This document shows positions 1 through 64,000 of a stretch of DNA of 64,000 nucleotides, piece after piece; position 1 is the first letter of the stretch; each line of letters opens with the position of its first letter. The position numbers and the translations under genes were made by a program. Location of the stretch: NCBI RefSeq assembly GCF_001194135.2, contig NC_068990.1:88249971-88313970 (forward strand). The letters run 5' to 3'. The notes beneath the pieces were generated by a model. That model did not search any database. It worked only from the letters and a program-made list of their open reading frames with translations, and was not told the DNA's origin. The DNA is from Octopus bimaculoides. Taxonomy: Eukaryota.

Positions 1-407
1 TTAAAATCCTATGAAAGTACAGTACCAATATAATATGTCTTTAATTTTGTTACATACTTAAGGGCGTTTACTTCTTGATGCAAAGTAAAAAAATAAACTA
101 TAACAATTCGCAATGTAGAAGACTTAACAAATGTATAACAAAGGCTATAACCTTCAAAGATGTTGTTGTTTCTTAAGACTGTATTTTCAATACTACAACA
201 TGGATCCTTACATGATCTCAAAAATTAAATGCTTCTGAAAAATATACAATTTCAAAAGAAACATTAATTTTTATGGTTCAATATAAACTTCCAACTATAT
301 AAAAAATTTCGTATTTGCTATGGAATTCCTATGGATACTGTTAGTTATAATTATTCTTGTTGTTAAGAGTGAAGGATAGAGAAAATCATAAAAGCATCAA
401 ACAAAAT

Positions 408-1106
408 CATCATCATCATCCTCATCATTGTTTAGCATCTGCCTTCCACGCAGGTATGGGTTGGATGGTTTGACAGGAGCCAGCCAATTAGTAGACTACC
501 TCAGGCTACTGTGTCTGTTTTGGCAGGGTTTTTACAGTTGGATGCCGTTCCTAACACCAACCACTCTGCCAAGTGGACTGAGTGCTTTTTATGTGGCACC
601 AGCACAGGCAAGGTCAGTTTTGGGATGGTTTTTACAGTTGGATGCCCTTCTAAATGCCAACCACTTTACAGTGTGGACTAGATGCTTTTTATGTGGCACC
701 AGCACCAGCCAGGTCACCAAGTAACTTGCAAGACAAGGAATTTTGAGAGGAGAGGAAGCATTGGAGGAGGGGGATCTTGTGTCAGATAATGAAAGGTTAG
801 AGTGTGACAGAGAGGTAGAGATGGGTATCTTGCTATAGAGGGGGATGGGTATTGGAAAAGGAGATCTTGTGTCAGGTGATAAAAGGTTAGAATGTGTCAG
901 AGAAACAGAGGCAGAATCAGGTGCCTTGCCATAGAGAAGGTACAGGGTTACCCAGCCAGAGAGAGAGAAAGAGAGAGGAGAAAAGAGAGAAGGAGAGACA
1001 GGGAGAGGAAGAAAGAGAAAGAGAGAGGGGGAGAGGTAACAAGAAAGAGGATAGAAACAGATGTATAAAGGAGATACTTGGTCACCTAGTCAGAGGGAAA
1101 AGCAAA

Positions 1107-1142
<36 letters not shown>

Positions 1143-1217
1143 TCAAGAATGAGGGCAGAAACAGGTGTGCTGCTGTAGAGGAGATACGTGACTACCCAGC
1201 CAGAGGGACGAACAAGG
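408..1217 (-). mobile_element. RTE-related SINE/short element with (GAT)n tail plus GA-rich segment, inserted into an older SINE
   Basis: (CAT)n at 408 followed by the motif ggatgccgttcctaacaccaaccactct...tttatgtggcaccagcac, shared in reverse complement with 44390-44682, 46280-46503 and 49800-50186. Boundaries are approximate. Confidence 0.7.
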
Positions 1218-1435
1218 GATATTTGTTCAGGCTCTTTAACTTATGAGTTCAAATTCTGCTGATGTTAACTTTACCTCTCTGGAGTCAATAAATTAAAATT
1301 CCAGTGAAATGCAGGGATCAATTTAATTGATTAACAACTCCTACCTCAAAATTTTGACTAAATTTCTATGTTAGAAATGATTATTATTGTTGTTGTTATT
1401 ATTTTTCATTGATCTAAATTTCAATCTAATTCTAG

Positions 1436-1675
1436 ATGCTCTTATCCAATTTGTAAAAATAAAAGATGCAGTTCTGAGTGTAGCTGGGAAAACATTGGTG
1501 AATAAAAAAAATGTAACAGAAGATGCCTGTGCAGAACACTGTTTGTCTCATACAAGTTGCTTGTCATTTGAAATAACTAAAGGAAGTGGAAAATGTTACT
1601 TATCAAAGGAAAGTGCAGCTCTCTCTAAGAAAATAAAAACAGACAAAAGCAGGGATTATTACCAACGAGTAAAAC
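1436..1675 (+). CDS. Exon A1, PAN/apple-like type A
   Basis: tctag|AT acceptor, C|gtaatt donor, 240 nt. DALIQFVKIK...CAEHCLSHTSCLSFEITKGSGKCYLS...DYYQRVK (C-x3-C-x5-C-x11-C). Confidence 0.9.
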
Positions 1676-4600
1676 GTAATTATTTTTTGCCTTTTATTAC
1701 TGAAGTCTAGTTTCCTCTTTTTCTCAAAATTTGTGGCTACATATGTATATTTTATATGTAAAGACATTGATGTAAACACATTTCACTGGAATTTATTACT
1801 TATAATAAATTATCCATTTACAATTTATGCACCTGATACTTTAAAATATTTGATATATGCTAGAAAATATGTAAGTGGTGCTTGTGTGTGTGTGTTTGGA
1901 TGAGTATAAAAGGTATTTCTTGTTTTCTTTTTCTTTTTCCAGCTAATGAACACCCTGTTATATTTAAAAGAGTTACCATACCAAATCAAGATAATATTGG
2001 AAGGCTTAAAAACGTGAGCTTAACGATCTGTCATGAAGCTTGCCGTGCGTATCCAGATTGCAGAATTTATGAGTACAATGAAAAATCTAAATTCTGTGAC
2101 CTAAGCAATGTGACTCACTTGACTCATGATCTTAAACCATTTGTTGGAGACTGGGATGCGTACTTAATTCATCCAGGTCAGTAGAGTATTTCCATGTTAT
2201 TTGTAGTGTGCACATCAGTGTGTTCTTAAATTTTGCATATATGTATGTAGTATATATCTATATCTATATATATATATATATATATATATTATCTTTATCT
2301 TATGATATTTACTTTGTTTTATATTATACTCATTTATTGTGCTTTTAATTATTAATTTTTCTATATGTGATAGTGGATTTTCATCGATGAGTTCTTGAAA
2401 CTTGGTTATTTTCCCTAAAACTATATATTTTATATATATTTTATCTATAAAGCTCAATTTAATTTTAATTTTTTATAAATTGATTTTAATTGAGTTTTTA
2501 CCTGTAATTTTGGATTTTGTCTCTAATATTATTATTATTATTATATATANNNNNNNNNNNNNNNNNNNNNNNNNNNNNNNNNNNNNNNNNNNNNNNNNNN
2601 NNNNNNNNNNNNNNNNNNNNNTATATATATATATATATATATATGTATCATCCATCCACCACCATTTCAATTTAAATGTATATGAATTACTTCCCTGGCA
2701 ACTCATGTACTCCTCCTGTTGTGTGGGTAGGGATATATACTTCGGTTACTCTCTTCTTTATAGCATATACTTGTATACATGCATCTTTATGAGTGCAGTA
2801 TATATCTAAGTGTATGCTTATGTGACTGCATATATAAATATTTAAACATGATATTTTAACGTTGTTGTGTAACCACCCTATCCTCTCTTCTTGTTTAACC
2901 CACATGTCCTACATTCATACCTTCTTCATCTTTCTCCTTGTTGGCCCTTGCTCTTGATGTTGTATGGAATTGAGAAGATTGTTATTCATTGAATAAATTA
3001 TGTACCAAATCTCTATGTTAGCTGGTAAGTGTTTGCACATATCTGCTTTTCAAGTGCTGACAGAAGTTTCATGATTGCCTTCTTAATGTCACTCTCAAGT
3101 ATACAATTTCAAGGCTGCTACCATCAAAGTTGGTACAATAGCAGGAAGTACTGGTGAGATTATTGAAAGGCTGGAGCAATGCCATGTTGACATGCTTGGT
3201 ATGCAAGATGTAAGATGGAAGGGAATCTCTGCTAGATTTCTCACGAGTAAGAAACAGAGGTTCAAATTCTTCTGGGTAGGTAGGAGTGATAGAGTGAGTG
3301 ATATAGGCATACTTTTAGCAGAAAACTGGGTGCTTTTTTCTTCATGCCATCAGCACTATTTAGGTTGCTGGGTGACTCATAGGACTACGTACCCAGATGA
3401 AATGGGGATAATTTTCAAGTTAGGGGACAAATAATTAAAGTGGTGGTTGTGGTGATGATATATATATATACATACATTTGTTTCTACTTGTGTGCAAATT
3501 TCTTTACTGTTTCAGTTAATATTTTTTATTCTAAATTTGTCTGTTCATTCTCATCTTCTAACATATATTCACTTTTAATATCAGTTTCTCTTATCAATTC
3601 CAGTTTTCACAGAAATTAACTGTGGAGCACCAAAAGACATTGCTGGTGCATTGAAGTTCTACAGTAACACCAACTATAAATCTGAAGTGATTTATACTTG
3701 TCCAGGAGGAGAAAAACAAAAGTCAATTTGTGAAAAGGATAACCTATGGACTCCAGTAAGGTTTATCTGTGAAGGTAACATAAATAGTTTCTCTCTCTTG
3801 TTTCTGTCTATGAAATTATGTCTCACTTTTCTGCTAAATATATTTCTGAGTTGAAGAATTCATGTTTCCATGACAATTTCTATTGTGTTTACACTTGGTG
3901 GAAGGGAGAAAGGAAGCTATCCTCAGACCAGAGATCATCCAAATGCTTACAACACAGTTGACTCCATTGAATCTACCCAAAGACCAGGTAGTGCTATTAA
4001 ATGAGTGGATTAAGTCTGTCAAGCAAGAGATTGGAGTGTAGAAACTAGTTGTCTCCAACAGGCTTCCGCATAGTTTTCATCCACAAAGTTTAGCTTTGAA
4101 ACAAATTCTTAACCACATAAACAAAATTCTACCTGAAACCACATTGCTGTTAAGTAAACTTATACCCTCCACAGCTATACCTCATCTCATCGTGATAGAT
4201 TTTTCTCTTAATTTCTAACTTGGCTTTTCTCCTACTTTATGTCATCATCCAAATTCTTTATAATATAATGCTCCCAGTCTTACTTTATTAAAGCTTGACA
4301 ATCCTCTGAAACAGACTTCTGATACTCCTCTGATCTTCTGTTCTACCATCCTAATTTATAATTATCCTTTCTATAATAGGCACAAAGCCTGGAATTTTGG
4401 AGTAGGGATTGGTTAATTACATTGATCATATTACTCAACTGGTACTTATTTTATCAACCCTTAAAGGATGAAAGGCAAAGTTAATCTAGGTGGAATTTGA
4501 ATCTAGACCATAAAGATGGACAAAATGTTGCTACACATTTTGTTTAGTGTACTAATGATTCAGCCAAGCTCACCACCTTATCCTAAATTATAATAATACC

Positions 4601-7600
4601 AATAATAATAATAATGTTTTCTGATTTGGCAAAAACCCCAACATTTTTGAGAGAAAATTTTCCGTCATCAATTACAGTACTTATCAACTCCAGAACTTGA
4701 CTTATTTTATGTTATTAACCCTTGCAAGGCTGAAAGGTAACAGTGACATTGACTGCTTTTGAACTGAAAACATGAAGAGCCTGAATTGCATGCCATAAAG
4801 CATTTCTTGCAATGCTCTACTTAGCATACATGTAAAAAAAAAAAGATGCAGGTGTTGATGCAATCCTCTTGAATATAGAAGGCCTACTATCTAGGCCCAA
4901 TGGAAGAACTCCATCCTGACCTTCAAGAACACATGTCCTCTCAGTTAGTGTTCTCTTACCTATAGGTCTATGCACTGTTTTTCCTATCTATTCTTGATCT
5001 ATTTTACCACTTTCACTTTCCTCATGGCATGACATTTTCTCACAGAATATTAGACATGAATGACACAGCATGTTTGACAGGAACATTTTATTACTGTCAA
5101 AGCAAAGTGTTACAAACAGATACTCTCTCTCTTCTCTCTCTCTTTCACACACATGCACACACATACATACATACTTATGTACACACACACATACATGCAT
5201 ACATACATATATGTAAAATGGGTTTATTTCAGTTTTTTCCATCAAATTCATTCACAAGACTTTGGTCGGTCCAAAGTTATAGTAAATGACACTTGCCCTA
5301 GGTGCAACTCAGTTGGACTGAACCTAAAACCTTGTGGTTGGGAAGTAAACATGTTACTACTGGCCATGTCTGCAGCATTCAATTTTTATTTCTACTAAAA
5401 GAACAATGAGGGTTGGGGTGGGGTCACTTTCTTCATGGAAAACAATTAGTAAAGTTGCTAATTATTGAACAAGGATTTATGATTAATAAACTTGTATTAA
5501 CGTAAGATACAGAAATAAATTTTTTATTCTCAAATGTGTGATGATGCTAATGGAATAGCGTGAACAGGATAAATTATCCATACATTGCAGAAAAATACAT
5601 TACCGGCCAGTCATTTACCACTCAATGGGTGGCAAAATTATGCTAATGACTTATTCCAGTTATTGATATACAGAAGAAACATCCTTGTCACAAATAATCA
5701 CTTTCCCTTTGTATCTCACTAATAGTATTTTTTTTTTTTTTTTTGATGAATAAAATTCCTTAGCTTGGTGAAGTAAGTTATGAATGTCAACATTTACTAC
5801 ATATTTATATTAATTCACTAAATGATAATGAAAGTGAAATTATTTTACTTCTCCAAGACAAAACTTGCAAAATAGTGAAATGATGAGTCTTGTCATGACT
5901 ACTCATATTTAGTTACATCTTTTTACATTTTGGGTTCAAATGCCACCTGGATGTACTTCACCTTTCACATTTCTGAGGTTGATAAAATAAGCATTAGTCA
6001 TGGCTGTGATTGATTTATTCATATGCATTCTCATCACAGAATGTGTGGCTTTCTGTTTAAGTTAGAAACTATTATAATAGTTGTTGGTAAATCAACAATA
6101 ATTATAATTATCCTTGTTGTTAAGGGTGATGGACTGACAAACTCATTAGAGCATCAGACAAAATGTACTGTGATATTTTTCCAGCTTTTTAACTTGAGTT
6201 CCAATCCTATTGATGTTAACTTTGCTTTTCCAGAGCCAATAAATCAAAATGCCAGTCAATTTTATCAACCTACTTCAAAGTTTTTGTTCTTATTATTTGT
6301 TATAAAAATATTATTCTTACTATTTTTCATTGCTCTAAATTTTATTTAGTTCCAGAAACTAAGAATGAATTTGTGAAAATAAAAGGTGCAGTACTGGATG
6401 TGTTAGGGAAAACACTGATCAAAAAAAAAACTGTAACTGCAGAAGCCTGTGCAGAAAAATGTTTGTCTGAGGAAAATTGTTTATCATTTGAAATAACTAA
6501 AGAAGGTGGAAAATGTTACTTATCAAAGAAAAGTGCAACTTTCTCCAAGAAAATAAAATCAGACAAAAGCAGAGATTACTACCAACGAGTAAAACGTGAT
6601 TATTTTTTTGTAGTTTATTATTGAATTTTTTCTTTTTTTTCTGAAATTTGTGATTCCATTTGTACTTCATAATATATAAACAACCATTTCTGTAAAGACA
6701 TTGGCAGGTTTACCTATAAGGGCAGACATAAACAAGTTTCAGCAATAAGGAATATTAGGAACTGTAAATATTGTTAGAGCATTAGAGCATTCTCATACAG
6801 CATTTGTTCACCTTAAACATATTTGTGCATATTTTCTGTTTTTCTTCTCTTTATCTACGAAAGGAAATCCTTGTATTTCTTAAACCTGAATAGTAGTAGC
6901 AGTAGTAGTAGCAGCTAGTAGTAGCAGTAGTAGTAGCAGGTGTTAGTAAGTATACAAGTAAATGTGCCTGTTGACTCGAGAAGGCTAACTGGGAGAGAAT
7001 ACTTACTTTAGTGGTAAGGGTAGCTATGGTTTTGTAGGATTTCCAAGAGTAACCATTTGAGGTCTCCCATCCAGTGGAGAATTTATATTCTTTGTTTAAA
7101 ATTTTGGTATTTTTTCTTTTTTGTTGTATAGTTTACATGCACTTTTATGTCATTCCTTGTTATATCCATGTGCAGACAGGATGCCGGATTCACTTTTACT
7201 GAAAGACAAGAAGCCAAACAGACACAATGCCAAACAGACACAATGCCAAACAGACACAATGCCAAACAGACATAAAGCTGAATGGACACAATAATAATAA
7301 AAAAAAACATCCTTACCTACATAGTTTAATGACCAATTCACCAATTTGGCACTTAAGATTTAATATGATTAAATTTGTCGTTCTGGCATCTTGTCTGTTT
7401 GGCATTGTGTCCATTCAGCTTCTTGTCCTTCGGCAAAAGTGCATTTGATATCCTGTCTGTATACTGTTATATCTCACTCTATTGTCCCCAAAGTTCTTGA
7501 CTACTCTTAGCGATTTATAAAAAACTTTGTTTTTATTATTATTTTATGGGTATTTTTCAAATATATAATTATGTAGAGGTACCATGTAAATGAAATTTTG

Positions 7601-9995
7601 AATAAAATATGAGTAAGACATTTGGTGCATTGTTATCGAAATGGACGATTTATTATAGTAGCAAGATCAATCCACAAAATAATTTTTCAACATAAGACAT
7701 CCTTCTCAGAATTACATCATAAGACATACTCAAAGCTTAGCCTAAATATTTCAGTTTTAGGTAATCCATATAGACATTCTTCTGATGATACACTTTCGTT
7801 TAAAATTGCATGGTCATAACAATAGACATCTTGGTTGACCACTGGTTAAGGAGAGTTTTCACCCTACAAAAACACACTATCAAGTTAAGGATGTACAAAT
7901 GGATTATCTGCAGATATAGATATAAGTCTGAAAATAAACCTCAAGATGTTCTACAACTCATGAATTCTAACTAGGATATCAGTTTATGAAATAGTTATTT
8001 GTGGTATTATTCAGTTTCCTTATACAAAACCATGCAACACAAGCTTTATAACATTTATTGTGTGTGTGTGTGTGTCTATGTGTGCGCATGCGTGTATGTA
8101 TGTGTGTGTGTGTGCGCGCATGCGTCTGATTTTAAAATACATTTCATGTCTTTTCTTGTTTTTTGCAGCCAATGATAAGCATTTAATGTTTAAAAGCATT
8201 AGCATACCAAAGCAGGATGTTTTTGAACAGCTTAAGAATGTTGATGTAAAGAAATGCAATAAAACTTGCCTTCTATCTCCAGAATGTAATTCTTACTTGT
8301 ACAATGAAAAAGCTAAATCATGTTTTCTGAGTAATGTTACTCAATTCACTGGTAAACTTGAACCCAACAGTGGAAATTGGGATGTATACATAAATAATCC
8401 AGGTCAGTAGAGTGTTTCTACCGTATTTATTGTGTGCATATCTTTGTGTGTATTTATATATGTATGTGTGTGTGTGTGTGTAAGGACTTCAATGCTGCAT
8501 AGTAGTAAGATGTGGGCCTTGAATGTAGTGGGTATGATAAGACTGGAAAGAAATGAATCAAGCATGCTCTGTTGAACTTGTGATGTAAGTGATCAGGAAC
8601 AGCATTGTATGTATATCTAAGTAAAAAACTGGGTATAAGAGAAAACAAATGTTGTGTGCAAGAGAGAAGACAGCACTGGTATAGTTGTACAATGCACTTA
8701 GATGAGGACAGTTGTATAGAGAAGTGCCGATCACTAAATATAGCAGAAACTTGTGAGTGAGGAACACATAGGAAGACATAAGAGGCTAACTTCGGAACGC
8801 TGAACAGGATAAAACAAAGATCTGGGATGTTTGGTCATATGTGCTTCTTGAGAACACATGCCCATTACAGCAAAACTGACATTTGGAAGCACAGTGTATG
8901 TATATACCATTGTCCAAAAAATCTTTTTCAACCATGGCCTAAAAGGGGTTAACTTCTTGGACCTTAATCAGGACCTTAAAACACTATAAACCCAATGAAT
9001 AACTGCACTATATCAATAGATCCTCCTGTCACCCTAAATCTATTGTTAATAGTCTAGTAAAAATATATCGCATCACATGGTCAAAGAACAGATCTTCCTA
9101 AATAATATCCAATATTGTAATGAGGTCCTGGCTAGTAGTGGCTTCAGGAAAGCATCATGTATTACACGAATATCCCCCTAAAGTCCTCTATTCAGGACCC
9201 CTCTCCAATAATAACTTCACCAAGCTGTATCTTGTAACACTGTCTCATGCAGGATATAGTTGTACACTCCATTGATGAGAGACACAAGGAATTACTAACT
9301 GTCAGAGCATGTGACTCAATGGACATGCCATCTACCAGTCTTGATGGACATGTAGACAGACATCCCAGGAATGACATCGACTGATAAGCATGCTGATATT
9401 AAAGTTACTGCTTGATGGGAGGACAGAGTTGTCTAATACAAGGCCAGTTACCACAGTATATATGCTAATGGCTATTGTAGCAGCAGTTGAACTGGAAATC
9501 AGATTAACAGGCCACCTGTTCTTATGCAATCAATTGCCAATGCTGGTGGTAACCCAGTAACATCTTATGTCCAATCCATCCAGTATCACCTTTGTCCAGT
9601 ACCCCTACTATCCCTTCTAGGATAAGTAAAAAAGGATGGTTTTTTGGTATAACTTCTTATTGAGTTGCTTTGTACCCAGCTAGAACTCTAAATATTGTAG
9701 TGAGATCTCTGACCCTTATGGTATTCATGGCACCATTCCCTGCTAACCATAATAAACCCTCTACTGATGACTCACCCTTAATACATGCTATCCTACTGGA
9801 CCAGAGATACTACCATCAACCATTACTAGGGACCACAAAAGAGCTGAAGTCAATCCACACTCCACTGACTTGAATGAAAGCAGACCACTGAAATTAGTTG
9901 TATTTTTAATAAAATATGTATATGTACATACATATACATATAAATAAAGACATCATCATTAATAAATAATAATAATAATAATAATAATAATAATC

Positions 9996-10039
<44 letters not shown>

Positions 10040-13000
10040 CATAATAATAATCATAATAATAATAATAATAATAATAATAATATAAGTGGCCAGCAAGCAT
10101 GAAAGCCAAAATGGTACAAAGGAAATTGTCAAGGTTTTATAATAAAACACATCAAATAGGAATAAATATCTGTCAAATTTAAGGCATAAAACGTCAATTA
10201 GGGAGATAGTATCTGTAGATAAGGAAAAGGAAACATATATAATGAAAGTGTGATTAGCTAGTAAAGGAAAAAGAACGTGCAAGAATATAAGGAAAAAAAG
10301 CCACATCACTTAACTTAACGAGGAAACTTGGTTGACTCCCACTTTTGTCTCTTAAACGTAACTGATTTTAATTCTTAGTCCAATATTTCATAGATTTTTA
10401 TGTATTATAAATTCTCCCTGTATATGTATATATGTATGTATATATATATATGTATATTTCTTCAATTTATTTCACTCTATTTTTTATTATAACATTGTCA
10501 TTATCTACTCATTCTCACTCTCCTCCTAACATAGACACATCATCAATATCAATTACTCTTATCAATTTCAGTTTACACAGAAATCGACTGTGGAACTCCA
10601 AAAGACATTGCTGGTACATTGAAGGTGTACAAAACTACCGTCTATAAAGCTAAAGTGACCTATGTTTGCCCAGATGGAGAGCAACTAAAGTCAATATGTG
10701 AAAAGGATAACAAATGGACTTCTGTAGCATCCACTTGTAAAGGTAACATCAATAGATTTCCTCTTATCGTTTCTGTCTATGTAATTTTATTTTATTTTTG
10801 TGCTAAATGCCTTTGTCAGAGGAAGTCTGGCTAATTCCATGACAATTTCCGTGGTGCTTGTGGCTGGATGGAGTAGAGAGGAAAATATTGTCAGACCACA
10901 ATCTTCTGCAAATGCAGACAGAGTGGACATCATTAATTCTAGCCAAGAGCCAGGTATTAAATTGGGTGATGGATTAAGTCTGACAACTAAGAATTTGAAT
11001 TGTGGAAGTTTGTTCCTTCCAGTAGGTTTCTGCATAGTCTAATTATTTTTCCAATCTTCCTTCCTTAAATGCTGCTGCTTCTGCTGCTGCTGCATGATGG
11101 TGGTGGTTTTTAATTTATTCACAAGAACAGAAAATTTTCATGAGAGGGGTTTAAGTCTTTACCATAGACTTCAGTACTTGAATGGTACTTCATTTTATTG
11201 ACCTCAGAATGGATAAAATGGAAAGTTGACTTTGCTGCATTTTAACTAAGAACATAGAGAGCCTAAATATATAATGCAAAGGATTTCTTCCCATTTTACC
11301 CTATAAGTCATCTTGGACATACCAGATTTGTGAGTTACTTGATTTAAATTTAGTGCTCCATCCTGGTTTGTGATGAATTCTTTACAATTAGTGAAGATTC
11401 CAAGCTGAAATATGGTTAAGTTTCAGTGGAGTAAATATTACTTGGTATTAGGCAATTTTAACTATTTTTCCAGTTATTACCTTTTAAATTGGGATGTGTC
11501 TAATGCATCACACCATCCTATAAGCCTTGAAATATCGTATATATTTGTGCATATATGTACATGTATGTTTATATTCATATCTGTGTGCTGACTTCTTCAC
11601 TTTTTTTCATTCTGTATACTTTATTGTTTGTTTGTCTTTGTCTTCTTATTCTCATCCTCCTCCTAGTATAGATGAACTATTGGTATCACACTGGTATCGA
11701 TTTTTGTTTTCATTTTCAGCTTATGAAAAAATTAACTGTGGAACTCCAAAGGATGTTGTTGGTGCATTGATGTCCTATGAAACCACCACCTATAAATCTA
11801 AAGTGACCTATATTTGCCCAAAGGGAGTAAAATTAAAGTCAGCATGTAGAAAGGACAACAAATGGACTCCAGTGCCTTCTACTTGTAAAGGTAATGTGAA
11901 TAGCTTCTCTCTTCTTGTCTCTGTCCCAATAATTTTGTTTTAATTTTGTGCTAAATGTCTTTGCTAGAGAAAGACTGGCTGATTTTGGGATAATGATAAT
12001 TTCTATGGCATTTGTGGCTGGTAGGAGGGAGAGTGGGAGGTATTTTCAGCTCAGGGACCTACCTAAATGCTTACAACTTGTCTCCAGTTGGCTTCCATCA
12101 AATTTTATCAACAGGGCTTAGCTGTGAAGCAAATTAAACAACACAAACAAAACTCCGTAACTCCATCTGAAATCACATTATTGTTAAGTAAACTTATTGC
12201 ATCCACAGCTCATCTGGGTAGCTTTTCTGTTAATTTCTAATCTGACTTTTCTCACTTGAACATTGTGTCATTCTCCAAGATTCTGTACAATATAATGCCT
12301 GTGTCCTTCTTTATAAATACTCAGTAATCCTCTGAAACAGACATCTGATGCTCTTGCTGCCTTCCAATCCATCACCTTTAATAATAATAATAATGATGAC
12401 TAATATTATTATTCATTTATTCCCTTACCAGCTATTATCATTGTCTCAGCTCCATTCCCCAGCATAGAAATGCAACACTTTTCTCAACACGGGTGTTCCA
12501 TGTATTTCTGCCAGCATTTATACTAAAAGAATGAGGGCAAAAATACTCTGGATAATTCCCTGCATAGAAATAGGAAAGTGGCTACTAATTGAAGCAAGAT
12601 ATAACTGATTTAAATTTCATCCTCAGAGGGTGGCAAGATAACCACATAAAGATAAACACTTTTTTTTTTCATAACTAACCACATAACTAACCATATAAGT
12701 TAAATCCTTTTACGTTCTATATTCCAATCCCAACAGGTTGTATTTTGCCTCACATATTTCTGAAGGCTATTAAAAAAGCACTAATCAAGTACTGAGGTTC
12801 ATTTATTTTTATCTATCCTTGCTGCAGAATCTGTGGCCCTGTGCTTAATTTAGGAACCATTATCATTAATATTGGTAACATCAACAATAATTATAATTAA
12901 TGTTGTCATTAAGGATGATGGAGTGACAGAACCTTTAGAGCATGAGACAAAATATGTTGAGATATTTGTTCTTGCTCTTTAACTTCTAAGTTCAAATCCT

Positions 13001-13506
13001 GCTGATGTCAACTTTGTCGTTCCAGAGCAATTAAAATACAATGCCAGTGAAGTGCAGGAAACAATTTATTTGACAAACTCCTAACTTAAAGTTTTGGCCT
13101 TATTACTATGTTAGAAATTAATATTATTGTTATTTTTCATTGGCCTAAATTTTACATTAACTTTTAGATCCTCAGATCCATTTTATGGAACTAAAAGGTT
13201 CGGTTCTGGATGTATCTGGAAAAATATTGTGGCCTACGCAAAATGTAACAACTGGAGCCTGTGCAGAAAAATGTTTGTCTGACAAAACTTGTTTATCATT
13301 TGAAATAAATCGCAGAAGTAGAAAATGTTACTTATCAAAGAATACTGCAGCTTCCGCCAAGAAATTAAAGGGAGACAAAGACAGAGATTACTACCAACGA
13401 GTAAAATGTAATTATTCTTTGTATTATATTATTGGATTTTCTTTACCTCATATTCTGAAATTTGTATTTTCATTTGTACTGAAACAAGCCAGTAAGAATC
13501 TGATAT

Positions 13507-13544
<38 letters not shown>

Positions 13545-13666
13545 GTAGTAATTATGTAGATATTTAGCTCACTCTGGTTCACGTTAACATCCAGAAACTT
13601 AGACAACTGCAGCAGTTTCTAAAATTCACTGAGCAATAGTCATTAAGTATATATATNNNNNNNNNN

Positions 13667-13727
<61 letters not shown>

Positions 13728-16700
13728 GGTGTGTTAGGTAAATTATCGCCATTTTATATTTTTAATTTTGCACATTGTTTGCTTTTGATTTTGCTGACTA
13801 CACAGTAAAGTAGGGTCAGTTGAGCACTGTCTGTGAGAAAAGTACCACCATGATGCAATTCACTCTGCCAGAAGTTTGGAAATGACATACTGTGCTGCTT
13901 GGCATTTGCACCTGAAGCTCCAATATGAACATTTTAGAGTGTTTGGGTGTCAATCAGTGCAGAAGATTTAGAAAGAGTTGCATGAGTTTAATGGATTATG
14001 AAGGTACAGCAGCTCGGAAAACTCGCTCTGATCATTCTAATGAAAAAAGAACTCCTGAATTTGTTGGTGAGATCCAGACCATGATTGACAACGCTCCCTC
14101 CCAGTCAATCAGGTCCATCATCAGGAACATGGGAGTGTCTGAGTTTCTTATCAGGCAGGTGGTGCATGAAGACATTCGGTATTCCTCATACAAGAGGCCA
14201 TAGCAATACTTGATATGTTGGTTGACTACCTGTTTAAGAGAGTATTGACCCCACAAAATTGCACCACTAGAAGAAATATGTACAATTGTATTGTCTGCGA
14301 CCTATATGTTGAGACAAGGTTTCATATAAGTCTGAATATGTTCTGCAATTCACATGAATTCTGATTAGGGTGTCATTTGGTGAAACAATTATTTGTTGAT
14401 AACATATTGTCCATTTACAAAACCACATGCACTACATACTTTGAAATATTTGTGTGTGTGTGTGTGTGTGTGTTTAGGTGGGTGGGTGAGTATATATACT
14501 CATATATATTTCTTGTTTTCTTTTTCTTTTTGCAGCCGGTGAGCCTTTGAAACTTAAAAAAGTTAGCATACCGGTCGATGATGTTTTAAAACAGTTTAAG
14601 AATAAAACCTTGAAGGAGTGTAATGAAACTTGTTATCAATACTCAGAATGCAATTCTTATGATTACAATGAGGAAGCTAAGATATGTGAACTTAGTAATA
14701 TGACTCAACTGACTCATGAGTTTAAACCTGTCAGTAGAAGCTGGGATGCATACATCGTTGACCCCGGTCAGTACAATATTTCCATTTTATTTGTGTGGGC
14801 ATATGTCTGTGTGTATTTAAATATATGTATATGTGGACAGATAAGATATATATATACAAGTATACATATATATTCCTCCTCCTCACCCTCCTCCTCTTCT
14901 TCTTCCTCCTCCTCCTCCTCCTCATCATCATCAGTGTCATCGTTTAATGTTTGTTTTTCCATGCTGGCATGGGTTGAACAGCCTGACAGAAGCTGGCCAC
15001 AACTGGTTCTGCAATCTATTTTGGCTTAGTTTTTACAGTTGGATGCCTTTTGTAATGCCAACCATACTTTTTATGTAGCACCAGCTCCAGTGATTTTCAT
15101 GTGGCACCAGCACCAACGCTTTTTATGTGGAACCATCACAAGTGTTTTTTATAGGGTACTAGCCCCAGTGCTTTTTACATGGCACCAGCACCAGTGCTTT
15201 TTACATTGTACTGTGATTTTAGGATATAAGTTCTGGTGTGGGGAATAGGTATTTTTGAGTAGAGCTGTATGCCATATTTCTCTGACCTTTGTCATCTCCA
15301 TTTGTAAGGCTCAGTGTTTTTAAACTGGCCTTCAATACATTGTCCCATGTCTTCCTGAGTCTCTCACTTCCACAATTTTCACCTACTGTAAGTGATCAGT
15401 AATTCTTAATGCAATTGTTCTCATCCATATGCATCAAATGACCAAACCAGTGCAGTCTTCTCTGTTGCACAATGCATCTAATTCCTTTTATGCCTAATTT
15501 TTCTCTAATACACTAGTGCTCAGTCACACATGTACACTGAAATTGCACATCCAACAAAGTATACCAGCTTCATTCTTCTATATCTTCACATATTCTCTGC
15601 ATTCAAGGCCTACACCTCACAACCATATATCATTGCAGTTCGTATACATGCATCATACAATTTTCCTTTCACTCAAGTAGAGAGACCTTTGGTTGTCAAC
15701 AGAAGTTAAAATCTCCTTGAACTTTCACTATCCTATTCTTATTCTAGCAATTACATTTTGGTACATCCTCCTCCACTGCTAATTAAGTCACCTCAGTAGC
15801 AAAAAGCGTCTATTACTTTCAGGGAGCCTCCAGGACAGTTTCCTTTGTCCTGTACATCTTCTATATAGAAATACTACTTTTTCTGTTAATCTTTCTTCTA
15901 TACCACTGCATCTCTTGTGTATCCATAGCTTGCACTGGGTACACCGAGTAAAATTTCTGCCTACACTCTTCCTACATATTCAGCAAAGCCATTTACCTGA
16001 AGGAGGTAGGTTTCTGTCTGATTTCTTGCTTACTTGGACCTTGGTCTTTGCTAAGTGAACTTTAGGAACCTTTGATTCTATGTTTTCTTTCTTAAACAAG
16101 AATATTACTGACAGTAACTTTGATGTTTCAACCAGTTAACCTTTTGTTCCTCAAGACTCTCTTTTTCATTCCTAAATTCAGCTGCTCACTTTGCACTGCT
16201 GCTAAACCCTTTTATTGCAGGTACTTGATAATAGAATGATGCCAAATTTTGTCCATTTTCAAGCGAATTCACTATTAGTTACTTTTGAAATCTTCTTTAA
16301 ATATCCAGATGTCAGTTTACCTTGAAAGAAGCAATGCAGTTATTAATAAGTACAGTTGAAATTAATGCATGCAAGATTTCGCAGCTTTGGCATCACTCCT
16401 TCATAATCAGCCTATGAACATTTCAGCCCACCCTCATATATGAAACTCTAAACACAACAGTAGCAGTCATCCATCTAACTGTACTCACAAAATATACTAT
16501 ACTATGCATGCCTACATACATACATACATACATACATACATACATTGCATACATACATACATATATACATACATGCATGCATACATACATACATATATAC
16601 ATACATACATACATGCATACATATGTATGTACACACACACGCACACACACATGCATACATGTTTATATTTATATTTATATCTTTGTGCAAATGTCTTCAG

Positions 16701-19700
16701 TTTGTTTCAGTCAGTACCTTCTATTCTAAATTCATCATTATCCCCTCATTTTCATCCTCTTCCTAGCATATATTCACCACTGATATCAATTTCTCTGTTC
16801 ACTTCCAGTATTCACAATAATTGACTGTGGACCTCCAAAAGACATTATTGGTGCATCAAAGTCTTACAATACCACCACCTATAAATCTGAAGTTACTTAT
16901 ACTTGTCCAGGAAAACATAAGTTTAAGTCAATATGTAAAGAGGACAATAAATGGACTTCTGAAGTGTCCCATTGCAAAGGTAATGTAAATAGGTTCTCTC
17001 TTGTTCTATCTATCCAATTTTCTTTCTGCTTTTGTTAAGAGTCTTTGTTAGAGAAATAATGGTTGTGTCCTTGATAATTTCTTTGTTTATTACTGGTAGA
17101 AGGGAGAGATGAGGCTATCCTTTGTCCATAGACCTCCCAAATTCTTGCAACAGAGTGAACTTCATTAAAGCTATCCAATGGCCAAGCAATGGTATTAATT
17201 CAGGTAATGGATTAAGTCTGCCACCCAAGAACTGGAAGTGTGGAAGCTTGTTTTCTCGAGCAGAATTCCACTAAATTTCATCCAGAAGGCTTAGCTATGA
17301 AGCAAACTTTTAGTCATACCATCAAAAGTTCACACAATACTACATTCTTCTTAAGTAAACTTATTACCTCCACATGTATATCTTAGCTCATCTTGATAAT
17401 TTTCTTCTCAATTTCTAACTTGATCTTTCTCATGCATACTTTGTGTCAGTAAATGTTTAGATACACACCATAAGTAGTGTAGCTTAGTGAATAAAATCAT
17501 GGAATCAGCTGTGTTGTCTTATTTCTCAGTCTTTGGGAGCTCATATTTTACCATGTCTTATTGCAAACCACATTTATAAATAAAGCGTCCACCATGTAAA
17601 GTAAACACCGCCAAATTGTATTCATAAATTTAGATTACATTTTTTTCACTGTACTGTATTAAAAAATAAAAATTAATTGTTTGTAAGCTTAAAATAGGTT
17701 TTTATTAACCATACATTATTGAAAATACATTAACAAATAAAGTAGAGAACTGGAAATGGTTATTATCGGTTTAGCCTAGAGACAAGTAAATTTGGCGAGC
17801 CTAGCCTAGAGACAAGTTAATTTAACTTAGGTTGTGTCTCCTGGAACCAATTAATGACACAGAGTGAGGTATGCCTGAATTATTGTTGTTGTTGATTTCA
17901 TTGGTCTAAATTTTATTTTAATTCCAGCTTCTCAAATCCATTTTGTGAAAATTGAAAATGCAGCTTTGAATGTCGTTGGAAAAACATTGTTGGACAAGGA
18001 AAATGTAACAACAGAAGCTTGTGCGCAAAAATGTTTGTCTGACAGACATTGTTTATCATTTGAAACAACTAAAAAAAGTGGAAAATGTTATTTATCAAAA
18101 GAATCTGCAGATTTCTCCAGGAAAATAAGTAAAGCCAAAAGCAGAATTTATTACCAACGAATAAAATGTAATTATTTTTTGTATTTTATTATTGGATTCT
18201 CATTACCTTTTTTTCTGAAATTTATATTTCCATTTGTATTTCATAGTATATAGATATCAACAAATTTACCTATAAGGACAGACACAGACATACTTTAGAA
18301 ATAAGGCATGTTAAGAATTGTAAATACTGTTAGAGGATTCTCATACACCTTGAACACTATTATGCATGCTTTCAATCATGTTTTGTCTATATAAGAAAGA
18401 AATCCTTTTTTCTTAAATCCAAGCAGTAGTGGTGGTGGTGGTGATGATATCAATCCCAAAAAGGCGAAAGGCAAAGTTGACACCAGCAGTGTCTCAGTTT
18501 AGAATGTAATGAGTTTGAAGAACTACCACTATGTGGCATAGCTTATGCACATCATCTTGCCATCGTGTCCTTCATAATCTGATATGCAAAATAAGAGAAA
18601 AAGTAATGCCAATCTCTGTAGTTGTGTATCTCCTTGAATGTTTCCATGAACATAGCAAGGGAATTTTTATCCATTTGTGAGGCACACATAAGTACCTCAA
18701 AATTAAGAATATTCATAGTGTTATGGTTTGTTAGTCATGTTTAGATGACATAATTCTAGTATTATGTTGCAATAAGAAAAGCATACAATTATTTGTAACT
18801 ATTAAAATCAATCCACCTTTCTATTGAGAGAATTCTGCCTCTCTAAGGCAGTGGTTTATAAAGCAGTTCTGACTGAACCTGATATTTTCTGAATGAATTA
18901 TATTGAACTTATAGCCAATGGGCTTCAAAGAAAGATTCACTCAGCATTTATACTCCTTCAAGTTCATCTTACAAGGTAAAATTCACATATCTGTCCTGTT
19001 TTATCTGGAGATTTCTGGAACACAACAATGATCTATCAAGCATAACCTTGGACTTACCTGACTAATTCATAGCCTATTTATCAGAGTGTATTTTTTTTTT
19101 GAATAAGCTATAAAAAAAAAAAACTACATACAAGTAGTTTGTGTGTGTATATCGTAAAATATAATAGCCAACTAAATGTGGCAGTCCCATAGAGGATGAT
19201 GCTACTGTTGTTTTTAGCCCCGAGAGGACATCTCCTTCAGCTGGCTAACAACAGACTATCTCTGTCCGATAAGTATTTGTGAGGGGAAATCATCGTTCCC
19301 ATCTCTAGCCTTACGTGATACACACAGATCTGGGTTTCTGAGTAGTAACCCATCATCAGCGTGTGATAATCATGAGCTAGTAATGAAAACTCATTCCACA
19401 CACAAAATACTATATGCTTTTACCAGTGACATACTGTTGCTGATCTCGAAAAAGGAGAAATAAGCAATATTAAATGTATGAAGTGAAAAGTAAACAGTAG
19501 TAGTACGGAATCATAAAATATATTTTACAATCCATCCATAAAAATATTTTCAGCATAAGACATGCTTCTCAGAATAAACTCTAGTACATCTAGTACATAC
19601 TTGCAACTTCCCCTCATTGTTTAGGTTAAGATAATCCCTTTGTATAACCCTCTTCTGATGGTGTGCTTTTGTTTGAGATTAAATGGCAGTAACAAACTTG

Positions 19701-22700
19701 ACTTCTTGGTTGATCATCTGTTGAATAGCACTTAGACCCTACAAAAGCATACTGTTAGAAGAGAGCTGTACAAATAGATTATATGTAACTTAAGTTTTGA
19801 AACAATGCTTCAAATATGTCTTGAGATGTGTTATGACTCACTTAAATTCTAAGTTGCCATTTTGTAAATCAATTATTTGTTTATAACAACTTGTCCATTT
19901 GAAACAAATTATGCACCAGATGCTATATAATATATCATTTGTATACATTGGAGTACAAAATGTATCTCTTGTTTTCTTTCTTTTCTTTCTAGCTGATGAT
20001 GATCTTTTAAAATTTAAAAGTACTTCCATACCAGGGTATGATACATTTGAAAGGGTGAAAAATGTGACCTTAAAGGAGTGTGATCATGTTTGTCATCAAA
20101 CTCTAGGATGTAACTCTTATGAATATAATGAAAAGCGTAAGCTCTGCGATCGAAGTAATGCAACTCACTTGACTCAGGACCTTGAACTTAACATGTGGGG
20201 TTGGGATACTTACATCATTAACCCAGGTCAGTAGATATTTTTTCTTTTATTTTTTGCTACTGCCCTTGCACTTCTTTCTTCCTTCTGGTAGCATGAAATA
20301 GCTCAGATTGCAATTTTTCCCCACTCATTATCAAAGCTGTAACAGAAAGAACACACAATTGACATTTATATGTTATATATGAAAATAAAGAATAAGCAAT
20401 TCTGCAATGGTTACACAAAAGGTTGTATCAAATTAATGATATAACATAGAGATATAAGTTGCTAAAAATCATCAGTGAAGATCTCAAAACTTTTGAATCA
20501 TCCTGATATGTATACATGTATATAGATAGATTAGATTAGACTCACCTGAACTCAACCCGATTTGACTGGAACAAGAAACTGAAAATTTAACTGTAGCCAA
20601 GTATCAGTGTACAGAGACATGAGAAATGAAGCAGTAAATATATAACTTCATTCCCAAGAAGACATGGACGCCTTCTGGTGTGAAAACTTTCGAATGAAGA
20701 GGAGTTTAAATGAGAGGCTCTATGGCTGGGGAAAATTCAAAGGGCTTATTGTCCTGTTACACCCAAGACATACAGCAGCGATGATGATACACTTGTGACT
20801 ATAATTCAATACCTCAAAGGATTTGGTTGTTGGATACCAGTACAAAAAGGAAACCTTCCACTGACCATTCCTTATCAACCTGTACCATCAAGATCTCAAT
20901 GGGAATAGTAACATACCACACTGGTTAGCTCTGACAAAGACAAAACTGATCTGCCAAAGCAGAACCACCCGCATGACAAAAGACTACCTGTCAAATGCAT
21001 GCCAGAACTTAATATGTAAAATATATATAGCATGTTTAAACCTCTTCCACCAAGACCATTGTGAAAGTACTAACATCCTCACAGTAGAACAAGTATCTGG
21101 TGAGATGGGAGTTCGGTGATGGGCTGAGCGATTGCTGATAAACAAAACAGTTATGCCAGAGGTGCAACAATATATAAGAAACCTGGTTTCAGTGTGGCTG
21201 GACTACAAGTAAGCCTTTGACTTTGTCCTCCACTCGTGGATGCTAGAAACCCTTCAGCTTGCTGAAATTTCATAAAACATAGTCAAAGCCATAACTGACT
21301 TGATTTCATCCTGGGCCACCATATTTGAGTTAAATACATCGTACGAGTTGGCAGTGAACTCCTCAACAAACACTCTCTTCCTGATCATCATTGATGTCAA
21401 CTTGTTTTTATCAATTTCAGATTATGCAAAAATTGAATGTGGATTGCCAAAAGACATTGCTGGTACATCAAAGTCCTTCAAAACCACCACTTATAAATCT
21501 GAAGTCATCTATACTTGCCGAAAGGGAGAACAACTAAAATCGATATGTGGAAAGAATCGCAAATGGACTCCAGTAGCAGAAACCTGTAAAGGTAATGTAA
21601 CTAGCTTCTCTTTTGTCTCTAAGTAATTTTGTTTTATTTTTGTGTTAATTGTCTTTGTCAGAGGAAGATTGGCTGATGCATGACAATTTTCCACAGTGAT
21701 TGTTGTTGGAGAGAGGGAGAAAGGAAGTTTTCTTTAGTTTAGAGACCTCCCAAACGCTTGCAACAGAGTGGATTTTGTGAATTCTATCTGTGGGCCAGGT
21801 AATGCTATTGACTTAGGTGACACATTAAGTCTGCTGAAAAAGAGCTTGAAGTCTAGAAGCTTGTCTTGTGAAGACAGTTTTACAAAATGGCTGGAAATTG
21901 TTAAGTGCAAGATACCAACCTCTGCAATGGTAATAAATTTTTTGCATGAATTTTTCACAAGATTTGGTATCCCAGATGTGATTGTATATGATAATGGAGC
22001 ACAATTTGTGTCCAGTGAATTTAGGAAAATTCTGTGAAATGTTCACAGTACAATATAAAATGATAGTGCCTTACCATCCCACATCAAATGGACAGGCAGA
22101 TCATTTTATGGACATTTTTAAAAGAGCTTTGAGAAAAGCAAACAAGGAAGCTACAGATGAAGTTGCTCTGTAGCAATTCCTAAGGGTATGCAGGGTGACA
22201 CCGAATCCCAATACATGAACAAGAAGCTCACCAACTGAACTGATGTTTGTGAGAGAGGTGAAATCAATTTTTGATAAAGTGTTACCTGGCAAGGAAAAGA
22301 AAGTACCAGAAAAGACCATCTAAAATTTTTCAAAATTGGTGATAAGGTGTACATGAGGTCTTACAAAAACAGAAAACACTACTGGGAAGAAGGAAAAGTT
22401 ACAAAGCACACTAGCCATAGTTTGTTACATCCTTTTACATTCTGAATTCAAGTTCCACCTGGTTGTACTTCACCTCTCATACTTCCAAGATTGATAAAAC
22501 TAGCACTATTCAAGTAATGTTGGATTTATTTTCATGTGCACTCACTGCAGAATGTGTGACCTTGTATTTATCATAGAAATCATTATCATAAATATGGTTA
22601 CCGTCAACAATAATTTAATGATTATTCTCATTAAGGGTGCTATATTGACAATCATTTGAGCATCAGACAAAATGTGGTGTGGCATTTTTTGGCTATGTAA

Positions 22701-24344
22701 CTTCTGAGTTCAAATCTTGGTCATGTTAACTTTGCCCTTCTTTGACCAATAAATTATGATAGCAGCCAAATGTAGAGGCCAAATTAATTGATTAATTCCT
22801 ACTTCAAAGTTTTGATCTAGTTTCTATGTTGGGAACTAATTGTATTGTCATTATTTTTCATTGACTTAAATTTTACTTTAACTTTAGATACTCAGATCCA
22901 TTTTATGAAAGTAAAAGATGCAGCTTTGGATGTATCCGGGAAAACATTATGGAATAAGAAACCTGTAACAGCAGATGCCTGTGCAGGAAAATGTTTATCT
23001 GACAAAGATTGTTTATCATTTGAACTAAATAGAAAAAGTGGAGAATGTTACTTATCAAAGCAAACTGCAGCTTTCTCCAAGAAAATAAAATCAGACAAAA
23101 GCAGAGATTACTACCAACGAATAAAACGTAATTATTCTTTGTATTTTATTATTGAAATTCTCTTTTCCTGAAATTTGTAATCAACAGGTATACCTGTAAT
23201 AATAGACATGTAATAATAGTATTAAGAACCTGAAATACTTTGAATGTATTCTTATACAGCATTTCTTTAACTTGAATATTTTTATGCATGCTTTCACTTG
23301 TTTTCTTTTTATATAAGAAAAGAAGGCCTTGTTACTTTTACAAAACTTGAATAGTTGTAGTAACAGCAGCAGTAGTTATGACTGCTTTCACTTCATTTAT
23401 TTATGTTTTGCATGCCTTAAATGGTGTGTTATGGCACAGATTGTCACCACTGGTTACTGTCCTTCATGATCTGATATACCAAATAATACAAAATGTAATG
23501 TCAATCTACATAATTGTAATTTCCTATATTTTGGTATGGTTATTATGGCAGGAGGCCCTTTATATCACCAATCATTACATGACATGAAGAAAGCACATTT
23601 TCCCATGCTACTAGAATAAGAGAAGTTATCTACTGAGGCTAAAGAATCCTCTCTACTTAAAATAAGTTTCTATTCAGAGGAGTTTCATGGAGTTACAAGC
23701 AAAACAACCACAAACTTTACTCTGATTTCAAAGATTTTGTCCTTTCCTGCTGAAGTTCTTCCTTCTTGAAACCCCGGCAGCAAATTCTGGCTGTCAAGGT
23801 GTTCATAAATGCTTTCTGAAAGCATTCCTGTTAACAACTTCCATACTAATGGTATGCAAGTGATTGGTCTATAATAGCAAACTATATTACCCTTGCTTTT
23901 GTCTTTCATAAGGAGTACTGTTCTCCTTCTAGTTATCCCATCTAGTATTATTCCTCCTTAAGACAATGCTGAAGTTGCTCCCTTAGCCTCCCATGTAAAT
24001 AACTAAATTTCTTTAACTAATACCCTTGAACTGAATCTGGTCCTGGGCCCCTCTAATTTAGCACTTTACTCATTAATGTACTAGTCATTCTTAGTGTTGA
24101 CTGATTCTCACTGACTATTTCTTCCCTTACTCACTTTAACCATACTGCATCTCCATTATGATTGACTGGCTTATCCCAAATATTACTCTAGAATTTTCTA
24201 TCTTCTACATTAGGTTTCTCATCTTCAACACTCCTCCACTATTTATTTGGTTATAAAATCTTCTCTGATCTGTCTCAAATAATCTATCCTGTTGATACTG
24301 ATCTACTCTTTTCTGATATCTGGAAAGCTTAGCTGCCGTTAATA

Positions 24345-24425
<81 letters not shown>

Positions 24426-24553
24426 TATTATTATTATTATTTTATGTTTGACTTTTGTTTTGCATTTGTACAAGTTGGATCCAAGTCTCACCCAGAGACC
24501 TCAAGAGACAACAAGTTAGAAGTTCATGTAGGTGTTATGCCTAGGGTACCATA

Positions 24554-24631
<78 letters not shown>

Positions 24632-24841
24632 GGCGGCGAGCTGGCAGAATCATTAGCATACCGGGTGAAATGCTCGGTGGTATTTCATCTGCTGCTATAT
24701 TCTGAGTTCAAATTCCATCAAGGTCAACTTTGCCATTCATCCTTTCGGGGTCGATAAATTAAGTACCTGTTGAGTACTGGGGTTGATGTAATCAACTTAC
24801 TCCTCCCCCAAATTTCAGGCTTCGTGCCTATAGTAGAAAGG

Positions 24842-24885
<44 letters not shown>

Positions 24886-27800
24886 GGAAGCAAGCTGCCA
24901 GAACTGTTAGCATGCCAAGCAAATATGCTTTGCAGCATTTCATCTGTTTTTGTGCTCTGAGTTCAGATTCTACCAAGGTTGGAATTCTCCTATATCATGA
25001 AACATACATGAAAGCTCACCTGAATGTTTTAGTTGTAGATAATCCATTTGTACATCCTGCTTCTGATGATGCACTTTTGTTTAAGACTGAATGGCCAGAA
25101 CAACACTTGATGCTTTGGTTGACCAACTGTTTTAAGTAATATCAACTTTACTAAAGCACATCATTAGAGAACTGTAGAAATGTAAAGTTGAGACAAGGTT
25201 TCAAATAAGTCTGAAGACGTTCTACAATTCATATGTATTCTGATTAGGGTATCATATTGTGGAACAATTATTTGCTTATAATAAATTGTCAATTTACAAA
25301 ATTATACATCAGATGCTTAACAACATCTAATATATGCTAGAAAATATGTGTGTGATGTGTTTGTATGTCTGTGTGCGTGTATGCACATGTGTATGAATAT
25401 GTGTGTGTACATGTGTGTTTGGCTGGGTGGACGAGTATAAAATATATTTTTTTTTGTTCCCTTTTTCTTTTTCCAGCCAGTAACAAGACTGTTTCATTGA
25501 AAAGAGTAGTCATAGATGGGCAGAATAATATTGGACGACTTAAGAAGGTGGAGTTAAAGGATTGTGAACAAGCTTGCCATTTATATCAAGGATGTAGATC
25601 TTATGAGTACGATGATAAAGCTAAGATGTGTGATTTGAGTAATGTAACTCATTTGGCTAGTGAACTTAAGCCCACCTATAAAAATTGGGATATTTACTTA
25701 ATTAACCCAGGTCAGTAAAATATTTGTTTTATTTATTGTGTGTATATCTGGGTGTATTTACACATACATATGTGTGAGTGTGCGCATATATATATATTTG
25801 CTAGTATGCTCTGCTCTACGTGCAATGTCAGTGTACATGTACAACAGAGTATAAGTGTCTTGAAAAAAATTAGGCATCGGATGTGGTATTCAAGAGAAAC
25901 AAAACAGATGCACTGGTATGGTCATGTGATGTGTATGGGTGAGGATAGCTGTGTAAAGAAGTGCTGATCTCTAATTGTGGAGAGAATCTGTGGAAGAGGT
26001 AGACCCAGGAAGACATGAGACAAGGTGGTGAAGCATGATTTTTGAATGTGGGGTCTCATGGAGCTGATGTCAAGTGAACATGACCTTTAGTATTTGCTGT
26101 CCTTGAGAAGACTCATCAAGCCAAGTGAAATTGCAGTTGTGGCCACAGTGGCACATAACAGCATCTGTGCTGGTGACATGTAAAAGCACCCATGCTGGTG
26201 ACATGTAGAAGCACCAATTCCAGTGACACGTAAAAGCACCCATGCCGGTGACATGTAAAAGGCAGCCACTACACTGTCAGAGTGGTTGGCATTAGGAAGG
26301 GCATCACCAACCACTTTACACTATATGCTGGACACTTAATGTACCAGGATGAGCACTCTCATGTGGTGCTGGAACAAGTCCTTATGTGTCACTGGCACAG
26401 AACTCTAGCAGGCTAATTGTCTTCATGATGGGAGAAGCCTTAACACTTCTGCTGTGGAAGATAGGTTTTCTTGAGTACAGTAAAGCACCAAGTATCCTGG
26501 TCCTTTGTCATCTTGTCTGAAAGGTTCCTGTGTCCTTAGCTCATCCTTCAATACTTCATCCTGTGTCTTCTGAGGTTTTACTCTCCTACAAGTTCTAACT
26601 ACTTTGAGAGAGGGGTACTTCTTTATGGAGCTGTCAGCATCCATCCACACACATGACAGAAACCTTTGGTTGCCAGGTAGCAGTAAAATCTCTCAAAATT
26701 TTCTCCATCCCCTCTTATTGTATGTATGTCATTATGCAGTTTTATTTCAAGATTTCTTGCTAATAGAGTAAGAGCTGGTTTCAAACCAAGATTCAAGGCT
26801 CCTCCATTGGAATTTCAACAACATCAACAGGGTATTTTTGTATATGTATGTGCATATTTTATTGTATGTAAATATGCAGATTTGTATGTTTTGTTTTATG
26901 TATGTATGTATGTATACACACATACGTGTATGCATAGATGCATGTGTGTGCATATTTCTTCCATTTGTTTCAGTCAATATATTTATTTCAAACTTGTCAT
27001 TATCTTCTCATTTTCACTCTCCTCCTAACATATATTCACCGTTGATCTCAAATTCTCTTATCACTTCCAGTCTTCTCAATAATTGATTGTGGACCTCCAA
27101 AAGACATTGCTGGTGCATCAAAGTCTTACAATTCCACCGCTTATAACTCTGAAGTGATCTATACTTGTCCAAGAGGAGAAAAATTAAAATCAGTATGTAA
27201 AGAAGACCATAAATGGATGCCATTTTTATCTGAATGCAAAGGTAATATGAATAGGTTCTCTCTTGTTGCCTTTGTATATGTAATTTCGTTTTTATTTTTA
27301 TGGTAAGTGTTTTGTCAGAGAAAGAATTACTCTTTCCATGACAATTCGTGTTATGTTTATGACTAGTAGAAGAGAGAGAGGAGGCTATCCTCATACCTGA
27401 GTCATTCACAAATACTTGCAAATGCGTAGAGTTCATTAAAACTACTTAAGGGACAGGTAATAGTATTAATCTGGGTGATGGGATGGATATCATTCTTTGA
27501 CCAGTCATAACAATCAGCCAGTGACCAAATCCACTCAGAAGGCTCTTGTTGGTCCAGGGCTACAGTAGGAGACTTGCTCAAGGTCTCATACATTGGAACT
27601 GAACCCAGAACCATGCATTTGAGAAGCAAACTTGTTACCATGCAGCCATGCAAGCAAACTTGTTAGCATTTGGGAAGCAAACCTGTTACCATTCACTCAA
27701 TCCATATTTGTTGAAAAAGAACAGCTCTGAAAAAATACTCAATCACTTCGTGCATGGAAAATAAATGGGAAAGTGGCTACTTATTGAACAAAGATATTAT

Positions 27801-30418
27801 AATTAACTGAAATTTATTAATGTATACATTTTACCATTCAGTGAATGGTAAAATAATTAAGTTAATGACATGTGCTGGTCATATAATTCAGAAAAGGCGA
27901 AACTTTTCTTTTCTCATCTCACTGAAGATATAATTTTGTTGAATTAAGTTGTGAATGTTCACATTTGCTACATACCTTTATCAATTATCTAGATGAAGAT
28001 GAGAGTAAAAATATATTTGTTTTCCTAGGGAAAAGATGACAAAATCAGTAAAGTGATGTTTCTTGCCATGACTAGACTACTCATATTTAGTTACATTCTT
28101 TTACATTCTGGATTCAAATCCCACCTGGAGACACATCACCTTTCATGCTTCTGAGGTTGATAAAAAAAGCATTAGTTAAATACTGAGTTTCATTCATTTT
28201 TGTGCACCCTCAAACTGCAAAATGTGTGACTTAGCTATCAGGAACAATAATTATAATTATTCTTGTTGAAGGCAGAAGATTGAGAAAATCATTTGAGCAT
28301 CAGGCAAAATGTTTTGTGATATTTGTTCTGGCTTTTGAACTTCTGGGTTCAAATCTGGTTTTTGACCACTTAATCTTTCCAGGACCAATAAGTCAAGAGT
28401 AAAAGTTTATTCTAATCAGCCAATTCCTACCTCAAAGTTTTGGCTTTCATTCTATGTCATAAAATATTACTGTTATTATTTTTTATTGATCTGAATTTTA
28501 CTTTAATTTCAGTCACTGAGGTCCATTTTGTGAAAATAGAAGATGCAATTCTGGATGTATCTGGGAAACTATTGTGGCCTAAGAAAAATGTAACAGCAGA
28601 CGCCTGTGAAAAAAAATGTCTGTCTGACAAAACTTGTTTATCATTTGAAATAAATAAAGGAAGTGGGCAATGTTACTTATCAAAGGAAAGTGCAGCTTCT
28701 TCCAAGAAATTAAAGTCAGCCAAAGGCAGAGATTACTACCAACGAGTGAAACGTAATTATTATTTGGATTTTATTATTGGTCATCTCTTTTCCATTTGTT
28801 ATGAAGTTTATGATTCCATTTATACTTCATAATATATAGACAACCATTTCTGTAAAAACATTGAGAATTTTACCTATGAGGAGAAATGTAAACATGTTCC
28901 TGATAAAAAAAAAAAAAAGAGAAGCAATATTAAGAACTGTATACACTGTTAAAACATTCTGATACAGCATTTATTCAACTTGAATACTTTTCTGCATATT
29001 TTCAGTTGTTTCTTATTTTATGTCAGAAAGGAAGCTGTTGTTCTTAAACTTGAATTGTAGTATTAGTAACACTAGTAGTAGTGACAGTGGCAGCAACAGC
29101 AGAAGTAACTACTTTGACATGATTTACTGCTGGTACAGCACACTGTCTCACCAGGAGTTACTGTTTTACATAATATCACATACAAAATAACAAAGAAATT
29201 CCAGTCTACAGAGTAATGTATTTTCTACATTTTGACATGGTTGTTATGGCTAGATGCCCTTCCTATCACTAGTCGTTACACCACACGAAGAAAGTACATT
29301 TTCTCATGCTGCTAGAATTAGAGAAACTGTTTACCAAGACTAAAGTATTTCCTCAACTTATACAAGTTTCTATTCAAAGTAGTTCCATGGCATTAAAAAC
29401 ATAAGAGCCAGAAAATTTGCTCAGTTTGATCTCAAGGATCTTGTGAATTCAACCTTGAAACCATAATCATTAGGGAAAATTCACTAGGTTTATTGATCTC
29501 AGTATTAAAATGTGCATGCAAGTATGTCATTACTATCATGACAGACCTTTGGGGCCAAAAAGAAAGTTGAGCCATTTCTCTGTATAACTATAAGGAAATG
29601 TAACTAGGCTGGAATGACAGATATTACTGTAATATTTACCTTGGATCCCCTCAAGAAGTTCAAACATGTCATAAAGAGAATAGGAATCTTAAAGAAGTTT
29701 GATTTAGACATAAAGATTACTACTACTCTACATTCAACTAAGTGGACATTATTTTAGAATTGATGTCATGTATCTGGAAAATAAAACTTCTATATAATGC
29801 CTAACAAGGAGAATATATACTTCTATAGGAAATTTGGCTGCAATTCCCAAGCTATAATAAGAAACTTAGTAACTAGCATTACTAAAAGTATCTCGAATTT
29901 ATCTTCAGATAGATATTTTGACAGTAACTTTTCAGTATAAGGTGTTAGTTATGATTGTCTTTTGTGAAAAGTTGGTATAAACAGAGGATCCTCCACTCCC
30001 AAATCCAAAGAGAATTAGAAAGAGAATAACTTTATTTAGTTCTTCCTTTAATGTAACTGTCTGCATGATCATAACAAGAGAAGTTTTGTCCTGTTATACA
30101 TAAGTACCACAAGCTTCTGAATGTGCATTAAGTTAAGGTTCATTACTCCCATCTTGATAATATGATTCCACCATTGTATGTTACCAGAGGCAAACTTTTC
30201 TGTCATCTGGCCTTTGTCCCAGACAATCACTTGAAACTTCCAAAATCTATCTATTTCTTCTCTGAGAGAATTCTACTATTCTAAGACAATGGTTTCAGAG
30301 TAACTTTCATACCTCACCAGATGATTTCCTAATTAATTAAAAGGGAGTCGCAGTCAAGGAAAGTTTTACTCAGCAGATATTCTCATGCTTTATAACATTT
30401 AATAAACATGTGTGTGTT

Positions 30419-30460
<42 letters not shown>

Positions 30461-31565
30461 TGCATGTCTGCATATAAAATGTATTTCTTTTCTTTTCTTC
30501 TTCTAGCTAATGATGAACATTTTGCGCTAAAACAAGTTAGCATACCAAAGCAGGATTCTGTAGGACAACATAAAAATAAGACCTTAATGGAGTGCAATGA
30601 AGCTTGCTACGAATATCAAGGATGTAATTCTTATCAGTACAGCGAGAAAAATAAATTATGTGTTTTGAGTAATATAACTCAGTTGACTGCTGAACTTAAA
30701 CCCAACAGTGGAGATTGGGATGTGTACATAACTAACCCTGGTCAGTAGACTATCTTCATCTTATTTACTGCGTGCATGTGTGTGTGTATAAGAACTGCAA
30801 TGCTGTATGGCAGTGAGACATAGGCCTTGAACACAGAAGACATGAGGAGACTGGAAAGAAATGAATCAAGCATGGTCGATTTGATATGCAAATGTAAGTG
30901 TGCATGTAGGTCATAGTATTGGGTTGGTGCATAATTATTGCGGCTTTTTAACAAAACATCTTTAAATGACGTTGTCACCCTCTGCCAAGCAAATGGGAAG
31001 CAGTAATTGAAGTAGATGGTGAATATGCTCCAGAATAATCATTTAAAGATGTTTTTGTTACATGCTGTTATTGTTTTTGTTGAATAAAATTTGTTGAAAG
31101 AAAAACAGCAATAATTATGCACCAGCCCAATATAAATGTGCTGAATGCAAAACTGGGTTAAAAGTGAAATCAGATGTAGTATCTAAGAAAGAAGACTGGT
31201 TGTATGGATATGCTATGCATATGGATGAATACTGCTGTATAGTGCAGTACTGATAACTAAATATGGGAGGAGCTTGTGGATGAGGCAGGTCTATGAAAAA
31301 TGTATATATGTATGTATGTGCATGTATATNNNNNNNNNNNNNNNNNNNNNNNNNNNNNNNNNNNNNNNNNNNNNNNNNNNNNNNNNNNNNNNNNNNNNNN
31401 NNNNNNNNNNNNNNNNNNNNNNNNNNNNNNNNNNNNNNNNNNATATATATATGTATGTATATGTATATATATGTGTATGTATGTATATGTATGTATGCAT
31501 GTATGTATATATATGTATGTGTATGTATGTATATATGTATGTATGTGTGTATATATCTATATCTA

Positions 31566-31606
<41 letters not shown>

Positions 31607-34600
31607 ATGTCTTTTGTGTCTGTGTTTGCTCCCCCATCACTGCTTGAGAACTGGTGTTGGTGTGTTTGTGTGTCCATAACTTAGAAGTTCAGTAAAAGAG
31701 ACCAGTAAATAAATACTAAGTTTTAAAAATAAGTTCTGGGGTCAATTTGATTAACTAAAAAAACACTTTCAATATTGTGCTCCAGCATGGTTCTACTCAA
31801 ATGATTAAAACAATTGCAAGAATATTAGTGGCTGTCTAGATATGCAAATATATGCATGAGAATACATACATAAAACAAAGCATACAAATCTGCACATGCA
31901 CTGACTCCAAATACTACACACATTTATGCACATATGCAAAAATACTATGGCAATGTTGAAACTTGATTGAAAGAGGCTTATTTCGTGTTTAGAAACTAAC
32001 TCTTTCTCTATTGGTAAGAAATCTTGGAATAAAACTCAACAATGACATACATATACATACACTTACATACATTTGTTATATCCGTGTGCAAATTTCTTCC
32101 ATTTGCTTCACACAACATCTTTTATTGTAACATTGTCATCTCCTCCTTTTCACCTTCTTCTCAACATATATGCAGCACTGATATTTGTTTCTGATATCAT
32201 TTCCAGTTTTTACAAGAGTTAATTGTGGATCACCAAAAGATGTTGTTGGTGCATTCAAGTTGTACAATGCCACCACCTATGAATCTGAAGTGATCTATAC
32301 TTGCTCAGATGGAGAACAACTAAAGTCAGAATGTGAAAAGGACAACAAATGGACCCCTGTTGCATCTGTTTGTAACGGTAACATAAACAGTTTTCTCTTG
32401 TCTCTGTCTATGTAATTTTGTGTAATTTTGTGTCTGAAATTTATTTGGCAGAGGAAGTTTTGCTGATTCCTTAACAATTTCCACTGTGTTTGTGGCCCAT
32501 GGGAGGGAGAGAAGAATCTAGTAGTGTCAGATCACAAGTCATCCCCAAATGCTTGCAACAGAGTGGACATCATTAATTTTATCCAAGGGCCAGTATTAAA
32601 TTGGGTGATGGATTAAAGTCTGCTAACTAAACAGTTGAAATGTAGAAGCTTGTTCCCTAGAGTGGGCTTCCACACAGTTTTCTTTTACCAAATTTTCTTT
32701 ATTTCTGAAGTAAATTTTAAACCATATGCCCTCTTCCCTCTTCCACCATTGTTTCCACCACCACTATTTCCCCTACCAGTGTTTCCCCCGCCCCTGTTAC
32801 TCCCACCACTGTTTCCACCATCACCATTGTTTCCTCCTCCCTTTCAACCTCTCTCACATATCTACCCACCTATCTATAAACAGTATGCCCCTGTTCAATT
32901 CCTTCCTGTCCCACCCCGACACTTCTAGCTCTCTGTCTTTTCAAAATCTTGTGATTCACCCACCTACACATCCTCTCCAATCTCTTCACTATAAACACCA
33001 CCCTGTAACTTGGCCGTACAGCTTCTACCATCTCTGTTGTCACATTTTCATCATTTTTTTCTCATTTTTTTTCTCTCTTTCTCATTCCATAATCCAATAG
33101 AGCTTCCTAATTCATTTTGTTAATCACCCTGGACTCACCAGCTTTGTGAGATCTCTCCAGTGTAGTCTCAAGTTGCAGACAACTAGGTGGTGCTCAGTTG
33201 ACAGCTCTGCTCCCTTCTTCATATAAGTGTCCAATCATGGAATCAGAGAAATCCAAGATGACATCAAGATCTCTCAGTGACCCGTGTCCCACTCAGTGTC
33301 TATTGTTCTAAGTTTATCTCTTCATTCTCTCTCTCTTAATATACAGACAGCATTGGTAAACATCTCAGTTTTCAATTACAGATTATGCACAAATAAACTG
33401 TGGAACTCCAAAAGATATTGCTAATGCATCAAAGTCCTACAAAACTACTACTTATAAATCTGAAGTGACCTATACTTGCCCAAAGGGAGAAAAACTAAAG
33501 TCAACATGTGAAAAGGACAACAAATGGACTCCAGTAGCTTCTGCTTGTAAAGGTAATGTAAGCAGCTTCTTTTTCGTTGTCTCTGTCTAGGTACTAATAT
33601 TTGAACCCCCTAATTTTTTTTTGGGGGGGGCTTATTTTTTTAACTGAATTTTTGATGAAAATGGGTTCCTTATACACGTTAAAAGTTGTTAATTTTGCCC
33701 ATCCAGTATAATTCTGTTGGTCCTTCCAGGGCCTAATTAATTAATTAGCTCTGACCTCAAAGTTTTGGCCTTCTTTTTATGTAAAAAATTAATAGTATTG
33801 TTATTATTTTTCATTCTTCTTAATTTTATTTTGACTCTAGATATTCAGATCCATTTTGTGAAAGTAAAAAATGCAGCCCTGGATGTAACTGAGAAAACAT
33901 TATGGAGTAAGAAAAAAGTAACAGCAGATGCATGTGCTGAAAAATGTTTTTCTGACAAAAAGTGTGTATCATTTGAAATAATTAAAACAAGTGGACTCTG
34001 TTACTTATTAAAAAAAACTGCAGCATCCTCCAAAATAAAAACAGACAAAAGCAGAGATTACTACCAACGAGTAAAATGTAATTATTCTTTGTATTTTATT
34101 ATTGGCATTCACTTTTCCATTTTTTTCTGATATTTTAGTTTCCATTTGTACTTCATAGTATATAGACAGCAATCTCTTTAAAGACATTGAGAGATTTACC
34201 AATAAGGACAGACATGAAAACCTTCCTGGAAAAAAAAAAAAAATTAAAGCAGTACACGGAAGTGTAAATATTGTTAGGGTATTCCCATATTCCCATATGA
34301 CATTTTTTCACGTTGAACATTTGCTTTTATCTTTGATTTTCTTTAACTTGTTTCACTCATTGAAAAGTGGACATGCTGGGGCAATGTCATGAAGGGTTCA
34401 TTTGAAGAAATCAAATCCAGTACTCATTTTTTAAAAACCTGATACTTATTTTTCTGTCTGTTTTGCATGGATATAAACAAGCTAACACCTGTTGTTCACA
34501 GTGGAGGGAGGTCTCTTTCTCTCTCTCTCTCACATGCACACACACACACGTTTGCACGCACACACACATGGTCGCACACACAGGTTTGTGCGCACACACA

Positions 34601-34697
34601 CAGTCGCACACACACGCACTAATAGCTACAGATATATACATGTATGTGTGTTTATATATATGTGTGTGTGTGTATATATGTATATGTGTGTGTGTGT

Positions 34698-34730
<33 letters not shown>

Positions 34731-35414
34731 AATATATATATATATATACACATATATATAATAATAAGTAAAAGCACGATAAATATTATTATATTGTATT
34801 ATATTATACTTATTTATTGTGCTTCTACTTATTAATTTTTCTATATGTGACTGCGGATTCTCATGGATTAGTTCATGAACTTTGGTTCTTTTCTCTAAAA
34901 CTANNNNNNNNNNNNNNNNNNNNNNNNNNNNNNNNNNNNNNNNNNNNNNNNNNNNNNNNNNNNNNNNNNNNNNNNNNNNNNNNNNNNNNNNNNNNNNNNN
35001 NNNNNNNNNNNNNNNNNNNNNNNNNNNNNNNNNNNNNNNNNNNNNNNNNNNNNNNNNNNNNNNNNNNNNNNNNNNNNNNNNNNNNNNNNNNNNNNNNNNN
35101 NNNNNNNNNNNNNNNNNNNNNNNNNNNNNNNNNNNNNNNNNNNNNNNNNNNNNNNNNNNNNNNNNNNNNNNNNNNNNNNNNNNNNNNNNNNNNNNNNNNN
35201 NNNNNNNNNNNNNNNNNNNNNNNNNNNNNNNNNNNNNNNNNNNNNNNNNNNNNNNNNNNNNNNNNNNNNNNNNNNNNNNNNNNNNNNNNNNNNNNNNNNN
35301 NNNNNNNNNNNNNNNNNNNNNNNNNNNNNNNNNNNNNNNNNNNNNNNNNNNNNNNNNNNNNNNNNNNNNNNNNNNNNNNNNNNNNNNNNNNNNNNNNNNN
35401 NNNNNNNNNNNNNN

Positions 35415-35466
<52 letters not shown>

Positions 35467-38400
35467 GTGGTCTGATCAATAAGTGTAGATCTGTGAGTCG
35501 GAGGAAAAAGTTGGAAAGGGCACTTGTCCTTGGTATTCAGGGAGAATTTTGATGGTGGGTTTCCTTGATTATCGCTAGAGGTCCCCTTGTGCCAGGTGAA
35601 CCCGTCATTATCATCTTTTCTGTTTATATATTTTGTCTTTCAGTCATAATCTATGTATACTTCCCTTCTTTTAATGTATACTGTGTATACTTTTCCTTTC
35701 TATCATTCTATTATATGTAAACCCCCCAACATTTTATGTTGGTCTTTGTTTTGTCCCCCTTATCATTTGCCCTGGTGGTAAATAAAAAAAATCATCATCA
35801 TCATCATCATTATTATTATTATTATTAATAGTCATCATCATCATCATTCTTATTATTATTCTAACTGGTAGAATTGTTAGCATGCTGGCTAAATGTTTAG
35901 CAACATTTTATTTATTTCTAAATTCTGAGTTTGAATTCCACTGTGGTGGACTTCGCCTTTCATCCTTTCCATGTTAATAGATTAAGTAGCTGTGAAACAC
36001 TAGGGTTGATGAAATTGACTAGTCCCTCCCTTCAAATTTCAGGCCTTGTTCCCTTAGTAGAAAGAATTATTATCATCCCCTCCCCCAAATTTCAGACCTT
36101 GTGCCTATGGAGAAAGCATTATTATTATTATTATTAAGACTGCGAGCTGGCAGAATCATTTGCATGCCAGGCAAACTGCTCAGGTCGACTTTGCCTTTCA
36201 TTCTTTCAGGGACAATAAATTAAATACCAGTCAAGTACTGGGGTCAGTGTGATCGACTATCTTACTCCCAATAAATCCCAGGCCTTGTGCCTATAGTAGA
36301 AAGGATTATTATTATTAGTCATTATAAGTCATCATCATCATTATTTCATAGATATTTTCAAAATATTAGATAATTATGCAGAAGTACAAATAATTGAAAT
36401 TTTGAATAAAATATGAGAAATCTATCTTGTGCTTTGTTGTATACAGGGACAAACAAATCCATCCACAAAATAGTTTTTCCAGCATAAGACTCCCTTACCG
36501 GAAGTAATGTGAATTCTCGCACATCATGGGATCTGCTTTGAACTTTGCCTCAGAGCTTAGGTTGTAGAATATCCATTAATACATTCTTCTTCCTTGGGTG
36601 TGCTTTTAAGATTGAATAGCCATAACAACACTTAATACATTGGTTGACGACTTGTTTAGGGGAGTGTTGACTCTACAAAATTACAACATTAGAAGAGAGA
36701 TGTATTGTAGAAGTACAAGCCTTGTCAGGAGTCTAAATATTGAGACACGTTTGAAATAAGTCTGAAGACGTTCTACAACTCATATGCATTCTGATTAGTG
36801 TGTCATTTTGTGAATTAATTATTTGTTGATGATAAATTGTCCTTTTAAAAAATTATACCCTGTTTGTTTTACAATATTTATTGTTTGTGTGTTTGGTCGG
36901 GTGGATGAGCATAAAATGTATTTCTTGGTTTCTTTTTCATTTTCCAGCTGACGAGCCCTTGAAGCTTAAGAAAGTTAGCATACCAAAGAAGGTTACTGTA
37001 GAAGAGCTTCAAGATAAGACCTTAAATGAGTGTAATGAAGCTTGTCAAGAATATGAAGGATGTAATTCTTATGAGTACAATGAAAATGATAAACTGTGTG
37101 GTCTAAGCAATGTGATACAGTTGACTGGTGAACTTAAACCCAACAGTGGAAATTGGGATGTCTATCTCATTAGCTCAGGTCAGTAGAGTATTTCTATTTT
37201 ATTTATGTGTGCTTATGTCTATGTGTATTTACATATATCTGCATCTTTGGGAATATATATATATGTATATATATATATATACACGTGGTCTGATCAATAA
37301 GTATCTGAACTGTTCCCATAGTAACAAAGGTAAAGCATGCAGAGTGAGGCCATTTGTCAAAAATTGACCGTGAAATCAGTTATGTATGTGCACTAAGTTT
37401 TAAAATTCTAGTTCACTTCTGCTGTTATAGCAGTGCTTGGAAGGAAGGTGTGTAGCATGTGATTGTTGCATTGACCATGACATAGAAAGTTATCATGGTG
37501 ATACCTATTTAGAGGCCTGCACAAGTTGCAGAACATGTATGGAGAGGAGTGTATGAGTGCACGAGTGGTTCAGATGTTTCCAAGATGGCCAAAAAACATC
37601 GATATTGATGAACATTCTGGGAGACACACAACCAGTAGAACTGAGAAAAACATTGCAGATGTGCATGTAGCTGTGAGGAGAAATCATTGCATCACCATCC
37701 GTGAGTTATTAGAAGACATGCAGATTAATTATAGTTCAGTCTATTATCACTGTTGGTTACATCAAGGTTCTGGAAACAGTTGTCAAGCCCTAGATAGACA
37801 GAGTACACAATGAAAGACTATACGTGTTTCAGCAGGTTCTCTGCACCATCACATAATGCTCAAGAAATCCAGAAATGGATGACTGACAATTTTTGTAACC
37901 ATGTAATTCCTAAAATTTGGCCTCGAAACTCACCAGATCTCAATCCATTGGCCTACTATGTGTGGAGTATTGTTGAAAGAGAGGGGAATCAAGAACCCCT
38001 TAAAACCAAGGATGCTTTGAAAGCCACTGTTATCAGAGTAATGTCTGATATTAATCAGCACCATTTAATTCAGGCATGTGGACAGCTCAGGTTTTGCCGA
38101 AAAGCAGTTATTGATGCTGAAAGTGATTACATATAAAATTATAAGGAAAATAAACTAGTTTATATGTACAAACTTTTCATCCTCCTCCTAACATATAATC
38201 ACCATTGATACCAATTTCTTTTGTCATTTCCAGTTTTTGCAAAAGTTGATTGTGGACCACCAAAAGACATTGCTGGTGCTTCAAAGTCCTATAAAAGCAC
38301 TACCTATAAATCTGAAGTAACCTACACTTGTACAGAAGGAGAAAAATTAAAATCGATATGTGAAGACGACAATAAATGGACTCCATTAGCATCTACCTGT

Positions 38401-41400
38401 AAAGGTAATGTAAAGAGTCTCTCATTTGTTGCTTGTGTCTATGTAATTTTGTTTTATTTTTGTGTTGAGTATTTTTGTCAGAGGAAGAATTGCTGTGTCC
38501 ACGACAATTTCCATTGTGATGGTGGTTGTTGGAAAAGAGAAAAGTTATCCTCAGAGCAAAGAGCACTTCAAATGCTTGCAACAGATTGGGCTTTGTGAGT
38601 GTTACCCAAGGGCCAGGTAATGCAATTAAATCAGGAGAGTGGAATCTTGTACCTTCCTGAAATTTCCATGGAGTTGCCATCAACCAAATTTCATGCACAA
38701 GGCTTAGATGTGGAGCAAATTCTTAAACATGCAGACAGAACTCTACCCAATATCTCATTGTTGTTAAGCAAAACTATTATGTCCACAGTTATACCTCACT
38801 TCATCTTGACATTTTTTCTCTAATTTCTCACTTGACCTTTCTCATCCATACCTTGTTTCATCATCTAGAATTCTGTATACAGTAATCCTTTGCCATATTG
38901 CAGTACACCTATTGTGGTTCACCTATCGCAGTTCACCTATTATTTAAGCTTGTGTTGATTCCTCTGTGGTGTTGCTTTGCATTTATAATAAAACAAATAT
39001 ATATACTAATAATAAAAATTTAAAAAAATCTACAATATAGTACTGTTTCTACTTCACGGATTTTCACCTATTTCAGGGAATTTTGGAACGTAACATCCAC
39101 AATAGTTGAAGAATTACTGTAATACAATGCACTGAGTTCTTCTTTAGTATAATTCAGAATTCAGGACGCTGTACATTTCAGATGAAATAGAAAAGGACAA
39201 AGAAATCTGATGCTTTGCTGTCCTCAAGAAAACGTATCAACCACACCAGATGTTTTAAAAAGGCGAATGAAAAATAAACTGAAGTTAGAAGTCCCTCTCA
39301 TCTGACCTTTGAACCTCATCCACCGCACAACCTCTTTCACTATAGCTGCCAGGCAGAGGAAATTTTGCTTCTTTACTTAGTTAAAGGAGGGTGTGGGGCA
39401 ATCATCATGATGGACTTGACTGATAGACGGATTTGTCACACACACAACAGCTGCCGTTTGACATATCTTTACAAATCAGCAATGCCTGGACAATGAACAT
39501 GTGCATGTAAAACGGTTTTGATGCACTGTGCACATCTTGGACAACACTGATGGCACTTCCATGACTGTAGATTTTACCTTGAACCAATTGACTTCCTTTA
39601 CTTATACTTCCAAGAACTCCAGAAAGTTGTCCATCGTAGTCCCTAATCATAATCCCAGATCAAAAAGATCTTTGAAACAAACTTGGCAATTCATTTTCTT
39701 CAATGCACAGAGCATCCTTGAGAATGGTAAAACTAGCAGTAGTCAAGTACTTAATTTCATTTATTCATATGCATTCTCAATGCAAAATGTGTGGCATTAT
39801 GTTTGTATTATCGTAAATATTGTTAATATCAACAATAATTATGATATTTCTAGTTAAGGGTGCTGTATTCACAGAATCATTAGAGCCTCAGACAAAATGT
39901 ATGGTGGTATTTGTTTTGGCACTTCAGCTTTTGATTCCAAATCCTACTAATGTTAATTTTGCCCTTGTAGGGCCAGTAAATTAAAATAACAGTCAAGTGT
40001 AGAAGCATATTTGATTGATTAACTTCTCCCTAAAATTTTTGTCCTTTCTATATTAGAAATTATTATGATTGTTATTGTTTTTGTTTTTTACATTTGTCTA
40101 AATCTTACTTCAATTCCAGTCGCTGAGTTGCATTTTGTGAAAATCACACATGCAGTTCTGGATGTATCCGGGAAAACATTGGTCAAGGAAAATGTAACCA
40201 CAGATGCCTGTGCAGAAAAATGTTTGGCTGATCCAAATTGTTTAGCATTTGAAATAACTAAAACAGGTGGAAAATGTTACTTAACAAATGAAACTGCAGC
40301 ATCCACGAAGAAAATAAAATCAGACAAAAGCAGAGATTATTACCAACGAATAAAACGTAATTATTCTTGAAATTTTATTATTGGACTTCCTTTCCCTCTT
40401 TTCCTGAAATTTGTAATTCCATTTGTACTTCATAACATAAAAAAAACCATTTCTGTAAATACATTGACAGATTTACCTACAAGGACAGGCAGAGCGTGTT
40501 CCTGAAAAAAGATAAAACAATATTAAGAGCTGTATTCTCATACAGAATTTGTTCACCTTGAACAATTTTATGCATGTTTACAATCCTTTTTTATGTCAGA
40601 AATGAAACTCTCATTGTTTACCTTAAACTTGAATAATTGCATCAGCAGTAGTGGTAGTCGTAATTAGTAGTAGTAGTAGCTTCAAATCTGGGCCAAATGA
40701 CAGCAGATTCAGTCAGTGTTAATCAATACAATTAACCTCAGTTCTTGTCTGGTATTATATTGTATCAGCTCTGAAGCAATGAATAGTGAAGTTGACATCA
40801 GCAGAGTTTGAGCTTAGAATGTAATGAACTAGAAGGAATACCACAATGTGGCATGGTTTATGCACATTATTTCACCACTTGTTGTTCTTCATAATCTGAT
40901 ACACAAAATGTTATAGTGGAAATGGTACACCCTCTCCTGAAGGACAAGTGGTATGAGCAGCCACTATAAAGTGAGATGACATCAACCAGTACAGAGAATT
41001 GTGTCAGTCATTGTAGAGTCATTGTACAAGTTCCCGATTGAAGTTAAGTGTTAGTTACATGTCATAGTTGAGTTTGAGTCACAAGTCAAGGTAGATAGTT
41101 TAAATTCAGTGTTTTGCAGAGCTATCAGTGGTAACATGATAGACAAAATGGTGTATTAATATTCTGGCATAGAAGTAATACACTGTATATGATACCAAGA
41201 AAATATCGTGGCTACTTGAGTAGTTACACAGTCACAACAGTAGCAACACATTATAACTGCGGAAAACACCACATCATAACACAACATAACAGGAAAAGAG
41301 ATGCCAGTCAATGAAGTTGCATATCTCCTATATATTAGCATTGTTATTAGGGCTGGATAACCCTTCTATCACCAACTATTATACCACATATAAAGAGTAC

Positions 41401-42493
41401 ATTTTACCATGCTTTTGGAGGTAGAAAAGTTGTTTGCAGTAACCAAAGAAACCACTCAACATAAAATAAGTTCCTATTCATGATAGTTCTATGATTTGAA
41501 AACAAAATGTTTTACAATTTCACCCACTTTGATTAGAAGGATTTTTTTTTTTTCCTATCAAAATCCTTCCTTCTTAAAACCCTGGACATCAGGGGAAATT
41601 TACTAAGTGCAGTGATTTCTCAGTATATATATATGAGGAACTATAATTGGTCCAAAGCCACAGACTCCTCTGTGGTATTCTGGGTACCTTAATAAATTCA
41701 AACACATTTAAGGTTCAGATTTATACAGAGACAGTTGTCTAGCAATTTTATATCATGTGAATAGCCATGTCATTTGAATTTGAACTTTTTTGTTTTCATG
41801 ATTTTACTTTTTACATACTCTTTTGAATAATCCCACGTTGCATCATCGTGTACCATCTCCAATTTTTAGCTAATTCTTAGTGATAAATAAACAAACATTA
41901 CTACTACTACTACTACTACTTTATATATTGAAAATATTAGATAGATGCAATGATGTACCATGTATCTGAAATTTGTTTTAAAATTTTGGAAAGCTGTCTG
42001 TGTCAGTATTTTTTATATGGACAGTTTATTATAAAACCACAATGTATCCTCAAATTATTAATAGTTTTTAGCATAAGACACTCTCATGTGAATTCTGGTA
42101 TATCATGTGACATATTCAAAACAAATTATGCACCATACATTATGTAATATTCAATGTATGAGTTTAAGAATGTATATTTTGTTCTCTTTTTTTTCTCCAG
42201 CAACTGATGAAATTATTAAATTTAAAAGCACCATGATACCAGGAGAGGATACTTTTGAACGACTGAATAATGTGAGCTTAAAGAAGTGTGCTCAAGCTTG
42301 TCATCAAAATTCGAAATGTAATTCTTATGAGTACCATGAAAAATCTAAGTTCTGTGATCGAAGTAATGTGACTCACTTGACTCATGAACTTCAACCTACC
42401 ATATGGGGTTGGGATATTTATGTCATTAACCCAGGTCAGTGGTATTTGCAGTTTAGTTTCTGTCTGTGTTTGCATGTGTTAGTGTGTATTGTC

Positions 42494-42541
<48 letters not shown>

Positions 42542-45500
42542 NNNNNNNNNNNNNNNNNNNNNNNNNNNNNNNNNNNNNNNNNNNNNNNNNNNNNNNNNNN
42601 NNNNNNNNNNNNNNNNNNNNNNNNNNNNNNNNNNNNNNNNNNNNNNNNNNNNNNNNNNNNNNNNNNNNNNNNNNNNNNNNNNNNNNNNNNNNNNNNNNNN
42701 NNNNNNCATACTAAAACACACACACTCGTGCAAAAAAATTCTTTTTTTACAGAAAAAGGGTTCAACAAAATGTTCTGACACTAAATTTTTCTTAAAAAAT
42801 TGTTGCTTTATAGAAAAAAGGTTTAATAAAGTGTTGAGCATTTAAAAGTTAGAGACTAGAATTGCAAAAATAAAAAAAATTAATAGGTGGTGCATCAGCA
42901 TGGCTGCGGCTCTAAGCTGAAACTATAGGAAAGAAGGTATTTTGTTGCACTTATTGAAAAAATATTGTTTTAATAAGAAACTCTTCTCTTTCTCCTCTTT
43001 CTTTTCCTTTCTCTCCTCCATCCCATTTTTGAATCCTTTCTCTTCATCTGGGTCTTCATACTTCTTCCCAGAACTTTCTCTCTTTCATGCATCTTCTGTC
43101 TCTCTTTTCCTTTTCCTTCTCCATTCCCTCATTCACCTCCTTCCACCCTTCTTTTTCTAATAGCTCAATATCCCTCTTCCTGGACCTACCTTTGTTTCAT
43201 GTTTCTCCTTTCCTCCTCCCATCTTTTCTCTTCTCTCCTCCACTCCATTGTACATCTCCTTCCGTCCTTAATTTAAAGTTTGAACATTGTGTGAAGCTCT
43301 TTTTCAGTAAAACAGGAAATGTTTTCCCTTTAAATTTATTGTTTTTTAAGATTATATTATATCATTTCCTATTTAGATTATCATTCAAGTATCATAGCCA
43401 TCATTAGCCCAATTTCTGGTTCACCGCTATACCACATAGAGATGTTTCAGCTTGTCCAGCCATTCTGCATTTCTGATACAGTACAAGTAGAAATACATCA
43501 TCAAATATATCTTTCCTAAGAGACTGTTGGAAGTGATTTGAGGGAAATCTGGCTGCTGTTTCTAGGTCAAGTGACCATGTTGTCTCACATAATAACACCT
43601 GTACCTCCCTCTGTTCATGCTATTCAGGTTACCTGTGAGCCCAGTAAAAAGGAAGAAAAGTATTAATTCAATGCAATAATGAGAATTTGGACATGGTGTT
43701 AATTAAATTTCACCTGACGATGATCACCAGAAAGAAGAGACAAGACATAACCAGAGAGAAGTGGTTAAACTTCCCTAGTGTTGTGAGATAGATAGGAATA
43801 GGCAGACAGGAACGAAAGGGTAGTAAAGCATGTTCAGGAGATAGAGAGGCAGTGTAAGAGAGAAAAAGAGGAAGTTACAGCAGTAGGAAGAGGAAGAGTG
43901 TACAAGGGAAATACAAATGGAAAGACAAAGAAAGAGGAAAACAGAGATAGTGATAAAGAGAGAGAGAGAGGGAAGGACTCATTGATAGACTGGAGGGTTG
44001 ATAGAGAATTGACAGAAAGAGAAGGAAAATAAGTTGAAAAGAAAATAAACATAGAAAGAGGGAGAGTGGGAGAGAAAAAAAAAGCAAGCAGAAAAGATAG
44101 AGGGGAAGACAGAGAGAAAGAAAGACAAACAGACAAACAGAAAGAGAGACAGAGAGACAGATAGAAAAAGATATATAAAGAGGGGATGACTGATAGAAAC
44201 GGGAGGAGAGTAAGTAGGAGAGAGATTAGACAAACACAGAGGGAAGAAAAGGGGGAGAGGATAAGTAAGAGTAAAATAGAGAACCGAGTGAATTGTGAAT
44301 ATGCCCTTCCTCTTCATTGATGTCAATAGCTATACCACAGATCCTTATTGCTTTCTTGGCAGCTATAAACTATGAAAGTCCATGCTTACCTCATGGAGGC
44401 AACGACCGAGGTTATTGGCATTATGTTGTGTTTGAGAAGAACCATCAAGCCAAGTAAATGGCAGTTGTGGTAGATACTGGTGTCACGCAAATGGCACCTG
44501 TGCCAGTGGCATGTAAAAGCACCCATCACACTCTCAGAGCAGTTGGCATTAGGAAGGGAATCCAGTTGTAGAAACCATGCCAAATCAGACTGGAGTCGGG
44601 TACAGCCTTCCAGCTTGCAAGCCCTGGTCAAACTGTCCAACCCATGCCAGCATGGACGACAGCTAAATGATGATGATGATAAATAGCAATGAGGATAATA
44701 CTAATAATGATGTGTGAACAAATACATGTATAGTGATGCAAGAAATATCCATGGTGGAAGAAGTGGTCATTGTACCATAGTTGGTCTTACACTGCAGAAT
44801 AACAAACAGGTAAGAACAACAACATGCAGTAATCAATATCAGTAATGGTGATATCCCTTGTTGGCTGATGATATGTGCATGTCTGATTACGAGCAGCAGT
44901 AGTGGGGGAGCATTATAGCCATATGTTCAGAGGAATTCTTTGAGGTTTGAATAATTCACCTCTGGAAACATTAGTTTTTCATTCAACATCCTTAAAAAGA
45001 CCCTCATTCAGGGACATTTTGCACAGAATGGGCTACTCAGCCTGAAGAAAATTCTAACTGGGCCCCACCTACAAGTTCATGCACTGTCTATCTTGATATG
45101 AGATCACCATTCCAGGCACATATGCTTGTGATGTATTTGTCTAGTGTACCCTTATCAGACAGATAGACATGATGGGTATACTGGACTTTGTATATTTGTA
45201 CCTTAGTGTCACTTCGATGGCATGCACTGCTCACTCACTCAATAATAATAATGATAATAATAATCCTTCCTACTAAAAGCACAAGGCCTGAAATTACTGG
45301 GGAAGCGGATGGTCGATCACATCGACCCCTGTACTTGACTAGTACTGCCCAAGACCAAGCATTGAATACCAACTTAGTGGAAAAGAATATATACCACACA
45401 AATGCAACGGACCTCTACAGAATGTATGGGAAGAGGGTCGAAAGTGTGACTCACGTTGTCAGTGCTTGTGAAAGTCTTGCACAGAAAGAGTATGAGCATA

Positions 45501-48500
45501 GACACGACAAGGTAGCTCAAAACCTCCACTGGCTACTCTGCTGTAAGTATGGATATGAGATTACGAGTGCTTGGCACCAACATACACCAGAAAAGATAAT
45601 GGATAAAAAGGGGAAGGCAAAATTCCAGTGGGACTTTGACTTCCAGACAGACATAGTGTAGATCACCGAAGGCCAGATATAGTAACCTTTAGGTGGAACA
45701 AACAAGAGTGCCTAATAATTAAAGTGGCAGTGCCAGATCAACATCCTGAAAGAAAGAGAAAAGGTTGATAAATATGGAGACAGCTACAAGAGTCAAACAA
45801 AGGTTATCCTTGTTGTCATCAGAGCATTGGGTTCAGTAACACCCAATCTGAAAAAAGCATTTGAAAACTTTAGGGGTTTGTAGCATATTAGGAGGGCAAG
45901 GTACTTGATTCCATGCAAAAAAAAAAATCAAAGTTTTTTTTTTTAGTGAAAATCATGCAGGTGAAAGTATCGAAAATAACCAAGAAATCAACTGATTTGC
46001 ACATTATAAATACCATCTGTTAGCAGAACAGTAAAACCATGCAAGACTTTTCTCAGGTTTAAAATGTGACATTGTTTTTGTTATCTATATTCCAGTGATG
46101 GAGCTTTGTATCTTTGTTAGAAACCAACACCTTCTTCAGAGGAAGAATTTAAATAGTTAAAAACAGAAGAGAAACGTACGTACATACATACATACATACA
46201 TACATGCATACATTTCCAGTGCATATTTTTCAGTTAGATTCACTCATGATCTTTATTTATTGTAATACACCATTTTGAGCATGGCCGTTGCCAGTACCAC
46301 CTGACTGGCCTTCATGCGGGTGACACGTAAAAGCACCCACTACACTCTCTGAGTGGTTGGCGTTAGGGAGGGCATCCATCTGTAGAAACTCTGCCAAATC
46401 AGATTGGAGCCTGGTGTAGCCAACTGGTTTCACCAGTCCTCAGTCAAATTGTCCAACCCATGCTAACATGGAAAGCGGACGTTGAACGATGATGATGATG
46501 ATGTTATTTTCTTCTTATTCTCACCAACCTCTAAACATGCAAGCACCATTAGTGCCAATTTTTGTTTTCAATTCCAGAGTATTCACAAATTGAGTGTGGA
46601 CCGCCAAAAGAAGTTGTTGGTTCATTGAAGTCCTATAATTCTACCACCTATAAATCTGAAGTCACCTATACTTGCCCAAATGGAGAAAAGGTAAAGTCAA
46701 GTTGTGAAAAGGACAATAAGTGGACTCCAGTAGTATCTTCTTGTAAAGGTAATATAAAATGCTTGTTGTTTCTGTGTCTATTGTTTTTATCTCTTGTTGC
46801 CTCTGTCTATGTAATTTTGTTTTACACCAGCCTTTGCTGTGAAGTAAAGTTTTTAACTCCACAACCAAAAATGAAATGCAATGCCTGTCTGGTATAGAGG
46901 CCAATTTAATTGACTTATTCCTACCTCTAAGTTTTGACCTTTTTTCTTTATTACAATTTATTATTGTTGTTGTTACATTTCATTGCTTTAAATTTTATTT
47001 TTTAACTCTAGATTCTCAACTCCATTTTGTGAAAATAAAAGATGCAGCTCTGGATGTGAGTGACAAAATATTATGGAGTAAGAAAAAAGTAACAGCAGAT
47101 GCTTGTGCAAAAAAATGTCTTTCTGATAAAAATTGTTTATCATTTGAAATAACTAAAGGAAGTGGAAAATGTTACTTATCAATGCAAACTGCAGCTTCCT
47201 CCAAGAAAATAAAAACAGACAAAAGCAGAAATTACTACCAACGAGTAAAATGTAAATATTTTTTGGATTTTATTTTTGGATTTTCTTTCTCTCTTTTTCT
47301 GAAATTTGTGATTCCATTTGTACTTCATAGTATACAAACAACCATTTCTGTAAAGACATTGACAGGTTTACCTATAAGGACAGACATAAACATATTCTAG
47401 AATTAAAAAAACTGTAAATACTATCAATGTATTCTAACATGTGTTCACCTTGAATTACTTAAATGCATGATTTTAATTAATTTTTTGTATACAGGAGAGA
47501 AGCTTTTGTTTTTTGAAACCTGGACAGTAGTAATGACAGCAGCAGCTGTAGTGCTAGTAGTGGTGGTGGTTATAATAGCAGTATCAGTAATATTATCAAA
47601 CTGCACAGTGCCTCAAGACTAGTAGCTGTTGTACATAATCTGATATACAAAAATAACAGAAAAAAATAATGCCTAAATATGTGGTTGTATATCTCCTATA
47701 GTTTGGCATGGTTATTATGGTAGGATTCTTTTCTATCACCAACTATTATGCCACATGGAGAGAGTACATTTCCCCATGCTAATAGAATTAGAAAAATTGT
47801 TTGCTGTGAGTGAAGAAGCCTCTCAATGTATTATAAAATAAGCTCCTATTTAGAATTGTTCCATTTTATGAGAACAAAATAGCCAAGAAATTCACTCAGT
47901 TTTATTTCAAGGAGGTTGTTCTTTGCTGCTGAAATATTTCCTTCTTCAAACTCAGAACACCAATGGAAATTCACTAGGTTTAGTGATCCCATGAAGAATC
48001 ACGAATACTAGTGTAGTCAAATATATAGACAGTACAAGGTGTTGATGTGGCTGTGTGTGTTATTACAGGAGTTCATACAGAGATGAGAAAATAAATACAG
48101 GATCTATACATTTACTACATAATATATTTTATTCTTTTTTGATGATAATACATGAAATCAAATTGTAGAAACTAGTTGAATGAAGTAATCTATGTAAGAA
48201 ATGTAGGAAATGTAGAACAACAGCGAAGTGGTGGCTTTCAGTCATCTCAGCTATAGGGCATAGAGAAATAGACCTACATAGCAAGGATGTGAATGGCTCT
48301 ATGTCTAATCAACTAAGAAGCAAAAAGCTGGGTTAGCAAGCTGTTTTTATTAATGGAATGCTAGTCATTCTAGAAACTTCCAAGAGAAACGTCAAGCTTC
48401 TTGAATAATTAAGAATCTCGTCTCATGACATTGATGCTTCAAGAAGCTTAGAGAAAGGAGGTTACTCTATGATCTTTCTTGCAGGGGAGCTCATTCAACT

Positions 48501-49424
48501 GTCTCGCTATATACACTGCTACACTAGGATGTCAATACTGTAATGATGAATTTTCTCAGTCCAAAAGGAAGGCAAGCCATTTCTATATGTATATCTATGA
48601 GGACCTTCAACTGGGCTGAAGTTGCAGACCTCATTGCAATCTTTATACTGGTCACTCACAAGAGGTTTCATCATATTCACTGATCAGGTTTGTACAGGGA
48701 CAATTGCCTCGCAATTTCAAGTAATATGAACAGCCATGCCATGAATATATAAGGAAGAACTTAAGAAAAAAGGTATCTTTAAGAATTTTGATTTAAACTA
48801 ACATTTTAACTATATTCATTGAACATTACTTTAGTCTTGAAGCCAGGTATAAGATGAGTGATACTCCTACAGAATGTCTAACAAGGAGAAAAAACATCTT
48901 CAGAGAAATTACAACTTATTTTTCCAGACTGCATTATGAAACATAGAGGTTTATTTCACACACATACATAATACTATACTCACACATCATAACACATAGA
49001 CAATATTTAATACATACTAAGGTGTGTTAGGGTGGATGGGCGGGTATAAATTGTATTATCTGTCTTCTTTTTCCTTTTTTCAGCTGACAAGCCTCTTCAA
49101 ATTAAAAAAGTTAGCACACCAGAGAAGAAGAATATTGGAAGGCTTACAAATGTGAACTTAAAGAAGTGTAATGAAGCTTGCCTTCAATATATAGGATGTA
49201 ATTCTTATGAGTACAACAAGAAAGGAAAACTGTGTGATCTGAGCAATGTGACTCAGTTGACTGCTGAACTTAAACCAAACAATGGAAATTGGGATATATA
49301 CATGATTAACCCAGGTCAGTAGTGTGTTTCCATTTAATTTATGGAGTGACTGTCAGTGTGTACTTGCATATATGTGTATGTGTAACCCATGCTAGCATGG
49401 AAAGCGGATGTTAAACGATGATGA

Positions 49425-49493
<69 letters not shown>

Positions 49494-52400
49494 TACATAT
49501 ATATATATATATACACACACACATGTGAAGGCTTGACTGAAATGAAGTTGGTATGCTTCATTGGATGTGCCAAGGCAGTGTGCATGTATGATAGAATGTA
49601 ATTATCTTAAGAAAAAATTCAAGCATAAGAGGCATCAGATCCGGTGCAAGAGAGACAACTGTGCTGATATAGTCATGTGATACATATAGATGACGACAGC
49701 TGCATAAAGAAGTGTAGATGTCTAACTGTGGAGGGAACCTGTAAAATATGATCTTTGAATGTTAGGTCTCACAGAGGCGCTGACAAGTGATCAAGACTTC
49801 TAGTGATTTCCTGTGGAATCATAGTTGTGGCCAGTGGCCATGACACATAAAAGCAACTGTGCCATTGACATGTAAAAGCATCCATGCAGATGACATATAA
49901 AAGCACCAGTGCCTGTGACATGTAAAAGCACCTGTGCAGGTGACATTTAGAAGCACCTATGCCATTGATAAATAAAAGCACTAGTGCCTGTGACATGTAA
50001 AAGGCACCCACTACACTCTTGGAGACGTTGGTATTAGGAAGGACATCCAGCCATAAACACCAAACCAAACCAAAATCAGACTGGAACCTGGTACAGCCTT
50101 CTGGCGTACCAGTTCCAGTCAAACCATCTAGCTCATGCCAATATATAAAGCAAGTGCTAAATGATGATGATGATGATGATGATGATATTGTTAAATAGAT
50201 AAATAGGCAAATAAATTGATAGATGGATATGTGTGTGTGTGTGTGAGTGTGATTTAATAAAATATAGAAAAGAATGTACATCTTAATTCTTAAAAATTAA
50301 AATCTTTATAAGATTTTAATTTTATAAGACTTACATATACTCACATGCATGCATGCATATTTACTTGCACAAACATGTAGCCACATATATGCTAATGATA
50401 TATTCTATATATCCAATCAATATCCGTATATGTGCATGTGCATCCATGTAAGCATGTCCAAACTGCTCTCAAAGAAATTGTTTGTCATCTATTCATGCGG
50501 CATCTATATTTAATAATAAATTGTCTTTCTATGTTTATTGATTGTTGTTTTCTGGTAGAATTTGAACATTTGTAAAATGGAAATATTAGACGCAGCAGTT
50601 CCATTCTGGTATAACGGTTTTATTGGTAGTCACCAGTTTTTCTACAACAGTTATAGTAGTTGAAATAATCATTATTTTAAGGCTGCTTATTTTACCCTCA
50701 TTTACGATATTTTACACTCATTTACGAGTGTATATTTTAATTGTCTTGAGCGGAAGTCGATATTGATAAAGTTGTCCCTTAACTTGTAAAGGATATCAAT
50801 AAGTATTGTCTCTCAAGTTAAAATGTATGTCATGTTAGCGTAAGTCTTGTATGGTCACTAATGTACACCTATACATCTTATGAAAATGCATGTTGAAGAT
50901 CATGTCCTTATTACGTACTGCTATAAAAAAAACGTTACAGATTATTAAACTGAATTAAATATGTTAAACAGGTTGGGAAGAATTGAAGAAAGATGAAATA
51001 TTTTATATAGTTTATTTATATACATTTATATGTATAAAATTTATTAATGAGGGTAGAAATTGATATTAATCAATTAAAACCAGTGGTCTAGCATATTAAA
51101 AAATCCGAAGATTAAAATTATATTACATACAAAAATAAGAGGAATGACCAGCCAAAGTGCACTCCTATATGCTAGAAATAGATGCCGAATCATCTAACCA
51201 CAAAAAAAAAAAAATATATGTTCACAGTAAAAATTCAGCGACACAACAGACTGTAAAAGGGCAAGACAAATGAAAAAATACTAAATAAAAAAACGATTAA
51301 CCTACGTCGATTCGCAATGCAATTTCCAGAACTAGACACAAGACGTCCACCCGAAATGGAGCACGTGTAGAGTTCTACAAATTACATTCAGTGTATCATT
51401 TCAAAAGTCTTCAATCTGTCATGGCCACTTGCCACAACTATGATTCCACAGGAAATCACTAGAGGTCTTGATCACTTATTTTTCTTGCTAATTCTTAGGC
51501 TTAACCAATGAAACACGACAACCAAAATAGGTGTCGGACTTTTAAAGAGTATTTCTCATGGTAACAACCATAACTCTGGATTTGAGTGACGTGGATTCAT
51601 TTAGGCAACCACAGACACTAAAGTCTTCCTCAAAATCCAGGGTTTTTATAACTGCTCAACTTGACTTTTAAGAATTGAAATTGTATAAAAATATTCTTTT
51701 ACTAATTTTCAGAAATCAAATATGAGCAGTTATTTCCTTGGCAATATGACGTAATGTCGTATTGCCAAGGAAATATGATTGTCGTTTTCCCATTGGTTGA
51801 AATAACTACTCCTATTTGAATTCTGCGCAAAGGGTAGACCCAAATTGTCTACCACGATTGGTCGTTAATTTATCCGGGATGCCAAATCTGGAGATCCAAT
51901 TAGAAAACAAAGGTTTTTACTATAGTTTTTGCAGAAACATCTTTGATGGGATAAGCTTCTGGCCACCACGAGAAACAATCTATACATGTCAACAAATAAA
52001 TATTAGCTTCACATGGAGTTAAGGGTCCAAAGGTGCAGCTGAAGGCTAGCTGTTATCCACTATGTCCGTATCCATGTATATATAACAGAGAGAGAGAGAG
52101 AAAAAATGCCTAGAAGAACCTATATACGAGTGACATAAAGACAGTGTTGGCAAAGTGGCAGTATGTTTCTGAATTTGTAGAAAAATATCATCATGAGAAA
52201 GTAGTTACAGGTTGTGCAGCTGCTTTAATTAATGACTCTGCTCTGGTGCATTTTCGTAACATTTTGAAAGTCAGGAAAATGCAAACTTTTCTTGATATGT
52301 TTCTAATGAAACGACCTGCAAGTATAAAAAGTGAAGAAAGTGTGTCCACTAAGCCTAAATTAAGTGAAGTGAGAAAGAAAATGCCAGAAATTGTTCTTCC

Positions 52401-53637
52401 TAAAGTCTTAATGGAAGAAGAATCTCCTATCCAACAGTAATCTTCTTCCTCCCTGCTCCATCGTCTTCCTGGTGCACAAATCATCCCACCTTCAAGGTAA
52501 TTCAGTTAATGAAACCAGTTTACATATTTCTTTTACATTTTCTTTTTTATAATTGCCATTTTATTTGTAACTACACCTCTTTTGTTTTAAAATTCTTTAA
52601 AAATTATTCTTTAGGTGGTTTTGTGGGGCTGGAACGAATTAATTGCATTTTAGTTAATTTCAATGGAGAAAATTGATTTGTAAAAGAAAGTAAATCATAA
52701 GATAAGTTTGGTCTTAGAATGAATGAAACTTGTACTGCGAGGTATCACTGTATATATATACATTATTTGTTAATAAATCATATGTTGTACACCTGGTAGT
52801 TTACCAGTAAAGCACATTCACTAGAGTTTGCTACAGCATACATTCTATGCATGCCCCTTATTCCCTCAAATGTGCCATTTCAATTCAAGCGCTTCCATTT
52901 CCTAGTGTGATTGTGCTTTGCTATGACAATCAATAAACCCCAGGGTCAAACTTTAAACATCGTGGGTCTCAATTTACATATAGCCTGCTTTTCTCATGGA
53001 CAATTATATGATGCATGCTCTCCAGTTAGCAATGCAGATGACTTGTATATTTATTGTACTAACAATGGACTTATGCAAAACATAATTTACCCAGAAGCAT
53101 TGTCAGCTTCACTTAACATATGTCGAAGTGTGCAGTCTGCCCAAACATTACAGAGATGATACTTTTCACAATGAAACAGCTTTCTTTCCAAGTACCTTAC
53201 TTTCCAACATTGACCAATACATTGATGGGTGGATGGAGGAATGAATACTAATAATAGTAAACTTATTGTAGAAAGATATTGTATCAAACTGAATTAACTT
53301 AACAAAATAGTTGTGGTTGTAATTATTTAAAAAAATACTTTCTGCCAATATGGATACCTCTACATCCACATACGTCATCCAATTCTTATAAACTGTAAGT
53401 CTAGGTCATTTTGGGGTCAATGTTAGGATTTCCTTTTAATCTAAGCTGCCATTCTACATGTTTTTAGTGTTAACAATTTCAGCATTGTTCATCACTAAAT
53501 GACCGAAAAACATTTTTATGAAGAAGAGTTGTTTGCTTCACACTCAACGTGTGCTGATACTGCCCATAAGAAACAAACAGATACTACAGTGTGGCTGTAG
53601 GTCATAACACCCGGACAATGCTGGGATGCATTGCTAG

Positions 53638-53696
<59 letters not shown>

Positions 53697-55046
53697 ACGC
53701 ACACACACATGCATTTATGTATGTATTTATATTTGAGTACATATTTCTTCTATTCGTTTCAGTCAATATATTCTATTTCAAATTTGTCATTATCTTCTCA
53801 TTTTCACCCTCCTCCTAACATATATTTGCTATTAATATCAATTTCTCTTATCACTTCCAGTCTTCACAATAATTGACTGTGGAACTCCAAAAGACATTGC
53901 TACTGCATCAAAGTCTTACAATTCCACCACCTATAAATCTGAAGTGATCTATACATGTCCAGGAGGAAAAAAATTAAAATCAGAATGTAAGGAGGACAGT
54001 GAATGGGCTCCATTGTCATCTGGTTGTAAAGGTAATGTAAAGAGGTTCTCTCTTCTTGCCTTTGCCTATATGAATTATCTAGGTCATATGAATTGCCTAT
54101 ATGAATTATCTAGGATGAAAGTAAAAATAGTTTGTTTTCCTTGGGAAAAGATTCCAAAATCAGTAGTAAAGTGATGTTTCTTGTCATGATTAGACTACCC
54201 ATATTTAATTACATTCTTTTACATTCTGGATTCAAATCTTACCAGTAGATATATCACCTTTCATGCTTCTGAAGTTGATAAAAAAGCATTAGTTAAATAA
54301 TGAGTTTCATTCATTTTCATGTATCCTTACGCTGCAAAAATTTGTGACTTTGTTACCAGCAACAATAATTATAATAATTCTTGTTGAAGGCAAAGGATTG
54401 AGAAAATTATTCAAGCATCAAGCAAAATGTTTTGTGATATTTGTTCTGGCTTTTGAACTTCTGGGTTCAAATCTGGCTTTTGACCACTTAATCTTTCCAA
54501 GACCAATATGTAAAAATGCTGCCAATCAAGGGTAGAGGTGTATTTTAATCGGCCAATTCTTGCTATAATGTTTTGGCTTTCTATCTATGTTAGAAAATAT
54601 TAGTTATTATTTTTCATTGATCTAAATTTTACTTTAATTTCAGTCACTGAGATCCTTTTTTTGAAAGTAAAAGATGCAATTCTGGATGTATCTGGGAAAA
54701 TATTGTGGCCTAAGAAAAATGTAACAGCAGCAGCCTGTAAAAAAAAATGTCTGTCTGACAAAGATTGTTTATCATTTGAAATAAATAAAAGAAGTGGACA
54801 ATGTTACTTATCAAGGGAAAGTGCAGCTTCTTCCAAGAAATTGAAGTCAGCCAAAGGCACAGATTACTACCAACGAGTGAAACGTAATTATTATTTGGAT
54901 TTTATTATTGGTCTGCTTTTTTCGGGGGGGGGGGGGTTTCTGAAGTTTGTGTATCAGTTTACACTTCATATTATATACAAAACCATTTCTGTTAAAACAT
55001 TGACAGGTTTACCTATGAGAAGAGACATAAACATGTTCTTGACAAA

Positions 55047-55078
<32 letters not shown>

Positions 55079-57445
55079 TATTAAGAACTGTATACACTGT
55101 TAAAACATTCTGATACAGCATTTGTTCAACTTGAATACTTTTCTATATATTTTCAGTTGTTTGTTTCTTATTTTACATCAGAAAGGAAACTGTTGTTCTT
55201 TTACTTAAACCTGAAGAGTAGCAGCAGCAGCAACAAGTTTTTATTCATTTGCCTATTTTGACATGACTTATTGCTGGTACAGCACAGTGTTTCACAAGGG
55301 ATGTCATGTTTTACATAACACAATATACAAAATAACAGAGAAAGAAATGCCAATCTACAGATTCATGTATTTTCTACATTTTGACATGGTTGCTATGGCT
55401 GGATGCCCTTCATATCACCAACCATTATACCACATGAAGAAAGTACATTTTCTCATACTGCTAGAATTAGAGAAACTATTTACAAGGACTAAAGAATCAC
55501 CTCAACTTATATAGGTTTCTATTCAGAGTAGTTCCATGGCTTTAAAAACATAAAAGCCAGCAAATTCGCTCAATATTCCTTTTGAAATCCTTCAACATTG
55601 AAATCCTAGACATAAGGGAAAATTCATCAGGTTTATTGATCTCAGTATTAAAATACTTGTGCATGCAAGTATGTCATTACTTTCATGATAAACCTTTTGG
55701 GCCAAAAAGAAAGTTCAGTATTTCATATCTTCTATCTGTTGATCTCTCTTTATTTATCTAACAACATTGACCAATACATTGATGGGTGGATGGAGGAATG
55801 AATACTAATAATAGTAAACTTATTGTAGAAAGATATTGTATCAAACTGAATTAACTTAACAAAATAGCTGTGGTTGTAATTATTTTTAAAAAATTAGTTA
55901 TTCAGAATTTGTACTATCAGCAAGAAAAGTATACATAAACAAATGACTGAAATGAAAGGAATTAATCTTGGTTGGCAAACAGCTTAGACTGTGTTTTGTT
56001 ATTGAAAACTATAATGATGGTATTGGTGGGTTGAATTGACAGTGTAAGTGTTGTTTTTTTTTTTTCTTAATTGAACCAAATTATTTATGTCATCTATCAA
56101 TTAATGGATGTGCAGAAGTGCAATTACAACCCGCTCACTTGAAAATAGATATTTGTTTATGAAATATGGATGACAGAACGTAAGCTAATAGGAGAAAGAA
56201 TGAAATGGTACAGGCAATGATGTAAGGAGAAGCAGAGCGTCAAATAATGAAAACAGGAACAGGAGCATCAAAGAATATAGAATGAATATTTACAAGATAG
56301 AATATTAAATGAAAATGAGAGAAAACATCAAAAGAAAAAAAAACCCTGTAAACATATGGTTGAATGTTACAACATTGGTGACATGAATATTCTCTGTAAT
56401 CAATGTGAAGATGTTAGATTTGTAAATGAACCTCTCAACTGCTGAAAGAATGGGAAACTCATGCCCCTTCAATTACAACCTTATCATGATAGGAATTTTT
56501 AAATGAATATAATGCAGAATTTACAATTTATAATGGAACACTAATTTTTGTGGTTCTATATAAACTTTACCATGAAATTTCCATGGGTATTGCTAGTTAT
56601 TATTACTTTATAGATAGTTTAAAAATATTATATAATTATGTAGAAGTACTGTTAATGATATTCTGAATAAAATATGAAGTGCATTGTTATTAAAATGAGC
56701 AATTCATTATATTAGCATGATCCATCCACAAAATACATTTTCAGCATAAGTCACCCTTTTCAGAATAAATGTGGATCTGATTGCATCATGAGTTATACTC
56801 AAACCTTTGCCTGAATGTTTTTATTTTGGATAATCCATTTAGACATTCTTCTTCCGATGATGTGCTCTTGTTTAAGATTGCATGGTTGTAACAACAGACA
56901 TCTTGGTTGATCACATGTTAAAGGAAGTTTTTACCCCTACAAAAGCACACTATCAGGTTAGTGATGTACAAAGAATTGTCTGCAACCTAGAAATTGAGAC
57001 AAGTTTGAAAATGAGTCTTAAGATGTTCTAAGACTCAGGTGAATTATTTTGTAACTTGTGGGTCATTTTGTGAATCAGTTGTTTGTGCATAATGCATGTG
57101 TATGGATGTGTAAATGTGTATGTTTGCATTTAAAATGTATTCTTTCTTCTTTTTCTTCTAGCCAATAATGAACATTTCATGCTTAAAAAAGTTAGCATAC
57201 CAAAGGAGGATATTTTAGGACAGCGTAAGAATAAGACCTTAAAGGAATGTAATGAAGAATGCAACAGACATCATGGATGTAATTCTTACCAGTACAATGA
57301 GGAAAATAAATTATGTGCTCTGAGTAATGTGACTCAGTGGACTGATAAACTTAAACCCAGCGAAAAACATGTGGATGTGTACATAGCTAACCCTGGTCAG
57401 TAGACTATTTTCATCTTATTTGTATGCATGTGTTTGTGTATTTGC

Positions 57446-57477
<32 letters not shown>

Positions 57478-58253
57478 ACTGCAATGCTGCATAGCAATAA
57501 GACATGGTCCTTGAAAGCAGAAGATGTGAAAAGATTGCCCTTCCCCCACATTTCTCCCAACAAACCTCTATTTCTCCTTCAGCCAGTACCATGTTTCTTC
57601 CTTGCTACCTGAAAACATATCACTTGTTAGCCATTCTTCATTCAGTAATATTGCTCTCTACAAAATTTATTTATTTATTTTGATGATTATTGCTCTAACT
57701 GGTTTTTTTAATTTTATAGCGTTCTAAATTGATCAGTAACTGAATTTTATAGTATACAATTTTTAGGTTTGAGTTAATTTGCCGTTTGCTCGTTCCTTAC
57801 ACATTTGGGATGAACAGTTGTGTGCCATCTAATACCTTTTCATCCTGTTTTGTATATTTTCATGGGTCAACTATGAAAATTGGATTTGAATGTTTTCTGT
57901 TTTTATTGGCTATATATTACTAATAATAATGATAATAATGATAGCAATAATAATGGGACCCCGAGGAGATGGAGTATCCTATATCTTATAATATTTTATA
58001 ATATGTATTAATCATTATGGATGTTCTATCAAAATGTACATAGGTCAATTTCATTATTATTATTATTATTATAATAATTATTATTATTGTAATAAAGTAT
58101 TTTCAACGGATCAGTTTTGAGCTCTATTTAAAGTTGATATATATATATATATACAAAAACTCAACTGTGAGTGTTTTGCTAAGATTGTTAACAGATACTA
58201 TATTCTTTTGCCAAATTTTTGGTGTAAAAAAATATATTTAAACATATATATCT

Positions 58254-58310
<57 letters not shown>

Positions 58311-60986
58311 TTTATGTATATATTAATATTATCTCAGTTATTAAAACTTTCAGTAATTTAAATACGTTAATAGTTACCAGAGGTAGCAAAATTACACTAA
58401 AAAACAAGATATCACAGCCGTTTTACAGGTAGATATACCAAGTTAAAGTGATACATTTTGAGAAGATATATATATATGTGTGTGTTTGATAGATGAATAT
58501 CTTGTGAAAGCAGTACAGGACATGTACAGAGATGCTGCTAGTAAGGCAAGAGTTGGCCATGGGTACAGTGATGAATTTAGGTGTTCACCAAGGGATGGTC
58601 GCAGCCTCCTCTCATTCATCATCATCCTCCAGACCATAACAGAAGCCCATGAGAACTACTATATGCTGATGATCTTTCCCTCATAGCAGAATCTGTAATA
58701 GAATTAGAATAGAAATTCCGCAACTGAAGAAAGTACAACAGAGCTGCAGCTCAATCTATAGCATTCCCATCATTTATTTCGTGGTATTGAGCATAGAGCA
58801 ATATCCATGGTATTGAGCATAGAGAATTCATCAATCAAGAGTTCTACTGTGACATTGTGAAGTGTTTGAGAGAGGACATTCAGCAAAAGCGACTGGATCT
58901 GTGGAGCTAGAAGAATTAGAGTCTTTATGATGACAATGTACTCTATCACTGAGCTCTGCACATTCGTGAGTTTCTCGCCAAAAGTGACTTTATATCACTT
59001 CTACGCCCACCCTATTCACCAGATTTAGCACCTGCAGACTTCTATCTCTTCCCCAAGACGAAAATGCAGCTTAAAGGTTGTTGTTTTAACACCGTAGTTA
59101 AGATACACAGTGAATTGTAAGAGTGGCAGGAATGCTGGGACCAGTGTATTGCTGCAAAGGTGACTATCTTGAAGGAGATGATGTTAAAACTTAGGTTAAT
59201 AAGATATTTCTTATTAAACTGGTCTCATCCTGAAACTTTTTGATACCATCTTGTAACATTTTTATCTCCTAATTTTAACCTTCCTTCTAACATACATGCG
59301 GAATTCATATTAGTTTGTTATCAATTTCAGCTTACTCAAAAATTGACTGTGGATCTCCAAAAGATGTTGTTGGTGCATTCAAATTGTACAATGCCACCAC
59401 CTATGAATCTGAAGTGACCTATACTTGCTCAAATGGAGAACAACTGAAGTCAGAATGTGAAAAGGACAGCAAATGGACACCTGTTCCATCTGTATGTGAA
59501 GGTACTGTAAATAGTTTCTCTTTTGTCTCTCTTCATAGCATATACTGCAGGATGTGGTCATGTACCTTGTGAACGTCTACAAAACAAGTGCACACCTCTA
59601 GGCAAATTCCTGAAGTTTCTTGCAGATTGTTATTGAGTGCATAACTTGTTGGTTTTGCTGCATCTCAGATTGAAGACACACTTCTTCAGCTACCTTGTAC
59701 TCAATGATCTCCCTACATCTCTTTTCCAGAGATAAATCATAGACTTTATTGGGGAGGCTCAACAAGGCAAGTTCTCTGTAATTAGAGCACTCTCATGTGT
59801 TTTTAAAAATTGGGATTCCTACCTGAGATTGCCATTACTTTGGTGTCTTTGCAGAGGTGCATGTCGCCTAGTCTGGATAAGTCATCCAGAAAATACCTTC
59901 TTTATTCTAGGCTTTTAACATATTGGTCCAGATTTCATATGCACCAGTAGCCCTGCCACATTTGATTGCTTTCTTTAATCACCTCTAGGAATTTGGCTTC
60001 AATGTGGTTAAATTGCACTTGTAGATGCACATTTTGCCTACCTTTCACTATGAAATCAATGGATGGTTTTACTAGAACACTTTGTTGGTCAATTTAAAGT
60101 CAGAGTCCAGTTTAACCTCAAAGTCTTCCCCATAACTTAGCCTTCAGCAGTTTCACTGTTTCTGCATCAACGTTTTGCACTTCAGTGCATCATATATGTA
60201 AATTGAGAGACCCATTTAAAAGCCACTCTTTGTAATCCTATTTCCATTGTATCTTGGAATTCCTGGTTAAATCAGGGAGTTCTTTTACCTCTTGGTGCCA
60301 CTCCAAGTTGCTATCCTTTACATGTTACACACTGCTGTGCAAAACATTCTCTACACTATTTTGACATCCTCATTTTCTTCAGGAAGGTCTCTGAATTTCT
60401 ATGCAATAGTGTCTACATATTTGTTTCTAATCCCATCATCCAACAGAGCTTCCCACTTTATTTAGTAAGTCACCTGGTCTTATTAGTTTTGTGAGTTCTG
60501 TCTATTGTAGTCTCAAGTTGCAGACAACTAGGTGGTGATTAGTTGATAACTCAGCCCCACTCTTCACATAAACATCCAATCACAGAATCAAAGAAATACA
60601 AATGACAGTGAGATTTATCTGCGTCCCACTAAGTATCTTATTCAAAGTTTATCTCCTCATTCTCTCCCACCAAATATACATGCAGCATTGGCAAACATCA
60701 GAGTTTTCAATTACAGATTATGCGCAAATTAATTGTGGAACTCCAGAAGATGTTGATAATGCATTGAAGTCATATAAAACCACCACCTATAAATCTGAAG
60801 TGACCTATACTTGCCCAAAGGGAGAAAAACTAAAGTCAACATGTGAAAAGGACAACAAATGGACTCCAGTAGCTTCTGCTTGTAAAGGTAATGTAAATAT
60901 TTTCTCTCCTGTTGTCTTGGTCTGTCCATTAATATTTGATTTTGCATTAAATTTTGTTTTACTTTATTGACTCCTCCTCCTCCTCC

Positions 60987-61038
<52 letters not shown>

Positions 61039-63907
61039 TTAAAGCTCATTTTCCAAGCCTACCTGGGTGGAACTGTTCAACAGCTTTCAATGATCCACAG
61101 GATTGCATGAAGCCCAAATGTCACCTATGGCATGGTTTCTGTTGCTTGATGCACTTTCTAGCACCAACCACTTTACAGAGTGTACTGGGTGGTGCTTTTA
61201 TTTCATGAAAGTGGCATTTGTGAGGTCAACAAACAAATTGAAAGCCAATTACTTTTCTCTGAGCTACATGTTTATGCACAGTGGTCTCCATCCACTCTAA
61301 CCATTTTTGCCACTTTCACCTTACATTCAATACTTTCTCTCCTCTCTTATCTTCTATAGAAGTGCAAATTTGTGTGAGAGATTGACGGAAGAGGTCAGTC
61401 TCTATTGTCTGATCTTTCAGCTCCTTTCGGTTCACAATATCTTCAACTATAGCTTCAAATCAAGTAAAATTGCCTTCTCTGCCCAGTTAACGAAGGGTTT
61501 GGGGCAACCACCTTAAACACAACAGCAGCTGTTTCACTTAATTCCACAAGTCAGGTCAACAATGCCTGAACAATGACTGGGTGCATGCAAAATGATTTTG
61601 TTTTGCTGCAAGTATCTCAGACAGGATTGTTGAGTGGTAGTTCCTTGACTGTAGATTTTTTTATCTTGGACTAGTAAAACCCCTTGGTGGCTTTGCAAAG
61701 CCAAGGATTTTAGGAAGTTGTCCATAGTATTCAGTGACCAAAAGGTTTGCAAAACATATTTGCCAGTTAGTTTTCATTGATGATGATGATCATCATCATT
61801 ATTTAATGTCTGCTTTCCAAGCTGGCATGTGTTGGATGGTCTACCGTGCTTCTACAGCTGGATGCCCTTCCTAATGCAAACCACTCTGATAGTGCAGTGG
61901 GTGCTTTTTATGTGCGACTGGCACAGGAGCCAGTCAGGAGGTATTGATGCTCAGTGCAAACCTTTAGATTACCAGTGCTCTATTCATCCACTAACTCTCA
62001 ATTGATTGTTAGAATGGGATATCCACCAATTCCATTACCCATGTCAGAATTCATCCAGTGTACTTTATCTTTTGTAATCCATAGGATTACATTGGATTAT
62101 ATGGTCATCCCCTTTACTTAAAATAGTGGTGTGTGATTGTGGGAGATTTTGTTAATATTTCTTGCATAAGTGTTTTCACAGTCACTGGCTCATGATAAAT
62201 ATTGAAGTTTAATATTGCAAGCTACCAAATCTGACATAGCTGATCCTCTGATATAATCTGATGCCTGGTTCAACACCACAATCTTCAGTTGGTCATAGCA
62301 AAGACGGTGAACAATATTTGGTCCAATGTTTATATATTTATTACAATATCAAGCATTCATATTGAGCCACATATTTTCTCAGGCTTGCTATTTAGCATTG
62401 AGATTCTTGTCAAAGGTAATGTTTATTTATTCACAGTTTAAGAAATTAATCATGCATCATCTTGTAGCTTGAAGATTTCAATGATGTGATTATTTTGTAC
62501 TAGAATGATGTTGTAGGTTAGGTATGAAAGGCTGGATATGGCTGATTTAATCATAAAGCAGGTAGAACTTTTGGGCTGGATATGGCTGGTTAAATGCTAG
62601 TGGTTTAATGATGTGTAAGGCAGAGGGTTGCCTCAAAATTTCATGTCATGATTGTTTCTGTTATGACTAGCTTATCAATAATAAGCTCAGTGAATCAATT
62701 ATGTATTCACTGTTGAAGGACGACATGACCACACATAATTTTAAAAAATCAATGGGATTGTGTAATGTCTCTGTCATGTCAAGTGAACTGATGAGGCTGA
62801 GAATCAAACCTAGATCCTTGAACCACACCACTCAGTTCACATTTATACTAAAAGAACAACTAGGGAAAAATACTCAAGGTCCCTTTCTGCATGGAAAACA
62901 AATATTAAACTGGCTAATTATTGAGCAAAGATATGATTAATTAGGATTTCACTCTCAATTCATGGTAAAATCATTATATTGACTTCTTCCGGTGAAGAAA
63001 TTTGGAAGAAACAAACTCTTAAAGATAATCATTATTTTTATTGTCACACTAAAAAAGGTACATTAAGTTGTGAGTGTACACTTTTACTACATACATATAC
63101 TAATTCACAAGATTACGATGAAAGTGCAATCATTTTTGTTATCCAGGCCAAAAACAGTAAATTCATGTAATTTGCTGTGACCTGCCACATTTAGTTACAT
63201 CGTTTTATATTCTGGATTTAATCTTAAGAGGATGTATTTTGCTTTTTACCCTTCTGATGTTGATAAATCAAGCACTAGTGAAGAAATAGTTACTTTATAT
63301 TCATGTATCCTCACAGAAAAATGTGTGGCAATATGCTTATATGAAGAACTGCTTCTATCAACATTGTTACTGTGAAGAATAATCATAATTACTGTTGTTG
63401 GTTAGGGTGATGTATTCACAGAATCGTTCTACCATCAGACAAAATGTGTTGTGGTATTTTTCTAATTCTTTAACTTCTGACTACAAATCCTGCTAACGAT
63501 AATTTTGCTCTTCCAGGGCCAATAAAATGTAGGGACCAGTTTAATTTTATTGGTCCCTCCAGGGCCAAATATATTAATTAACTCCTGCCTCAAACTTTTG
63601 GCCTTATTTCTTTGTCAAAAATTTATAGTATTGTTATTTTTCATTCTTCTCAATTATATTTACACTCTAGATATTCAAATCCATTTTGTGAAAGTAAAAA
63701 ATGCAGCTCTGGATGCAACAGAAAAAACATTATGGAGTAAGAAAAAAGTAACAGCAGATGCATGTGCTGAAAAATGTTTATCTGACAAAAGTTGTGTATC
63801 ATTTGAAATGACAAAAGCAAGTGGACTCTGTTACTTATTAAAAAAAACTGCAACTTCCTCAAAAATAAAAACAGACGAAAGCAGAGATTACTACCAACGA
63901 GTAAAAT
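1436..63907 (+). CDS. Interior of a giant multi-exon gene encoding (PAN-A/PAN-B/Sushi)n repeats; predicted extracellular glycoprotein, partial at both ends
   Basis: 34 homologous exons of three classes in repeating order. All are flanked by AG/GT, phase 1-1 and stop-free, with invariant Cys. Junction codons formed in genomic order are all sense codons. Summed exon length is 7185 nt. Confidence 0.88.
1943..2176 (+). CDS. Exon B1, PAN/apple-like type B
   Basis: ttccag|CT, G|gtcagt, 234 nt. NEHPVIFKRV...NIGRL...CHEACRAYPDCRIYEYNEKSKFCDLSNVT...WDAYLIHP. Confidence 0.9.
2550..2621. other. Assembly gap (others: 13657-13666, 31330-31442, 34904-35414, 42542-42706)
   Basis: N runs next to (TA)n or (TG)n microsatellites. 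Confidence 0.95.
3110..3335 (+). mobile_element. RTE-clade LINE endonuclease (APE) N-terminal fragment
   Basis: Translates to KVGTIAGSTGEIIERLEQCHVDMLGMQDVRWKG...KFFWVG...IGILLAENW, matching the APE N-terminus (xQExRWxG, GVGIL). Confidence 0.75.
3604..3774 (+). CDS. Exon C1, Sushi/CCP
   Basis: ttccag|TT, G|gtaaca, 171 nt. VFTEINCGAPKDIAG...YTCPGGEKQKSICEKDNLWTPVRFIC. Confidence 0.88.
6356..6595 (+). CDS. Exon A2, PAN type A
   Basis: tccag|AA, C|gtgatt, 240 nt. ETKNEFVKIK...CAEKCLSEENCLSFEITKEGGKCYLS. Confidence 0.9.
7171..7461. mobile_element. MITE/foldback element with imperfect terminal inverted repeats of about 45 bp and an internal 16-mer tandem
   Basis: Left cagacaggat...cacttttactgaaagacaagaagc; right gcttcttgtccttcggcaaaagtg...atcctgtctg. 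(gccaaacagacacaat)x3.75 at 7213-7272 has an inverted copy near 7392-7410. Confidence 0.65.
8169..8402 (+). CDS. Exon B2, PAN type B
   Basis: tgcag|CC, G|gtcagt, 234 nt. NDKHLMFKS...CNKTCLLSPECNSYLYNEKAKSCFLSNVT. Confidence 0.9.
8480..8720 (+). mobile_element. RTE LINE ORF2 3' fragment (same position as 30790-30910 and 57474-57535)
   Basis: VRTSMLHSSKMWALN...RLERNESSML, matching the RTE C-terminal pattern LYGSETW...LERxE. Confidence 0.65.
9150..9680 (-). mobile_element. Decayed non-LTR retrotransposon fragment, probably R4/Dong-type
   Basis: Minus-strand remnants TYPRRDSRG (LYxPRxxGGRG-like) and downstream motifs, with many stops. Confidence 0.4.
9959..10083. repeat. (AAT)n microsatellite
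   Basis: Direct observation. Confidence 0.95.
10572..10742 (+). CDS. Exon C2a, Sushi/CCP
   Basis: tttcag|TT, G|gtaaca, 171 nt. VYTEIDCGTPKDIAG...YVCPDGEQLKSICEKDNKWTSVASTC. Confidence 0.88.
11720..11890 (+). CDS. Exon C2b, Sushi/CCP
   Basis: tttcag|CT, G|gtaatg, 171 nt. AYEKINCGTPKDVVG...YICPKGVKLKSACRKDNKWTPVPSTC. Confidence 0.88.
13168..13407 (+). CDS. Exon A3, PAN type A
   Basis: tttag|AT, T|gtaatt, 240 nt. DPQIHFMELK...CAEKCLSDKTCLSFEINRRSRKCYLS. Confidence 0.9.
13723..14200 (+). mobile_element. Tc1/mariner-superfamily (maT-like) transposon 5' fragment
   Basis: Begins TA|cacagggtgtg after a (TA)n run. Encodes ...RTPEFVGEIQTMIDNAPSQSIRSIIRNMGVSEFLIRQVVHEDIRYSSYK (HTH region). Confidence 0.75.
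14536..14766 (+). CDS. Exon B3, PAN type B
   Basis: tgcag|CC, G|gtcagt, 231 nt. GEPLKLKKVSIP...CNETCYQYSECNSYDYNEEAKICELS. Confidence 0.9.
14920..16480 (-). mobile_element. RTE LINE 3' portion (RT remnants plus (GAT)n tail)
   Basis: Minus strand REKLGIKGIRCIVQQRRLHWFGHLMHMDENNC...RKTWD, with a tail at 14920 matching the RTE-SINE end. Confidence 0.7.
16505..16650. repeat. (CATA)n/(CA)n microsatellite
   Basis: Direct observation. Confidence 0.9.
16809..16979 (+). CDS. Exon C3, Sushi/CCP (absent from ORF track)
   Basis: ttccag|TA, G|gtaatg, 171 nt. My translation: VFTIIDCGPPKDIIGASKSYNTTTYKSEVTYTCPGKHKFKSICKEDNKWTSEVSHCK. Confidence 0.88.
17460..17877 (+). mobile_element. Tigger/pogo-like DNA transposon remnant (3' TIR gaggtatgcctg)
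   Basis: Ends in a pogo-type TIR 50 nt before the A4 acceptor and replaces the intron block found upstream of other A exons. The 5' end was not identified. Confidence 0.45.
17928..18167 (+). CDS. Exon A4, PAN type A
   Basis: tccag|CT, T|gtaatt, 240 nt. ASQIHFVKIE...CAQKCLSDRHCLSFETTKKSGKCYLS. Confidence 0.9.
19993..20226 (+). CDS. Exon B4, PAN type B
   Basis: tctag|CT, G|gtcagt, 234 nt. DDDLLKFKSTSIPGYDTFER...CDHVCHQTLGC...CDRSNAT...WGWD. Confidence 0.9.
20650..21340 (+). mobile_element. R4/Dong-type non-LTR retrotransposon RT fragment
   Basis: DHCESTNILTVEQ...LLINKTV...WLDYK*AFDFVLHSWMLETL, matching RT domains 1-3, with stops. Confidence 0.75.
21421..21591 (+). CDS. Exon C4, Sushi/CCP
   Basis: tttcag|AT, G|gtaatg, 171 nt. 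DYAKIECGLPKDIAG...YTCRKGEQLKSICGKNRKWTPVAETC. Confidence 0.88.
21872..22410 (+). mobile_element. Ty3/gypsy integrase fragment
   Basis: DSFTKWLEI...FTRFGIPDVIVYDNGAQFVSSEF / PYHPTSNGQAD...FKRALRK (rve core), frameshifted. Confidence 0.85.
22888..23127 (+). CDS. Exon A5, PAN type A
   Basis: tttag|AT, C|gtaatt, 240 nt. DTQIHFMKVK...CAGKCLSDKDCLSFELNRKSGECYLS. Confidence 0.9.
23690..24330 (-). mobile_element. R4/Dong-type RT fragment
   Basis: GPGPDSVQGY...; KDKSKGNIVCYYRPITCIPLVWKLLTGMLSESIYEHLDSQNLLP. Confidence 0.8.
24343..24630. repeat. Two (ATT)n microsatellites (24343-24442, 24556-24630)
   Basis: Direct observation. Confidence 0.95.
24631..24885 (+). mobile_element. tRNA-derived SINE (octopus-type, Meta-like central domain), relatively young
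   Basis: ggcggcgagctggcagaatc...ttctgagttcaaattcc...gtcaactttgccattcatcctttcggggtcgataaattaagtacc...gtagaaagg(ata)n. Family assignment is from memory. Confidence 0.75.
25477..25710 (+). CDS. Exon B5, PAN type B
   Basis: ttccag|CC, G|gtcagt, 234 nt. SNKTVSLKRV...NIGRL...CEQACHLYQGCRSYEYDDKAKMCDLSNVT. Confidence 0.9.
25840..26312 (+). mobile_element. RTE LINE 3' end with SINE-type tail
   Basis: MHWYGHVMCMGEDSCVKKC...GRGRPRKT followed by the gagtggttggcattaggaagggcatc motif. Confidence 0.75.
27071..27241 (+). CDS. Exon C5, Sushi/CCP (absent from ORF track)
   Basis: ttccag|TC, G|gtaata, 171 nt. VFSIIDCGPPKDIAGASKSYNSTAYNSEVIYTCPRGEKLKSVCKEDHKWMPFLSECK. Confidence 0.88.
27500..27690 (-). mobile_element. 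tRNA-derived SINE head (second family; similar copy at about 5285-5370)
   Basis: Reverse-oriented tRNA-like head gaactgaacccagaaccatgcatttgagaagcaaacttgttaccatgcagcca. Confidence 0.55.
28513..28752 (+). CDS. Exon A6, PAN type A
   Basis: ttcag|TC, C|gtaatt, 240 nt. VTEVHFVKIE...CEKKCLSDKTCLSFEINKGSGQCYLS. Confidence 0.9.
30507..30740 (+). CDS. Exon B6, PAN type B
   Basis: tctag|CT, G|gtcagt, 234 nt. NDEHFALKQVSIPK...CNEACYEYQGCNSYQYSEKNKLCVLSNIT. Confidence 0.9.
32207..32377 (+). CDS. Exon C6a, Sushi/CCP
   Basis: ttccag|TT, G|gtaaca, 171 nt. VFTRVNCGSPKDVVGAFKLYNAT...YTCSDGEQLKSECEKDNKWTPVASVC. Confidence 0.88.
33382..33552 (+). CDS. Exon C6b, Sushi/CCP (absent from ORF track)
   Basis: ttacag|AT, G|gtaatg, 171 nt. 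DYAQINCGTPKDIANASKSYKTTTYKSEVTYTCPKGEKLKSTCEKDNKWTPVASACK. Confidence 0.88.
33841..34077 (+). CDS. Exon A7, PAN type A (one-codon deletion)
   Basis: tctag|AT, T|gtaatt, 237 nt. DIQIHFVKVK...CAEKCFSDKKCVSFEIIKTSGLCYLL...ASSKIK. Confidence 0.9.
35860..36316 (+). mobile_element. Two tandem tRNA-derived SINE copies, same family as 24631
   Basis: Both carry gacttcgcctttcatcctttc/gactttgcctttcattctttc and end in gtagaaag(att)n. Confidence 0.7.
36948..37178 (+). CDS. Exon B7, PAN type B
   Basis: ttccag|CT, G|gtcagt, 231 nt. DEPLKLKKVSIP...CNEACQEYEGCNSYEYNENDKLCGLS. Confidence 0.9.
37282..38150 (+). mobile_element. Composite Tc1/mariner remnant: mariner 5' TIR and HTH, then maT-like catalytic C-terminus
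   Basis: TA|cacgtggtctgatcaataagt (also at about 35463). DEHSGRHTTSRTEKN...TIREL; then APSH...WPRNSPDLNPLAYYVW...AVIDAESDYI. Confidence 0.8.
38234..38404 (+). CDS. Exon C7, Sushi/CCP
   Basis: ttccag|TT, G|gtaatg, 171 nt. VFAKVDCGPPKDIAG...YTCTEGEKLKSICEDDNKWTPLASTC. Confidence 0.88.
38880..39119. mobile_element. pogo/Tigger-type MITE, 240 bp, TA target duplication
   Basis: TA|cagtaatcctttgccatattg ... caatagttgaagaattactg|TA, inserted in the conserved post-C intron block. Confidence 0.75.
40120..40356 (+). CDS. Exon A8, PAN type A
   Basis: tccag|TC, C|gtaatt, 237 nt. VAELHFVKIT...CAEKCLADPNCLAFEITKTGGKCYLT. Confidence 0.9.
42201..42434 (+). CDS. Exon B8, PAN type B
   Basis: ctccag|CA, G|gtcagt, 234 nt. 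TDEIIKFKSTMIPGEDTFER...CAQACHQNSKC...CDRSNVT...WGWD. Confidence 0.9.
42980..44285. repeat. Pyrimidine-rich tract (about 42980-43270) and purine-rich GA tract (about 43830-44285)
   Basis: Direct observation of low-complexity composition. Confidence 0.85.
44390..44682 (+). mobile_element. RTE-related SINE
   Basis: gtaaaagcacccatcacactctcagagcagttggcattaggaagggaatccag...ccatgccagcatgga...(gat)n. Confidence 0.75.
45340..45900 (+). mobile_element. R4/Dong-type non-LTR retrotransposon C-terminus (CCHC knuckle plus restriction-like endonuclease)
   Basis: AQDQALNT...ESVTHVVSACESLAQKEYEHRHDKVAQNLHWLLCCKYG...WDFDFQTD..DHRRPDIV, with stops. Confidence 0.85.
46280..46503 (+). mobile_element. RTE-related SINE, young copy (CpGs retained)
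   Basis: gtgacacgtaaaagcacccactacactctctgagtggttggcgttagg...catggaaagcggacgttgaacgatgatgatg. Confidence 0.8.
46578..46748 (+). CDS. Exon C8, Sushi/CCP
   Basis: ttccag|AG, G|gtaata, 171 nt. EYSQIECGPPKEVVG...YTCPNGEKVKSSCEKDNKWTPVVSSC. Confidence 0.88.
47012..47251 (+). CDS. Exon A9, PAN type A
   Basis: tctag|AT, T|gtaaat, 240 nt. DSQLHFVKIK...CAKKCLSDKNCLSFEITKGSGKCYLS. Confidence 0.9.
49084..49314 (+). CDS. Exon B9, PAN type B (absent from ORF track)
   Basis: tttcag|CT, G|gtcagt, 231 nt. DKPLQIKKVSTPEKKNIGRLTNVNLKKCNEACLQYIGCNSYEYNKKGKLCDLSNVTQLTAELKPNNGNWDIYMINP. Confidence 0.9.
49590..50186 (+). mobile_element. RTE LINE 3' end with SINE-type tail
   Basis: Similar to 25840-26312 and ends in (gat)n at about 50186. 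Confidence 0.7.
52140..52750 (+). mobile_element. Tigger (pogo) transposase C-terminus and 3' TIR
   Basis: WQYVSEFVEKYHHEK...LINDSALVHFRNILKVRKMQTFLDMFL; ends gaggtatcactg|TA. Confidence 0.75.
52840..53110 (+). mobile_element. Helitron PIF1-like helicase C-terminal fragment
   Basis: PFQFKR...[36 protein letters not shown]...QNIIYPEAL. Confidence 0.85.
53861..54031 (+). CDS. Exon C9, Sushi/CCP
   Basis: ttccag|TC, G|gtaatg, 171 nt. VFTIIDCGTPKDIATASKSYNSTTYKSEVIYTCPGGKKLKSECKEDSEWAPLSSGCK. Confidence 0.88.
54644..54883 (+). CDS. Exon A10, PAN type A
   Basis: ttcag|TC, C|gtaatt, 240 nt. VTEILFLKVK...CKKKCLSDKDCLSFEINKRSGQCYLS. Confidence 0.9.
55725..56520 (+). mobile_element. Probable Helitron-derived insertion
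   Basis: Diverges from the paralogous A6-B6 intron at about 55725, contains the 124-bp repeat of 53205-53328, and encodes IGDMNILCNQC...EPLNC-like Zn-region remnants. Confidence 0.45.
57162..57395 (+). CDS. Exon B10, PAN type B
   Basis: tctag|CC, G|gtcagt, 234 nt. NNEHFMLKKVSIPK...CNEECNRHHGCNSYQYNEENKLCALSNVT. Confidence 0.9.
58470..58740 (+). mobile_element. RTE LINE RT fragment
   Basis: IDEYLVKAVQDMYRDAASKARVG..., with the catalytic YADD (tatgctgatgat) near 58661. Confidence 0.75.
58940..59255 (+). mobile_element. mariner transposase C-terminus and 3' end
   Basis: REFLAK...PPYSPDLAPADFYLFPKTKMQLKG...WQECWDQCIAAKGDYLEGD. Confidence 0.85.
59331..59501 (+). CDS. Exon C10a, Sushi/CCP
   Basis: tttcag|CT, G|gtactg, 171 nt. 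AYSKIDCGSPKDVVGAFKLYNAT...YTCSNGEQLKSECEKDSKWTPVPSVC. Confidence 0.88.
59540..60480 (-). mobile_element. Decayed R4/Dong-type retrotransposon C-terminal fragment
   Basis: Minus-strand remnants resemble the pre-CCHC region. It is absent from the paralogous C6a-C6b intron. Confidence 0.45.
60717..60887 (+). CDS. Exon C10b, Sushi/CCP
   Basis: ttacag|AT, G|gtaatg, 171 nt. DYAQINCGTPEDVDNALKSYKTT...KSTCEKDNKWTPVASAC. Confidence 0.88.
60990..61205 (-). mobile_element. RTE-related SINE (another copy at about 61790-61935)
   Basis: (cat)n followed by ...gcaccaaccactttacagagtgtactgggtg; the second copy has ggatgcccttcctaatgcaaaccactc. Confidence 0.65.
63671..63907 (+). CDS. Exon A11, PAN type A (same one-codon deletion as A7)
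   Basis: tctag|AT, T|gtaatt, 237 nt. DIQIHFVKVK...CAEKCLSDKSCVSFEMTKASGLCYLL. Confidence 0.9.
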
Positions 63908-64000
63908 GTAATTATTTCTTTGTATTTTATTATTGGAATTATCTTTTCTAATTTTTTTTCTGATATTTCTGATTCCATTCCTGCTTCATAGTATATAGAC

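Follow-up and report, generated by a model that had tools for sequence, protein, structure and literature searches.

The closest described relatives of the locus analysed here are the GON proteins of coleoid cephalopods, namely GON-Abd-1 (R4G2C1) of Abdopus aculeatus, GON-SepT-1 and GON-SepT-2 of Sepioteuthis australis and a protein of Acanthosepion pharaonis. These are proteins of about 450-500 aa composed of one PAN-PAN-Sushi(-Sushi) cassette and a C-terminal GON domain. The full-length members carry an N-terminal signal peptide, the cuttlefish model being N-terminally truncated. By their UniProt names, and as reportedly described by Ruder et al. 2013, they are taken to be products of the posterior salivary (venom) gland.

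Tandem PAN/apple modules, as found in the octopus locus, are also present in Toxoplasma MIC4 and Sarcocystis SML-2, which are multivalent galactose-binding adhesins. These are however related to the octopus modules at the level of the fold only (14-19% identity), belong to a different kingdom, have no Sushi modules and contain 2-6 domains instead of dozens. The same fold is shared by the apple domains of factor XI and prekallikrein and by the N domains of HGF and plasminogen (Foldseek E 5e-5 to 1e-2). The HGF N domain is heparin-binding and the octopus A modules are likewise basic (pI 8.7-9.7), but the true apple domains have a third disulfide and the octopus modules are not accompanied by a protease or kringle. 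As regards gene organisation, CSMD1-3 consist of alternating CUB and Sushi modules and complement receptor 1 of long homologous repeats of 7 CCPs. These genes resemble the octopus locus in having each module on a symmetric exon, a strict alternation and a higher-order repeat of several modules. Nevertheless the partner module in CSMD1-3 is CUB and not PAN, and the homology stops at the Sushi fold, without orthology.

The window, i.e. the whole stretch of 64,000 nucleotides that was analysed, belongs to Octopus bimaculoides chromosome CM046610.1 (about 88,249,971-88,313,970), is AT-rich (about 34% G+C) and contains five runs of N. A six-frame scan revealed three recurring types of Cys-rich open segment on the plus strand, here called A, B and C. 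When one exon of each type was used as tblastn query, exactly 11 A, 10 B and 13 C exons were obtained, all on the plus strand (Table 1). These are the same 34 exons, with the same first and last nucleotide, as in the original prediction, which had also described their order as strict. The alternation of A, B and C is indeed maintained throughout, but the cassettes are not strictly ABC, as the order ABC ABCC ABC ABC ABC ABCC ABC ABC ABC ABCC A places a second Sushi exon in cassettes 2, 6 and 10.

Table 1. Exons, assembly gaps and transposon-related segments of the window. Exon rows are tblastn copies bounded by an AG acceptor and a GT donor; positions are those of the window and identities are given at the nucleotide (nt) or amino acid (aa) level.
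Feature	Position	Strand	Remarks
A1 (PAN)	1436..1675	+	phase 1-1, 240 nt, 4 Cys
B1 (PAN)	1943..2176	+	234 nt, 4 Cys
C1 (Sushi)	3604..3774	+	alternative in-frame acceptor 3613
A2 (PAN)	6356..6595	+	
B2 (PAN)	8169..8402	+	
C2a (Sushi)	10572..10742	+	alternative acceptor 10581
C2b (Sushi)	11720..11890	+	second Sushi, ABCC cassette
A3 (PAN)	13168..13407	+	
B3 (PAN)	14536..14766	+	
C3 (Sushi)	16809..16979	+	
A4 (PAN)	17928..18167	+	
B4 (PAN)	19993..20226	+	
C4 (Sushi)	21421..21591	+	
A5 (PAN)	22888..23127	+	also Pfam
B5 (PAN)	25477..25710	+	also Pfam
C5 (Sushi)	27071..27241	+	
A6 (PAN)	28513..28752	+	93% nt identity to A10
B6 (PAN)	30507..30740	+	
C6a (Sushi)	32207..32377	+	alternative acceptor 32219
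C6b (second Sushi)	33382..33552	+	92% nt identity to C10b; also Pfam
A7 (PAN)	33841..34077	+	93% nt identity to A11
B7 (PAN)	36948..37178	+	O. sinensis positional orthologue 75% aa
C7 (Sushi)	38234..38404	+	alternative acceptor 38246; O. sinensis orthologue 82% aa
A8 (PAN)	40120..40356	+	O. sinensis orthologue 81% aa
B8 (PAN)	42201..42434	+	LOC128248838 starts at internal Met; O. sinensis orthologue 84% aa
C8 (Sushi)	46578..46748	+	O. sinensis orthologue 87% aa
A9 (PAN)	47012..47251	+	O. sinensis orthologue 75% aa
B9 (PAN)	49084..49314	+	O. sinensis orthologue 72% aa
C9 (Sushi)	53861..54031	+	
A10 (PAN)	54644..54883	+	
B10 (PAN)	57162..57395	+	
C10a (Sushi)	59331..59501	+	atypical donor GTACTG
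C10b (second Sushi)	60717..60887	+	
A11 (PAN)	63671..63907	+	array runs on past window end
Assembly gap	2550-2621		intron B1-C1
Assembly gap	13657-13666		intron A3-B3
Assembly gap	31330-31442		intron B6-C6
Assembly gap	34904-35414		intron A7-B7
Assembly gap	42542-42706		intron B8-C8
Helitron Rep/helicase C-terminus remnant	52911-53156	+	intron B9-C9; Helraiser 7lcc E=5e-8, PIF1 helicases E about 7e-4
Mariner-type transposase motif, short ORF	58953-59117	+	intron B10-C10a; weak matches to SETMAR and Mos1, E 0.04-0.2
SINE-like repeat	392-760		
SINE-like repeat	15015-15115		
SINE-like repeat	26243-26305	-	
SINE-like repeat	49984-50192	-	
SINE-like repeat	61850-61927		
ORF with sub-threshold PHD-finger match	15791-15979	-	21.5 bits, cutoff 24; probably TE part

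The A exons have 237-240 nt, the B exons 231-234 nt and the C exons 171 nt, every length being divisible by 3. All introns are of phase 1 (the codon is split after its first base), and all 34 exons are therefore of phase 1-1, which is the arrangement of class 1-1 shuffled modules, with a single module per exon and phase-1 introns on both sides. A pyrimidine tract and an AG acceptor precede every copy and a GT donor follows it, the donor being GTAAT, GTGAT or GTAAA for the A exons, GTCAGT for the B exons and GTAAC or GTAAT (GTACT once) for the C exons. A conserved sequence upstream of the A exons, whose translation is hydrophobic, was considered as a relic signal peptide or internal start, but it contains no ATG and corresponds to the pyrimidine tract.

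Once spliced, the 34 exons amount to 7,185 nt (2,394 codons); this sequence is free of stops and encodes 136 Cys, four in every exon, in agreement with the earlier claim that no stop, frameshift or lost cysteine is present. The other two sense frames of the spliced sequence contain 171 and 281 stops, and at the rate observed in the introns (0.057-0.064 per codon) about 140 stops would be expected by chance over this length. The proposed length of 2395 aa was a near match that is here corrected to a range of 2,380-2,394 aa, because four C exons (C1, C2a, C6a and C7) have a second in-frame acceptor 9-12 nt downstream of the first one. These tandem acceptors could yield linker variants of 3-4 aa. 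No extra or decayed exon copy was found in the introns by a sensitive HMM scan of all stop-free segments of at least 15 codons in the six frames, and no start, stop, signal-peptide or terminal exon is present inside the window. The exons of the window alone predict a product of about 270 kDa with 14.2% Lys, a pI of 8.9 and 32 N-X-S/T sequons.

The five assembly gaps are all intronic and leave the exons and the reading frame intact, and the A-B-C order carries on from one side of each gap to the other. For the gap between B8 and C8, the gap-free O. sinensis locus has B8 followed directly by C8 without an extra exon, and for the gap between B6 and C6 the gap-free paralogous cassette 10 shows the same structure. 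Each of the four gaps other than that between B8 and C8 may hide a collapsed whole cassette.

The assignment of the modules as PAN, PAN and Sushi, which had been made from the letters alone, is borne out by Pfam, by the predicted structure and by the structural comparison. Against the curated gathering cutoffs of Pfam, PAN_1 (PF00024; cutoff 21.4) scored 43.7 bits for an A exon and 32.5 bits for a B exon, and Sushi (PF00084; cutoff 20.7) scored 26.6 bits for a single C exon and 34.1 bits for a query of two cassettes, in which four stretches matched PAN_1. The PAN pattern C-x3-C ... C ... C, with exactly four Cys in invariant columns, is present in all A and B exons (21/21). Moreover the hallmarks of Sushi (four Cys, a Trp before the last Cys and C-G-x-P) correspond to C164, G165, P167, C190, C200, W206 and C213, which are invariant in 11 aligned cassettes. 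The motif S-N-x-T after the last Cys of B is invariant or nearly so in the aligned cassettes including GON-Abd-1, and is also found in the squid protein GON-SepT-2.

Cassette 9 was modelled with AlphaFold2 from an alignment of ten cassettes taken from homologous proteins, including cassettes 9 and 10 in the form given by the LOC128248838 product (mean pLDDT 83, pTM 0.70). In the model each PAN module presents a single helix (residues 28-37 and 105-114) on an antiparallel beta-sheet and the C module is all-beta. Foldseek against the PDB returned the apple domains of factor XI and prekallikrein, the galactose lectin SML-2, MIC4, the HGF N domain and the plasminogen PAp domain, all with a probability of 1.00. 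By sequence, the nearest solved structures are the apple domains of Toxoplasma MIC4, which match weakly (E about 0.01-0.02), and the likeness to lectin-type PAN domains is one of fold, at 10-25% identity. As apple domains in the strict sense have six Cys, including those of the third disulfide that joins the N- and C-termini, and the octopus modules have four, the latter are minimal PAN modules and not strict apple domains.

With a query taken from the window, strong matches were restricted to octopus proteins and to GON-Abd-1 (E=3.8e-66). An HMM of the cassette scored 351 bits on GON-Abd-1 and 158-210 bits on the squid proteins, and the aligned cassettes are 48-52% identical to the former and 32-33% to the latter. 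The domain order and the join points of the coleoid GON proteins are those of the window, and both the ABC and the ABCC form exist in squid. The A/B, B/C and C/A joins were found exactly as predicted in the cephalopod GON proteins and in another cephalopod fragment that reads across the junctions. These alignments show that the window cassette and the PAN-PAN-Sushi(-Sushi) region at the N-terminus of the coleoid GON proteins are homologous; the latter, however, have a single cassette and the GON domain, against 11 or more tandem cassettes in the window.

When 1.84 billion representative proteins were searched with a profile, multi-cassette proteins were obtained from Octopus species only, which upholds the view that this form is lineage-specific; the remaining strong matches were Sushi-only or PAN-only proteins, the Sushi-only ones being of the same general type as CSMD1-3 and complement receptor 1. 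The multi-cassette proteins are XP_036361601.1 of O. sinensis (2643 aa, from a gene that spans 152.7 kb), XP_014770598.1 of O. bimaculoides (1730 aa) and CAI9728792.1 of O. vulgaris (857 aa). Together with the products of LOC128248838 and LOC128248840 they have the architecture of the window and represent the same array or its orthologue. They are however automatic and fragmentary predictions with artefactual ends and in some cases intron read-through, and none covers the whole array. The architecture had been put forward as one that no characterised protein displays. That is in line with our literature search, which gave no description of the array gene, of octopus PAN domains or of cephalopod GON proteins, but it has to be qualified since the architecture is already deposited among RefSeq predictions. 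The databases hold it as uncharacterised fragments, broken up by an assembly rich in gaps, and the array, its hierarchy, its conservation and the link to GON proteins are undescribed in the literature searched. The product would be a mosaic extracellular repeat protein in which familiar modules are combined in an unusual, lineage-specific way and on an uncommon scale.

In O. sinensis seven consecutive exons, from B7 to B9, were found in the same order and all intact. The positional orthologues share 72-87% of their amino acids, in comparison with 55-71% for the next-best paralogue, and the seven exons pooled gave a dS of 0.19, a dN of 0.11 and a dN/dS of 0.58 between O. sinensis and O. bimaculoides. 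Because orthologous exons are kept intact and in order, the array predates the split of the two species and has been maintained in both. The A8-B8 intron has 21.6 kb in O. sinensis (locus positions 13860-35511) and 1.8 kb here (40357-42200).

Random substitution of the spliced exons was simulated at half of the inter-species synonymous divergence and gave a mean of 38 stops, with none of 300 replicates free of stops. Even with substitution at only 2% of the sites the mean was about 9 stops and again 0/300 replicates were stop-free. A silent or decaying repeat array without function would agree with the fairly high dN/dS (0.45-0.71 among paralogues in addition to the value between species), with exons that are only slightly better conserved between species than the adjacent intron, and with the fact that most of the window lies under fragmentary, uncharacterised gene models only. 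It is nevertheless extremely improbable and close to being refuted by the sequence itself, given that 2,394 codons contain no stop when at least 38 would be expected since the species split, that all 34 exons are without frameshift or lost Cys, that there are no dead copies and that the seven O. sinensis exons are likewise intact. The original prediction that the array is under selection is thus supported, and these comparisons show that selection has kept the exons intact, while a dN/dS of 0.45-0.7 also fits a weak constraint.

Among the paralogous exons of the window the DNA identity is 60-93%, with a median dN/dS of 0.71 for A, 0.46 for B and 0.45 for C and a median dS of 0.30, 0.77 and 0.53, respectively. 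In the A exons the third codon positions are as conserved as the second ones, and 200 nt of flanking sequence can still be aligned. The low synonymous divergence of the A exons suggests gene conversion or a constraint acting on the nucleotide sequence. In the aligned cassettes the Cys, the aromatic residues and the glycosylation sequons are fixed and the surfaces change fast.

The ABCC cassettes at positions 2, 6 and 10 define a higher-order repeat of four cassettes, although further downstream their spacing is less regular. An exon usually has its best paralogue at a distance of four cassettes (cassettes 6/10, 7/11, 5/9 and 4/8). In addition to the pairs marked in Table 1, the nucleotide identity is 89% for C6a/C10a, 85% for C5/C9, 81% for B6/B10 and 78% for B4/B8, and the introns flanking these block-paired exons align at about 83%. 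Since both exons and introns pair four cassettes apart, growth seems to have proceeded first by the cassette and then by a block of 13 exons and 22-26 kb. Octopods would accordingly have amplified a cassette of 3-4 exons by unequal crossing-over, singly at first and later in blocks of four cassettes. Most B exons are flanked by GT-rich or (TG)n tracts, about 40-70 nt before the exon and about 30 nt after it (for instance at 1880-1900, 8110-8125 and 30445-30460), which have been conserved along with the rest of the duplicated unit.

Past the window end the array runs on in the same orientation, through several large gaps. Located 105-148 kb downstream of the window are 21 further exons, also on the same strand, 20 of which are full length with four Cys. 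The exons continue across five NCBI products that together amount to more than 8,500 residues, and the array covers at least 212 kb. The gene models of the region are annotated as "uncharacterized" and have 1133, 709, 1865, 761 and 4083 aa. The 709-aa RefSeq model, LOC128248838, corresponds to exons B8 to A11 (98% over 677 aa) and its genomic locus is identical to positions 32233-64000 of the window. It starts at a Met inside B8, and its last junction connects the middle of A11 to a C exon that is cut short by an assembly gap. This model also places the C10a donor 6 nt downstream and the C10b acceptor about 30 nt upstream of our assignment (59496-59510/60680-60720), which adds 12 aa (GTHWQTSEFSIT). 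In the 1133-aa model the end lies about 80 nt beyond exon A7, and a gap of 511 N follows roughly 750 nt later. From their positions, the ends of the NCBI models look artefactual.

The downstream array contains an atypical B exon (positions 32125-32292 of the downstream stretch that was read) that lacks the N-terminal strand region and keeps the four Cys, and the LOC128248840 model ends by read-through of this exon.

A tandem cluster of several shorter genes, as annotated by NCBI, would be an explanation different from one giant gene, and would agree with the five separate models and with the small size and single cassette of the known relatives. We consider this rather unlikely, because the window has no signal-peptide, stop-containing or GON exon, all 34 exons are of the internal 1-1 type, and the model ends that would separate the genes fall inside B8, at a gap-truncated C exon and near a gap. 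We take the window as an internal slice of one very large transcription unit, the division made by NCBI leaving some room for several genes.

Regarding the ends of the gene, it had been recommended that the flanking sequence be inspected for signal-peptide and TM or GPI exons. In the 120 kb examined there was no TM or GPI exon, and a search with the homologues' signal peptides gave chance-level hits only, but the ends of the gene, including the 5' end of the array, lie outside that sequence. Similarly, tblastn of the window and of two further stretches of the region with three GON domains gave no match below E=0.01, a single match at 0.012 being spurious, and PF08685 (GON domain) is listed for no NCBI product in the region, the 3' end of the gene lying beyond the sequence read. 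A homologue search with the GON domain alone gave no matches and did not recover its own parent protein either, so that it carries no information on a GON gene in O. bimaculoides. Short matches in Logan (about 100-160 aa) were considered as transcripts and rejected, since they are single-exon ORFs that read through into the intron; they look genomic and are no sign of expression.

On balance we favour, as the most likely reading and with somewhat better than even confidence, an octopod-specific amplification of the GON-type cassette that produced a giant multivalent binding protein, basic and N-glycosylated. The outcome of the amplification would be a giant secreted glycoprotein, annotated over more than 8,500 aa across the array, in which short linkers join dozens of Lys-rich, N-glycosylated PAN modules and CCP spacers into a long multivalent filament. 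The avidity of such a filament for glycans or proteins would be high, and in a secretion it would serve as an agglutinin or as a scaffold for adhesion. We infer the secretion from the domain types, the 32 sequons and the presence of signal peptides in the homologues. That the modules bind glycans or proteins is in turn inferred by analogy with the lectins and heparin-binding proteins that share the PAN fold, and from the high content in Lys (14%) and the pI of 8.9. The fast amino acid turnover on a fixed Cys scaffold fits an externally directed binding role. As the GON family is linked to the posterior salivary gland, saliva or venom is suggested as one candidate setting. The roles proposed at the outset, namely immune recognition, a gamete coat or a mucus or adhesive matrix, are conjectural.

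The protein could instead be a structural component of an apical extracellular matrix or cuticle, such as the lining of sucker, gut or egg case, and not a soluble binder of saliva or mucus. The PAN-ZP proteins NOAH, NompA and LET-653 of nematodes and insects are matrix proteins. Moreover, other large PAN-repeat proteins are found in the annelid Dimorphilus, and the octopod PAN-PAN pair is also fused to VWD-C8-TIL-VWA (a mucin-like protein, in Argonauta) and to WSC domains, which would agree with a matrix role. Nevertheless the 120 kb examined contained neither a ZP or VWD domain nor any other that polymerises, and the closest homologues are soluble gland proteins, so that we regard a matrix component as doubtful.

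Since every exon is of phase 1-1, any subset of exons could be skipped in frame, and the locus might encode a diversified recognition molecule in which alternative splicing generates many binding isoforms for immunity or prey recognition. The symmetry of all exons, the tandem in-frame acceptors of four C exons, the high amino acid divergence between cassettes on a fixed scaffold and the conserved flanks of the A exons are consistent with this. However, shuffled extracellular modules normally lie on symmetric exons and symmetry alone is no proof of regulated skipping, and the duplication history accounts for the conservation of the flanks, which makes splice-based diversification quite improbable in our view. 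Mutually exclusive splicing of the Dscam type was also considered, but nothing in the sequence requires such a design.

In its most ambitious form, the reading as a multivalent binding protein would have the whole region of more than 212 kb as one gene with well over 100 symmetric exons and more than 10,000 aa, in which in-frame skipping of cassettes provides a repertoire of multivalent PAN lectins that would serve in venom, in the capture of prey or in innate immunity. This is a speculation to which we give a low chance of being right. If true, the product would be among the largest animal proteins, and octopods would have turned a venom-gland protein into a diversification system of their own.

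Lineage-specific gene expansions are a well-known feature of octopus genomes. The present locus would be a case in which a gland-protein cassette of 3-4 exons was amplified in two tiers to several thousand residues and kept across species. It links the coleoid venom-gland GON family to a giant relative, and binding in saliva, mucus or matrix is a testable setting for the two. Furthermore, the locus appears to be misannotated in the current octopus annotations, which matters for the proteomics of saliva, mucus and suckers.

The introns of the window had been described as full of decayed transposable elements, and a Helitron helicase fragment, a weak mariner fragment and a dispersed SINE-like repeat were indeed found in the window (Table 1). 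The first two were identified by sequence search against solved structures. Ten intronic ORFs compared with Pfam contained no significant TE domain, the sub-threshold PHD finger being the only match. The SINE-like repeat occurs in both orientations, and its copy at 392-760 has an internal duplication of about 100 nt.

What the first reader, a model, noticed from the sequence alone, without database searches (positions are those of the whole stretch)
6356..63907. Four-cassette higher-order repeat (about 21-30 kb period)
Seen: double-Sushi units occur at cassettes 2, 6 and 10. B subtypes recur every fourth unit: B1/B5/B9 share NIGRL; B2/B6/B10 share ANxxH; B3/B7 share EPLKLKKVSIP and 231 nt; B4/B8 share FKSTxIPGxDTFER, CDRSN and WGWD. 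A6~A10, A7~A11, C4~C8 (xYxxIEC) and C5~C9 also pair up. The A2-A6 offset is 22157 nt and the A6-A10 offset is 26131 nt. Inference: a 13-exon tetramer was itself tandemly amplified, giving satellite-like higher-order structure inside a coding gene.
Basis: partly seen in the sequence, partly recalled or inferred. Interest (0 to 1): 0.75.

Follow-up and report, generated by a model that had tools for sequence, protein, structure and literature searches.

The report
Four-cassette super-repeat in octopus gene
The window is part of a giant Octopus bimaculoides gene built from PAN-PAN-Sushi exon cassettes; a block of four cassettes (13 exons) was copied in tandem several times, which is a real but familiar way for repeat proteins to grow.

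Summary
The + strand carries 34 intact exons: PAN/Apple "A" (240/237 nt), PAN/Apple "B" (234/231 nt) and Sushi "C" (171 nt). All have AG/GT splice sites and phase 1-1, and they splice into 2,394 codons without a stop. They form 11 cassettes, with a double Sushi at cassettes 2, 6 and 10. All assembly gaps lie in intronic dinucleotide microsatellites.

Period 4 is significant (p = 3e-4 overall; p = 0.0095 without the youngest copy) and also shows in the introns. Cassette trees give (6,10) 100%, (4,8) 100%, (2,(6,10)) 87% and (5,9) 69%. No adjacent cassettes are sisters. 3/7 and 1/5 are unresolved.

The window is O. bimaculoides chromosome CM046610.1. RefSeq splits this stretch into fragment models. 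Same-strand cassettes were found in sampled loci across at least 570 kb, and the most distal sampled locus ends in a GON domain.

The O. vulgaris orthologue (4,470 aa) is collinear. It has 1:1 orthologues of cassettes 2-5, then four copies of the 6-9-type tetramer. The duplications are old: dS is 0.2-0.6, against 0.10 between the species. The copies are under moderate constraint.

This is a new example of a known kind, like the complement receptor 1 long homologous repeats or nebulin super-repeats. "Satellite-like" overstates it.

The parts
1436..3774 (+). Cassette 1: exons A1 1436-1675, B1 1943-2176, C1 3604-3774. It lies before the finding's stated start and is not in any RefSeq model.
6356..11890 (+). 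Cassette 2 (double Sushi): A2 6356-6595, B2 8169-8402, C2a 10572-10742, C2b 11720-11890.
   Evidence: Its O. vulgaris orthologues V2B, V2Ca and V2Cb are 80-86% identical in amino acids.
13168..16979 (+). Cassette 3: A3 13168-13407, B3 14536-14766 (231 nt), C3 16809-16979.
17928..21591 (+). Cassette 4 (B of the FKSTxIPGxDTFER...WGWD type): A4 17928-18167, B4 19993-20226, C4 21421-21591.
   Evidence: Cassettes 4 and 8 are sisters with 100% bootstrap.
22888..27241 (+). Cassette 5 (B with NIGRL): A5 22888-23127, B5 25477-25710, C5 27071-27241.
   Evidence: Cassettes 5 and 9 group with 69% bootstrap.
28513..33552 (+). Cassette 6 (double Sushi): A6 28513-28752, B6 30507-30740, C6a 32207-32377, C6b 33382-33552.
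   Evidence: Cassettes 6 and 10 are sisters with 100% bootstrap.
33841..38404 (+). Cassette 7: A7 33841-34077 (237 nt), B7 36948-37178 (231 nt), C7 38234-38404.
   Evidence: A7/A11 are 93% identical.
40120..46748 (+). Cassette 8 (B of the WGWD type): A8 40120-40356 (237 nt), B8 42201-42434, C8 46578-46748.
   Evidence: B8 is 91% and C8 85% identical to cassette 12, which lies beyond the window.
47012..54031 (+). Cassette 9 (B with NIGRL): A9 47012-47251, B9 49084-49314 (231 nt), C9 53861-54031.
54644..60887 (+). Cassette 10 (double Sushi): A10 54644-54883, B10 57162-57395, C10a 59331-59501 (donor GTACTG), C10b 60717-60887.
63671..63907 (+). Exon A11 (237 nt), the first exon of cassette 11. The rest of the cassette lies beyond the window.
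   Evidence: Continuation seen.
6356..28512 (+). Tetramer copy I (cassettes 2-5; 13 exons; 22,157 nt).
   Evidence: It has 1:1 orthologues in O. vulgaris.
28513..54643 (+). Tetramer copy II (cassettes 6-9; 13 exons; 26,131 nt). It is longer than copy I mainly because introns B8>C8 and B9>C9 are about 4.1-4.5 kb.
54644..64000 (+). Start of tetramer copy III (cassettes 10-13). It continues past the window end.
13657..13666 (.). Assembly gap in a (TA)n tract of intron A3>B3. Gaps of the same kind are at 2550-2621, 31330-31442, 34904-35414 and 42542-42706. All are intronic.

Best explanation
What it is. The window (Octopus bimaculoides, CM046610.1, about 88.250-88.314 Mb, + strand) is an internal slice of a very large tandem array of exon cassettes. 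Each cassette encodes PAN/Apple - PAN/Apple - Sushi, with one domain per exon, and every fourth cassette here has a second Sushi.

How it arose. Every exon is phase 1-1 and a multiple of 3 nt. Any unequal crossing-over between misaligned cassettes therefore keeps the reading frame. A unit of four cassettes (13 exons, about 22-26 kb including introns) was duplicated in tandem at least twice in the lineage leading to the window (cassettes 1/2-4 -> 5/6-8, then 5-8 -> 9-12). The orthologous O. vulgaris region carries more copies.

Age and constraint. The duplications are old; the youngest layer predates the O. bimaculoides/O. vulgaris split. The copies have since diverged under moderate purifying selection, with some gene conversion blurring the tree.

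What is shown. Exon structure, periodicity, intron homology, cross-species collinearity and domain identity.

What is inferred.
- The mechanism is unequal crossing-over (non-allelic homologous recombination).
- The whole array is one gene, or a few very long genes.
- The product is a secreted, multivalent lectin-like or adhesive protein ending in a GON domain. Each cassette would offer a tandem-apple binding site spaced by Sushi modules.
For: Structure.
- 34 of 34 exons have AG/GT sites and phase 1-1, and there is no stop in 7,185 nt.
- Pfam gives PAN_1 (E = 6.7e-19), PAN_2 and Sushi (30.6 bits against a cut-off of 20.7).
- All 12 cysteines and the Sushi tryptophan are invariant across the 10 cassettes.
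- An AlphaFold model of one cassette has pLDDT 83. Foldseek matches factor XI/prekallikrein apple domains, TgMIC4 apples, the Sarcocystis lectin SML-2, the HGF N domain and C1s CCPs. MIC4, DAF, CR1 and CR2 match by sequence.

Periodicity.
- Permutation tests for period 4: p = 3e-4 for all 11 cassettes, p = 0.0095 for cassettes 1-8 only, and p = 0.014 / 0.0026 / 0.0011 for exon classes A / B / C.
- Concatenated neighbour-joining bootstraps: (6,10) 100, (4,8) 100, (2,(6,10)) 87, (5,9) 69.
- Most introns find their best match at lag 4 or 8. Introns of the 5-8/9-12 layer (five cassette 6/10 pairs, two 5/9 pairs, one 8/12 pair) are mostly 78-84% identical, with A5>B5 vs A9>B9 at 69%. Introns of the older layer are about 72%.
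- Cassettes 11 and 12, beyond the window, continue the register: A11/A7 93%, B12/B8 91%, C12/C8 85%.

Age and selection.
- dS is 0.165-0.29 for the young layer and 0.39-0.64 for the old layer, against 0.44-0.63 for neighbouring cassettes.
- Orthologous exons between O. bimaculoides and O. vulgaris have dS 0.10, and orthologous introns are 89% identical.
- Paralogue dN/dS is 0.3-0.8.

Cross-species.
- The O. vulgaris protein CAI9728790.1 (4,470 aa; gene range 416 kb) maps collinearly onto the window from B2.
- V2-V5 are unambiguous orthologues of W2-W5.
- The 6-9-type tetramer then recurs as V6-9, V10-13, V14-17 and V18-21.
- Position classes form clades: 6/10 class A 92, Ca 98, Cb 80; 7/11 class A 97, B 84; 8/12 class A 95, B 82; 9/13 class B 70.
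- W6B groups with V6B (68), separately from W10B+V14B+V18B (100).

Context.
- Same-strand cassettes appear in every sampled locus from 88.248 to 88.816 Mb.
- GON exons occur only at the most distal sampled locus.
Against: - Classes 3/7 (15% bootstrap) and 1/5/9 (5%) are not recovered in the window-only tree.
- Several off-period groupings are well supported: A3 with A6/A10 96%; C3 with C5/C9 89-95%; C8 with C6b/C10b 96% when flanks are included.
- In the W+V trees some copies cluster by species (W8B+W12B 61%; V8B+V12B+V16B 62%). This fits gene conversion or independent duplication rather than one simple history.
- The old layer is barely less diverged than the neighbour background.
- The O. 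bimaculoides assembly contains gaps. Exons B11 and A12 are missing beyond the window.
- No transcript evidence was examined. RefSeq splits the array into several models and omits cassette 1, A2, B7, C7 and A8.
- Function is inferred from domain folds only.
- Trees are neighbour-joining on short alignments, not maximum likelihood.
Confidence: 0.85

Rival explanations
1. There was only one segmental duplication (cassettes 5-8 -> 9-12). The apparent third, older copy (cassettes 1/2-4) is chance resemblance, so there was no repeated amplification of a tetramer.
For: The old-layer dS (0.39-0.64) overlaps the neighbour background (0.44-0.63). Pairs 3/7 and 1/5 are not sisters.
Against: - Period 4 stays significant with cassettes 9-11 removed (exact p = 0.0095).
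- (4,8) has 100% and (2,(6,10)) 87% bootstrap.
- The double Sushi recurs at cassette 2.
- Introns C1>A2/C5>A6, A3>B3/A7>B7, A4>B4/A8>B8 and C2a>C2b/C6a>C6b are each other's best matches.
- O. vulgaris has four young tetramers plus the 2-5 copy.
Confidence: 0.05
2. It is an assembly artefact: a falsely duplicated block, from uncollapsed haplotypes or mis-scaffolding at the N gaps, in a short-read-based assembly.
For: The region has five gaps. A small redundant fragment next to a 10-N gap exists just upstream of the window. Beyond the window, B11 and A12 fall in gaps.
Against: - The copies differ by 7-30% in exons and 16-28% in introns, far more than haplotypes would.
- All gaps sit in intronic microsatellites.
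- The O. vulgaris sequence held for the neighbouring part of the array has no N, and the O. vulgaris protein is collinear with the window.
- An O. sinensis fragment (P0012) matches cassette 8/12.
Confidence: 0.02
3. The period-4 similarity was created by selection or gene conversion acting on cassettes in equivalent structural positions of the protein, not by block duplication.
For: - Some exons are far more conserved than their neighbours. C6b/C10b differ at dN 0.03 but dS 0.30. T3Cb, 470 kb away, is 92-93% identical to them.
- Some copies cluster by species.
Against: - Lag-4 homology runs through introns in register, up to 1.6 kb contiguous and including deep-intron segments.
- Synonymous divergence shows the same layering as non-synonymous divergence.
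- Conversion needs pre-existing homology at that spacing.
Confidence: 0.05
4. The repeat is real, but it is not inside one coding gene. The array is a cluster of several separate genes, or partly of unexpressed exon relics, as the fragmented annotation suggests.
For: - RefSeq and the O. vulgaris annotation split the array into models of 700-4,500 aa.
- No transcripts were examined.
- Orthologue dN/dS is 0.82, which is close to neutral.
Against: - Model boundaries fall inside exons or at gaps. P0001 starts within B2, P0002 within B8 and P0005 within a B exon.
- No signal-peptide or GON exons were found in about 340 kb of sampled array, except at the distal end.
- There is no stop or frameshift in 34 window exons, although intron indels are frequent.
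- Cysteines are invariant.
- Paralogue dN/dS is 0.3-0.7.
Confidence: 0.25

Closest known systems
Complement receptor 1 (CR1/CD35) long homologous repeats (own knowledge; CR1 matched the Sushi part by sequence)
   Same: Both are Sushi-containing extracellular proteins in which a block of several one-domain exons (7 CCPs in CR1) was duplicated in tandem by unequal crossing-over. This gives a period in the tens of kilobases and position-specific similarity between blocks.
   Different: The unit here is 4 cassettes: 8 PAN plus 5 Sushi domains, in 13 exons. The copies are much more diverged. The array has tens of cassettes and ends in a GON domain. No size polymorphism or function has been shown.
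Nebulin and titin super-repeats, and multi-domain block duplication in general (Bjorklund, Ekman and Elofsson 2006, PMC1553488)
   Same: [quoted passage not shown] The octopus array behaves the same way: it has young central tetramers and older flanking ones.
   Different: The domain families differ, the protein is extracellular, and the repeat is nested (period 2 within period 4).
Alpha-satellite-type higher-order repeats (own knowledge)
   Same: There is a fixed order of diverged monomer types, repeated as a larger unit. Similarity is higher at the higher-order period than between neighbours.
   Different: This sequence is coding, with 0.3-4.5 kb introns between monomers. Higher-order copies are only 73-93% identical in exons and about 72-84% in introns. 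There is no evidence of ongoing homogenisation in the window.
LOC106874924 / GON-Abd-1 (UniRef R4G2C1, Abdopus aculeatus): the single-cassette paralogue
   Same: It has the same three domain exons in the same order, one exon per domain, and the same unusual GTCAGT donor after the B exon. Its B is of the WGWD type. It lies on the same chromosome and strand, 115 kb upstream, and ends in a GON domain like the distal end of the array.
   Different: It has one cassette, its own signal-peptide exon, and 465 aa in total. It is only about 47% identical to the array's last cassette plus GON.
SVEP1-like and ADAMTS9/20-like proteins (names carried by the database models)
   Same: They share Sushi repeats (SVEP1) or a C-terminal GON domain (ADAMTS9/20).
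   Different: Pfam found no VWA, EGF, pentraxin, metalloprotease or thrombospondin domain in the window cassette or in the terminal model. The names reflect partial domain hits only.

Membership tests
Multi-domain block (super-repeat / higher-order) tandem duplication in a coding gene | At least two distinguishable monomer types occur in a fixed order, and that order is repeated. | tested here: met
   The order double-Sushi cassette, EPLKLKK-type, WGWD-type, NIGRL-type recurs at cassettes 2-5, 6-9 and 10-12. It recurs four to five times in O. vulgaris.
Multi-domain block (super-repeat / higher-order) tandem duplication in a coding gene | Units one period apart are more similar than neighbours, beyond chance. 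| tested here: met
   Permutation p = 3e-4, and p = 0.0095 without the youngest copy. Per exon class, p = 0.014 / 0.0026 / 0.0011. Bootstrap clades.
Multi-domain block (super-repeat / higher-order) tandem duplication in a coding gene | The duplication is at the DNA level, so intron homology is in the same register. | tested here: met
   For example, A6>B6 vs A10>B10 aligns over 932 nt at 79%, and C5>A6 vs C9>A10 over 603 nt at 84%.
Multi-domain block (super-repeat / higher-order) tandem duplication in a coding gene | The reading frame is preserved across copies (symmetric exon phases). | tested here: met
   All 34 exons are phase 1-1 and multiples of 3 nt. The spliced ORF of 2,394 codons has no stop.
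Multi-domain block (super-repeat / higher-order) tandem duplication in a coding gene | The exons are transcribed and spliced into one mRNA. | not testable with these tools
   Only predicted models were available. No RNA data.
Satellite-type higher-order repeat | Higher-order copies are nearly identical (about 95-100%) while the monomers inside them are 20-40% diverged. | tested here: not met
   Lag-4 identity is A 84%, B 74% and C 81%, against 79%, 67% and 74% for other lags. The best copy pair is 81-93% identical.
Satellite-type higher-order repeat | Recent homogenisation in the centre of the array. | tested here: inconclusive
   O. vulgaris pairs V11/V15, V13/V17, V12/V16 and V14/V18 are sisters at 95-100% bootstrap. 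The matching O. bimaculoides stretch lies beyond the DNA I could fetch.
PAN/Apple domain (Pfam PF00024, clan PAN) | Profile match above the curated cut-off, conserved cysteines and the apple fold. | tested here: met
   PAN_1 scores 68 bits against a cut-off of 21.4, with two stretches. Four invariant Cys in A and four in B. Foldseek matches FXI, prekallikrein, MIC4, SML-2 and HGF N domains.
Sushi/CCP domain (Pfam PF00084) | Profile match above the cut-off, four Cys and the conserved Trp. | tested here: met
   30.6 bits against a cut-off of 20.7. C164, C190, C200, C213 and W206 are invariant. DAF, CR1 and CR2 match by sequence.
ADAMTS9/20 (GON-1) family | Reprolysin metalloprotease domain, thrombospondin type-1 repeats and a GON domain. 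| tested here: not met
   The terminal model P0004 has PAN, Sushi and GON (E = 6.3e-33) only. There is no GON in the window.
SVEP1 | VWA, EGF and pentraxin domains together with the Sushi repeats. | tested here: not met
   Pfam finds only PAN-family and Sushi domains in the cassette and in P0004.

The most novel reading that the evidence does not exclude
The window belongs to a single gene that spans roughly 0.6 Mb in O. bimaculoides and well over 0.5 Mb in O. vulgaris. That gene would encode a secreted PAN-PAN-Sushi...GON protein of more than 16,000 residues (about 75-100 cassettes), among the largest animal proteins.

Every exon is phase 1-1, so the array could also be read combinatorially by exon skipping. 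That would give a diversified family of lectin-like recognition or adhesion molecules. Tetramer copy number might also differ between species or individuals.
Probability: 0.2. Interest if true: 0.7.

Novelty: new member of a known kind. Interest (0 to 1): 0.4.

Why it matters
The finding documents nested (period 2 within period 4), cross-species-conserved block duplication of whole exon cassettes. It can be read at both exon and intron level, in an uncharacterised cephalopod gene that current annotations break into unrelated-looking fragments with misleading names ("SVEP1-like", "ADAMTS20-like", "uncharacterized").

Practical value:
- It shows that the RefSeq models LOC128248837 and LOC128248838 are pieces of one array and miss at least eight exons in this window.
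- It gives a register for re-annotating the locus.

Biological value:
- The locus could serve as a model for how giant extracellular repeat proteins grow and diverge. Young tetramers sit in the centre and old ones at the flanks. dN/dS is high at 0.5-0.8, yet cysteines and reading frames are perfectly kept.
- A single-cassette, GON-ending paralogue lies 115 kb upstream. Its Abdopus orthologue carries the database name GON-Abd-1.

The mechanism itself is textbook, so the general significance is moderate.

Tried and rejected
- Trees on exons plus 150-nt flanks were noisier than exon-only trees because of indels and repeats. I relied on exon, concatenated and protein trees instead.
- No maximum-likelihood tree program is installed. 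I used K2P or Kimura neighbour-joining with bootstrap.
- The search for homologous proteins returned only 7 Octopus models, and none of the models over 1,200 aa. It did not even return P0004 for a query cut from P0004. The long models were reached indirectly through the search of protein representatives and the listing of cluster members.
I re-ran it with 15 accepted cassettes.
- DNA for the O. vulgaris orthologue of the window could not be fetched because the gene range is 416 kb. Cross-species dS for window cassettes and orthologous intron tests were therefore not possible. I calibrated on the neighbouring orthologous region instead.
- Literature searches for octopus + PAN domain + Sushi, for GON-domain + coleoid + venom, and for related terms found nothing on this gene. 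Ruder et al. 2013 is not held.
- Pfam scans of ten intronic ORFs gave only one sub-threshold DDE_3 hit.
- No signal-peptide exon for the array was found using the small paralogue's N-terminus as a probe.
- Rejected explanations: haplotype or scaffolding artefact, a single duplication only, and pure convergence or conversion. See the rival explanations.
Full report
**What is in the window**

The sequence is eukaryotic: 34% GC, many dinucleotide microsatellites and five N gaps. A tblastn scan with three seed peptides found a regular + strand series of three exon types. Reading the flanks fixed the boundaries:
- A exons are 240 nt (237 nt in A7, A8 and A11).
- B exons are 234 nt (231 nt in B3, B7 and B9), with a constant G|GTCAGT donor.
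- C exons are 171 nt.

All 34 exons have an AG acceptor and a GT donor, are multiples of three and are phase 1-1. Concatenated, they give 2,394 codons without a stop.

Pfam identifies A and B as PAN/Apple domains and C as Sushi/CCP. The four cysteines of each domain and the Sushi tryptophan are invariant in all ten complete cassettes. An AlphaFold model of cassette 6 has mean pLDDT 83. Its structural neighbours are the factor XI/prekallikrein apple domains, the Toxoplasma MIC4 apples, the galactose-binding Sarcocystis lectin SML-2, the HGF N domain and C1s CCP modules. MIC4, DAF, CR1 and CR2 are also hit by sequence.

**Assembly gaps**

This was the scan program's first question. All five gaps lie inside introns: B1>C1, A3>B3, B6>C6a, A7>B7 and B8>C8. 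Each is at least 107 nt from an exon and abuts a (TA)n or (TG)n tract. No reading frame crosses a gap. An extra exon hidden in a gap cannot be strictly excluded, but the cassette composition is regular without one.

**The observation**

There are eleven cassettes, A-B-C or A-B-C-C. The double Sushi is at cassettes 2, 6 and 10. The finding's start and end are exactly the first base of A2 and the last base of A11, and the offsets 22,157 and 26,131 are exact. All quoted motifs are present.

Corrections:
- B9 is also 231 nt.
- C4 and C8 share a motif but are not nearest relatives.
- A complete cassette 1 lies before the stated start.

**Is period 4 real?**

Nucleotide identity is highest at lag 4: A 84%, B 74% and C 81%, against about 79%, 67% and 74% at other lags. 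Lag 8 is raised for B and C (72%, 80%) but not for A (79%). Shuffling cassette order gives p = 3e-4. With cassettes 9-11 removed, the exact p is 0.0095. Each exon class is significant alone, and the Sushi exons also carry an older period of 2 (p = 0.008).

A concatenated A+B+C neighbour-joining tree (1,000 bootstraps) gives (6,10) 100, (4,8) 100, (2,(6,10)) 87 and (5,9) 69. Cassettes 3 and 7 fall in one clade but are not sisters. Cassette 1 does not join 5/9. No neighbouring cassettes are sisters.

The similarity is not confined to exons. Self-BLAST diagonals at about +22.2 kb and +26.1 kb run for up to 1.6 kb. Most introns have their best match in the intron four or eight cassettes away. In-register intron identity is mostly 78-84% in the young layer and about 72% in the older layer. 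These were block duplications of genomic DNA.

Off-period groupings exist: A3 with A6/A10, A9 with A7/A11, C3 with C5/C9, and C8 with C6b/C10b. They point to an older dimer structure and/or gene conversion.

**Where the window comes from**

A protein search identified Octopus bimaculoides. Locus look-ups place the window at CM046610.1:88,249,971-88,313,970.
- RefSeq LOC128248837 covers B2 to part of A7.
- LOC128248838 covers part of B8 onward.
- Cassette 1, A2, B7, C7 and A8 are in no model.

Cassettes also lie outside the window:
- Upstream, there is a Sushi exon 1.6 kb before the window.
- Downstream, a C11 fragment resembles C7, B12 is 91% identical to B8 and C12 is 85% identical to C8, so the period-4 register continues.
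- Cassettes occur again at 88.42-88.46 Mb and at 88.78-88.81 Mb. At the last locus the series ends with A-B followed by four GON-domain exons (Pfam GON, E = 6e-33), and the next gene is unrelated.

No GON or signal-peptide exon was found elsewhere in about 340 kb of sampled array. Other parts of the array have other local orders:
- At 88.42 Mb the double Sushi is at cassettes 2, 4 and 5.
- Near the 3' end the order has period three to four, with B domains 92-97% identical to each other.
- An O. sinensis model from another part of the array again has a double Sushi at every fourth cassette.

**Cross-species test**

The full library scan and cluster look-ups recovered the O. vulgaris model CAI9728790.1 (4,470 aa; gene range 416 kb). 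It maps collinearly onto the window from B2.
- Its first cassettes are unambiguous orthologues of window cassettes 2-5: 80-88% amino-acid identity, with the next best match at 53-75%.
- A tetramer of the 6-7-8-9 type then occurs four times (V6-9, V10-13, V14-17, V18-21).
- A more diverged set follows (V22-25), before the orthologue of the 88.42-Mb region.

In joint protein trees the four positions of the tetramer form clades:
- 6/10 class: A 92, Ca 98, Cb 80.
- 7/11 class: A 97, B 84, C 66.
- 8/12 class: A 95, B 82, C 64.
- 9/13 class: B 70, C 64.

The older cassettes pair 1:1 between the species (73-100). W6B groups with V6B, separately from W10B+V14B+V18B (100). The 6/10 split therefore predates speciation. 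Pairs V11/V15, V12/V16, V13/V17 and V14/V18 (95-100) mark a younger duplication. I could not tell whether O. bimaculoides shares it, because that DNA was out of reach. The genomic distance to the 88.42-Mb region would fit a similar cassette number (inference).

**Age and selection**

In the neighbouring region, which has the same cassette order in both species, orthologous exons have dS 0.10 and dN/dS 0.82. Orthologous introns are 89% identical over 19 kb.

| Comparison | dS |
|---|---|
| 7/11 | 0.165 |
| 6/10 | 0.20 |
| 8/12 | 0.24 |
| 5/9 | 0.29 |
| Young layer pooled | 0.23 (dN/dS 0.54) |
| Older layer | 0.39-0.64 |
| Neighbouring cassettes | 0.44-0.63 |

The youngest tetramer duplication in the window is about twice as old as the species split. 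This rules out an assembly or haplotype artefact. It also makes "satellite-like" an overstatement.

Intact frames and splice sites, invariant cysteines and dN/dS below 1 argue that the exons are functional. The constraint is weak for an extracellular structural protein, especially in the B domain.

**How it most likely works**

Shown:
- modular phase 1-1 exons;
- block duplication including introns;
- nested periodicity;
- conservation of the arrangement across Octopus species.

Inferred:
- The duplications arose by unequal crossing-over between cassettes misaligned by four units. This is always frame-preserving here.
- The array is one gene, or a few very long genes, ending in the GON domain.
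- The product is a secreted multivalent binding protein. Tandem apple pairs would act as binding sites, as in the MIC4 and SML-2 lectins or the factor XI apple domains, spaced by Sushi modules.

A single-cassette paralogue (LOC106874924) has a signal peptide, then A, B, C and GON. It is 91% identical to UniRef "GON-Abd-1" of Abdopus aculeatus. It lies 115 kb upstream on the same strand and has the same exon structure and the same GTCAGT donor. A cuttlefish protein has WGWD-type B, three Sushi domains and GON. These suggest the ancestral architecture from which the array grew.

From my own knowledge, not verified here, the GON-Abd names come from a posterior salivary (venom) gland transcriptome study (Ruder et al. 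2013). That would be a lead for expression.

**Comparison with what is known**

Growth of repeat proteins by several domains at a time, often in the middle of the array, is well documented, with nebulin growing by seven (PMC1553488). From my own knowledge, the closest parallel is complement receptor 1, whose seven-CCP long homologous repeats arose the same way. The octopus locus is a new, undescribed example rather than a new kind. My literature searches found nothing on it. It is not an ADAMTS or SVEP1 family member, despite database names, because the defining domains are absent.

**Verdict**

- Novelty: new member of a known kind.
- Interest is moderate (0.4). It would rise if the array proves to be a single gene of more than 16,000 codons or a combinatorially spliced one.

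Noticed in passing
L004 1-1815 (upstream of the window); L002 31769-45566 (downstream); L003; L001: PAN-PAN-Sushi cassettes lie on the same strand in every sampled locus from at least 88.248 to 88.816 Mb of CM046610.1. They are annotated as at least six separate models (1133, 709, 1865, 761, 4083, 1730 and 1067 aa). GON-domain exons occur only at the distal end. O. vulgaris models sum to more than 16,000 aa.
   Followed up: partly
L008 10001-20609 (CM046610.1:88,124,138-88,134,746): A small paralogue, LOC106874924 (465 aa: signal peptide, A, B, C, GON), lies 115 kb upstream on the same strand, with an NDUFV1-like gene in between. It has one exon per domain and the same GTCAGT donor after B. 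It is 91% identical to UniRef GON-Abd-1 (Abdopus aculeatus).
   Followed up: partly
window 59497-59512 and 60684-60716: Exon C10a has the donor G|GTACTG instead of the usual G|GTAAY. RefSeq model P0002 uses a donor 5 nt downstream and an upstream acceptor of C10b, which inserts 12 residues (GTHWQTSEFSIT). Whether this is a real isoform or a prediction fix is unknown.
   Followed up: no
window 1436-6595, 36948-40356; 13168-13407: RefSeq omits exons A1, B1, C1, A2, B7, C7 and A8. It also truncates A3 in LOC128248837 next to the 10-N gap. All of these exons are intact in the DNA.
   Followed up: yes
L003 vs L005/L006 (O. vulgaris OX597823.1 24.01-24.19 Mb): Orthologous introns are about 3 times longer in O. 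vulgaris: 16-17 kb per cassette against about 6 kb. One intron is 230 nt in O. bimaculoides and 13.8 kb in O. vulgaris. The cause could be real transposable-element gain or sequence missing from the short-read-based O. bimaculoides assembly.
   Followed up: no
L001 12277-12447 vs window 33382-33552 and 60717-60887: The second Sushi of a double-Sushi cassette 470 kb away (T3Cb) is 92-93% identical in nucleotides to C6b and C10b, which is as close as those two are to each other. Its neighbouring exons are only 70-82% identical. This suggests strong constraint on this Sushi subtype or long-range gene conversion.
   Followed up: partly
L003 / O. vulgaris orthologous exons: Orthologue dN/dS is 0.82 overall (1.08 for A exons; 1.65 for cassette M3/V3), even though cysteines and reading frames are perfectly conserved. 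This suggests rapid or diversifying evolution of surface residues.
   Followed up: no
L004 529-616: A copy of the 3' half of the upstream Sushi exon (KSVCGKNNKWTPVVFICK) sits directly after a 10-N gap, 170 nt downstream of the complete exon. It looks like redundant sequence at a gap edge, which would be an assembly artefact. It lies outside the window.
   Followed up: partly
window 37798-38133 (+); also 13916-14200, 58953-59117, 45173-45658, 3087-3431, 52911-53156: Transposable-element relics lie in the introns. One is a DDE_3 (Tc1/mariner-type) transposase C-terminus at E = 2.5e-4, below the Pfam cut-off. The other ORFs resemble transposase, retrotransposon or helicase fragments by eye but gave no Pfam hit. 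Intron B8>C8, which holds the 45173-45658 ORF, and intron B9>C9, which holds the 52911-53156 ORF, are about 3 kb longer than their counterparts in copy I.
   Followed up: partly
window 53205-53340 and 55762-55899; 44494-44680, 46320-46503, 49978-50174, 26149-26305, 61850-61946, 530-608: Short interspersed repeats occur in the introns. One 138-nt pair is 96% identical, which suggests recent insertion. A family of about 180 nt is present in at least six copies on both strands.
   Followed up: no
window 60940-61107: A long trinucleotide microsatellite lies just after exon C10b. It reads as poly-His, poly-Ser or poly-Pro in different frames. It is intronic.
   Followed up: no
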